A DNA stretch of 64,000 bases from Enoplolaimus lenunculus (lineage: Eukaryota). The notes below the pieces were generated by a model that did not search any database, had not been told where the DNA came from, and worked only from the letters and a program-made list of their open reading frames with translations. A program made the translations under genes and the position numbers. Each line of letters begins with the position of its first letter. Positions within the stretch are counted from its first letter, which is position 1. The stretch lies in contig JASANG010004128.1 in NCBI GenBank assembly GCA_030248215.1, positions 434,001 through 498,000 on the forward strand. The letters are read 5' to 3'. Shown piece by piece: positions 1 to 64,000 of this stretch.

Positions 1-1335
1 CAATTTTTCTAAAAATAACTGCAAAACGTTTATTTTCAGACTTTATTTCAAAACATTTCTGAAATTATTTCTGTTATAACAGAAATACTTTTCAAGGGCA
101 CATTGCTAATTGTATTTCTTAAATGTATGTAATTTTTACATAAATATCAGGAATATTATTTTGAGTCCGAAAACTGGTGTTTCCGTTTCAGTTTCTATAA
201 CTGGAAACTGGTATTTCCGTGATGGGTATTACACGACTAATAATCCACACCTTATACACACGATATTGCGGACGCTGCATAAGTTGCCTAAACGAACACT
301 GTTGTCTGAAAAAGTATACTAATTAACTAAATAACTTTTTAATGTCTAGTATCAACGATATTCAGCTGCAGTTGTCACGTTTTTTAAATTTTCCATTGAT
401 GCGGGATACTATGAATAGCATTTTAGTTACAATTCAATCTCAGAATGGTCAGAGTTGCTTCAAAAATATACTTTTTCTAAGAGTGTAAATTTCGCAGCAT
501 ATTGCAGTGCGTAAAGTACAAAAAACGGAAACGGAAGCGGATACTGATCAAAATAATGAAAACGGAAAGTGGATATTAAAGTACAAAAATTTCAAAGATG
601 TTTTATTTTTCTGTTAACGTAATTGAGGCGTGCAAATATTTGCCGGGCTTTTAATAATTGATGGTGGATTCATCGAAATTTTTACGATTTTTGGATGAAT
701 TTTGTAATTTTTATTTCATTTCAGACAATTACAGCATATCTGAAATAAGTAAAATCTCTTGCAAAATGCATTGGGTACCAAAAAATCTGCCAATATGTTA
801 ACTTAAAATACTAATGTACAAATTCCGTGAGCCGCTCCGTCATTATTTTGCGCTTGTCGTTCCAAAAATAAAAATACAAAACTATAAGAATGGAAATTTA
901 GGGTCTTTTTGGTTATTTCCCCTATTCCAACGGCGTCACATAAGTTATTCAACCATAACTCATAAGCAAATAATCTGATCGCGGGACGATTTACACCATT
1001 TAATTCAATTTCACAGACTACTCAGAATGATTAGCAACAACACGTATATATCTTCTATTCTTAATTTTACTAAGTTTTGCAGTGCTTTGTTTAGAGGCCT
1101 GATATCATCCTTGCAACTAATTTTTATAATACTGCATGCCTTGCAACTGCTAAACAACCGATATGTGCTTCTTCTTGCATCTGCAGAACTTTTTTTATGT
1201 TTTTCTAAATTGTTGTTTTTAGTATTCTTTATAGCTCACACCGATTTTAACCAGAGACCAAAACGGATATCCGTGTACAGCCCCAATTGTTCGTTTTGTA
1301 TTAATTTTTTTTAAAAACAAAAAATCTATATTGTT

Positions 1336-4300
1336 ATGTCATTGCATGAGTTAAAAATCGGTGTTATATCGTATCCACCGTTGGCAAATGAATGCGTAGC
1401 GAATGGAAGCTTTATTAGTCAACCAGAATATTGCAAGAATCCTGGAATAGATGTCGAAATTCTGACTTATATTGCGTTAATGCTTCGGATCAATGTCAAA
1501 TTTGTCTACAACGTAAACGAGATATATGAGAAAAAGGTAAAACCTATTCAAGCTTCAATACTTGGCAGCGAAAACCATGTGTTCACAAATAACATGACAC
1601 AGAGTGTTTCTCGATTTGAAATTCTTCAAAATAAACAATTAAATCACGTCCACAACTGGACAAATTTGGCGAAATACATCGATGCAGGCATTGTTGATAC
1701 GTTTTGCGTTTGGTTCCGGGTTACCGAAGAGCGTTCGAGTCGATTTCAACTATCTATCCCGATACCTTTTAAGCAGGGACAAGTACGTTTAATATTTTGA
1801 CTCGATTTGTAAAATGTAGAACTATACAAACCCAAGCATTTGAATATATATGTCTAAACCTTCAGCATGCATCTAGTTGCAAATGCGGGGAAGTGTGCAT
1901 GTGCTCTTATATGTAAACTATATTTATTTATTCACAGACCATATTCACGGTGTGGGCCCCTTGCCAGAGAGGTCCAATGGGCTCAATATCGCCAATAATA
2001 ACACTTTCCTCCTCCCTAGAAAAGTTTCAACCTTGCTTGCAAGTCACTTGATCCTCTTATACACGCTTTTCTTGACGTCCCTAGCGTGTTGAACTGGTTA
2101 CGAGCATGTGGTTATAATTAAAATCTTCCAGAAGTATGCAAAAACGTTTCAAACTAAGATATAATTAATTATTTACTGAAGTGATAGTCAGTTTGCAACT
2201 TCAGCACTTTATATATATTTTAGGTCGGATTCATCATTAGACAGCCGAAAAGTTTGTTTTACAAGGAATCAGCGGAAATCATCTTCAGTGTTATGAGTTT
2301 GAAATTGTGGATGACATTCCTTGCTGCGTTGGTGTCATCGTGTCTTACCATGACAACTGCATTGAATTTTGTTCGTTGGAAGAATGGCGAAGAAATTTCA
2401 GGAATAATGTCGATTGATTACATGGTAAGAAGCAAAAAATACTGAATTCTTCACAACTTGTGTCAACTGAAATGACTTGGGTGCGAAATTTTCAATGCCA
2501 GCATGTAAAATTATGACTGCCATGAATGCCACACCACTACACCATAGAGAATGGCCATTAAAGCGACATGTTACGCGTATTTTGTTTCTCGCCAGGAGCA
2601 TAGTGCGTAGCCGCAGGGAGGGCAGGGTAGTCATGACTCCCTCCAATGGCTGACAAATTTATTTTCCTATTAATGAAGGTTAGCTGAGACAAAACGACTT
2701 TAAAACAGAATCATAGACACTTCAGTGATTGATGTGGCTTTCGCCAACCTACAACAGTTTTTTTGCTGGCTTCGGTCGCGAAGCTTTTTCCGCCATTATA
2801 TATTGACCCATGCGTATGTGGACCCTGTTATGAGATCAAGCGCTGCGCACCTGGATGATACATTACAAAATGACCCACTCAAAAGTTGGAGGCCTGCGGA
2901 TTCATTCCCTAGCCGTGGCACACAGGGTGGGAAAGTTTCACACGTTGTTCATGACCGAAGATCGTTCTCCAGTACAACTCGGAAAAGTTGGCGACATGTA
3001 CGGGGCGTTTGCTCCTGATGCTTATAAGTCTCGAAATTTTCCTGGTTTGTTGATGTTGAACACACTTTACTTCTGCCATTTTATGTTAAAACAACTGGCA
3101 AACTAAATTGGAGAAAATATGATTATATGCAACATACGATCAGCTCTCATGACTGTTTACAAGTAAAGTCAAAATTTTCAAGGGAGGGCCAAAGTTTTTT
3201 CACGGAGACTAGGTCCCTCTGCCCCCTCTCTTTTTACGGTTCCTCGTCTGATTGCGAAATATTTTATTTTTCAGGGTATCTGGTCTACCGTCACAGTTAT
3301 GGTGAATCAATTTTGTGGAAACGCTGCAACCGGTTCGACAGGTGGCAACATTCTGGCAATTAGCATTGGTTTATTTTTCTTTTTCTTCGCCGCCACGTAC
3401 AAAGGGCTTTTGGTTCGACGGCTAAACTTTGACGCTGACGAGAGTGTGTCAGATCCGTTTCATTCGACGCGTGATTTGGCTAAATTGGTCACAGCGGGCT
3501 CATATCGACTGATTTTCAGTGAAGAATTTGATGGCTATTATACAGAGCTGATTCGTGTTTCTCAACAGCCAGAATTTGTTGCCATGAGACAAGCGATGGC
3601 AACGACACCTCCGGCGATTGTCAAAACTGAAGCTGAAGCGTTAGATATTGTTGAGAGCGATCCAAAATTGGTGTATACTGGCCAAACATACACTCGAAGT
3701 AAATTTGAACTATTCAGTTTTAGCCAATTTTATCTCTGAAGCTTTCAGACATCCCCAGAACCGTAACGGGGGCACAAACGGACTCTTATTACAACAATTT
3801 GCTCACTTATGGTCTGTGGACGTCGTTAGCTCGAGTATTATCACAATATTTGAGTTCACATTATTATTTTTTTGTTAGGCATAGCACAAAGACTAATTAC
3901 TGGGGCTCACTGGACCTTCACAGGATTGTAGATTTAAAACATCCTATTGTATTTGAATTTTAACCTAAAACGCGTATTAAAACACTAGTGTGATGGATGC
4001 AGACGTGATGGGGGGCCAACTACATTTTGGCACTCCCTATAAATTTACCATCAATACATTTCCTAAAACTCAACACGCTGTGCACACAATTGCAGCAGGG
4101 AGACAAAAAATTTATTTTGTTTATTTGCAAATTTTGTGGGCATGAAGCTCTGAAAAATCGCGAGCGAAGCGTGCGGGAAACGAAATTTCTCTGATAATTC
4201 AAATCCCAAATTGTCATTTTAGAAAGTTTAATTGCTTGAGCTTATTTTTGAAGAGTGAGTATGTTTTATCAAAAAAACGTCATTTTTTATAATATACTGG

Positions 4301-6036
4301 AACCATTGATTGATGTTATTCTTTCCGTTATACCAAGAGTGGATGATCACTCTTTATAACAAGAGTGTGCAACTGGGTACATTCTGTGTATTAAAGAATG
4401 TACCCGGCACGCGTTGCGTTTTTCCTTTACCCCCCTCATTTGGGGGGGTTGAAACCTTGAACGCAGGCAAATACTGTTACGATACGCAGTGCAAACATTG
4501 TTCAGTTGTATTCTTGATTTAGGTTTAATTGAGTTCTGTGTGCAGTTGACCCCCCTAAATAAGGTGGGTATGGGCGAAACGTAACGAGCGGTGGTACTTT
4601 TTATGCCACGCGTATTTTTGGAAGTTGCACACTCTTATTATCGACTCTTGGTTATACGAACAATGGATAACGAGTAAAGAATCAAATATCTATTTTGGCA
4701 CTTTAATGAGTTGAATATAGTTTTGTAAACTGTATTTGCCTAACAGTAATGTTTTAGGCTTACGTTTACTGACAAATCGGTGTAATTTGATTTTCATCGC
4801 GGATCAAGATTTTAAAAGTCAAACTGCTTATATGTTTCCGAAAAACAGTAGTTTTCCAAAATTGATAAATAGTTTGTTATCATCAGTCTCAATGGTGCAG
4901 TATACAGAAAATAAATACGTAAGTTTTCCTATGGCTTGGTTTATTTCGCATTTATTTACTAATCTTGAGCCACACGCAATCGATCAGAAACTGTATAAAA
5001 TTAATATCAGTTGAATTGGCCCTTGTATAGAACAGGGTGGATCGTTCTCCGGAGAGGCTATAATAAAGTCAGTTTAAGCTTTAGACTATTTTTATGCTCA
5101 GGCTTAGGCTTAGTCTTAGGCTTAGGAATAGGCTCATCCATACGCTTACGCCTAGGCTTAGGCTTAGGCTTAGGCTTGGGCTTAGGCTTATAAATATGCT
5201 TATACTACTGTTCCGGCCCTGTTCTATACATGGGCCGTTGAATTTACTATGCATATTATATGCATATATACCATGTATAGGTAATAAACGGCCGTCCCAT
5301 GTTGCCAGACGCCTCCCATATGGCCAAAATGAAACTTAAATTTGATGAGAAAATTCTCGCGGTTTTAAAATTTTTAACTCAAAAGTCAACTGGAAACTGT
5401 TTTGGCACGTCGAACATCAAAAAATTAATCGTTCATCAAATTTTTTCTGATCCACTATTTGTATATTCAGTTCAAAACTGCACTGAATAAAGTAAAAGCC
5501 GCAAGCAAATAAATTACCTAATTGTATACAACTACGACAGTCAACGTTGAAATCACTAAGAAATGCTGTTAATTTTTTGTTATATATCCATATATTTCAC
5601 ACGAATACTTTATGTTTGGTATAGAATCTAATTTCAAATCATGATTCGAAATACAGCCTCTCGGGTAGGGGGCGTTGTAAATAATATCCACGAATTCATT
5701 GTTGGCTTTTTAATCAATTTTTAGATAAATTTTGAGATGGAGAAATACAATCGTAGCTGTCCTCAAGTGATCCGTAACAAAGGTGATCCTTTGTCGATTA
5801 GCAATTTATCAGGACTTTTTATAATGAATATGGCGTTATCCGGAGTGAGTGCGGTGTTATTACTCGTGGAATGGATAATGAAATTATATTTGAATACGAA
5901 CAATGCAAACATTCTTGTTCAAATAGTGAGAGAGAAATGCACCAAAAATACTGGCGATCCAACCGATTGGATCATGAAAACGAAACTCGCAGCCGTAGCA
6001 AATCATAATTCTGGCGGCCGAAACGACGGTTCATAG
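1336..6036 (+). CDS. Divergent ionotropic glutamate receptor-family / IR-like ligand-gated ion channel subunit, 5 exons (1336-1782, 2224-2424, 3275-3698, 4758-4918, 5725-6036), ~514 aa
   Basis: All four introns are GT-AG and the frame is continuous (phases 0,0,1,0). S1 lobe: LKIGVISYPP...GIDVEIL...FRVTEERSSRFQLSIP. Pre-M1/M1: VGFIIRQP...IFSVMSLKLWMTFLAALV. Pore loop: GIWSTVTVMVNQ. M3: ISIGLFFFFFAATYKGLLVRRL. S2: AYMFPKNS. M4: PLSISNLSGLFIMNMALSGVSAVLLLVEW. Confidence 0.88.
5018..5236. mobile_element. MITE filled with TTAGGC telomere-type repeats, 8-bp TSD (family 1)
   Basis: TIR GGCCC(T/A)TGTATAGAACAGGG; perfect flanking duplication GTTGAATT (5010-5017, 5237-5244); internal (TTAGGC)n. Confidence 0.88.
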
Positions 6037-9019
6037 CGCATTGGTGTTGACTGATGAAAGCCAGATTGCCTTTTTTGTTTTTAAAGATACAATTTTTAGA
6101 ACAACTCATTAGAAATATAACATTTTTGATTCATTTTACAGCTACAATTAAGTATTAGTTTCAACCATTTAAATTCAAAGTGAAGCGGAACCACACGAGG
6201 TATATAGCCCCCAAGTAGGGTCCCACTGGAAAGCGGGCCACATTTGCCGCACCAAAATAATAGCTGAAAACTAAAAATTTACAACATTTCGACAATTTTT
6301 GTGTTAATTTGCATATCTTAATGCAACTAAAAATTTTCTGTTGAGTTTCACTTAATCAGTACAATTTTAAACTGCATTTTGCAAGCGGCGGCTCCAGAAA
6401 TATTTAATGAACAATAAAACAATTTAGATGTTCAGTTTTTACCAAATTTGTTTAGCTTATTTTTGAACTAAAAGTTTCAAAACCGATACAAAAGAATCTG
6501 GAAATGTAACTTACATCAAACCTATTGCTAGAGACTGCCCAAAATAGAAACCGCTGCATAAGTGAATAACATAAAATACCGGCTTCTTCCGTAAGCCGTT
6601 GATCACAGATGGTAAATAGAAACTTAATGGGAAAAGCTAAACAAGTCATAAGCCAAACGCAATTTTACTGCTAAACCTTAATACAAAATCTTGACTTTTA
6701 TTCATGTTGAGGGGCTAGGTCGAGGCGAGGTTGGCCGTGGATTGGTCAGTGACTGATAATTTCTGCTGCGGTGACATTAAATATATACTGTCGACATATC
6801 TATACGCTCAGAGATTACTTTAATTCATAGAATTTAAAAATAAAGTATATCACTTTTCATAGGCGTAGTTTGTAGCAGTTGAGGCAATAAATGTGTAAAT
6901 CGCGCAATAGCGATTTAATAATTAATAAATAATAAAAGGCAGTCAAAGTAAAAATATACATTGCTCCAGTATATAAAAATCCTGATGCCTAAAATGCAAT
7001 ATATGCGAACGTTATTCATTGAATTATAACGATTAGCGCTCAAGGAATCGCTGTCACCAATAAAGCTTTAAATTGAAAATTGTTTCTTTTCCATTTTCAT
7101 ATGAATATTTTACAAATACATAGTAGAACTAATTTCAAGCCAGGATTCGAATTGCAACCTCAGGTGTGGGATGCGTTTAACATCATCACTCAGCTATAGT
7201 GTTCGATATTCGACTCTAAGGACGCCCTTACGTCTTGTAAGAAGGTTTTGTACTGTGCTGACGCGTAGTCAGGATTTACATTTCTGAATTTTCGTCCCAA
7301 TTCGACTGACTAACTAAGTAAATATATGTCAAAAGATCCTGGAATCAATTAAATTTACAAATTTTCTTGAATTTTTATTACTGCACAATTTCTTCTCGAA
7401 TACATTCAGTTGACACAGACAAAACTTCCATCCGTCTGAAACTAAACTGCCGAAGTAAGGTACGGTCAAGCAATGGCTAACTTTAAGAAATGAATTTTGT
7501 TTGGTGAACGCCTCCCATTGCAGAAACAGCATATTGCGGGATAACAAAATGTTGTTTCATTGAATACAAATATTTCCTTTATATTTTTATATCAAATAGA
7601 AAACTTAACCTAGTTATGGTTCCGATGGCCAAATAAGCCAGAACGATCAAGCAAAAAATATACAGCTTTAAAAAACAAACCAATGGCGAATCCAAGCAAA
7701 GAACACTGACCTTGCCTCCCAGCGACCCAAGAGGGATCAAAACCAAAATTGAAAATTTTGTATTAAGGTTTCCACACTAAAATGGCGTCCGGCTTCTCGT
7801 TCGCTTCGTTCGCGAGTTTTTTTTCCACAATTATAACTCATTTTCCCCTTCCTTTTACAAATTTCGGTCTCCGCCACTGAACAAAAACATAATCATTTAT
7901 ACAATTTACGAACAGCAAAATACACAAAATCCCTAAACAGGCAGTGATGGAATGCTAAGAAAATAAATATGTTTCACTAAATACGGAAGGCATAGAGTCC
8001 AACCTTACGTTTAGCATAACATTTAGTCACTGTCCACAATTTCAAATGTGTGCAGCACCTATCACCAGTGGATTTGTTGGGACGTACATATGCGAGCAGA
8101 ATTTGACAACTGCATTTACTGCTATTCGCTTGTTTTGGTTAAATATCCAAGCACTATTGGACGATAAATTCAACAATCAATTGTGAACACGGCTCCTAAT
8201 CATAACTTCGTTACATTTGTGTTGTTTTCAAACCTGAGTTTGTTTTGCCAATTGTTATTTTTTTGTCTATTTGCGGCGTACTAGCAAATAAAATTTGCAT
8301 GAACGTTGGCTTTAAAGCAACATTGCATTTTGTATTTATTCCTTACGGTTTTCAACATACCTTTTATAGCAGCAGATGGAGTTTAAGGATATATATAAAA
8401 CACGAATAATAAGTGAAAAGATACACATAGTTAATACATGAGATAATGTGAAATAACTTCTATAATTATAATTCACCATATTATGACTTGGTACAAATAG
8501 TCATGAAACTAGCGAAATCAACCAAATCTAAAACGCAATGTCCAGTGTTTGTAACCGTGATAGCACACATGCATTTTGAATGCAGTTAACAGTTGAAACG
8601 CTTGTGTACACGTCCCCGCTCATAGACTTAGGTAAACTCTTAGGCAAAGACTTATGTTAGACACAAGTTAAGGTTTCGGTAAAGGCTTACCTAAACTAAG
8701 TCTGCACAAAAACCGTTCCATAAGCCCCATAAGCCTTTATCTAAGCATCGTGCACACTTCCCCACTAACAACTTAGGTAAAGCTTAGGCAAAAGTTCAGG
8801 CTTAGGTTTGGAGAACGGCTTTCGTAGCCTACACATAAACTTTTCCCTAAGCCTTTGTCTAAGCCTAAGTCCAAGTCTCAGTCAACACCCAGCCTTAATA
8901 ATCATAAAAATGGGCTGAAAGTGTACAACAGCCATCAAAAACGGTACAACTTAAGTAGGTAGGCTATGTTTTCACATTGTCATCCAATTATACGCTTTTA
9001 CTTCTGGCATTGCTCAACT

Positions 9020-9259
9020 TTAACCCCTTCTCACATCGAGTTGCCTATAGACAACTCAGCGCAGTGTATATACGTTACATAATATATATTGCACCGTGTT
9101 TAACAATTGCAACACGTATACATAGTACTAAAACACCGTCAAGCTTCTATAGCTGCGTGATGATGGTATACGCCTCCCACTCCGGTCACTGTAGTTCGAA
9201 TCCTAGCATAAAAGTATGTCTCAGGGAAAATAGAAAATATTCACGTGAGAAAGGGTTAA
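9020..9259 (+). mobile_element. TTAA-flanked (piggyBac-like) MITE with an internal tRNA-like cassette
   Basis: TTAA-CCCCTTCTCACA ... GTGAGAAAGGG-TTAA; homologous to 25019-25235 and 58804-59074. Confidence 0.8.
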
Positions 9260-10663
9260 TATTCCCACGGCCACGGCTCAAACATTTAGCAATGTTTCGG
9301 GGACAATTATAATTCAAACACTGAACAACGCACTAAAAACTTGCGCGCCGGATCGGAAAAGCCAGTTATGTCAAAAAAAATTTGTTTGCAATTTTATTAA
9401 TTGTTATAAAACCCAAAACTCAATTCGCACTTATTGCTCATTACTTGCCGACAAAATAGTCAGTCGTAAGCAGTACAGTTAATTTTTTAAGACCATAAGA
9501 GAAAGCAGTTGAAATACTCGACTTTGAACAATAAATATAAGTCAACCGTTGTGTAATTTTTAAGGAATAAAACAGATCATTCGTTTACCAAATATTAAAA
9601 CCGACGCGCAAAATTACCAAAATATATATACATACAGTACACCAACGTTAATAAGTAGAACAATAAAGTAATTCAATTGACGACACTGACGTATAAATTT
9701 GACAAAGAGCGAAGGATGATACGATCCTTTCAAAACTTATGCTCATAACATTAAATTAACAGCCTGATGAAAAAACGTTTTATGGTAACTGCTTCTGACC
9801 GTTGATTCAAAGCTTAATATAGTAAGCACCCAGCAGTGAGCCTTTTCCGGTATCCGCCAGCCAACCGGCGTCGATTGTCCAAAAACCAGCTCAATTTTTC
9901 ACCTTTTGCAACTTTCAACAACAAAATTTTTGAAAAAAGTCAACTTCGAACATTGAATCATTACGAGAGGTTATGAAAGTTCAAATGTGGCGAAATTTCA
10001 AAATGTGACCACTTTTGCGCAAGCGTCAACAGAAGGCAATAATGGAATAGAACCATTTCGTAGCACTCACATTTCAATGCCCAGAAACGTTATTGGCCAA
10101 TCAACTATTTTGACAGCAAACATAATGTGCTCTAATACACAAGATATGTTTGTTACTTAATTTTATTCTGGTGAGCAAAACACTGAAATCTTAAATTAAC
10201 GCTTATATGTATATGTTACTGTTCTCGAGCTGAAAGTAGATAGTTTCAGCACCACAACCAGGAACGATTTTTTGTAGGGGTCTCACTCATGGGCACAGCG
10301 GCTAAACCAATAAATGAAACGCCATCAAACCCTACGAGGAATCCAATGTTTAGTATGCAACCAAGAGTAAAATGATACTAAGAGCAGTTTTAAAAGTGTG
10401 GCGAGCTAACCGAGCAAGAAAACTGTACAGTTTTTGCTTGTAAATGCTTTAAATTTCTACCAGGAGCTCTATTGTTGTGCCACGAAAATAGCGTTTGAGC
10501 TTATGCTCGCTTCGATCACGTGGTTTTTGGATACGCCACTTATTGCAGCACGAAACCTTCGTTATAGGGGCGCCGAATCGACTGGCACTATAGACACTCC
10601 TGTTCCGCGTGCCCGAACACAATCAATACTACGCCAATGATAGGCACAACTTATTTCGTAATT

Positions 10664-13600
10664 TTACAGCAACAACACGTAATTAGTGACCAGAGGAGTG
10701 TATAGAACCATCACAATGCTATATATTAAAAATAGCCATCTTGAAGTCCTACTAACTATTCTAAGCACTGGCGCTGCGTTGTACGGATCTTCTTCTTCTT
10801 GTCTAAAGCTGACACGATTCGGATTGATGCCTCTATTTTCACCCAATGGCACTAATGGGATCCCTTCGGAACCAGGGGATCGTGTGAACATGAACGGTTT
10901 GTCGTTTTTGTCAACGTTTCCAGGAACTTGAGGGCCAACTGACGGTGTTGGCCGCTGTGTAGTTTCTAAAAACATACTTTTTATTGATTTACTCATGCAT
11001 ACTAGTGGACTTCAGCGTTTCACCTTATAGTGCTATAAAATTCAGTTTTTTTCTGTTTCTACGGTGAATTCCAGGGTGCAACCGGAGGCCTGCCTCCGGC
11101 TCCGGCAAAAAATCGGCCTCCGGCTCCGGTATTTTTCAACTCCGGCTGTACCCTGGTCAATTCATAGCTAGTTAATCTGTAAGTAAAAACCGTGCAAGTG
11201 CCCAGAGCAGAATCTGGAGGGAAATAGCCGAGTTCCACGGCAGAATTTCCGCATCCGAGATAGATTACAACCTCGTTTGTTAGTAATAACGTAATTGCGT
11301 GGTGCCCTCAGGTTTAGCAATAAGAGAAGCTTATATATACCTATGCCTAAGACGTTGCCTCATTCCGAGCCCAAGCCACAACCTTAAATGTAGAAAAAAA
11401 ACCAATGTTGTTCAGTAGCTGAACTGTCGCACTGACAGTGAGTCTTTAATCTTCAAATAAATTCGATAACAGTAAATAATTTGCCATTATACAAATGAGA
11501 AAAAGATCACTTACTTGTAACTGGTCCATTCAAGAATGTATCGTCAATCGGGCAGTCAAGATTGTTTTCATCATTGGCAAGCGCTAACGCGACTACAGTA
11601 ACAAATTTCATCGTTTGATCGCCACATTTTGTTCTGATTGCAGACTGCAAATGAAAGTATTGTAATACGAATGAAAAAATACCTCGAACCCAATGCGAAC
11701 AAGTGTCCGCTGGCAACAAGTCTGACCTACACGCCTGTTGTTTGCAGTGGTGTCTCACTTTCAGCGAAGCACCAATAAAATAGGCGTAGCAATTAGGTTT
11801 ACACTTTACTTTTACGCATAGCCTTATGCTTATCCTTAGATTTATTGTTAATACGCTAATGTTAAAGTGGAGGCATAAGGACTGACTTAGGTAGAGCGTG
11901 CTTGGCGCATTAAGCTAGCAATGAAATAGCAATAAAGTCGTCATCAGTAGTTCAGATAATGCATTAAACATCGACATATTTTTGAATTCTGCCTCATCTT
12001 GAGCATCAATATCATCCATCAGTAGCGGATTCAAAAGTATACGAAACAGGGCGTGCGAAGAACTTACAGGCGAACCGAGCCAGAATCCAAACGTCATTTT
12101 AGTGCTAAATATTTATACAAAATCTTGGTTTTGATGTCTGTCGTGGGGAATACGCCGAGGTCCACCTTGGATCGGCCAGTGAATATCACATGCAATCTCC
12201 CGTACTTACATCAAGGCAAGTTACTAGTCGTGGTACGTCGAGCTCTAACTCAGCGGTTGACCTGGACGTTGTATTACTTGAGCGAAACAATCCTGAAGTC
12301 GAAAGACAGTTTATTATTTGCTCTTCGACGACAATTCCAAACAAACATTTCCAGTTCGATTGTTGAAGATTCTGAAACACAGCAGACCGCTATGTACAGG
12401 CATGCTTACTGCGGCGGGACTACGAGTTTTTAGGAGGTGGTGACTTTTGAGGCGCCAAAATCTTATCAAAATCCAAACTCAGAACATTACGTTAGTATTT
12501 CCGAGCCGACCTTGCGGCCGTTTCTTCTAAAAGCAGTTTTCGTGGTTCCAGATTAACAATTTATATACAAACAATATAACAGTTCAAGATATTCCGAATG
12601 TTTTTTTAAGTTTTGAGCAGGCATCTGAATTTGGAAAGCTTTATGTACTCGATTTGCCTCAGACACTTAATAATTTTTGGCTCTTGTACACATTCTTTCC
12701 ACGGCGCTTAAGTAAGCATTGTCCTAAGCCTAAGCCTAAGCCCGATCCTGAGCCTAAGTCTTTGTGTAAGCATTTACCTAAACCTGAGACGAAATATAGT
12801 ACTAAGTCTAAGTCTTGGACGTTTACAACAGCCTAATTTCTTGTTTTTGTGTGCTCATATTTAAAAATTCCCAATTGTAGTGATCCGAACAGGAGGAAGG
12901 GACTGATACTTATTTGGCCTCTCCATAGGGCACTCCTCCAAACAAGAAGAAGGGAATGATATTTATTTGGCCTCTCCATAGGGTACAAGTAAAAACAAGA
13001 AGAAGGGAATGATATTTATTTGGCCTCTGCATTATAAACTGTTATTTATTTCAAAGCCCCACTCCGTCACCCTCGTAACTGATATATATCCGGTATTACA
13101 ACTATCCGTTGAACGTTTGTCTTGTATAAAAAATTTGAGCGATAATGCAAGGTTATACTCGGAATGTACTTTCAAAACTTAACTATGCTTTAAAGTTTCG
13201 AAACCAAATTTATTTGGTTCTCCTTTAGTCATATATGCAAAATTATAGATAATTGACATTTATGGACTCAAATTTTACGGACTCTTATTAGGGATACGGA
13301 CTTCTATTGATTGGGACTTATAATGGAGACCTCTTGTTATTACCCCCTCCCCTAATATTCGGGCCACTACAGTAGTTAATAGAGCGTTATTTTTGGTTTA
13401 GCTAACTTTATTTTTATAAACGCAATTAGTACCCTAGCAAAGTCTGCACACAAAAGTGTAAAATAACACTAATATTTTAGATATTACCGTCTGTTGACAA
13501 CTGTCTTGTATTGCATGGGCCATACAACTATACGCCATACAATCTGTTCGCGTTACAGAACGCATGCATGGTATAAATTTCGTGCCATACGCTAAGCATG

Positions 13601-16600
13601 CAGCATTAATGGTCAATTCAACGCCGTTGGCAAAGTTTTGAATACCTAAAAGTAAAGCATAACTCTCTTGTACGCTTCCTCCCATCGGGTTAGGTTTAGG
13701 CTTAGCCTAAATTTTGCTCAAGTCTTACAACAAGGCAAATCGCTAGGGCTGAAAATCAAACAAATCTTCGCGTAAATCACGTGATGACAAATTTTCTATG
13801 AGAAATGATTATGCAAGATAACATGAATTAGGGTTTCGCTATACTTGTCGTGCAGCGCCGTCCGGTGCCGTCCGTCGCTGTACGTCACCGTGCGGCATCG
13901 TACGTGAACGGACGGCGCCGCAGGGCAACAAAAGTATATAGCGTAAACCCTTACGGGGTGCTTAATGTGTAATAAAACTGTGTGACTATTGACAAATGCA
14001 AATTCTTAAAATATCAATGAATAACGTCAAAATCAAGCGTTGCAAAAATACATTCGATAACTGAAAGCCTGGAAATGGGCTCTATATAATTGCTACAGAA
14101 TTCCCAGAACCAGTACCGGAGCAGACAGCGGTGGTGTCTCTCCAAACTCTAGGGTGTGGATCTCCAAACTGTCGAGCGAATCGAACGAGAAACCAGATGC
14201 ATTTTAAACATTCGGCGGTTTTTGTTTCAACCGGTTAGGGTGGGGCCCTTCAGGCGAGGCCCCCAAATGGAAGTATGGGAGGTGGCTGCTCCGGCTATAG
14301 ACTTATATATTTCTTTTTACCTGCGTTAGGGCTTTTTAATTTATATATACGTAATAATACATACGTTGAGGCTTAGGTTTATGAATATGCTTTAAAAACT
14401 GCAGTATCGACTCGGTATCATTTACCGTTATCAAATGTAGCCAACGCATGTGATTTCAACGACCGAAATGGACCAAAGCAGATATCCAGCTGCTGTTGTT
14501 GCAGAGCGTTACATTGTGGAGAAGAGAAATACAAATTTTGATCAGCAGAAGGGCCTAAAATTATGTCAACATTTCGTTCGCAAACGTTGTCAATGAAACT
14601 ATTCAGTGCCAGATTAACCTCATTATAAACCGTGAAACTATATATTCGGTTCAAAACCACATGGAGTGAGGAAGGCTCAGCATCCTATGAGAACTCTGTC
14701 CCACACTTATAAATGTTTTCACATCACTTGCAAATACTGCGATATTTGCAAATTTATAGTCAATTAAAATATCTTCATTTGTTTCGGCATTAAAAATTAC
14801 TAGTGACCGTAGTTGCATCCATGTGTACCTTTCCTAATGTGATTGGGTTTCACACGTTTTCGCAAAGTGTATACTATATCAAAGATGAGCATTAGACTAT
14901 CAGTAAACTTATGCCTACGTATTCTTTTGCGAACGATAAAAATTTCCGCAAGTTTTTAATAAATACCAATGCAAAATGAAAGTGGCACTCTTGACTATGG
15001 CCGCTATGCTATGTGAAATAGATGTTTACTTTACCTTCTGTAACCATTGGCGGAGCCGCTGTAACGAAAGTTACATTCGAACACTTGTTGATTTCTCGAT
15101 ACTCATTGATCTTTGCTCGCATGTGATCAAGCATAAAAAGCGCTTTTGGCGAACATACTTTCTCAACTTCTTTACGAATACACGGTTCGTATTCTGAGAG
15201 CGCTTTAACAATTTCACAAGCCTTGTCTCTGAAATTAGTTGTTGTGTTGTGCAATTTTTGTCCATCAACGAAACCTAAGTGTGTGTTTTGTACATACATA
15301 TCGGATTGCATACAAAAGTTTAGACATTTTCTGGTTTTGGCTTAGCTTTAGAATTAGGCTTAAGGTTTATTCTTCAGCATGTGGTAGCAAAATGTACGTG
15401 ACTACATTAGAATACATAATATATAATATATATGTTGCCGTTCGTAACAAATGTTATCCAAGAATCGATAAATTGATGAAAACTATCAATAACTTTTATA
15501 AAAACTTAAAGGCAATGCACCAAAAATCCAATTTTTGAGCCTGGCTTTTTGGTAAAACTGAAAAAGCCAAACTATTACGACAATGGGCTAAATTAACAAA
15601 ACTTGATGATTCGAAAATTAACAATACATACAAACATCATTGTATTACAAAATGGTTATAGTTTACAGTAACAATTAACATACGTTTTGCCTTCAAGTAA
15701 TTGATCAAAACGTTGAATCTTAACGACGTCTCCAAACTGTAGGCCGCATTGTTGATAAGCTGGATTATTAGCAAGCTTGTTCATGCAATCAGCATTTTGT
15801 CGTATTAAATCAATCATTGCTGGGTCGCACATTAAATTCGCCGACATGTTCGCCAGGCGGTCCAGGGGACTATCGACCTCAAATAGCAAAAAATACAATT
15901 GTGATCTCTGTTTGACAATGGAAGAAAACTGCATGCAGCACACACGAACAAGCACTTCGCGATGTAATCAGCTTATTCAGTTTAACGATATCAAGAATTG
16001 TAAGCGAAATTTGCCAATTTCATTAAATTGAACTAAATTAGCTATAGTAAAGGGGTCTAGTATGAAATATGATGTAAACCAGAATTGCCACCACTAGCAA
16101 ATCCAGAGGGGGATTTTCCCTTTCAGAAAATTGGCACATATACTGCGTACAGCAAAAGTTGCGTTTTAGAACTTTTGCCAGGCCGCCCACGTCAGAAGTG
16201 TTTGGATACATCGCTGATTGCCAGTCGTATAACCTGCATGAATGCATGTAGCTAGAGTTGAACTTCAGATAGCAAGTCAATTTCACAACGGATAACTCTA
16301 TTTCAGAAGGGCAGGTTTTAATTGATTAATTTACATTCTGAATGGTACTTAAACATATCAGCAAACTATCACTGTCCTCTTTTGGTGCGGTGATATGCCT
16401 ATCAGTCATCGGAAGGGAGGTTTCAATAGAATTTCACGTGGTTCTACGGAAGGTTTGGGGGATATAGTAAAATTTGTGAGGCAACGTATTAAGTAGTAGT
16501 ACACGAAACCTCGCGAGCAAAGCGAGCGAAAGTTTAATTATATTTTCGGGTCTGCTACTGGGGTACCCGAGCTTTCTGTTCGCACCGAACTCGGTACAAA

Positions 16601-19600
16601 AGACAGCCTGTTTGTTTAGGTTCAAAAGTTTCTAAAATACGTCAATCGGCTGAAATATTAGGACGGGCAGATTTAACTTTGGTCTGCCTTGTTCCGTAAT
16701 GTTTCACTTTAACTAGTTCATCACAATACGATGCATATACATATTTTTACGACTAAAAGAATGGTGAAAATATTCTTTCAGACAAAAATTTCTCAACAAG
16801 CTGAAAGCGTTTCTCTTGCAAAAAATATTATTTATATAGTTAATCGTTATTCAGCATTATTCCACCTCTAGCTGCCGTTTAAACCCTGACAGTACTACTA
16901 TCTTACCACACAATTATTTTCTTCTGCTTCAAGTGCCGCACATATTTGATAATCAGCGAACATTCCACAGACTTCGTCAAGTTTGGCTTGATTTTCTATC
17001 AATGCCAAGCGTTGCAGTGTTCCAATACTAAAAATGTAGATCGCTGATTAACCGTCACTTAAAATTAAATTCCGAGTTCATACCAGTTTAATTTTAGCTT
17101 GCATTAAAAATGTTGAGATAGTTAATTGTATTATATAAGAATTTTTAATGTTATTTAAATTTGTCCATCGGTTAGTTATACATCCTGCATAAATAGACCT
17201 TTAACTGCGGCAAAATGATGTCAACACCAGAACAGTAACCAATTTCTAAAAGCGCAATGTGGTTGGAATGCGTGTAAGCTATGTTCGACTAACAGGGTTA
17301 AATACGGGGCGTTGGCAGGATTCCAGAAAGCGATGGTATCTACAACCTCATATAAAGACAAATTATTTTGACATGTAGGATGCAATAGGTTAACCGTTTA
17401 ACGCGTTTTCTCTTGTCCATCCAGAAATTTCGGAAGGGGTATACGTAATTTATGAAGAAACAAGAAAAAACGCAGTTTTCTGGTTTTGAAAACCTGGTAG
17501 TCAAACGGATTTAGCGCTGCTGAAACTTGTTTACTTATAAAAAGCCGTACCTCATATCTGGCAAAACTTCCGGTAGTTTCATTAGTTTTATCAAACAGAG
17601 TATGGTATCTTCACTTTTGCAGCTTGGCAGAACATTAGTGACTGAAAACGTAAACAAATGCATGAGTAAATGATAAACAACTTGATCAATTGAGCAGCTT
17701 CGTAAACTTAAATTTGAACAATTAACAGATAGAGCTTGATTAATCATCAGTGATTGAAATGTCTGTCAAAAAATTGCATTAAATATGCAATTATGTTTAA
17801 GAAAAACAAAATATATTTTAATTTAGAGCACACTCAAGGTTTGTCACTACCTGATATAGTTCGAATACAGGCGGAGGAGAGAAATAAGCTGTCCGTCAGC
17901 CTGCATATACGGCATGGTAATTTAAGTATGCTCTATCTGCCAGTCCACCTCATTATACCGTCAACTAGACGTCGAGAAGCATGCTGCCAGCAAACATAAA
18001 ACATTTCATCATCTCGTAGCCATTACAATTTAGCCACAGTAAGCTGATGGCTTGCCATCGCATCAACCGGTATTAAAGAATTCAAGCCAAAAGCCATTCT
18101 TGATTCGTCGCAACAATTCAGTAAGTAACACTGCTGTGGTATAAATGGTTCAATCAACTGTTACCTTAAAGAAAGCTATGTGTCCATCAAACGACCCCAG
18201 TCCGAACGATTGAATGCTAAATCCAATCATACTCGTAGAAAATTATTTTTTGGCGATTACTACTGCGATGCCCCGATGTATCACATGAGGCCTCAATAAA
18301 TCATTTGGACGTCGAATTCCTATTGAAACTTATGAGAGCTCAATGACACACACTAAGGAGGGCGCACAAGGCGGTGACTTGGCCCTGGAATTGTTCGTTA
18401 AATTCAATGTAGTATTGCAGTCGTTGAAATATTTAATTATTTTGCAAAAATTTAAATACCGGGACAGTCTTTGGCCGCGACACATCGTCCGGTGATTTCG
18501 TCGCGAAAAAATTCCGATTCACAGTAACAACCAGGCGTACAAGCTTGTGGCGTTGAAATGTTGCAGGTTACAGTACCTCGATTCCTACAGGTCGGCTCGC
18601 ATGCAGGATGCCCGCAATCATCGTACAATTCGTGCGGATTTGTACAAGACAAGTCGACTACAAAACGGCCAACAGGATGTATTCGAGAAGAAATATTTGT
18701 TTTGAGGGAAGCAAGGATTTCTGTTATGTATGTTAAGTCTTGAAGTAAAATTTTGACCTCTATCTGTAAGGTTACCAGTTAACCAGGCTATTTCGTGGAA
18801 TTTCCCGACTGAAATACATTCATCCCTGCCCTTGTATACGTCTAAATTTTTGTTGAATTTAATTATAATCGCACACGCTGAATATCTGCTCGCAATTTTA
18901 TTCTGTAAAAATGGACATTTTCTTTTAAACCCTTCGAATTTTGTAAATAAAACGATGAAAAAAGTCAATACTATGTGTAGTTTCATCGTTGAAATTTGTT
19001 ATCGTTCTTGCTTGAAACTAAACAAGCTTATGTGAAATTCGTTGAACAACAGCTACACATTGATGGTGCCGTTGCCAAAAAGACTGCGGCAGGAGAAGAG
19101 TAAACATGGCGACATATGCTTGCCTGCTTGCCAGTTATAAGCATTTAATGCATTGCATTGCCTTGCATGTTTGCCGCCAGCATAAGTTTCGATATATAGA
19201 AGCCAGTGTTACAAGTAGTTGATTAAGCAATCTGCGTGGCTTAATGGTAACCAAATTAACTGCAACGGATAAGGTTTTGGGCCCATGTATAGAACAGGGC
19301 CGGATCGTTTTCGAGAGGGACTATAATAGTTAGTTTATGATTTAGACTAATTTTTTTGCTTAGGCTTAGGCTTAGGCTTGGCTTAGGAATAGGCTCATCC
19401 ATACTTTTAGGCTTAGGCTTAGGCTTAGGCTTAGGAATATGCTTATACTACTGTTCCGGCCCTGTTCTATACATGGGCTAGGTTTCGTATTCAAACCAGC
19501 ACCGTTAGGTCTCACGTTCCGATATAATTTTTACCGTGATTGGCAAACGATGGTAATAAAATGAACCGGAAAAGGGAACGAAAGCATACGTAACGGGCAA

Positions 19601-21565
19601 CGCATTTCCACGACCAATTGCATATCAAAATTTCTGCACTCAGTGCACTATAACAAAAAAACGTAATATTTGAATTAAAACATAAAAAACAACAGTTTCA
19701 CAGCGTTTTATTACCTTGTCCGCACCACTGGCTGCAAGTGCTCAGTTGTTGAAAAATCGTTCCAGGCGGATTACTGTTTGCATTACAGGCAAACCCGAAC
19801 GCAGGACCACAATTTCGGCCGTCGCAGAAGAAACAATCTGGTTCTGAAACGAATTAATAAACAATCATAAGTATAATCGAGTAGGAAGTTTAACATATTC
19901 GGGTTTCAAATTCGCATCCGTGGACCCGATGTTATGGCCCCATAATTTTGCGTTGGAATCTAATACAAAGAGATGTGTGACTTCACTGGGTCGCCGCGTT
20001 CGCGCGGTTATCTTCACTATTGTAGCCGCTGTTGTAACTTTTGGTTGCCCGCCGGAAAAAATGCCGAAACCGGAAAGTTAAAAAATACCGAAACCAGTGT
20101 TGGAACAGGAAAACAAAAAACAATTATTGCCAAAAAATTCATTTTTAAAACTATTTTGCCGCTTTTAACTTGAAAATAGTTCAATTTATTATCGATACGA
20201 AGTAATTTTTTTACCTAATTTTTGTGCTTTGTAGATCTTCACTTTCAACAGAAGATAAATTCGCCTTCAACGTATTTTTAGTGAATTTCAGAAAATCTGT
20301 GAGTATTCTAGTTTTATACAAGATAATCCGAAAATTCGTCTAGAACTTCTAATACATAACTTAACATCAACAAGTGTATATTTGTGATACAGGGTGCAAC
20401 CGGAGGCAAAAAATTAATAGAGCCGGAGCCAGAAGTCAACAAAACTTGCCGGAGCCGGAGCTGAACCTGAATGTGATGCTAAATTAGGTAGTTAAAATAT
20501 TTAATTTGGCACATTTAATAAATATCGGTCACGTTATTAAATCGTTTAGTTTTATCCTTATTTTTTACGAAATATCGACAATTCTTGCCTTAAAATCGTC
20601 AAAATTGTGCCAAAAGTTAAAATAAATCTTGTAAAACTGTGCAAAATTTTTCTACCGAAATAGTCGAAATTTTTGGCAAAAATTCTACCGGTGCCAAAGC
20701 CTGAGCCGGAGCCACAGGTCGATTTTATAAGCTAGCCGGAGTCGGAGGCAGACCTTCGATTGTACCCTGTTCTGCTGCTTCAAATCCGGTATCTCAGTAA
20801 TGACTGAGTGCAAATATTTTGAGACACATGATCGTTTTCTGTTTAAAATAAATCTTGAAGGCACGTTTTAAGCATTCGCATCAACCGGGGCGTTATATAC
20901 TTATGAAACATTCGGTTCTTTCTCTGCGCACTCGAACATAATCGAAAATAAAAATCCTATGAGTATTAAACCCACCATTTAGAATGCCAGAAACCTGAAA
21001 CAAAATGCAGTAGCTGGAAAACGTATGATAAATTATGGAGTATGAAACAAATTAAAAATTTTGTCAATACACGCTCAGACAATTTTAGAAAAATAAGTTA
21101 GCAAAATATGCCAATATTTAAATGTGCAAACGAGAAAAATTGTAAATATAGAAAATACCGGAAAATACCGGTGTAAAAATACCGAACTTATTACCGGAAC
21201 CGGATAGTGAAAAATACCGAATTTCATACCGGAACCTGAACTGCGGATGCACCCTGCATATGGCCATCTAAAATATTAAAACATATAATTGATAATATTC
21301 TCATACAATCAACGACGATTGACCAAAAATAATATATTATTGCCTAAATGCAGCGACTGCCAAAACGACAATTGTCCAAATTATAAAACTTCTGAATTCA
21401 CAATGCAACAACCGAGAGCTTTCAAGCTTAATTGTTTCAGAATTACCAAATATAAGTAACTGTCGCTACGAAGATGCATAATTATAATTTACCCGTTGTG
21501 TTAGTTGTTGATAGCATATTAACTAAGCATGTTAACCATATATGAGTTAGCCACCATAAAAACAT
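10664..21565 (-). CDS. Gene B: probable GPI-anchored cysteine-rich surface protein (~668 aa). Exons 21565-21493, 19843-19715, 18720-18460, 17641-17551, 17027-16907, 15877-15667, 15274-15035, 14554-14426, 13645-13488, 12371-12210, 11644-11515, 10965-10664
   Basis: Continuous frame across GT-AG junctions. The candidate signal exon is MFLWWLTHIWLTCLVNMLSTTNTT. It is followed by a type A module, a TIL domain, two large Cys domains, a Pro/Thr stalk and a hydrophobic C-terminus (...DPYNAAPVLRIVSRTSRWLFLIYSIVMVLYTPLVTNYVLLL*). The first exon and the 15667/15274 junction are less certain. Confidence 0.75.
11072..11155. mobile_element. Short hAT-like MITE (CAGGGTGCAACCGGAG family)
   Basis: TIR CAGGGTGCAACCGGAG / CTCCGGCTGTACCCTG; 8-bp flanks GTGAATTC / GTCAATTC. 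Confidence 0.75.
12679..12833. mobile_element. GCCTAA/TTAGGC-containing MITE (family 2), 8-bp TSD
   Basis: Termini GGCTCTTGTACAC ... GTTTACAACAGCC; flanks TAATTTTT / TAATTTCT. Related degenerate sequence lies at ~8600-8895. Confidence 0.65.
12887..13028. repeat. Imperfect ~53-bp tandem repeat (about 3 units)
   Basis: AACAAGAAGAAGGGAATGATATTTATTTGGCCTCT recurs. Confidence 0.8.
13828..13953. mobile_element. Palindromic GC-rich MITE (AGGGTT(T/G)CGCTATAC family)
   Basis: TTAGGGTTTCGCTATAC ... TATAGCGTAAACCCTTA, with internal CGCCGT-type repeats. Confidence 0.65.
18460..18720 (-). CDS. Gene B exon: TIL domain
   Basis: CTNPHELYDDCGHPACEPTCRNRGTVTCNISTPQACTPGCYCESEFFRDEITGRCVAAKDCP. Confidence 0.9.
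19280..19479. mobile_element. Second copy of the TTAGGC-filled MITE (family 1)
   Basis: Same TIRs and internal sequence as 5018-5236; flanks AGGTTTTG / AGGTTTCG (7/8). Confidence 0.88.
19715..19843 (-). CDS. Gene B exon: type A six-cysteine module
   Basis: PDCFFCDGRNCGPAFGFACNANSNPPGTIFQQLSTCSQWCGQ. Acceptor TTTCAG, donor GTAATA, phase 1-1. Confidence 0.85.
20390..20769. mobile_element. hAT-like MITE (CAGGGTGCAACCGGAG family)
   Basis: Same TIR, with subterminal GCCGGA repeats; homologous to ~38694-39035 and ~59375-59688. Confidence 0.75.
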
Positions 21566-23496
21566 ATTGCCAAAAACTATACCGAGGGGTAAATCAGTTA
21601 ATACATTTTGCAGACTAATAAGGGTTGCTGCATGATAAATATCTAATAGTAAACTAATTTTTTCCAAAATGCAAAGCTGAAAACACAACTGAACTTCCAA
21701 CTTCAACGCCAGCTTCACCGTTTACAGTTGGATTAAGATCAAAACTTCGAACCGCATAAGCACTTTCTTACCGCTGATTTAGCAAACGCACCATATTTAG
21801 AGTTAAATATTTTTTATATTCTTCAAGACATTATGCCTTGAAAATCTCAATCCTTAAATTAACATTTTGAAGGTGCAAAATTTTTGTATGCTAATTAATT
21901 ATTAAATATAAACAGCTAAATATAGCTTGCAAAGCACTCTTTTAGGCAAGATCGCGCTTTGAACTGCCCTGGTGGTCCATTTTTCAAACAAAACTAACAA
22001 CCCTGCAACAGATAAAAATAGGTTCGTTTTGCAAAATTGTGTTCACTGCCGTCCTGGCTTTTATTTGAAGTTACAACGAAGATCAGCTCATGAAAATTTG
22101 ACGCTGCTGCGTTTATCACGAAAACATTTTCGCTCGCCTTTTACGTAACCATTAATGAACGGGTAACAGCAGTTGACACTGACGGAAAATACCCTTTCAG
22201 TGAAACTCCATTGTTATATGCGTTTGTGGTCGACGAAATATTAAAAATTCTACAGTTGCGTTCAATAAATTTGACGCTGCAATGATTTTTGAAGCATAAT
22301 ATTTTGTTTACAAATGTCAAATGATGCTAAAATTAAATATTATTCGTGCGGAAACTGTGTTATTAGCGTATCGCTTTTTGCACCTTTCACACTGGTGACT
22401 GACGCAAAGTTCGCTGTCTTTTCGTCGAAGATTTCTTGCTCTGCGACAAATCACACTGATGAAAGAATTTGACGATGTGTTTATACTCCACACACACACC
22501 TGTGTATTTCTGTCGACTAAATCGCTAAAACTAAAATACAACGTTCACTAGCAAAGCGAGCTAGAAGCCAAACGCGTACTAAATCTTATTACAAAATTTT
22601 TTATTGTGAGATTCCTGTAGTTGGGACATGGCAAGTGTGGCCCCAGATAGATCCGCTGGGCTCTCGTACATTTTCGCCCGTGCATTTACGATTAAAACTT
22701 GCCGTTAGGCTTAGAATATCGCTTAGGTTGAAAAAATGCTTAAAATTTACGGTCACGCAAAGACAAGCTTTGTCTTAATCCGAAATTTAAATGTAGGTTA
22801 ACTGTACAAAAGAAGAATCCGCAAATCAACGAAATGCGAAATACTGATTATCATGTTTTCGAACTAAACAACGTAGTCGATTTTGAGGAAGTAAAATAAG
22901 TTTTTTCTTACAATAAATCTAAAAAGTTCAACATTTTAGATGTAGCGTTCTGAACGGCGAAAATTGCATCAAATTAGAAAATGTCCATGATGATTTATGT
23001 TTCATTTTACGACGAATTCGGTTTATTAAAACATATATTTTTAAAAAATCTCTAGGCCTGCGTATTCAGAATACGTACACAGTTGAACGTAAATGTTCAT
23101 TTCATAATTTATAACAGCATTATTTTTGATAGAGAAATATTTTAAACAGGAAGGAAACTTGACCCGGTATTGATTCTTAATTTGTCACTGCTAAAGGGCC
23201 CATACTTTGGTTTTTAAGGAGCACGAACATCTGTATATAGGGCAATGAAAAACGACAACAGCCAGCATAAGCACTATGCTTAATAATATTTTCCGACAAA
23301 ATACGAATCAGATCCTTTTAATTAAACTCAACGAAAGCTGGTAGGTTCGACGAATTGGTACTGAACAAAACTAATGTGCTAATAAAGTTGCGCGTTTGTG
23401 GTGTTAATCCATGTAAAGAAAGGTAAAAATAACGTCCCGCAAAGATTTGAAAAAGTTGAACTCACATAAGTGGACGAGTTCAAAGTGATAAATGAA

Positions 23497-23775
23497 GGCC
23501 TATTCACACGGGAAAGTTTTTGCTGCGAGAATTTACAGCTGTAAATTGCACGCAGATCTTGAATTTTTTCATCAAACAATGAGAAAACGGCTGCAATAAC
23601 TTCAGTGAATTTGCACGGTTGTTGCCACATGCGAACTAAATTAATGAATTATTTGCAGATGCAAGTTTTTCGAACAAGATTTTGGAAAAACTTGCAAGGA
23701 CCAGTTGCAGCTACAAGTGCAAGTTTCAGCCGTAAGTTCTGACAGCAAAAACTTGCACGTGTGAAGTGAACAGGG
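23497..23775. mobile_element. MITE, TTCACACGTGCAAG family (opposite orientation)
   Basis: GGCCTATTCACACGGGAAAG ... AACTTGCACGTGTGAAGTGAACAGGG. Confidence 0.7.
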
Positions 23776-23983
23776 TTTTATGATTTTTTCACAAATACTT
23801 GCAGCTGGAAGTATTTCTTGCTGCACAAACTTGCATCTGTGACTGCGAAAGCGAACCCAACTTCAATGAAAGCCAGGAGGTCATAGCCGCCAAACAAATT
23901 TGTCTCCAAGTAGAAATATTTTGGTAAACGCTTGCAAAGTGTGAGAGCTCGCTATTGTTGTCTTTGAAGTTTTTTCGATCCCC

Positions 23984-24186
23984 TTAGGGTTGCGCTATAC
24001 TCGACGTCCGGCGCCGTCCGTCACCGTTCGCACCATACGTTATCCTACGTGAGCTATTTGCGTACGATACCGCAAATAGCTCACGTACGGCGCCGCACGG
24101 TGACAGACGGCGCCGTACGGGTGACGCAGGGTGACGGACGGCGCTGGACATCACCGGACGTCAAGAAAAGTATAGCGCAACCCTTA
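23984..24186. mobile_element. Palindromic GC-rich MITE (same family as 13828-13953)
   Basis: TTAGGGTTGCGCTATACT ... AGTATAGCGCAACCCTTA. Confidence 0.72.
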
Positions 24187-25018
24187 AGCTTGGCAACCCA
24201 CCTGTGACGCTAATACTTAATATATTATTATTATTTTGAGTTTTGACAGCGCCTTACTGTGTCTGGAATGCGTTATGTCTGATTATTAATAAAAACAGAA
24301 TTTGAAGACTTTAGGAATTATTAAATTGTCGAAAATTCATCCAATTTTTTGTACTCTTAAAATGAATAAAACATTTTCACATTGTTCGCGGCGAAATGCA
24401 AAACACTGAATTTCAAAACCACATACAAATAAATCTGTATGCAGCCTTTTATGATTAATGGTAGAAAACAAAAACTATGGCAGAGGATCAGCGTTGTTTA
24501 TAGAAATTTAAACTTTTTAAGAAAATTTAAAAACCCACATTTTTATACATCATACTTTTTTGCTTTTGTCTGTTGAAATCAAAACATCATAACGCACAAA
24601 AGTGCTCGTTTGTCTATTGCATTCAAGAAGCATTCAAATGTGAAGCGGAAATTAAACATTTCGATGAGTTTCAGTATTGATTTTTTAGACTGTTGACCGT
24701 ATCGGTGATTTGTAGCTTTTGTCACCCAAACAGAACAATTAGCAGTGGGTGTTTTATTTTTACGTTCTGGTGCCTATGTAACTTTGTATTTAGTATGTTG
24801 TCACAACCCGGCTAGTCTCGAAACCGAGTGCGACCTGCAACGCTAACCGTAACTGCCTTTCATTCTGCACGTATGATAATATTTTTGATATTTACGAAAA
24901 ATTCTTACATACATTCAAGAAGTATGATTAGCAAGGTGTACTTGAAAAATATTTGTGCTATAAACACGAAAATTTTCAGAAAATCATTTCAAATAACGTC
25001 TGAAAATCATTCATGGCA

Positions 25019-25235
25019 TTAACCCCTTCTCACATTGAGTTGCCGATGGGCAACTCAGCGCAGTGCATATAGTACTCAATCAGCACAAGACGTGAGAGCC
25101 CCTCGGGCTCGAGCGTCAAGCTCCTATAGCTGAGTGGTGATGGTATACGCCTCTCACTCCAGTCACTGGAGTTCGAATCCTAGCATAAAAGTAGGTGTCA
25201 GGGGAATAGAAAATATTCATGTGAGAAAGGGTTAA
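25019..25235 (+). mobile_element. TTAA-flanked (piggyBac-like) MITE with an internal tRNA-like cassette
   Basis: Same termini; internal TAGCTGAGTGG (A-box-like) and GTTCGAATCC (B-box). Confidence 0.82.
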
Positions 25236-25413
25236 AGACAGTGCCCTAAGAATCACCGCCGAACCCACCTCTTCGAGAAATGGTTCAGTGCGTCCAGAGG
25301 GCCCGTTTTCGAACGAAAACACAATTACGTTTCTTATGCATTTTCAACTTACTGAGAACTTCAAAATATTTCGCGTTTCGCGCGAGAATATATTTTTCAT
25401 TTTATTTCTTATT

Positions 25414-25487
25414 TATAAGTTTAAACGTCAAGTGTTCGGATAACACAACTATAAGTTTAAACGTCAAGTGTTCAGATAACACAACTA
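25414..25487. repeat. 36-bp tandem duplication
   Basis: TATAAGTTTAAACGTCAAGTGTTC(G/A)GATAACACAAC x2. Confidence 0.85.
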
Positions 25488-25765
25488 ATCCTATATAGTA
25501 ACAAATATAATTGCCTGAGTTAGAGACTGTGCCCAGGACTTCTGGGTATGATCACAAAAACCACACCATATCAAGTGTTTGACTTCAAGTTACTAAATAT
25601 CTGTGAATACTAGATCCGAAATACCTGTTTCCAGCGTTTGCGTTACTGTCGGTTCAAGGTCATGCTCACAGAATAACAACATACCTGTTCCATTGGTGCA
25701 GGGTTGTGAATTTGTTAACATTACCCCAATTATATGCCATGAGCCAGGGCCGATATTAAAGCTTT

Positions 25766-28700
25766 TCAGTCACTAAGATTTCTATCTCCATGTCTCCCGG
25801 TGGGCACGCCTATAAAAATAACGCAGACATATCCTAGAATAATAGCAGTTTGACTATCAAATTATTATCCTGTAGTAGAAGTATGACTTACGAGCAGGGC
25901 AATTAGCATCACATATTTCAGGTGACGTATACAGTCGAATATCGAACGGGCATTCGTTATCACTGCATTGTACGCATTGTGCTCCAGGACAATAGTATTT
26001 GAAGTTGTCATTGGTTAGTATACCCGAATTGATATCTACGGTTAAAATATAACATAAATATAAATATATATTTCCCAATGGCGGTGATAAGGGGGGCGAA
26101 GAGGCGCGCCCCATTGCTCCCAGCCGACGAAACTTTTTTGCTTAATTTGTAAGTTTCGGTCTGTGTTCTGAAAAAAAATTTGGAAAATTTGCGCTTCGCG
26201 CATATTAACTAAGTCATTTATAGTGCCGTTTTCAACATGTAATCAATTGGTTTTCAAACTTACCCTTGTGAACAAAGTAGGCTAATTTCAGTGTCTTTTC
26301 GGTTATCGCCGTAGTCGGCGTTTGTTTAAAAATGGTTGGGTTTTAAAAATTGTTACATATTAGAGCTTCTCATTTCTCATAAACTACGCTGGTCATTGCA
26401 CCTCCAGATTTTAATTTTGAAAAGTTGTTTTTGAGTCCAGTTGTGTTGAATTTTCCACAGTCAAACCTCTGGTTAACAAGTTATGATCAAATAACTGATT
26501 TGGCGCCATCACAAATTGTTGGCAGTGCGCCAAATCAGTTATTTGACCATAACTCGTTATCCAGACGTTCGTTTGATTGCCGAAAATTTAACACAATTGG
26601 ACCCAGCTGGGCAGGCTGCGTCGAATGTATATAATTTGTCTAACCTTTTAACAAAAAAATTTTGAGTTCCAGGTGGGAAGGGACATTGGGGCCGTTGGAA
26701 CCTTGAAAAATGAAATCGGTTTAAAATTAAAATTTGGTCGGAAAATGACCAGGGATGTTATGAGAGAGAAGCTCAAATATATCACAATATCCAAAATCCA
26801 GCCATTTTTGGGCAAACGCCAAGTGGAGAGATAACCGAAAAGACCCAAAAAATTATACATTCGCCCCTCTCCTTAGGTTCTTTATATCACCGCCCCTGAT
26901 ATTTCCATTTATAAAATAAACCTACACCATTAATCCAGTTTATTGCCTGCTTATATTAAAAAATTGCTGTTTAAGAGATTAATCGTCTAAATTTAAACTG
27001 CGCTTTAATAAATTAAGGGTTCGTGCAACCGTTACTGAATCCAGGCTCCGGTTGTGTACCTGGAACACGAATGAGCTCGGTGTTGCACCGAAATAAATAC
27101 TGCAATGATTCAAAATAAAGAAAAAGCTGGAGACGGGTTCAAAACAGTATTACAGTTTAGGGTTTCAAGAGTAGCACTCAAAAGATATATTCAAATTCAT
27201 CATAACTTTAAAATTGCGCGAACTAGGATCGATCGAAATTGTAACTGCTTATTTTGAGCATAGAAAAACTTAAATGGTTTATGAAACTGTTTATCCTGAC
27301 TTGGTGGTAAGAAATAAAACAAAAACAGATATTCAATTTTTTTGAGTTAAGTAAAATCTACCTTAATCTGACAAAGATGAACAAAGGCAATAATTAAGTT
27401 TGCCAGAAATTGGTAAATATTGCACTATATAGCATCGTCCTGGTTTAATTTAGACTGTAAAGAAATAATATAAGTATATAATGCCATAAGGGTAATACCA
27501 TCACCCATACTTCATTATGAACCGAATATAAGGACCATTTAAGAAACAGGTAATTCGACAGATTTACCTTTATTACGAATTGCATGAAATTTGACGACAG
27601 TGTAATATACGCTTCTTGGAAGGTGTGAACGTGTCTAAATTACTGAATGGACCCCCTCATTTTTGGCAACCGATTGGCGCCCATGGTTGTAATGAGATAA
27701 CGATTAAATTACTACCATTTGACTCAACTCACAAGTACCGCGAAAAACGCCGCTAAATACTAAGAAACAGTACTGAAATTTCCACAAACTTTTTGTACAA
27801 CCTGTTAAAATGTTTTACCTTGAATACAATCGTTAGAACATTCGAACGCTGACTGATATAACGCGACCCGGGCAGGACATTTCGGTGAAATACACTGCAT
27901 GCATCCGGCTCCGGTGCAATAATATTGCTCTCGATGCTGAATAATAACTTCGGAAGGTTTTATCTCGGTCTGATTCTGAAATTCCTGCACAGATTCGCTG
28001 TCTGCAATTACAAAACTGAGTCTTATGTAAGACAACAGTATTAAATATGCAAAGGATTTGAAATTGCTGTTAAAACTGGTTGATGACCATAATATGCATA
28101 GACAAATGTTAATCATAGACACCTGTCCACTGGAAGACGGGGATTCTGGAAACTTATAATCAGGGAAGCTTAGTCTTTGCCTTGCGATTAGGTTTAGACT
28201 TATTTTTAGGCTTACGTATAGTATTTAATCAGGCCTGTATAGTTAACATATGCCAATACATTAGTCAAGATTAAATATGTTACACAGCCCAATAATATTC
28301 CCAAAAACAACTACCTTCGTATAAAATTTTCGTTTTGAAATTCTGATTATCTTTTGTTTCAAAGACGAATTAAGAAGTTTCTACTGCTTCAGTCAAAACC
28401 GTTTTCGGTATGCAACAGAATACTTTACAAGTCAAGAATATACAATTAATATTAATAATACAGATATTGTAAACCCAACACCGGTCTGACAATAACAAAA
28501 AAATTTGAGATATATATTGTTTTAGCGGCTTAAATAAATTCTACGTTAAATACCTTTACAAAAGCATATAAGACAATGCGAAACTTTATCTCTAGCACAG
28601 CGTGTTTCATTCAGTTAAAGATGTCCGCTAATAAAAAGTTAAGTTTAGTTTAAGCGCATTTTTGTGAAATTACCTGAGATCAAGAAAAATACGATAAACT

Positions 28701-31700
28701 AGCCGTGGCTGCAAATATGAAGTCTAGACAAGGTTCAATCTGTACCCATATAATATGCAAAAGTGGACTCCTATATAATGAAAACCCTAACCCGTTGTAA
28801 ATATATATTTAGAAATACACCATTAATATTTAGATAGCATATTATTATCTGCTACGTTTATTACCAATAAATCCCTTCCAAAAACGCCCGAAGTAACCTT
28901 GATCCCATAGGTTAAGTATTTTATATTTTATCTCCCATTTTACCAAATAGATATGCCATTCGACAGTTGCGCAGACAAGGGACTGTAGAATTCTCAGATG
29001 GTTTTTAGAAACCAACCTTTTCCAGATCGGTGCAGCTGATGGTAAAGAACTGTACTTAAAGCTATACTGCAAAAAGGTTAGTCAAATTGACTCTCTCCGA
29101 AACAGGCTCTACGGGACCACACAGTCTGAGTCAAAGTCGACTCCACCAGAGTCAAATTCGACTCAATGAGACACATTTCTGGTTGTGGCGGAGTCGAATT
29201 TGACTCAGTTTGTGTAGTCCCGTAGAGCCTATTTCGGAGACAGCCAATTTGACTCACCATTTTTATTTTTTACAGTGCATATTCCGCTGAAAACATATGC
29301 TGGCTACGCTCCTGTTCCTACTGAGGAAATCTGTGCACAAAACAACACATACCTGGACAGTATTCGTTGCATTCGTGATATTGTTGGTACAACTGAATGT
29401 CTTTTGGACAGTTCGGATATATGCAATCCAGGCATTGACGATCGAGGCAAAAATACCTGGTGTTCGCCTGATTGACGCCTCCTAAAAAGAAGACCCGGCA
29501 GAAAGTACAATCAGCAAGGCTCGCAGCAGCTCAACGTACTTGGGGGGGCAGATTGATTATAGAAGGGCTACGTGTTTGAAACAACAGTTTACAAGCGGAA
29601 CTAAAATTTTTTCTGAAGACGTCATACGTTTGTATGGGGAAGGGTCCGAATTCTCCCTGGCTCCCTCTGTCTGTGGGTCCTCAATCACGTGTACGGCATA
29701 ATAAGACGGCGATCACTCATGAATGGAAAATTATCACTTATTAATGCAGCCAAACCCGCCCGTAGGTTTATTTGGCCAACAATTGAAAGTAAACAAAATA
29801 ACAAACTGAGTCCACAAACGTGATTCAATAACCTTCAAACAGATCTACAGTAATTCTTAAAAAGTTGCCGCACTCGAAAATAATATTTTTTTTCTAGTTT
29901 GCTCACTATCAGGTGAAAATGATTGAGAATATCAATCACTCGCATTATCTCAACGTAACTGCGGTAGTCTATGACGACGAGCGTTTGATTAATCTTTGGA
30001 CCAAAAGTACGCAACTGAATTCACATGGCACCAAAAGTCCGAGTTGAATTTTTCTTTGCCCCACCTATTTGTGGAAGAAGTAGAAACTACTGTAAACTGA
30101 GAAATATTTACCAAAGACGAATCTTAAACGAAGCAACTGTACAACAAATACGATTATCGCTATGCAGAATAGGCCAACTTGACCTCCATCTAAACCGACG
30201 GTTGGCGAAGATGAAACTCGTGCTGGCTACATTACTTTGTAAGCATATCAACCTTAGGTGCCTAGGTAAAACGCAACGATAAATAACCTGAGAACTTGGT
30301 ATCCTTAGATTGATATGTTCGACTCACCACCACACTGGTTCGGAGGAATACAGTAACCGTTGTTCCAAACGAAACCTGGTTTGCATTGGCATTTCGGCAA
30401 ACAGGGCAAATTACACGGCGCTGGTCCAGGATTTTGGCAGTTGTAGTCGCACGCACGGGCACATTTTAGATACTCAGCGTTCGGTGGACACCGAACAACT
30501 GAAACAATAGATGAAGTAGTTCAAAAACATATATCTGACTAAATATTTTTCATATCTGCTTCACTGTTGACATGGTTACAATGGTATGTGTACACAAATA
30601 GCAGAACAACGAAATGAAATTGTAACGTACTAAAGTAAATAATTTTTCTGGCTGAACATGTTTTACAACGGACAGCTTTTGTACATTCAACCATGTGTAA
30701 CTTGAAGGTTAGGCTTAAGCGTAGGCTCAGACTTCAGGCAATATGGGAACGTTTCGGCAAGTTTTTAGGCTTACATTTTATACAAATGTAAGGCTGTTCC
30801 TAACTAAACGTAAGCGTAAGCCTGAGAATAGACAATACACTAGAGCACGAGCCTAACAGCTTAAGTGAACCAAGTAGCCGGTTAACGTCCAAATAAACAG
30901 TAACACATTTATGAGATACCCATTATTATGCTTGTTGTGTGAGAGTTCCATGAACAACGTCTAAGTTTATGTTATCTCTTTTTCATTACTCAATGATAAC
31001 ACAATATATAAATTCAAAACATCTTTTCTTTGAACGCAAAATCTCGTAAATGATATAATTTTCGTGGCAAATCATATACTTAATAAATGAAGCTTAAATT
31101 TCGACATCAGAACTTACATTGGACGAAATCAGAACCCTTTAAGACACGATGCGTTCACGAACAGGGGGCACTAAGAGGGGCCAAGATTTATAACTTACCA
31201 TTTTGACAATCCGGTAACAGTTCGTCGCTGTTGTCTGTGCATTGAGAACTTCCATCGCATGTCCACAGTTCTGGAATACAAGTTCCGTCACCACATCGAA
31301 ATTCATTGTTTTCACAGTACGCGTCTGAAATATCAAAAGAAAAAATATTCCACAACATCTAATCAAATGAACTAAGTTTCTCGCAGATTGTTTTGTTTTT
31401 AATTTATACTTCAAATTGATTTTGAAACTCATACCTACTTCGAAGGTTCAAGCCGGTTTCCAGTTTTTGTACACTTTCCTTCACATTTACGCCTACGCTA
31501 GGATATTTTTAGATTTAGGAAAAGTATGCCTAAACGGGTGCTTTCCATATTCCCCCGGCCCGCGTTTGCCCAAATATGGTTCGATTTTGAAAATTTTTGC
31601 ATATTTGAACTTCTCATAACCTTTCCTAATTATTTCACGTCCAAATTTGATTTTTGAAAATTTATTTTTTGTTTTTTAAAAGATCCAACCTCAAATTTAG

Positions 31701-34700
31701 GCACGGAATGATCAGCAGATGTCATACGAAGCTCAAATATGTATAAAATTTTTAAATCCGTCGATTTTTGGGTAATCGCGGGATGAGTAATAACGGAAAA
31801 AAACCCGCCTAAACATGAACCATAAATGTGCTGAAGTATACAAAATCCATTTATCTTTGGTAATCTGATCAAATCCTAACTATTTTTAGTACCTTGTCGG
31901 CAATTTTGTTGGCACGTTTGAATCGATGTGAACGGTGGTTTTGCACCAAGCGGTGGATTGCATTCAATCCCGTTTGTTGGCCGACATGTTCCTGTGTTCG
32001 TATTACAAAATGCACAAGATTCTAAAATATTGGAATTGATAGCTTAAATACGCAACGCAGGTTTTTATAAAGATTTCAAACAACATAACAGCTTACCATA
32101 AAATATTCAAAAATGCCACATAGCATTGTGCAAGGTTTCGGACAGACTCGTAATCGCAGAGCGGCTAGGAGCTCGTCGCTCCTAGAAAAAATTTGCCCCG
32201 CTCCCCGCCATAGAAAAGTTATTGGCCCGTTTGTAAATCTTGCAAAATCAGGCGCATGCCCCTACTTAAATTGTTTTGACTACTTTAGGCTGTGGTGGTA
32301 CTGGATAGCTGGGAATAAATTAAAATCCGTAGGCTGTTTGCGACATTGTTACGCACGCGGTTGAAACTTTTTCATCTCTTAGAAAAAATTGGAGCGGTTG
32401 TGCTTCTACCCAGTTTAAATATTGAAAGAGCACAACTTCCTGCTTCCCTCGGCATGTGATTATATCCTACTTTATCAGTGAAAATTTTTTCGACGTTTAC
32501 TTTGGCGCTATAAACTTATAATACAGTGGCGGATCAACGATATTCCATTGTGGCTGGATACATTTTATAGATGCTTAGAAATATTACAATTTTGAAGCGT
32601 ATTTTTAGCAATTTCTTCGATATTTTAAAATTGACAAATTGCACTGAAGACATAAAATATTTTGTTTTTTGTGTTGCAGCATTGACATATTTTTTCACCT
32701 CCTTGGCTAGGAAACACATTGCCAGATTCACATAAACCATTAGTATTGCAAAACATTCAGCATAGTAGAGTTGGTGGTTGGGATACATCCTCATTCTCCT
32801 GGATCCGCCACTAACTAGCTTAATTATATTGTATAATTCCCAATAGCGTTTAAAGAAACATAGAAACGTTACCCAGCCAGTCCGGACCGTGTACTGCCTG
32901 TGATTCTGGATAAACGGGTTGAATTGGAACTACAGCAGTTTGTGGTGGGCAGTTTTGCGGCAGAACACACGCACCACTTGCTGTATTTAAAACGTATCCA
33001 TTTTGACAAACGCAACCACGAACACAACGTTCAGTACAAACGGTTTGTGTTGGCTGAGCGCATGTTGAAGGGCATGCGGTGCCACATTCGGCAAAAATAT
33101 AATTCGGCGGGCAATGAGTTTGAAAATCGTTGTCTGTGCCTAAAATTAAAAGTATATGTTATTATTAAAAATTAGATTCAGAATACAAATTTGATAATAT
33201 GGCCGTTCTGGTTAATTGAAAATTCGTGAAAATTTAATTTTGTGGGCCTTGGGTTTGCAAATCGTTAGCTGTTCCTATATAGCATGTTACGCCAACCGGC
33301 ATGTTTGCAAGATTTTGAGTTTTGTTTAGTTTACTTTTATGGTTATCTTGGTTTCAATTCCAATCGGCAAAAGTTTGATTTGAGGCGTATTCACATGTGC
33401 AAGTTTTTGCAGCAAAAAAACTTGCACATTCAACTTGCATGTGCAAGTTTGATCACAAAGCAGCTTTGATTTCGTTGCAGCTGCAAATTATTCACTGAAA
33501 TTCATGTGATTTGATTTACTTAGCATTTTTGAACGCAGTTGCAAGTCGCTTGAATTTCATGCACCTGTTTTTTGATTAGTTAATCGGAATTTTCTTTTGA
33601 AAATCCTTGCAGCTGCAACTATTTTGCGCATGTAGCAGCTGTGAGTTCTCGCTGCAAAGACTTGCACGTGTGAATGTGGCTTTAATGAATATTGACTTTA
33701 AAAATTGTAATGTGTGCCTTTATTTATGCAAACGGCATTATATTTTCAAGGTATTATTGTGTCTGGTTTAGTTCTTTTTATAGTTATCTTGGTTTTGTAC
33801 ATACTCCACAAAAAGATGGTTTTGCAATGAAAAATTGAAATCATATTTGAAATACCATTTTGAACATATGTCAATTCCGGGTGAGCCCAACACGCGAAAC
33901 TTTTGATTTGGTCGATACTTAAAAGTTTGCAACTCATCGTTTGTGCTTATAATTAAATATTGTACCAAATTTATCTGATTTTTTCAACTTTACATTTTGC
34001 TTTGTTGTTTTTATATACCGCAGTCGTTTTCCTAAAACTTTATTATCCTACAAACTAAACAGAATAATTGCTTTTTCCATTTTTTGCTTCTAACATCTAC
34101 CATTTACAAAATTTCAGGAGAGAGGCCGCTCGTCCACTCCCTCTAGATCGCCCCTCATTATATACCTGTTTGAATAGTTTTCGGTGGAGGATTGGCGATG
34201 AAACGACCAGGACACTCTTGTGGCTTGACACATCTGCCAGTAACAGTATTGCGAAGATAAGACGACTCACAGAAGCAACCGCTTACACACTGGAATGTGC
34301 ATGTGCCCGGTACAGGTTCGGTACACGTTGGTGGGCATGCAGTTCCGCAAGATTCAAAATGTTCATACGGCTGCGAACAACGTTGGTTGGGCAGATTCAC
34401 AAAAGTTCCTAAAATGCCCAAACAAATTTTGTTAATTGGTAGCTGCAAAGTCGCTAGCCTATGAACCGTGTTCTTTTATATTTATAGCCCATGGTTATTA
34501 CAGAACCTGCTTGCTCACTAAACCGAACCCTAAGCCTAAGCCGAAGCATAAAGCACTAGCGTAAACCTAAAGATAAGTGTAATCTCAAGCCTGAGCCTAA
34601 GTCTAAGCCAATGAATATCTTAAGCCTACCAGTCTCTAAGTCATTCAGCATGTCTGGCTTTAATAGTGAGCATGCCCCTATACAGCGACAAATTTAAGCA

Positions 34701-37700
34701 GATGAGCAATCTACACAGCACCAGCCCTGCCGTACTGAAAATTTTGCCACGCAATTAATTCACTTGACACTCATAATGTTTTCCAGCCAAATAGGTGAAA
34801 AATATGGCTAGGCTACGTACATTTTTGCGCACTAGGCATAATTGATCAATCTTAAACATAGAACAATTCCCAAAAATACACTTAAAAGTATCCTCACCCG
34901 CCGAAAAATGCCGGATCCATCACTGCACCAATAATTAACATGCCCCAATGTTATCAACACCAACTTTTGTTGGTTTAGTTTAGTTTCCGTGACCAATTAG
35001 CTTCAACTCGAGGGCTTGTTCTTGCAAAAAAACAATACTTGTACCATTAATTTAATTAAAAAACGCTCTGTTCACGTCATTTTCTCAAACGTGTGTACAA
35101 TTAGTATTACTAATGTTTAAAACATTTTGTTTTCCGCAACAAAAATTACTCTCATAATTACCCGGACTCAAGACTTGTCCTTGCAACGGGACAATACTGG
35201 CACCATCACCGCCGCAATTACGAACGCAGTCTTCTTGATTCAAATACGGAATTCCGTAGGTTGCGTCCGACTGTAAGTGGCAAGACATCGATTGCCTTTC
35301 AACGCATCGATTCGGTTGACGATCACAAAACCAGCAATTGGTGAGTCCTGCTGCTGGTGGAGACTTGCCCGCGGGAACTGTAAAACACCAAATTTTGCAT
35401 CAGCTTCAACATTTGGAAAATGTAGCTGATTGAAGTTTTTTGTGTGCGAAACGTTTTGTGACAAACTCAGTTTATCTTTACACGGTAAAATCATTCCGTT
35501 ATAGAATAGAAATGTATGTTTCTAAACTTCGAGTTCGGTATTAGTATTTTAGTTCATTTATGTTTTGAAATTTAAAACTAAAACTGGAACACAATAACAC
35601 TTTTTTGCAAACGGCATTAGTCGACGTTGATTAGTAAGCACGCAATTCTGAACAGAGAGGAAAATAACGTACACCAACCTTTAGGCGTTTCCCTGAACAA
35701 TTAGAGGTAACAAATCACTGTTAGGCTTTGAAGCTCAAATAATTACTACATTATTTAACCAGAAAACGAATCGGTTAAAAATCTTTGTTAATTTTCGTTT
35801 TTGTGAGAATAAAAGCAATTCCGTCATTTTGAAGTTCAGTTCGTTGCTAATCATCAAAATAGCCAATCAGTTTTCAATACTTGTACATGCTTCAATATTT
35901 CGATTTCAACGACAACCAACCAAAAATCGTTCAAAATTTTAAAAAGTTTCAGTGCATCCGCTATTTTTACTAAAATTTAAGAGTCCACAACGAATAATTG
36001 TGCAATGTAACTATTGGAACAAAAATAGCACGTTTTAAATTTTCAAAATTTAGATCTTTGCGCTATTTTTCCAATAATTTAGATGAACCACGAGAAAAGC
36101 TGCATATTTGGATAGTCTTGGCACAAAAAACACGCCTTTCAATATTTTAACTTATCAATCTTATATCAGTGTTTCATTTTTGTTTCCAGCATTTTGATCA
36201 CTATATCCATTTCCGATATTGCTGCTTTACCCGACTTATGCTCCTTTCTGAAGTATATCTGTAATTTCTAAACGTATATATTGCATGCAACCTGATAATA
36301 TATAAATACACGCATGTGGGGAAACGCTCGTTTTATTTCACTATATACATTTCATCACCTAATTCATTTGGTCGGCCGTCAGGACATTTTGCTTGACACA
36401 CAGGTCCAGTTGCATATGCATACACGGACGAGTTTCTGCAATCTTGTTCATTGAATACTGCGTAACAATGTCTTTGTTGTTGGTTGCATATGTAGCAATA
36501 AACGTATCCAGCACCAAACCCGCCAATGTTGTTATTGTTAGGTGAAGGTGCTAAATTTAAGCTTTTGCACGGTGTGAAACATGATGTCATATTAAAGAGT
36601 TTATTTTGATCTTAATTCATAACCGAAAATGTCTTCATGTAGTGGGCTTAACGCCAAAAAATGGTAATTCCTCGGTTTTTTTGAAAATATGGTTGTACAG
36701 CATCGGGCGGATCATAATTGAAGCCTGTGCAACGTGTAATTATGTAAATTCATCTACAAGTATGTGAGTAAACGTAACAGAAAAGCAGAAAAGGTGCATG
36801 CATCTGCATGATGTGGGTGAAAATATAAACCACCACCAGAAGCTACACAAGATGCAGTAAAATTATATTGCCCGTTACAGTTAGATGCCCCTCTTTAATT
36901 TATATTTTTTTGCTTAGCTTATAACTTAGGCCTTAGGCTTAGTTTTAAACGTATTCTTACGCTGATGATTAGGTTTATGCTTTGGTTTAGGAATATGCTT
37001 ACGTTCTATTACGAAACTAATAGTAACATTGGCCACACCACTTAGTTACATGCTTTTTATAATTAATATATTGCAACTGCAGACAAACCTGCACAGTTGA
37101 CAGTACACTGTCGATTAGTAGCAAAAAAATTCACAGTTGGAGGATTCTGACATAAAAATGTATCATATACTGGAGCACATTTGCTTCTCGCTCGAATACA
37201 CTCATAACAAGAAGGTCCAGCCACAGTAATCCCTACGCCACCCGGCTTCGACAGCGATCCGTTGTCTATTATACCTGAAATTATTAGAAAATCATTTCGT
37301 CTATCATTGTAAACAGCTAAAAGTTGCCTTTCAGTGAGTGACGCTAATTGTTTTAAATTGTCATTGCAAAAACGAACTTGCTGTGAACAGAAAATTGATG
37401 TTTAAATTTGATTTAGACTCTCAGCAACAATAAAACCCGTCTTCAATTCGGAAACTCAAAATGTGGTTTCTATATAATTGTAATTCTCCTAAACTCAAGG
37501 TGTTGTTTCTATATAATTGTAATTTTCCTAAACTCAAGGTGTTGTTTCTACATAATTGTAATTTTCCTAAACTCAAGGTGTTGTTTCTATATAATTATAA
37601 TTCTCCTAAACTCAAGGTGTGGTTTCTATATAATTTTGATTCTTCTAAATCACCACATAATTGACAAAAGTCGTATTTTTATATCGATAACATTTAGCAA

Positions 37701-40700
37701 CTTATTAACCTATTTCAGTTCCATGATCTGGAGCGCTGCCTACACCCAAACAGTTGTTCATGCAAGCCTGTTGCGTTTCGAATGCATTTGCCGTTAAATC
37801 ATCGCAAATGCGAAAATTGCGCTGGGGCGCACACGATCTTGTTGCTTTCGAACAAGTGTAACACAATGGGGACGTTTCGAGTGGCCCTAAACATGTTGTT
37901 TCTACTTTTCTGTACTTGCGGCTAACTGCAGTAAGTTGTGGTTATTATATACTAAGCGTGGGTAAATTCCGCATTTTTCAACATGCTATTCAAATTTTAA
38001 AGTTAAGTTGTGCATGTTGGTAGGCTAGGTATACCTATGCACTGATGAATCCGAAACGGGGCACTCAGGCAAAAGCCCCGCAACAGGGATCAAAATTAAA
38101 ACTTCGCATTATGATTTAGTAATAAAATTCCGTTTGGTTTTTCGCTCGTAAGCTTTTTCACTAGTATATATCGCGCGGCCTATGTAGCTGTGAACTACGG
38201 GATGTGCCACTGGATATTTATGCTGGCAGGATTCTCAAAAAATTTCTCCACTTTCATATATTTGTCTCTATTACAGTAGTAATTGGTATAAGCACGAATA
38301 AATTCAACATATTTCAAAGGAAGCATGATTTTCAAAGTTAATTTATGTATATTATTTGATATATACCGGTAGGTCTCTTAGGTTTCGCTATAGTGTCTAG
38401 TTATGTTCAACGAATTGCAGCTAGGTGTTAGGCACGTATTCACATTGAAAGCTTCATTCAGTTGTGTTTTAGAAGTTTCAAAAATGGTATAATAGCGCGC
38501 CAGTTAGAGCGCTTGCGAAAGAATGAACCTTAAATGCAACTGCAAACAGTAACATTCAAACTTTCAAGGGATCTGATCTCAGACGAGGTATATCATTCCG
38601 AGTGCAGTATAATTTCAATTTAAAACGGTACGTCAGGAAAAGTCCCGTAACTTATAGTTGCTAATTGTCCACTGCTATAATGTTCGCTAACATCCGGGTA
38701 CAAGCGGAGGTCTGCCTTCGGCTCCGGTAAAATTTTTGCCGGAGGTTCGGGCAATTTTGGTAGTAAAAGTTTGCATAATTTTCCTAAATTTATCGGTTTA
38801 GCGCGTTTTGATTGACTTTTGCACAATTTTCACGAAACAATTGCCGAAATTTGGCAGAAAATTAGCGTGAAACCAAACAACGTAACAACATTTTGCAAAT
38901 ATTGGCTAAAATTGACAAATTAACCATCATTTTTACTACTTAATTTCGCCTGACCTCCGTCTCCGGCTCTGATTCCGGCTCCGACAAGTTTCGTTGACCT
39001 CCGGCTCCGGTATTTTCACCTCCGGTTGCACCCAGGTGTACATCAACGTTCGGTATGGATACTACTGCGTTATAGAGATGTCTAACAAGGCATCTGATGT
39101 TGAAAATACATATTTTTAACTCATGTACAGATCAGAACCGTACCGTTTCTCCACGCGACAGTAATATAGTAATCTTAAGCTTCAAACTAATTTTTTGCTT
39201 AGGTTTTGGTTCAGGCATAGACTTGGATTTAGGCTTAGGATAAACTGTTACAGTTCTGTTCTTTAATACTTTGGCCGCCGCTTTTATATTTTTTTATTGT
39301 TATGAACCTGTATGAATGCCATAATCAGGCCCCGATTGAACACAATTCGCAATGCACGTTTGATGAGTTTGGAACAAATTTTCGGTTAAAGTTGGATTGT
39401 TACATACATGCATATCGATCTGACCGCTACAAGTGTACGTAGTTTTCGAACAAAAATAACAAACTGGTTGTGTAACCTGGACTGTGCCTAAAACGTATAA
39501 CTTTCATCATGGGCAGATCACGGCCTATTGTGTCCTGAGGCTGGTTTAACTTGTCGATATGGGCACATGTAATATAGTTCGATAAAACATTGGTCAAAAA
39601 TATATTTCTTCATTGCAAAATTTCATTTTTGAAGCGCTAATCACAAGTGTCTTGACGCTCAGGCCCTAAGGTCGCGGGCTCACAAGACTCCGCTATGCAC
39701 CGCAAATGGCGTTCAGTAGTAATAATTGTAAGTTGTTGATTGAATTTGATTGCGCCACATCTAATGAAGGTTTGCTGTATCGGTAGCTTTTAAGTCAGCT
39801 TCTTAGTAATATGGTACGCATTCAGCAATGGTTGTATGAATTAGTAATGCAGTACTTCTTCTGTATGGTGGACCGGAAGTTTGGACTGGAAGTTTTCAAG
39901 CTTTTTAAATTGGTGTTGCAATAACAATACAATTTTATAGATTTTTAACTTTTACACTTTATTATCCGTTCATGTTTTGTTATTTTCAGTACTAACCGTT
40001 TCGGTTTCCGCCTGGTATTTACTTACTGTACAAATTCGACTTAAACCCAATTTACTTTCTACCGACGAATATTTTGGCGACAAAATTAAATTTTATAGTG
40101 ATACACTTGCCAGTTTATGCATATGGGATCGTGTCAAGCGTATAACGACGCTATTCGAAATGTTTTTCGCGTTTCAAACAATCTTTCAAAACGGTTTTTG
40201 AAAGCGGATGCCCTTCAAATGAGAAACGCTAGTAAATCAAAAGCTCTATTATGTATCAAAACGGTATTTTGGCATCAATATAAACGCTTACCGCAAAACG
40301 CGAATAGTTTATGCTTTTTTGACACGATTCTTATTTTGACTGCATCCTATCTTAATATGCATAAATTACAAAGTTAACAAACCAGGTTGAGACGAAACAA
40401 ATCCGTTGCTTAATCTACCAGAACAACTGTATACACAGTTGGCTTTTGTATCAAAGTAGTAGCGCGTTGGTGGAGCATTGCATATGTTATTGTCGTTCAC
40501 TGCAAGACACTGCGCAGTATCTGGCACACATTGGTAACAATAAGCGATAATTGTTCGATTTGGTTCCGGTTTTACTGTAAGTATTATTAAGATAACAATT
40601 CTTTATAATTTAGTTTACTGTTTACGTCGTATCCAGAGTACGGGATGGAAGGACTGTCGGTTGCCCGTCAAACCGTCCGGTTTTACTGCAAGTATTAATA

Positions 40701-43700
40701 AGATAACAGTTCTTTATAATTTAGTTTACGGTTTACGTCGTATCCAGAGTACGGGATGGAGGGGCTGCCGGTTGCCCGTCAAACCAGGAATTCATCTATG
40801 TTAAGTAAAGACACACTGCCTCACTGAACTTACCTTAAGAATTTAACAACTTTTTTTGGAAAATTTTTTTAGTCATTGCCTTTTAGACGCAATATCTCGT
40901 CTTTCGGTGACGGCCCAATCCAATCCAAATTCATTTTGAAACAACTTATTCAGCGTTCTGAAGCGGCGTTGGGATACTTAGAAGTTAGTGTAGCATGAAT
41001 TATTATACTTTCTCAATTAAACATGACTATAAAAACTTGACGTCATATTTTCAAAAATTTCCAATCGCAAAAAATCAACAGTTGCTTCTGCGCAGTTTTT
41101 CCGGTTTCAGAACAATTATATTTGACAGAACCGTTGCTTATATCTTGTCTTTGCAAGAATTTAGTCTCGTTAACATTTTGTATATTTTACCATGTCAGCG
41201 TTACAATGCGTGAATTATTCAAAATAAAACCAACACTTTCGATCTTTCACTTCCTTCCTTATAGGGTTCCTAGCCTTCTTCATTTATCGCGTTTACAACA
41301 AATAAATTAATGAGTCTGAATTTCTGTAATGTAACAGGTTTTCCATTTAGAAGCACTATGTTAAGCTTGAGACTAAGACATTATTATTTTTAGAGTAGCG
41401 TTTAGATTCATTTTGATGCCTAGTATTTACTGCGCATAAATGATAGATCCACCAAAGGCTTTGTATTATATACCGTTTAAAGAAGTCATTATATAACATA
41501 ACCGTTTGATGAGCATACAGAACTTTGTAACACTGAAACGCGTTTAAATTGTAAGCATTGTGAAAAAGGGTAAAACGAAATAATTAGCATATATTGTGCT
41601 CGTGAGGCTAATGTGAACCAAAAATGCAGTCAGCGCTAAATAAAATTCCGATCATTTGACCGGAATAGTGAGAATGAGTTAAGGCCTCCTAGAACAGTTC
41701 AGGTAAAAAACCTCATAAATATTGTGGTAACGCTTGAAAATCATCGAAACTCCCTGCACGCCCCTCCTGAGAGTTTTCTGTGCCTTTTTAAAACTATATT
41801 TGGGCTCCTTTAACATGGTGAGGTTAACACCTGGCTTGCATGAAGAGAACGAAACATTTGCTTATAGCACCAAGCCATGAATTAGCACTGACATTATTAG
41901 CTTTACCTGGTTGAACAATTGTTGGCGGACGGCAGTTATTCTGGCAATTTATAGAAGTATCGTAATAAAACTTTGCCGGATTTCTACAAGTGTCCATTGA
42001 ATTAATTCCACTACAAAATCCTGATGCTGAGGCACACTCGTAACAGTAAGGGCCAACCACTCCTAGCGTTCCTATAAATTTGAAATTTTTACTATACTTT
42101 TGTCCGAAAATTTGTTCAAAAAAGTAAAAAATGACCAAGTTTGCCAGCATAATGCCTTCTTGTTTAGTGTATTATTGGCTTAGATTGCACTTACAAACAA
42201 TTGTTAGTATATTTTTTGTGATCAAGACAAAAATATCACATATAACGCTTAATAAATGAAATCCATCACCAAAATTGCTAATTACAAAGCGGACGCAAAC
42301 CAATCGTGTATTCACTCACTGAAAACGGCACAATTTCTACAACTTGACGATTAAAAACTGTTTCGCTGCCGGAAATGGATTGCAACGCCAAATATGTTTT
42401 TTGGAACTTACAGTTCATAATGTATATCAAACATTTTTTAAATCAACTCCGATTTTAAAGCGAAATTACCTTGAACGATTAATTAAAACATTTCAATGCT
42501 TGCTAAACCAGGGAGTAACCGGAAATCCGTTTCTAATAAAAGTCAGTGTCGGTTTTTGTTTCCGTCATAGAAATATTGGAATTCCGTTTTTATGCTCAAA
42601 CTTAGTGCAAAATCATGCACAGATCGTGCAATTTTTCATTACAGATATTACGCAATTGTCCGATATGAAATATATAAAGGACTAAATTCGTCCAAGATCT
42701 TAAAAATTTGGTTGTATCCGCTATTTTTTCTATTTTTGCGTGCGTCAAATTTATCGGCAGAAACATAAAACATTTTTGAAACATTTATACTTCAATATAC
42801 GTTTTCCATTTCCGGTATTTTTAATCCGTTAATACACTGCAGGTGAACAATGATGTTAGTGAAATGATACACAACTGTTAGAAATGACGCAATGCTTCAC
42901 TATAAAAATGTAGAATTATTAGTAATTCTAAGTTAAGCAGTATCATATGAAGCCCTTCGCAAAAAATTTGTTGCGGATGCGGTGGGGCTCAAACCAACGA
43001 CGTAATTACTACTGCTCAGTATTGCACAAGATACCGCTGTATACAACTTAAAACTTGGGTAGGTCTTGATTGACAATTTAGACTCATGCAGGTGAGCGAA
43101 ATCCGAAGCTTAACCATTTAAATTAGGTTATTTTTTCGAAAAACGGGCATGCCAAACACCAATCAAACTACTAACCAGGCGAAGGCGCAGGAAAACACGC
43201 CCTTGAACATTCTTCTCCGCTCAAATAATGGTGATCACTCCCAGAGCAGTTCAAAAACGTTACGCATATTTCGCATTTTTGTGTTGTCGTCGAGCAAAAA
43301 TAGTATCTTTCAGCTGAAAATACTTAAAAATTCTTAATGATTTCAGTAGTTCAAACGCGCTGTATGTATCTGCGGTGACTGTGGGTTTAATTTTTAAAGC
43401 AAAAGACAAAAATTAACATTTACAGCGGTGTATACATGAAAAAACAGATGAGGATTTATCCTCTTCCAAAATTTTTGGAGAGGCAGAAAAAGTGATTTAG
43501 TATAACCATCCGGCTCCAAAACAGGTCCAAAAAACCGTCGCTCGCTACGCTCGCTCGGAAAACAAATAAATGCATGAGGGTACCCCCTTTCTAAATCAAA
43601 TCATGGCTACGCCACTTAAAGTCTCACCAGTTGTGTCAGGAATCGGCAACGGACCCCGTGGTGTTGTTCTAACCGCTCCACCATTGATGTCAAACGGTCC

Positions 43701-46116
43701 AAGTAATCCGTTTCCAGTATCGATATCGTCATCTCCTATCCCAGTACAATGCTCTTCTCTTGCAATTTCACTTGTAAATGTGTCAATTTCGTTCGCAATC
43801 GCAGCTCCTATGCCTCCAGCGCCACACAAATCTGTCAAACTGTGGCGAGCGCACACCGAATACTCGGCAATTGCTGCAATATTATCACAAAAACCATCGT
43901 TACCATCTGTTTGATCCAGAATTTTTTGTTGTGCATTTTGTCCGTTTACTCGAAATGCAGCGCCACAAGCGTTGATCATATCATTTTCCGCTGCTTTTTG
44001 GCGACACATTGCGTCTGAAGAAAGAAGTGAATTAATTCGAGTCTGACAGTAATATCGCATCAGTGACAGAAATGATTTTTGTCGCTGATCTTCGTAGCGT
44101 TTACAGTCCGCAGGCTGTGCCGATTGGCACGTCAAGAATGTGTTATATTCAGCACAAAGTTTGGTGACAATGTTTGCCGGCAGCATATAAATTGGATGCG
44201 TTACTAATTTAATTTCACGAACTACATCGGCTTGACCCGCGACTGTTCGTGTAAATTTGGTGTAGCATTCTTTGAAAGCTGCTCGTGAGTCGTCAGAGCA
44301 GCCTTCGTTGCTAAACGGAAACAATGGATTGTCGATGTTTGCCGGTGTTGTGATTGTGCCATGGGGTTGTTCGCGTGAAAGTACGGGTCGCTTACTTATC
44401 TGAACTGTTGAAACTTTTGTCGTAGCTACTGGAGCTTGAGTTGTTTTTGTTGTTGCCGTTTCAGTTACATCAGCGGAAACTGTTTCCGCAGTTGCATTAG
44501 TTTCGTTCAGTGATTTTGCGACAGGTTGAAATTGGCGATTGGCAATTTGGTCATTTTCAACTGCAAGCAACGGGTTGTGGTTGACAGTTTGAAAACTTGA
44601 TGCAAACGCAGTATTTTCAGCGTTAGGGCCAGCTGAGCTGTCCGTAGATTCGGTTCCGATTGGCTGGCAAAATTCACGTATATCTGCAAGCGCATTTAAG
44701 TATTCAGTTAAAAGATTGTTCAGTCCATAGCACGCTAGGTTGACTTTGAATGCAATACAACTAATAAACTGTTCAAGCGGCTCTAGTCGAGCACATGACC
44801 ATTTTGAAGCGATGACGTCATTGAAATCTCGAGACGCATCATCATATTGAGACTCGCACATGGCAATGACGTGATCTGACCGTAAAGCAGACAGACAGTT
44901 AGCGTTTGATTCGAATGCTTCAAAGTTTTCCGGTGTACACATTACTGAATAAAATCGGGATAGCACACGAGCAACGTTCAAGTCGCAAGAATGAGAGCTT
45001 GATTCAGAGCTGAGCTCAAATAAAACTCTCGTAGGGCCAGTATCATGATTAGTTTTTGCCGAGCTAATCTGTTCAAGTAAGGATGTCGCACACAAACGAT
45101 ACTTCGAGTACGCGTTGCAGGTACTGTTAAGACCGAGCAGAGATTCGTGAGAAAAATAAAAGTTTGGCGTGAATGTTGACAGCGGAACGCCGGCGACGTG
45201 CTCAAGACACGCGTTTAGCGATGCTTGTTGTGTGCAGTGTGCACCTATAAAGAAACATTAACTATATTAGTTTACATCTTACCTGCTCTAAGTGTATAAG
45301 TACTAGTGATAGGCATCGGATATTTTTTCATATTCAAATATACAGATACATATGGATATCCGGATATTTCTTTTCGAATGCATATTCGGCTTTTTTCTCT
45401 ATATGGATATCCGGATATCTGGTGCCCACCTATAATAAGCACTAATTACAAACCGTCCGCGCGCGTGCATTAAATATGCAATGCGCATAGTTTATCAGGA
45501 CTTTACGTGTGTGTAGTACAAAATCTGTACAAGATGAGAGAGCCCTGTGGCGCTTGATCGACGAACGATATACTTGAGTAGTGGTGGTAAACACCTCCTA
45601 CTAGGTGTCTGATAAATAGAACATATTTGCGTCAAACGAATTCAATTTTGTATGTTTAAGAAATTTGTCTCTTCTGGAAGAAGTTCTGACACAACTGTGA
45701 GTGAAGTAAAATTCATGCGTCCTCGAAAGTTTTTGGGCCCCTGTGGCCTGTTCATCTGGCTACAGATCAGTGCTAACCGCGTTATTTGTTACATAGTAGT
45801 CAGCATGCTAAAATACGATTATGACTAATAAAAATGTTTGGGGCTTCTTGTTGATGTCTTATATTTGAAAGCTGGTTTATAGGTTTTCTTTTTATGTTCA
45901 CAAAATAATACTGTATGAATATTTTCAAAAATAGTTTGTCTCAGTTTTTCTGCTGGATTAACAATTAAAATATACCCAAGCTTGAAAGATTGTATACTCA
46001 GGTTTTGAAAATAAAATATAAACTGCATTATAAAATTCAACCTTACCAATTAAAGCAGGAACAAAAGCATATGCAAGCAACCCGATAAGTGCAGATACAG
46101 GCTTCATCGCGGTCAT
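25766..46116 (-). CDS. Gene A: secreted cysteine-rich mosaic protein (~1464 aa). Exons 46116-46047, 45244-43628, 42071-41907, 40574-40419, 39487-39308, 37886-37710, 37274-37089, 36550-36359, 35377-35162, 34408-34166, 33139-32873, 32021-31893, 31324-31199, 30498-30328, 29481-29353, 28001-27819, 26035-25892, 25809-25766
   Basis: The signal-peptide exon reads [24 protein letters not shown]. Every internal exon is AG/GT-bounded, phase 1-1, a multiple of 3 in length and stop-free, and exons 3-17 each encode one Cys module. The last exon ([14 protein letters not shown]) is the least certain part. Confidence 0.8.
25892..29481 (-). CDS. Gene A exons 15-17: three copies of a second six-cysteine module (type B)
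   Basis: [33 protein letters not shown] (29481-29353); [33 protein letters not shown] (28001-27819); [33 protein letters not shown] (26035-25892). Cys spacing is identical in all three. Confidence 0.87.
29066..29277. mobile_element. Near-palindromic MITE
   Basis: GTCAAATTGACTCTCTCCGAAACAGGCTCTACGGGAC is mirrored by GTCCCGTAGAGCCTATTTCGGAGACAGCCAATTTGAC; ends ACTG...CAGT. Confidence 0.72.
30328..30498 (-). CDS. Gene A exon 14: TIL domain (missed by the ORF track)
   Basis: [53 protein letters not shown]. Acceptor TTTCAG, donor GTGAGT. Confidence 0.92.
31199..31324 (-). CDS. Gene A exon 13: LDL-receptor class A domain (missed by the ORF track)
   Basis: [42 protein letters not shown]. Acceptor TTTCAG, donor GTAAGT. 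Confidence 0.93.
31893..32021 (-). CDS. Gene A exon 12: type A six-cysteine module
   Basis: [43 protein letters not shown]; 129 nt, phase 1-1. Confidence 0.85.
32524..32813. mobile_element. Degenerate hAT-like MITE
   Basis: CAGTGGCGGATC ... GGATCCGCCACTA termini. Confidence 0.5.
32873..33139 (-). CDS. Gene A exon 11: TIL domain (missed by the ORF track)
   Basis: Manual translation: [56 protein letters not shown]. Acceptor TTTTAG, donor GTAACG. Confidence 0.92.
33385..33680. mobile_element. MITE, TTCACACGTGCAAG family
   Basis: Colinear with 47291-47582; same inverted termini. Confidence 0.78.
34166..34408 (-). CDS. Gene A exon 10: TIL (trypsin-inhibitor-like, Ascaris-type) domain
   Basis: 10-Cys pattern [57 protein letters not shown]. 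Confidence 0.92.
35162..42071 (-). CDS. Gene A exons 3-9: seven tandem copies of a ~40-aa six-cysteine module (type A)
   Basis: [273 protein letters not shown]. Confidence 0.85.
37453..37636. repeat. 39-bp minisatellite, ~4.7 copies, intronic
   Basis: Unit AACTCAAGGTGTTGTTTCTATATAATTGTAATTTTCCTA. Confidence 0.92.
38694..39035. mobile_element. hAT-like MITE (CAGGGTGCAACCGGAG family)
   Basis: CCGGGTACAAGCGGAGG ... CCTCCGGTTGCACCCAG. Confidence 0.7.
40565..40785. repeat. 111-bp tandem duplication overlapping the acceptor of gene A exon 4
   Basis: TCCGGTTTTACTG(T/C)AAGTATT...CCCGTCAAACC at 40565 and 40676. Confidence 0.92.
43628..45244 (-). CDS. Gene A exon 2 (1617 nt): two large Cys-containing, probably helical domains (nematode CPG4/DUF19-like spacing) separated by a Thr/Ala-rich mucin-like linker
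   Basis: Contains nearly all of the 499-aa ORF, which stays open upstream to the acceptor TTATAG|GT. Donor ACTG|GTGAGA. Linker [33 protein letters not shown]. The domain family assignment rests on Cys pattern only. Confidence 0.8.
46047..46116 (-). CDS. Gene A exon 1: signal peptide
   Basis: [24 protein letters not shown], phase-1 donor G|GTAAGG; second in-frame ATG at 46107. Confidence 0.8.
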
Positions 46117-47290
46117 TTAAAAGTTCACCTGATGTCGTTCGACAATTTGAACTGCAAACTCAACGCACCTGGCAATTTTGTTAAATTAATATCTTTCTGA
46201 TTTACATCAGCCCTATTATTTAATCGCCTATTAACATCGATGCTATATTAAATTTTCTAAAACATTATATTAAGCTAAAATTAAACAAAACACGCATATT
46301 CAAATACAGTTATTGTAATTTATTCGTGTTTAGCGCAGTAACGATTACGTGTTCCTGTAAAAAAAATGCACGTCGAACGTGACCACAACCTTCTTCCTTG
46401 AGTTTATGATTAATTTATTAAACTCGACGGTCGTGGCATGCCAAGAAATTTCGTTTGACTGGAGCAGCCCGGAAACAAACCGGTAAAATATTGGTTCTTA
46501 AAATATAATTGACAAAACGTGAACCATGTTTAAGACAGTAGCTTCTTCGCCTGACAGCAATGAATACAGATCAAGGGGCGGTGCCGCCTCTTGCTATTAT
46601 TATTGGCTTAAATACTTCGTATAATCTCTGTGATTGGCAATCATGCACTCTCTTTGACGCATGCTTACTATTAATATTGGTACAAACATTTGTTTCTGAA
46701 AGTTTACAAAAAAATTGACGTAAACGCGAAAAAAAAACATTTATGATGTCATTACAGAACTGATAGTATTGTAATTTCATAAAAATGTTGTCTTGTGAAA
46801 AGCTTACAGTTAATTCAACAAAAAACATTCGTTTCCGATCGTATCTCGTTGTAGAATTTTTTACAATTAATGTTAATAAATTCGACGACGGGTCAAACAA
46901 TTTTCTGCAAAAAATATATTCGTTATAAGATTTGGAACGAGATATCGAACAGTAAATTGTCGATATATCGTATAAGACATTCAAGAAGTTTAATTAAACC
47001 TGAAATATTAGCGGAAAGTGTTACTAATATAAGACCCGCCATTGCGCAACGCTGATTTTAAATATTCAAATGCAAGAAGTGCCATGATAAGTGTCAGCTT
47101 CCAAGTTCCAATTCTGCATTTTTCATATTATTTTTAATTCATTTTACGAAAAATATTGAATATTAGACGGATAATTTAATTGCTCAAATAACCTAACACA
47201 ATTCTTATTCTTGTTGATATTACTTTAACGATATGTTGCGTGATAATTGCTGAAAATGACACCTTTTTAAAGTATTCAACATACTATATA

Positions 47291-47582
47291 CCTATTCACA
47301 CGTGCAAGTTTTTGCAGCAAATACATGCACGTTCAACTTGCACGCGCAAGTCTGGTCACAAAGCAGCTTTAAATTTCTTGCAGCTGCAAATTATTCACTG
47401 GAATTCATGTTGTTAAATTTAATTCGCACCTGTGAACACAGAATCAAGTCGCTTGAATTTCTTGCACCTACAGTTTGATTGGTCAACAGGAATGTTCATT
47501 CGAAAATACTCTCAGCTGCTAGTATTTCGTGCAAGTTGCAGCTGCGAGTTCTCGCTGCAGAAACTTGCACGTGTGAATGGGG
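47291..47582. mobile_element. MITE, TTCACACGTGCAAG family
   Basis: TIR CCTATTCACACGTGCAAGTTT ... AAACTTGCACGTGTGAATGGGG; further copies at 23497-23775, 33385-33680 and 58731-59190. Confidence 0.8.
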
Positions 47583-50500
47583 CTTCCTTGAAGATGCGCT
47601 TTGCATCCAAAAAACTGCAGTCGTGCAGTCAACATTTCTCAATATATTTATACGTATCTTGTTTATTGCATCGCAAGTCACTTCCCGCAAAATAGACAAT
47701 TTAGTTCGAATTCTTTTTCTGCGCATTTGATTTCATTCAAATTATTGCGCAAAACGCCGCCACGCAACACATACTGTGCACTGTTTTCCGCCCCCCCTCC
47801 TTCTATTCGTTCAAGTATGCTGCAGTATTTAACTTGCTCAACACAAGTTGCTATACGGGACTTAAAGTTAAGTATGCGAATTTAATTGTGCCACTTTTGT
47901 GTATTTCGCAAAAGTTTGCACAGATATGTGTATAATTTCAAAATGAAATGCAGCTTTTAAATAATTATTAACAGCATATTTGCGTTGTTTACAGTTTTGT
48001 TCGATTCAACAAGCGGACGTCAATACGACACAGTAAAGACATTTGCATCAACATTTTTTCTCTTACCCTTTCTGTATTGTAATAGGGTTTTGCTCAATTC
48101 AACGTAATTCCGAAGCTACGAAACCTTCGTGTGATTTCAGTCACCTGTTGGGATCGATTTTTCTACTCAGATTTATAACGTCTGCTCGCAATTTGCTCAC
48201 GTTAAGTGATTAATCACTACACTGGGGATTCGGTCTTTAATAATTATATTTTACTCTGAGATTCTGAAATATTACAATAACGAAAAACTTGTAGAGGAAA
48301 AATTAACGTTCCCAGTAATGGACCTTGCGCCTAAAATTTTAACTTTTCCTACCGCTAAAATCAATGTTAACGTAAGGGTAATAAGTTATATTGAAAAACA
48401 ACTCCTTGGCTACAACTTCGATGGGCAGATCTAAGAATAACATTCGCAGTAGTCAAATTTGTAATCATACCTAATTGTGCAACCATGATTAACGTAGGAT
48501 ATAATAATTGAGCAGTTTTGTTAGAATCGCTTTCTGTATGAAATAAACTACAAAATAACGCCTTAAATCAAAGTTCCTTTTGCTCTGTAAAGTTAATATT
48601 TTCTAAATATATGTCAGGTAACCTAGAGTGCAGTGGCGTATCCGGCGGGGTCTGGTGGGAGACTACGCCAAACGTAGTTGTAGTACTATAAAATATCACT
48701 ACAAAATTTTCGTTCTGATTCCTATTGGTGGACCTAGGTTTAGGTGGCTCCCATTTTGGCTCTGCCAATGCTATAATGGGTATCGAATAATTCTAAGAGT
48801 GCAACATAAAACAAAAAATGTTCTCGCAACTGTTAAAATGAAATTTTCAAATGAATGCGTAATTTTTAAATAACCTTTTATCAATATTTTACAACTTTAT
48901 AAAAGGCATTTATTCTTAACTGTTCATGCACTAATTAGTTACATGCAATCAAATCATTCTGTAAGCCTGACAAAAACTAAGAAAGTTTTAATATCGGAAA
49001 AAGAAAACTTGTAGGAGTTTTCGCAATTATTGAAATAGTAACAAAAACAGATGCAAAACGTGAAGATTCATGTCTGCTGCCCTTGAACGCGGTTAAACTA
49101 GACAAAAAGTGCGCCTGCTGTAAAACTCACGTTGTTTGACGAATAAGAAAAGTGCGAATTTTCCAATAGTTGCAATATGCAAACGGTTGCGTTCATAGTG
49201 CAGAATTGAAATTAACAGTATTTTATGGTGGTAATTATTTAATTAGATATATTTGCGCAAATAACGTCCAAGAAGCATTTTCCTCTAACAACTGACATGA
49301 TTAAAATTATATTATTTTGATAAAAAATAATTGAATAAATATAAAAAATACTACATTTTCAACACTTCGTCCAATTTCCGTTCTGACCATTGTGGGACAT
49401 TGGAATTTAGATACAGCGAAACTTATGCTTTGGCTTTAATTTAAATTTAGGTCTAAGATTAGGCTTAAGTTTAGTCTTAATCATGGACTTAGACTCTGGT
49501 TTACGCTTATGCCATGCAGGCAGGTTCGTATAATTTACAAGGCCAGTAAACGGCAAGCGTCAGTAGTGTGCAACTGCAAATTTGAAATTTCCCATTGAAG
49601 TTGAAATGAAACCATCAAATACTAATATGCAGTGTTCAAAAGGAAGTTTGCCTCGCTCTTCGGCTCCGACAAAAACATACTTTCAGCTGCGGGAAAATAT
49701 TTTTTAGGGTTTCTGAGGAATCTGGAGCGAAGTTTGCTGGATTTGTAGAAAAGTTGTACCAATCAGCGAGTATGAACAACTTTTAACTACACGTTGATGA
49801 TCACTGTTAAAATTTAATAGGTCAGCGTTATTTTGCTCGGTAACTTTGCTTCCCCTCTGGCTTCACCATTTTCACATCGAGATGCACTTGGAGCCGCAAA
49901 TATGAACAGCACAATATTTGACATTCTGAGCTACTTCATATAGAAAACTGATTGATTTTGTGACGTCGCTTTGTTGCAAAGTTTGACACCCTCAAAATCT
50001 TGTAGTATAAATATTGTTCATTATATATTTCAATTCATTTTCCATATTCACAACAGTCCAGATCAAACGAAATCGATTTACTTCACATCTCGGACAGGGT
50101 AGAAAAAGTGAACAACAAAATTCTTTAAACATGAAAACGGATCAACTGCGCTGGACGGCCACAAAAAAATCTTTCAAATCTGCCGTAACTTATACAACGC
50201 AAATCGTAATGAATAAAGGTATTTCTCTATAAAAGTTTTCGTTATAAAATATATTCTTCTCCACTGATCAATTTGCATTTCGCTCGAAAAATATAATCGA
50301 TATGAGACGGTTTTGACAAACTGAAAAAGGTCAAAAATTGCGCGTTAAAAATTAACAATTTTACATCAAGTTTACAAATCAAAGAATATTTCGAATAAAA
50401 CTGTTGAACAAAATATGAGTTAAAACATAATTTGAAAAAGCCACAGCGTTTACTAAATAACCATGCTTCTGTAGAAAATCGTTTTAGTTTGTAAACAATG

Positions 50501-51335
50501 AAATATTTATTGTCACGATCGTAGTTATCCCTTCATGTACGAGTCCCAAAAAATTTCCAATGGGACTGGCTCGAAGTTCGCAGCATTTTAAACAGCGAAA
50601 AAATATGTGAAGTTTAGGTTAAATATTTTGTCCAGAGAGGGGTAAAGTATTCCATCCTTATTGCTGACTATAAGTATAGATATTGTAGGCTTAAATATGA
50701 GCATGACACTGTGCAAAAATCGATATAAATCATACTGCAACGATTCTGATTTGGATATTTTCAAGATTTACTACATACCCAATACAGGCAGATACAATCA
50801 CCGTAGACAACGTATTACCTTTATCAGAAAAGCCAGTTTTTTGTGGACGATAAAGTTAAAAAAATAGATTCTAAAAGTTGACTGTAAAAATTGCAGCAGT
50901 TAAAAATTCATGCGCTACTACTAGTTATCTGTGGCTTGCGCTTTACCTGTCAGAAAATTTGAGCGTTCTCCTGGTATCTATTGAAAATATTCTTCATTGA
51001 ACACCTGAATTTTATTTTAAAATACTTGGAAAAGCGAAAATAGACATACACAATTACATTTGTGTTATTCATGAATTATAACAATACCGAAATAAACACT
51101 TGGTCAGTGTATTCAGTTCACAAACACAAACAGCATCTAATGTATACGCAGTCACTGTACTTTACTAAAACGCATGAAAATTGAAAACCTAGGCTGAATT
51201 TTTAAAGCCAAAAATTTTGAATCAACAAAACTTCGAACGCTCAGATGAAAACTGTTTTGGAAAATTATAACTCAAAACTGGTTTAAGAGCTTCACAGACG
51301 AAAGCTAAGCTTTATCATCGTTATACAGCACAAAG

Positions 51336-51421
51336 TATATATACATATATATACAGATATAATATATATATAAGATATATATATACATATATATACAGAT
51401 ATAATATATATATATAATATA
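51336..51421. repeat. (TA)n-derived compound microsatellite
   Basis: TATATATACATATATATACAGATATAATATATATA occurs twice. Confidence 0.85.
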
Positions 51422-52534
51422 CAATGTTTTGCATTTTCCATGTGTGATATTCTATACAGCTGCGAACTCTTTTGCTATTACCAGCTGAATTTTAGGCTTT
51501 ATAACGTTGCATACATGGCTGTTTCTAAAAACAAAAGCTATATATACAAAATTTGATCTGCTTTGCAGATGTATGTTATTGCGTTATGTTGTTATGCTTT
51601 TTCTCATGCCTCTTTTTGAACGTCAAATTTTCGAGGTCAAGCACGAACTGTTTTAAACTCATGAAAACTATCGAAGAGTGTAAAATTACTGCTACAACTT
51701 TTTCGTTGTTCAAGTAGAAGTACGCTGCCAGAGGGAGCACTCGCTTATACAAGACCGCTTCGTCTCTATTACTGAAAAATTATTTAGACCGTGTTAAAAC
51801 AATTCTGTGCTAGGTAATTCTCCCTTGACCCCTCTGTAATCTTCTGACCACTTCGGCTAATAATTCTTTTGTTTGGGGGTATTATATCCTAAGTAAAGTC
51901 ATATATAAGTACAAATTTTGTACATCGATTTGCGATTTATTCGCAGCGGTAATTATTAACTGAATAATATATAACGCGACCAAAACATTATATCTGTCTT
52001 GCCTTATTTGATTATTCGTACCTACATATTGATCGCCGTTTCGTACTACAGAATCATTGAAACACGGTAGTGTTTTCAATATATGTTTCAAGCCTCGAGA
52101 ATACACGATTTTTGAAAGTTTTACAGAATGTTCTCTAGAGGAAAGCAAAGCTGCAATGAGGTAACTTACATATAGAATATACTAATTAGCCACTTCGACA
52201 CCATACACAATTTTGCCGGCTAAACGTCTCGTTTAAGCTGTTATTTAACGTTTGATTTTTGTTAGTTTTACAAAAAACTTGTATTAGAAATATTTATTAC
52301 CATAGCTAGTCGAAATTAATTTTGGATGCTAGGATTGTGGGATGCTAGTGACACCGTGCAATAGATTACGTGTCACTTTGTAGTCTGTTGTACTGAAATT
52401 GCTACTAAGCTGCTTTTTGGGGGATTACAATGGAGCACGTGTACGCTTTATACTAATATTTTGTTTAGGCTTAGGCGTACGCTTAGGAGTAGACTTAGCA
52501 TAAAATCTCACCGTATCCCATGTAAAAGAAAGAA

Positions 52535-53440
52535 ACTAGGTAAAAGTGCCCCTAGAGGGGACAGATTGTGATATGTTTCGCTTGAAGCACGTAAAAGAGT
52601 TTAAAGAAGGGTTAGTTAGACCATAGATCAGTAGGTAATGTTTATAATATTAGCTCCATAACTTCTATGAAAATAGTTGTCATCTATATCTTTGACGGCT
52701 GTCTTTCAGGATTAACACGCTTGCGGTCAGTGAAACAAGAAACATATGGGCCCTACGAACTTTCATCTGTTAAGCTATAAATTGACACTACGGGTTTTCA
52801 AGGCGTTCTAAAGTACAACTCCAAACATGCAGTTGCTTTTTAAAAGTTAACTCAATTGAGAGCCAGCAGAACATGTTGTTTGAAATATTTAGCAACGTGG
52901 AGGGGTTTCTGGGGGGGAGCCCAAAACGCCCCTAAAACACAATTTGGAAAAGTTTCTCGACTTCACATCATCAAATAGTCGTGGTAAAGATAGCTAAAAT
53001 ATTCGAGCACGTATGCGTGACATTTTTTATTCGATAATCAATAGACGCAATTTGTAATCTTGCAATATTGAAATATTTACTAATCAAGTTTTAGAAACAT
53101 ATTATTTTAAAACTCAAAAAATATCCTCTTCCAGCGAAGAATGCTAGATTAGATCACTTATAAATTAAACATTGTAAAACCCAACAAACGCTAAAATTAA
53201 GCTGATAGGTGATGTCCGCTGGGCCCATATGTTTCTTGTTTCACTGACCGCAAGCGTGTTAACACTGAAAGACAGCCGTCAAAGATACAGATGACAACTA
53301 TTTTCATAGAAGTTATGGAGCTAATATTATAAACATTACCTACTGATCTATGGTCTAACTAACCCTTGTTTAAACTCTTTTTACATGCTTCAAGCGAAAC
53401 ATATCACAATCTGTCCATTCTAGGGGCACTTTTATCTAGT
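52535..53440. mobile_element. Foldback-type element with ~220-bp inverted arms (52535-52753 / 53221-53440)
   Basis: The arms are near-perfect reverse complements (ACTAGGTAAAAGTGCCCCTAG...CATATGGGCCC / GGGCCCATATG...CTAGGGGCACTTTTATCTAGT) around a ~470-bp non-coding spacer. Confidence 0.88.
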
Positions 53441-56400
53441 ATAATTAAATACCCGCAAATTCTGATAAAACCACAATTTTATAAATATAACCAAACGCCG
53501 CTCATTATTACTTAGCCGGTGTGAAAAACGTTAATTACAAAACATTGTCAAATTTGAACACACGGATTTTGAAACGCAACCTGTACGCAATTTAAGAGCT
53601 GAAATAAGCAATTATTTATATACTCTAACAATTTCACTACATTCTTATAAATAGTTGTGCAAAGGTAACATTATGTTTGTCCACAGTGCCGGAGCACACA
53701 GGGATACGAGCGAGAAGCCAATACGCAATTTAAAACTTCGGCGGTTTTTGTTTCGACCGGTTATGGTACGCGCCCTTCAGGGGAGGCCTCCAAATGGTGG
53801 TATGGGGAGCGGCTGCGCCGGCCCTGTTTGTCATAAATGGCGCCCTTCAGCTGTATTGGTCACAAAAAACTTTCAAAAAAGCGATAAAATTGTAACAGAA
53901 AAATTTAATAAAATTTTTAAAAAACATAATAAAAGAAACAAATACATTAACATAACAAATATAACACACGATGGTCACTCATATCTTAAACTATTGAAGA
54001 CGGAACGCACTTTTATAAACATGATTGCAACGAAAAATATAAACGACAAGGCGTTTTTGCTCTAGTTTTACATTTTGAAATGCGGTGATGCAAACATGAT
54101 GAGTTGAGTTTTAGTCATTGGACAAAGAAAAGTAGTTCGCATTCTATAAACGATTTGCTAGAAAACATGATGTTATTGCTTAAAGCACGGTCTGACAACC
54201 ATTCAACGTGTTTTGAGTCGCGTAAAACATTTATTTTAAGCGTAAGACGAACCCTAATATTTTCCTTGCCGACAAATACTCAGAGTCAGTGGGATCCAGG
54301 ATTACAAAATTGGGGGGGGGGCAAAATTTCATAGGTAATAAACTAATTTTTTCACCCACACACAAACCACGAACTATTGCCATAAAATTGCTATATAATT
54401 TTTGTCGAGATGCTGTTGGGGGGGCACGGGGTGGCCCCCATGGATCCGCCATTGCTCAGAGTACAGTGAGACAAGTGTATTGACCTATGGAACAACAGAA
54501 TTTTTGAAGGAAAATATAATCATATATTAGATAAATCATGCTGCGTTTATAAGTCCGTATCCTTTGTCTGCCAGCGCCAGGCCCGTCTTCGGCCTTCAAC
54601 CAGAGGGTTTGGGGGCGCTAATCACGTCCCGATGCATCTTCAAATTATAAAAAAGAAATCGTGTTCTGACCGTATAAATTTTAAATGTTTATGAAGGTTA
54701 AGCGAGCACAACCAAAAACATCTCACTTTCACAATGACACTGTTTAAGCGAAATATATAGTAACAGATCTGCACAATAGCTGTTTATTTTCAATAGATAT
54801 ATAACCTTATGCGGACAATTTCAGAAAAATGTTGGTCTAAAATTTAATTCAAAATCGATTTGCCTCCTGCTATCCGAATATGTCGCACAAACCACTGGAT
54901 TATTATATATTCAAGAAAACTTAGAACCACAAACAAACAAGTATACAAAGCATACATAGAAACAATCCATTCTTAAATACGAAACACACACGAGCGATGT
55001 GGATATATGTATTTTGACCGTTTTGGCGATGCATTGTTCTCCTCCAAAAAGAAATCGTTTGAAATTTTAAATTTTTAAAAATCTTTATTCTGTCTCTCAC
55101 GCGTACGACACTGCGACAACAATCTTGCCGGGGCGATTTTCTTCAATTCAAAAATCGAATTACAAATACGAAAATTTTCAAAAGTTTAAAAGCGAACGTT
55201 GTTTTTTTTTTGCGAGCGAGCACATTTTGTCATAACAATGAGCATCATCATCGTAGTCGTTTTTATACTGCATTTTTACTGTTACCTCGTTTTACAATTT
55301 ATGAGGGCGCGACATTTGCGTGAGATAAACGTTACAGAACGACGTTAGTCGAGCGGTAAGGTATAGGCGACCTATAGGCATAACTTGGTTTTAATTCAAG
55401 TTTACAAATATACACAGACATGTTAACAAAGACAACAATGAGAAATTTTACGCTGTTGAATCGGCTTTCCAATTCTGTTAATATTTGACTAGCAATTTAC
55501 TATCGGTTTTTCAGAATTCGAACTGCTTAACGTTGGGTTTTGAAAACGAATATATTTTGAAATTTGTTATATATTAAACTTGCTTATTAAAACATGTACA
55601 CAACACACTAAACTTTGCACTGCAAACATGTTCAGCAACTTTGGAACCGCCTCCCTTTTATACGCAGAACATATTTCGTGATCATTTTATTGCCAAAAAG
55701 TATTCTGATTGGCCATCTCCTTATTTCTTAGATATTCAGATGAGTAAGTTACCAATCATTTACGTTTTATTAGATCGGAACAAAAATAGACAAATAGTAT
55801 AAAACCGTTTAAATTTGAAGATCAACGGCATACGGTATTGATTTTTAATATCTTTCAGACAACGTTTATCCTTAGTGATCCGAATAAGAGGAGGAGTTGC
55901 TTCGGTTCAATCATTTTCTTACTCTAAGTACGCTAATTGACATATATGGTCTCTAATTTGATATTTAGATTCGTATTCAGTCAGAATCAAACCAGGAATT
56001 CTCCCACTCATGACTCGTATCCCGTGACCATTATTCGGGTCGGGTTACTGCAGTAGTTGTGAAAAATTGCGACAAGAAGAACATTACTTTACCATTTAAA
56101 ATTTGTAATATTTAATAACTCATAAGTGAAATTAAGCTCAACCAAACAATGTTTATAGAGAATAATTAACATAGTAAATACGAACCGTATAAGATGTATT
56201 CAACATTTTAAATGTGTTCACACACCGCGTGCAAATCGGATAATGTAAAGCAATGGAACCCAGTGGCGTGACTGCAGCGTGGTGCCCCCAACAAAAAATT
56301 TGAAGGCTCTAAAATCAATAAGCCTCCTGCCGAGTTTTTGAAGACCTAGCTCGAGGTCGCGGCTTGTGTATCCGTGCGTCATCGGCTGTGAGATGGGAAA

Positions 56401-58803
56401 AGCAACGCTTAATAATGGTCGGGGGAAACTCGCGAGCGAGAAACAAAATAAACCCGAAACGCAATGCCTAAACTGAATTGCATCGAAGGAGCAAATTTTT
56501 TGAAATCGCATGATGGATCGGTGTTGCTGGAATGCCGCAGGTGTCCAGTCGTAATTACGTGGATCAGCTGAAAAAGCCTGCCTTAAAAAGAATCAGTTGA
56601 ATACAATTTCGCGTTCGGTGTGGCGCTCGGTAAACGAGATGTATTTTTGGTATTGATTCCAGTGTTAAACTTCTGGAGCGGGCCAATTTGATTGAATAGG
56701 TATTAAAACAGTACGTTTGAACAACTCGGGAGTGCATTGACCGAGACACAAGACGATAGTTTTGACAAGCTAAAATTTTGGTGCAAAAATCCTTATTTTA
56801 AAACGTTGTGAAAGTCCTCTGGGTCTGAAACAACCCAATTTCCCCATTTATTGTTTGTGGGGACGTTAAGCACGGTACTGTAGGAGTCTGCCTACTAAGC
56901 ATAAGCCTAAGCTTAAGTCTAAACCTATAGGTCTAATACTAGCTTTGAGTTAAGCCTAAACTATCCCTTCTTTATTACAGAGTGGAACTGAACTACGAGT
57001 ACCTGCAGGTAAACGCGGGTCGGGTAAAAAACTTCAGACGATAGTCAACCCGCGAATAAAGATTTGTATCACATGGGTCAAAAATTACCAGTCTCTCCGC
57101 GCCTATATAAGGCATTATTCGGAGGTTTTTACTTGGGTTAATTGATAATTTGGTTGCTTTTGATAATAAACTTCATGTGTAATTTCATGATAGCGTAATA
57201 ACGAAAACATAGCCGTAAGGATTCTTTAAAAATACTGCTATCAATTTAGGCGCGGGGAAATGAAGGTGGCGGGTAGAACTTTTTAGCGCGGAGTGGACTC
57301 GCGAGTAAATACTGTTTAACCGCATTGATAAAGCGCGGGTAAAGTATAGAAAAATCCTTTCCCGAATATACACTCTGCACACCCATAGTATCGCTGGCTG
57401 TTAGAGGGCAGGCCGTTTCCCTTATACTTGACATGGGATGGGCCCGCATAACTTTTAGCTTTTAGGAGGTACGTTTCGGTTTTCCCCGTCAATATTGACC
57501 TGGCAAATTATACGATTCAAAATGCTTACAATTCACAATTAATTTTTTACTTAGGTTTTCGCTGGATTGTATATAGATAGTTTTGAGAACATATTTTTAG
57601 GGTTTTGAGTTTACTGAATTTGGAAAACAGTTAATATGAAAGTTGAATTTTAACACCGTGCTAGAACTACCGGTGCCAAAAAAACTGACAAAATTAATTT
57701 TTGATATTTTTCGTAGTTGAGGCGAGTCAAAACTTCTTGGTTGAGTATGGTTTAACATTTGAGTTCAATGAAATGGCTAACAGTAGGCTTTTACAGTTAA
57801 TGATTACAGATTGAAATCAATAATTTACCGCAAAATCAACGCATAACATGAAACGCAACAATGATTTTGAAACGAGCTGTTACGTTTTATCAAATTTCCA
57901 ATCAAGCACATGCGTTTCCAAGTATTGGACAAAAATCACGGAAGAGTGAATAAGGTAAAAAACCAACAAAACAAGTACTATAGTGCACAATACGGTTTGG
58001 TCAAATCAAGGCTTTTTCGGCGTATAACAGGAGTTAAACTAAAATTACTATTTATCCCGTGCCAAGTGAAATTCAACTTTGATCAGTTTTAAAAACCGGA
58101 CTCATTAAATAAACTTACTCGAAAGTTCCAACGCTATTTCGCACTATAGCTGGATCCAAGATTAACAAAATTCAATTTATTTTAACGACAGTTGTATTTA
58201 TATACCAAATAGCGCCGTAAAGAACTGGACTGAATCATAGCATTTGTGCTGGTTTCAGAAGTCTTCTTCCAGTTAATATTCTGTGATGTCAGACCAAAAA
58301 CAATTAAACTGTTTTACGACCAGTAAAATTGGCAAAGTTTTATGAGGTGTGCGCCAAAAACGACTCTTTTTTACTTTCATTCCACCGGTTAAAACCTAGG
58401 TGGTTGCGCCACCAGCCCGAATCCTACGTATGGTCCTCGTAAATTCCGATAAGTTCAGGCCGGAAGCCCTAATGAACCCAACTAAAAAGATTGTTTCAAC
58501 GTTGGGAGAAGGTAGTGTTCCCTCAAGGAGCGTAAGTTTGTTGTAGAAACTACATAGCTTTTATGATCCCCGTCCCTTATTGATGTACACTGTTGCAAAT
58601 ATAGATGGACACTAACTGCATAACACTAAGCCAAATAACATAGATACCTGACACAAAAACGGACAGTAATCAAAAACATGAGTAAACCGAAAAAAGGATA
58701 TCAACTGTAAAGTTCTAAAAATAGCTTTAAGCCCTATTCACACGTCAAGTTTCTGCATCAGAAACTTGCACGTGCAACTTACATGTGTAAGTGCAAAAAA
58801 GGT

Positions 58804-59074
58804 TTAACCCTTTCTCACATGAATATTTGCATTTTCACATGAGATGTAATTTCAAGGTGAGATTCGAACCCCAGTCTCACGGGTGGGAGCCGTGTACGAT
58901 GACCACTGAGCTACAGGAGATTGACGCTCGAGCTTGAAGGGGCTCTCACATCTTGTGGAGATTTTACACTGCGCATATAGGTTATAAATTTTAAACACTG
59001 CTCACAGTGCGTGTATTGCTCGTACATTATTGTATTTAGTTGATCATAGTATACTCTATGAGTTAAAGGGTTAA
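58804..59074 (-). mobile_element. TTAA-flanked MITE with tRNA-like cassette, nested inside a TTCACACGTGCAAG-family MITE
   Basis: TTAACCCTTTCTCACATG ... AAAGGGTTAA. Host element sequence starts at ~58731 and resumes at ~59075. Confidence 0.75.
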
Positions 59075-59374
59075 AGTTATTCCAGCTGCAAATTATCCAC
59101 TAGAATTCATGCTGTTAAATTTAAACCGCACGTGTGAATGCAGTTCTAAATTCGCTTGATTGTTTTGCACCTACATTTTGATTGGCCAATTGACAACTGT
59201 GTTGCTGATCGGTTCCGGGGCGGGAGGGATTTCAGTGGAACTGCAATAGAGTAAGCTTACCTTTTAGAATAACTTTCGTACCTCAGTCTAATGCTAAGGT
59301 ACAGGCTTATACTTACGCCTAGACTTAAGCTTAAAAACATGTTTACACTACGGCTACGGCCCCCCTGATTTATA

Positions 59375-59688
59375 CATTGCAAGTTGAAGCTGGAGGTGAA
59401 AAATACCGGAGTCAGAGGTCAACAAAATTTGCCGGAACCGGGAATGAAGCGAAATTGGGTAGTTAAAATAATATTGAATGCAGCGAAATGTCAAAAAATA
59501 GGTTCAAGTCTTATTTTTATGAAAATCTGACAATTAACTTGGGAAAATTGTACCAAAAACGAACGATACTATTTTTCCAGAACTATTGAAGATTTTAGTA
59601 GTGAAATTGCCGGAACGTCAGGCAAAAATTCTACCAAAGTCAAATCCAATTTTGTGCCAGATCCGGAGGCAGACCTTCGGTTGTACCC
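59375..59688. mobile_element. Degenerate copy of the CAGGGTGCAACCGGAG MITE family
   Basis: Ends GGAGGCAGACCTTCGGTTGTACCC; internal similarity to 20390-20769. Confidence 0.6.
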
Positions 59689-62600
59689 CAATACATTGCA
59701 CATAATCTATAAAATTTTGCCGAATTATATTTTTGATCGCGGTCTTGAAAAATCTCAACAATGGTGCCCGATCTCAAAACAAGCTCAGTGAAAGGTGCAA
59801 CTTTAGAGAAAATTGAAACTATTTTGCTGTCAAAACTAGCCAATGTATAGCACAGGGGCTCCCCATATTCCAAGGTGGAAAACTTATAACCAGGAGTGCA
59901 GCGCAGGCACTCCTGTATGACGGCTAGATATTACGCAGGTTTGGTAGGAAAATTCACAAGCATATTAATATTTGCTAAAAAATCCAAAAGTGAAAAATTC
60001 AGACTGCTGAATTTTCCGTAGTTTGGTAGGGAAAGGTTTTCTCTAGGTGTGGTAGAGAAGGAACAGTTTGGTTGGTTTGCCTCGACAAATGGGGTGTGTG
60101 GACTCAGGCCAAGGTATTAAACTCCAAAATTTTCCCGGCCAAATTATGCCTGTGATTGTTACTACCAAACCAGCGGAATTCCCTGCCGTGATACAGCAGC
60201 CGCTCCGCTTCAGAATTTTCCTACCAAACCATGAAAAAGTTAGGCGTTTTGTGGCAATTGGAAAAACTTATCTGCGTTTTTCTTGTCTATAATTCAGTTT
60301 CAAGAAAGTTCAAACTGTGTATAACTGTTATAGGACGTACCAAGGTTTCAACGTAACACTGTTTCTGACTCCGATTCCAACAAACGTTGATTTTGGTAAA
60401 AACCATGTTATATGTAGACTCAAGCCGTAGGAATGTAAGATTAAATATGAAATGGTGTAAAATTTTATTTTATGCTACTATAGAAATGATTTAAACATAC
60501 CAGCTTTTAGAACTGCTGAATGCACAGTTGGTTAACGCGGATTGGTTATCAATTCCTAAAGGCTTATAGTCACGGAGTGGAAATTTTTTACTCCGAGAGT
60601 CATATTTCTCAAGTACGGCAGGGTACAGATAAAGAAGTATAGGCGTTTTAGAGTATAGTGACGAGGACTCAATTTTTTCTGAGCCTGTAGCACCTCTCAA
60701 CGGCCAGGTTGCGAGTGATACGAAACGTATGGAAGCAAATAATCAAAATGTAGTGCAGTTAGTCACAGTTGTGAGAGATTTAGCAATAACGGATGGTTTT
60801 GATCAAATCTCGCAACGCTTCCGTTTAGAGGCTGATACAGACTTGGTCGCCTCGTTTTAATGAAGAGATTTAGCTGGTTTTGACTTTAACACTTGGATTG
60901 AGATTTTTAATACATATTGCAACGCTATGTTGTAGCTATTTTCGCAGGAGCACAAAAATAATCGAGGGATAGGGTGACAATTGGACAAACTAATCTGCGC
61001 TTTTCTTGTTCATAATTCTGTTTAAAAAAAATTCAAATTAAGAGTATAACTGTTATAGTAAGTACCAGGGTTTCAATTCCGACAAATGGTGATTTTGGCA
61101 AAAACCTTAAGGTGACTTTATGATATATCAAAATGTTAAAATTTTAATAAATTTTGTAGATCGAATGCTTGATCAATTTTAAAAATACAATTTCATATGT
61201 GGATTAGATCTGATTTCTAACTTTCACTTCTCCAAGAACTGCGACCAACACCTTGCATATTTTGCTCTATTTCAGCTTTCCCGCATCCTGTGTGCTGTGC
61301 AATATGCGTGCTTGCGATAGCACTCGTGATGTTTTGTCTAGAACAAATAATTCTAAGCAGAATATGGAGTTGGACTTATGAAGTGAATGTTTGAGGCTAA
61401 AAATAAACAAGATGCAATTTGAATTTTATCAAAATAACGTTCTTTGGCTTTAGTGCTGTATAATATTATTCAACCCATGGTTATTCAGATTTGAGTCAGC
61501 AAAAAGTGCAGGAAGGACACTATTTGGGTATCCCTGTATATTCGAAAAATTATTCTATTGAGCATTTTAATTTATACTTTCTAGGCTCGGGGAAAACAAA
61601 CGAACTGCCTGAATCCTGGTCCAGAACCAGTTTGAAAATTTGATAAAATCTCCAATCACGGTTTGTAGTCTTATTTCGGTAGTTACCCTTGCGCGGTGAA
61701 CCGGACAATCGTTGCGTGAGTGTTAACCTTGCAAACTTCTGAATATAAGATTGTTGAAACAAAACCAAAATTTGCCTTTGATTTTGCTGTTGCGATAACT
61801 CGTGGCGTTTGCAGGAAAAGGTGATACAACGGATATAAAAGAGTGTTTTACGTCGGGAACACTGCAATTGTTTTCGATGGTTTTCTTTTCTTACAGTTTT
61901 AGCATGAACAGAGTCAAATGCTTTACCTCCCGTACGGGACGATATGCATGTTTTGTGTTTTGTTTTGCGTGCCTTTTTGGTTGATTATTACACGGTATCG
62001 TGACTCTGTGCTCGATTCATAAAAAGTTTAAAAGCCGAAAGTTGGGAATTTAAACCCGCCGTTACAAATATTATATTTTGAATTTTCCACTTTTCCGTTT
62101 CTTTTTCAAACAAATTTTACGCTAAAAATTATCTCTACAAACCTGAGAATATTTGTTCGCAATTGTTTCGTCAATACTGCGTTATGTTCGTCAGGGGGGC
62201 TGCCACCCCTGCACCCCTTGCGATTTGAAGAGGACCGCCGCTTCACGCGCTAAGCATTTTATTTTATTATTGACACTGCTAAACTTACTGAAAAAGTTTT
62301 GACCAGTTTGGTGCTTCAGTATGAGTACCGCTTAGTCCGGGGATTGTGTGGCGGGAGCCCCCCATCCTGCTTACCATTTCTTCAAATCGCCGGGGGACCC
62401 CACAGTTTGTCTTAATAAACGTGAAATATTGTGGCGGGGTAGGGAAAGTTTTTCATTTTGGGGGAAGAAACGGACGGCAGTCCCCATCCTGCTTAGCATC
62501 ACTTAAAATCGGTCCCGCAATTTGTCTTAATACACGAGAAAGAATGTGGCGGGGAAAATGTTTTCATAGTGGGCGGAAAGTATAAAACTATAAACGTGCC

Positions 62601-64000
62601 TGTATTGTATTCGTTTATAAATTTTTCACTTTTCTCGTTTTCGAAACAAAGCCTATGCTTCAGGTTTTCCATACAAACCCAGGGAAAACCATAGGCGTTT
62701 AAATTTTGCACTTTCCTGCACACTGTTAAAAATGCTACGGAAACTTCTGAAAGCCCCGATAAACTGCTCCCAAACTTCGTGGAAACTCCGAATAAAATTC
62801 CATTGAAACCAAAAGACCGTTCTTGGCAAAAGCCGACATCCCGTTGTACGTTGCAAAAAACTAACCTACCGATTTTAATGATGCAGAAGAGGCTGCAGTA
62901 TTATAACAGACCCATTACGGTTATATAAAAGCACCGCCTTCACAAGCCAAATTAATATTAACACTCGAACAATACAAACTAAATTGAGTTTACTCAAATT
63001 CTACAAAATACGAAAAATCATTGGAACAGCGTAGCACGCCATCAAAACTTTTTCAAATTAAACATGGCAGCTAATGAAGTATACCATTATCTTTACACAA
63101 TTAAATTGCTACTGATAATCCCATAAAACGCAGTCAAGTGTTTCATAAACTTGGATGACGTTTATCTTGAACCGTTCTGGTCAACTTGTGAATCGATTCG
63201 ACGGGTTACAAGGATTTTGCATGGAACGTCAGTAGTCTCATAGCATGTCTCTTAATCTCCCGCAATGATATGTGTTCCAAATACATTTTACTTGAATATA
63301 TAAGGGTGGCGGTATACTTTTTGGCAGCTTCAGTGCGTTCTGCCACAGGACGATATGATACCACTACGTGAGCGTAAATCTTAGAACACAAACCTACTGA
63401 ATAATTTATTACAACTTTTTATTTCGCGATACCACATTTACAAGTTGACAAGTTCGAAATACAGAACCACCCAATGAAGCCTACATTTAGTCATGGAAGT
63501 TATGCATTGCAATAACATTTAATATATCATTAATTAAACAATATAAAGCACTCATTTGTTCAAAATTATTTTTTCTTCATATTCTCTATCATTTGTTTGT
63601 GTTGATTGATTTTCGCTTGATGCTCTCTCATTTGCTCTTCATGATACTTAATTTCATGTTCAAGATGGTCGTGCATTTTTGATAGCTGTTCTCGTTGCTA
63701 AAAATAAAAGTAAAACACAATTTTATGTAATACTGGGTATGCACTAATTGACAAAAGATTAGCGAGTTTACCCTTCTAACTTAAAATAAGCTAAGCCTGT
63801 GTTAAATACTCTGTCAACACAGAAACAACGAAAATACAACAAAGACTATGCTGCAAATTTAAAATATAACATCAGCCAGCCTCTTTCAATAACTATCTAA
63901 ACGACGACAAATTATTGCTCCCGTATGTCGCATACGCACTGAAAAAATAATTTTCGACAAGCACATCAAAACTAACCAAGCGGTAAAAATATTCCTCTTC

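Follow-up and report, generated by a model that had tools for sequence, protein, structure and literature searches.

A predicted nematode mosaic protein with thirteen small modules that are most likely truncated Kunitz domains

The 29 minus-strand exons that lie between positions 46116 and 10664 of the window (the whole 64,000-nucleotide stretch of DNA that was analysed) are predicted to form one open reading frame, encoding a single secreted, likely GPI- or tail-anchored nematode protein of 2,110 amino acids. Judged from sequence profiles and predicted folds, its thirteen small cysteine-rich modules most likely represent shortened Kunitz domains without the P1 loop, a relationship that was missed in the preliminary description of this DNA. 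The explanation that we prefer overall, to which we assign a probability of roughly one half, combines one anchored protein, headless Kunitz beads and protease inhibition by TIL domains.

Spliced by coordinates, the exons total 6333 nt and give a product with 172 Cys residues and a single stop, at its end. The domains run in the order signal peptide, two large helical Cys domains, the 13 small modules interleaved with four TIL domains and one LDLa domain, two further large domains, and the tail. Each of the 28 introns is bounded by GT and AG, phase 1 is found in 23 of them, and every one of exons 2 to 20 is symmetric (1-1). The preliminary description had read about 30 minus-strand exons joined in frame through GT-AG junctions, which agrees with the 29 exons and stop-free frame found here at the level of predicted junctions; its picture of an exon-shuffled extracellular and probably surface-anchored mosaic is likewise supported. 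A mosaic with one module per exon is a familiar type of animal extracellular protein.

The chain opens with exon 1 (46047..46116), which holds the start codon (ATG at 46116 or 46107), a signal peptide whose best ten residues reach a hydropathy of 2.48, and a phase-1 donor of 8.6 bits. It closes with exon 29 (10664..10965), where a Pro/Ser/Thr/Gly-rich stalk and an NAA motif precede 24 uncharged terminal residues (mean hydropathy 1.88) and the stop. The end of the protein had been called a GPI-type tail. It is indeed hydrophobic and GPI-like, but it may also be a tail-less transmembrane anchor, because 38 residues separate the NAA motif from the C-terminus, far for a GPI site.

When splice sites were ranked with a leave-one-out site matrix, no nearby AG outscored the chosen acceptor in any of the 27 internal exons (27 of 27, where chance would give 8.3), and the chosen donor was the best GT in 24 of 27 (chance, 4.5). 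There is some circularity in this ranking, as the chosen sites themselves set the centres of the regions searched. The least certain splice site of the chain is the acceptor of exon 23 (15877, GAG). A further terminal exon was rejected (the internal donors of exon 29 reach at most 3.8 bits), as were extra cassette exons (four weak candidates, none module-like) and a recent tandem duplication, since comparison of exon against exon at the DNA level gave no match. A search of Rfam also gave no match.

We hold with good confidence that the locus is one gene. A secreted protein paired with an anchored one had been proposed earlier, and we do not prefer this arrangement because all exons share a single frame behind a single signal peptide, a search of introns 2-28 gave no further exon of the signal-peptide kind, and introns 2-3 contain no AATAAA. 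In such a two-gene locus, which we consider unlikely, a secreted protein would comprise exons 1-2 or 1-3, with a stop just past the donor, and an anchored protein would start from an internal ATG at 42150 or 28116. Reading through the exon 2 donor does reach a stop after 10 codons (43596-43598), the exon 3 frame meets one immediately past its donor, and two of the 27 internal exons, numbers 4 and 17, are preceded by an in-frame ATG and a hydrophobic segment (best ten-residue hydropathy 2.17 and 2.36), with no such ATG at the last exon, which was also scanned. However, ATGs of this kind are present at 2.2% of decoy acceptor-like sites (10/465), so that about 0.6 would be expected per 28 exons, and the junctions that would have to be discarded are strong and in phase, with donors of 7.3 and 9.0 bits at exons 2 and 3 and acceptors of 8.0 and 8.9 bits at exons 3 and 4. 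It is because of the signal-like in-frame ATG at 42150, upstream of exon 4, that we leave the two-gene arrangement a small share of the probability.

The small modules number 13 rather than the 12 counted earlier: the nine of type A stand, whereas type B has four members, not three, because exon 3 (43176..43313; module B0) belongs to it. Type A modules 1 to 7 occupy exons 4 to 10 (41907..42071, 40383..40574, 39308..39487, 37710..37886, 37089..37274, 36359..36550 and 35162..35377), module 8 is exon 13 (31893..32021) and module 9, with a shorter hairpin turn, is exon 19 (19715..19843). The remaining type B modules are B1 in exon 16 (29353..29481), B2 in exon 17 (27819..28001) and B3 in exon 18 (25892..26035), the last followed by a 6048-nt intron. 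Each module exon contains exactly six Cys, spaced C-x2-C-x4/6-C-x7/8-C-x13/17-C-x3-C in type A and C-x4/6-C-x2-C-x4/5-C-x12-C-x3-C in type B, with 33-39 residues from first to last Cys. The window contains the type A spacing 9 times and the type B spacing 4 times, as against 1 and 0 times in 30 shuffles, and no additional copies of either type were found elsewhere in the window. Outside the Cys the modules are strongly divergent (mean identity 16%).

Compared with BPTI/Kunitz domains (PF00014, MEROPS I2), all 13 modules keep the spacing of the last four Cys, at about 30, 38, 51 and 55 in BPTI numbering, and an aromatic residue at position 45 (Phe45 in BPTI); Ser or Thr is found at the equivalent of position 47 in 10 of 13, and Tyr or Trp at that of position 21 in seven of nine type A modules. 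The canonical Kunitz pattern is CX8 CX15 CX7 CX12 CX3 C, with bonds 1-6, 2-4 and 3-5 (PMC3273431). In contrast, none of the 13 modules has a Cys at pattern positions 1 or 2 (Cys5 and Cys14), and each has two new Cys, one near position 23 in both types and a second near 20 in type A or at 33 in type B. Several module exons begin after P1; exons 3, 13 and 19 start at the equivalents of positions 17-19 (exon 13 at about 18), which leaves no room for a Kunitz head. A Kunitz domain split across two exons was rejected, there being no Cys beyond the six in any module exon. The arrangement of one domain per exon is shared with the Kunitz genes of ticks (PMC3273431).

The P1 binding loop and its role in Kunitz inhibition have been described (PMC3273431), and without a P1 loop held by Cys14-Cys38 the standard inhibition mechanism would be closed to the A and B modules, which makes it doubtful that these 13 of the 17 candidate heads (13 small modules and four TIL domains) are standard inhibitors. 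By analogy with known matrix proteins, we consider it an even bet that the protein serves as a tethered apical-matrix scaffold with a TIL shield against proteases. The 13 modules would then act as beads with a structural or binding role, but no inhibitory one, in an apical matrix such as the cuticle or gut lining, and any protease inhibition would likely come from the TIL domains rather than from the Kunitz remnants. The multi-Kunitz protein MLT-11 patterns the C. elegans cuticle (PMC13181417), and BLI-5 shows no inhibition in vitro.

An improbable alternative is that most of the truncated modules do inhibit proteases, through a new surface formed by the variable Cys30-Cys38 loop or by the preceding linker. 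The interleaving of small modules with TIL domains would suit a multi-headed inhibitor, as would their divergence outside the Cys, which is what target-specific heads would show; in addition, the fold matches include non-canonical Kunitz inhibitors (Ixolaris, by entry title), and Sc-KU-4 is able to inhibit without the Cys2-Cys4 bond. Sc-KU-4, however, retains its P1 loop and Cys1-Cys6 bond, whereas at least three of the 13 exons here start downstream of the P1 position, and no P1-like residue, whether basic or aromatic, is conserved in the A and B alignments.

The TIL domains (PF01826), by comparison, are readily recognised. TIL1 (exon 11, 34166..34408; E 1e-11), TIL2 (exon 12, 32873..33139, including a linker; E 6.6e-14), TIL3 (exon 15, 30328..30498; E 9.7e-14) and TIL4 (exon 20, 18460..18657; E 3.6e-8) all exceed the 24.5-bit cut-off, at 33.9-52.2 bits, and have 10 Cys each. 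The P1 position of a TIL domain presumably lies within the putative reactive loop between Cys5 and Cys6, which has three residues in TIL1-3 (C-T-F-Q-C, C-T-E-R-C and C-N-L-P-C) and a non-canonical seven in TIL4. Among Ascaris-type inhibitors, TIL1 aligns with the chymotrypsin inhibitor AMCI (1CCV; E 9.8e-11), its loop falling on CTMQC, and from its sequence it is the best candidate for a chymotrypsin-type inhibitor. Unlike the TIL-bearing mucins, FCGBP and VWF, the protein has no VWD or C8 domain that we could find; the loops of TIL3 and TIL4 are atypical.

We consider that the 13 modules are very probably of Kunitz descent, as domains without the N-terminal third, since profiles and predicted folds alike match only the part of Kunitz domains that corresponds to BPTI residues ~16-58. 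Searched against PDB sequences, a profile of type A plus exon 3 gave Kunitz proteins in 46 of 48 matches (best E 0.041), type A alone in eight of eight (best E 0.83), and type B in seven of eight (best E 0.02), the type B profile having no sequence in common with that of type A alone; the matches fall on the C-terminal part of the Kunitz domain. Every Kunitz sequence E-value is 0.02 or higher, so no single match is significant. Compared with each other, the A and B profiles reach a probability of only 34%, over the C-terminal 18 columns.

AlphaFold models of one representative per type, exon 7 for A (pLDDT 86.3) and exon 3 for B (81.9), contain a hairpin and a C-terminal helix, as in Kunitz domains. 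Among the Foldseek matches listed, 49 of 49 for type A and 50 of 50 for type B are Kunitz, none reaching E<=0.001. A second, non-Foldseek fold search of 48,161 chains gave Kunitz in 22 of 25 (A) and 23 of 26 (B) matches at Z>=2, with alignments over Kunitz residues 16-57 (rmsd 2.9 over 41 residues) and 19-57 (3.1 over 38), again starting beyond Cys14; its best Z of 4.5 is below the 7-8 that this tool names as the usual top score of a model that matches nothing clearly. Kunitz domains thus make up most of the matches in all four fold searches (TM-score 0.48-0.73), although the matches are not mutually independent and AlphaFold may be biased towards a fold with many solved structures. Each score is weak, yet two profiles that share no sequence and two models all lead to the same family, which we take to point to a Kunitz core.

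The modules might instead be an independent hairpin-helix mini-fold that has converged on Kunitz Cys spacing. All Kunitz scores are indeed below threshold, and the Pfam Kunitz model is matched by exon 3 alone, the most Kunitz-like module, at 12-13 bits (best 13.2; E 0.11-0.26) against a cut-off of 21, with no match for the other 12. Nevertheless, both profiles and both models pick out Kunitz alone, although the PDB covers numerous families of small disulfide-rich proteins, and the retained residues at positions 45, 47 and 21 are Kunitz marks other than Cys, so that we regard convergence as a long shot. Weaker still, and very unlikely, is a host-interface effector precursor shed and cut into Kunitz-like peptides acting on ion channels or host factors, in the manner of tick Ra-KLP, which is the Kunitz match of type A with the best TM-score (0.64) and lowest rmsd (2.0 A) and modulates maxiK channels without inhibiting proteases (PMC3273431): only three R-x-x-R motifs occur in 2110 aa, so that the modules are not regularly separated by cleavage sites, the channel-binding 'base' takes in an N-terminal 3-10 helix (PMC3273431) absent from these modules, and nothing points to a parasitic source organism.

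For modules of Kunitz descent, we suggest that a Kunitz exon was the ancestor and was later duplicated repeatedly as a phase-1 cassette. The Cys30-Cys51 bond would be retained, the new Cys near 23 would take the place of Cys5 as partner of Cys55, and the new Cys near 20 (type A) or 33 (type B) that of Cys14 as partner of Cys38. In BPTI, positions 20 and 33 lie side by side on neighbouring strands, and Tyr23 packs against the 5-55 bond. We lean slightly towards a new family of minimal headless Kunitz domains (~BPTI 20-55), devoid of the N-terminal third and its Cys, in which the core was re-closed in two ways (A via 20, B via 33) and spread 13 times within one gene, whose 19 consecutive symmetric exons are perhaps spliced combinatorially to give a variable surface coat.

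Altered Cys patterns are known from other deviant Kunitz domains, namely Ra-KLP (2W8X), Ixolaris, I. ricinus G6, conkunitzin-S1, Steinernema Sc-KU-4 and MLT-11 Kunitz 8. Ra-KLP has lost standard inhibition, as proposed for the modules here, and the other five have lost the Cys2-Cys4 bond, Sc-KU-4 being stated, in the available part of its source, to keep Cys1-Cys6. In the available parts of the sources, none of the six is described as having lost the whole N-terminal third and gained replacement Cys. The nearest analogue in overall design is C. elegans MLT-11 (with BLI-5), a large secreted nematode mosaic of the apical matrix that has about ten Kunitz-type modules among Cys-rich domains (PMC13181417). 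In contrast to the protein described here, however, its Kunitz domains are full and are joined by thyroglobulin and Lustrin domains, whereas TIL, LDLa and CPG4-like domains and a membrane anchor lie outside its described architecture.

The novelty appears to lie in the loss of the whole Kunitz head, with two replacement wirings side by side. If confirmed, the modules would be natural BPTI cores of 33-39 residues, would allow a direct test of whether the BPTI core folds alone and of how disulfide bonds change place over evolutionary time, and could serve as a compact, stable scaffold. Classic work on BPTI folding used peptide models of this core region. Since these modules are invisible to Pfam, similar ones may be unannotated in nematode genomes.

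The architecture had been described as unfamiliar, and the searches of proteins and metagenomes, which found no relative, uphold this. The type A profile gave no match at E<=0.001 among 1,835,955,588 protein representatives; in leave-one-out trials four of nine single modules passed this threshold and one was filtered out. Exon 6 had no usable match in the ESM Atlas. A degenerate DNA pattern for A modules, which recovers five of the nine A modules here and is too loose to be informative, was run on 3/64 of the metagenome and 51/64 of the viral contig parts, and none of 235 loci exceeded 10.5 bits or had a clean six-Cys pattern. Word-indexed searches gave no homologue of exon 2 among proteins of 943-2690 aa and 295-942 aa, nor of a D1+D2 profile among proteins of 107-350 aa (weak negatives), and none of 67 pattern matches of exon 2 to metagenome contigs was confirmed. 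No description of the module or the architecture was found in the main text of open-licence PMC articles and bioRxiv preprints.

The large Cys domains reported earlier are confirmed, and their number is fixed at four. Exon 2 (43628..45244) encodes two 12-Cys domains, D1 (~44667-45236) and D2 (~43746-44300), separated by a Ser/Thr/Ala-rich linker; mucin-like linkers had been noted before, and this one is only moderately mucin-like (S+T 26%). D3 (15035..17641) is assembled from exons 21-24 (17551-17641, 16907-17027, 15684-15877 and 15035-15228) over introns of phase 2, 0 and 2, and its resemblance to the intron-free D1 and D2 (24 and 20 bits) counts in favour of the exon chain. The divergent D4 (11515..14554; exons 25-28, 14426-14554, 13488-13645, 12210-12371 and 11515-11644) scores at most 3 bits against D1-D3 and is grouped with them by Cys pattern only. 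A weak lead to helical Cys domains comes from the ESM Atlas clusters nearest to D1, which bear the names CPG4 (PF15481), DUF19 (PF01579) and DUF1397 (PF07165) at 0.90-0.83, the top one (0.90) being a nematode CPG4-named cluster, with a recognition score of 2105 that is below 2300 and outside the reliable range. However, the corresponding Pfam models match neither D1, D2 nor the single D3/D4 exons scanned, D1+D2 have no match among PDB sequences, and the four copies here bracket the chain of small modules, both ends of which they would cap as CPG4/DUF19-like helical domains. DUF1397 proteins are found in insect peritrophic-matrix proteome lists.

The LDLa module (PF00057) in exon 14 (31199..31324) scores 49.2 bits (E 5.9e-13), so that the four TIL domains and one LDLa domain assigned earlier all pass their Pfam cut-offs. 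It has six Cys and a putative acidic Ca-binding motif, and relative to LRP2 repeats it carries Gln instead of Asp before the fifth Cys.

The small six-cysteine modules of the gene, one per exon, nine of type A and four of type B, were given no name by the Pfam scan. When their profiles were compared with PDB sequences, Kunitz domains made up 46 of 48 matches for ten modules including exon 3, 8/8 for the nine A modules and 7/8 for the four B modules; all of these matches have E values of at least 0.02 and lie on the C-terminal part of the Kunitz domain, and some of the PDB entries are taken as Kunitz from their names. Modeled with AlphaFold, one A module (pLDDT 86.3) and one B module (81.9) each show a hairpin and a C-terminal helix. 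In Foldseek, Kunitz structures fill all of the best 49 of 71 matches for the A model and all of the best 50 of 80 for the B model, none with E ≤ 0.001. A structure search of 48,161 chains at Z ≥ 2 returned Kunitz in 22 of 25 (A) and 23 of 26 (B) matches, with alignments covering Kunitz residues 16-57 and 19-57, respectively, and a top Z of 4.5. On an absolute scale these Z values are low, and the case for Kunitz rests on convergence upon this one family.

In BPTI numbering, the type A cysteines correspond to 20, 23 and 30, and those of type B to 23 or 25, 30 and 33, followed in both by 38-, 51- and 55-like cysteines. Position 45 is aromatic in 13/13 modules, and the turn is two residues shorter in exon 19 and B1-B3. 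No module has a cysteine at 5 or 14 (0/13), and three module exons begin at the equivalent of BPTI 17-19; measured against the standard Kunitz cysteines, bonds and P1 loop, as outlined in PMC3273431, these features place the modules outside Kunitz membership. The A and B profiles align weakly with each other (34%). Judged from sequence and modeled fold, both types most likely descend from Kunitz domains. From BPTI geometry, bond 30-51 would be retained, 23-55 would be a new bond, and the third would join 20-38 in type A or 33-38 in type B.

The type A profile found 0 proteins among 1.84 billion representatives, at a sensitivity where 4/9 held-out modules would pass singly; the remaining homologue searches were weak or uninformative. 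Deviant Kunitz domains without Cys2-Cys4 are known (PMC3890586, PMC3787073 and PMC13181417), and no description of a headless Kunitz, lacking the N-terminal third, was found in searches of open-licence literature. The novelty lies in the module, not in the architecture plan, as mosaics of this kind are common.

The window DNA is AT-rich and of eukaryotic type, with 38 copies of TTAGGC and 23 of GCCTAA; 17/28 introns have TTTTAG or TTTCAG acceptors. Such repeats and acceptors point to a nematode. The exon chain was obtained by reading the minus strand, listing splice sites round each cysteine-rich frame and splicing by coordinates. It comprises 29 exons (46116 to 10664, minus strand) and encodes 2110 residues, 172 of them cysteines, with a single stop at the end. 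GT-AG borders mark each of the 28 introns, the first 20 of which are in phase 1. In a partly circular test, the picked acceptor was the top local AG in 27/27 internal exons (8.3 expected) and the picked donor the top local GT in 24/27 (4.5 expected). A less circular check on the gene model comes from D3, a large cysteine domain spread over four exons (introns of phase 2, 0 and 2), which matches the unbroken D1 and D2 of exon 2 at 24 and 20 bits. Exons have a GC content of 0.447 vs 0.362 for introns, and A spacing of cysteines occurs 9 times in the window vs 1 in 30 shuffles (B spacing, 4 vs 0). No DNA similarity is detectable between small modules in the module-exon comparison, and mean identity outside the shared cysteines is 16-24%; since every cysteine is nonetheless kept, this divergence suggests an old, intact gene. 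Within intron 1, 45283-45429 (minus strand) is a 147-nt open phase 1-1 stretch with one cysteine and strong splice sites of 6.5 and 11.0 bits, possibly repeat-derived or an alternative exon. The acceptor of exon 5 has been doubled by a 111-bp tandem duplication (93% identical) at 40565-40785, and its upstream copy is a decoy acceptor whose frame runs into a stop.

We put the probability that the whole chain is one gene at about 0.8. The preliminary description had proposed two, encoding a secreted and an anchored protein, and some features would suit it: exons 4 and 17 have an in-frame upstream ATG and hydrophobic stretch, of which about 0.6 are expected from decoys, and reading through the exon 2 donor would yield a short secreted form. 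A scan of introns 2-28, with criteria that pick out exon 1, shows no second signal-peptide exon, and AATAAA is absent from introns 2-3.

The single protein would read, from the N-terminus, signal peptide, D1, linker, D2, B0 (the type B module of exon 3), seven A modules, two TIL domains, A, LDLa, TIL, three B modules, A, TIL, D3, D4, stalk and hydrophobic tail. The four TIL domains and LDLa pass Pfam cut-offs; for the large domains, Pfam gave no match to D1, D2 or the D3 and D4 exons scanned, and PDB none to D1 and D2. The ESM Atlas clusters closest to D1 bear the names CPG4 (nematode, 0.90), DUF1397, DUF19 and CPG4; a cluster of a bacterial hypothetical protein ranks second (0.89). Recognition of D1 falls below the reliable range, and a putative CPG4/DUF19/DUF1397 kinship serves as a lead only. 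DUF1397 proteins are listed in peritrophic-matrix tables (PMC5865745, PMC8035744), and DUF19 has many genes with no knockdown phenotype reported (PMC8410859). The protein ends in a tail of 24 uncharged residues that lacks a cytosolic part, and the obvious small-residue motif sits 38 residues before the C-terminus; a GPI anchor is predicted as likely.

TIL domains can also play a structural part, as in FCGBP, VWF and mucins, and these proteins are among the top TIL matches. TIL1 aligns to a bee chymotrypsin inhibitor (loop CTFQC vs CTMQC), the loop residue that serves as P1 being our assumption. Chymotrypsin-type targets go with an aromatic P1 (PMC5309989 and bioRxiv 10.1101/2024.10.04.616518). 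MLT-11, which has ten Kunitz domains and whose domains differ in role, patterns the C. elegans cuticle (PMC13181417), and BLI-5 increased protease activity in vitro instead of inhibiting it (PMC11304992). By analogy with these proteins, and given the DUF1397/DUF19 lead, the TIL1 loop and the structural TIL precedents, we favour, at about even odds, a role for the protein as an apical-matrix scaffold that is tethered and carries a small number of true inhibitory heads.

Some 18 kb upstream (46200-64000) contain no recognized gene, with no Pfam match above cut-off for four long frames and none in Rfam; 46900-58500 reads as repeat-rich. A multi-exon gene at 1315-6036 (plus strand) runs in the direction of the studied gene's 3' end; its ligand-binding piece matches SBP_bac_3 (E 6.6e-5, below cut-off), its later exons carry hydrophobic segments, and it may be a divergent receptor of the ionotropic glutamate type. 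A short MITE-like element is present twice, at about 5015-5240 and 19270-19480, each copy having terminal inverted repeats round degenerate TTAGGC arrays. Repeats of 41-326 nt (70-88% identity) are common to intron pairs 6/18, 13/17, 10/19, 3/9, 11/18 and 6/28, and the 6-kb intron 18 contains several dispersed repeats.
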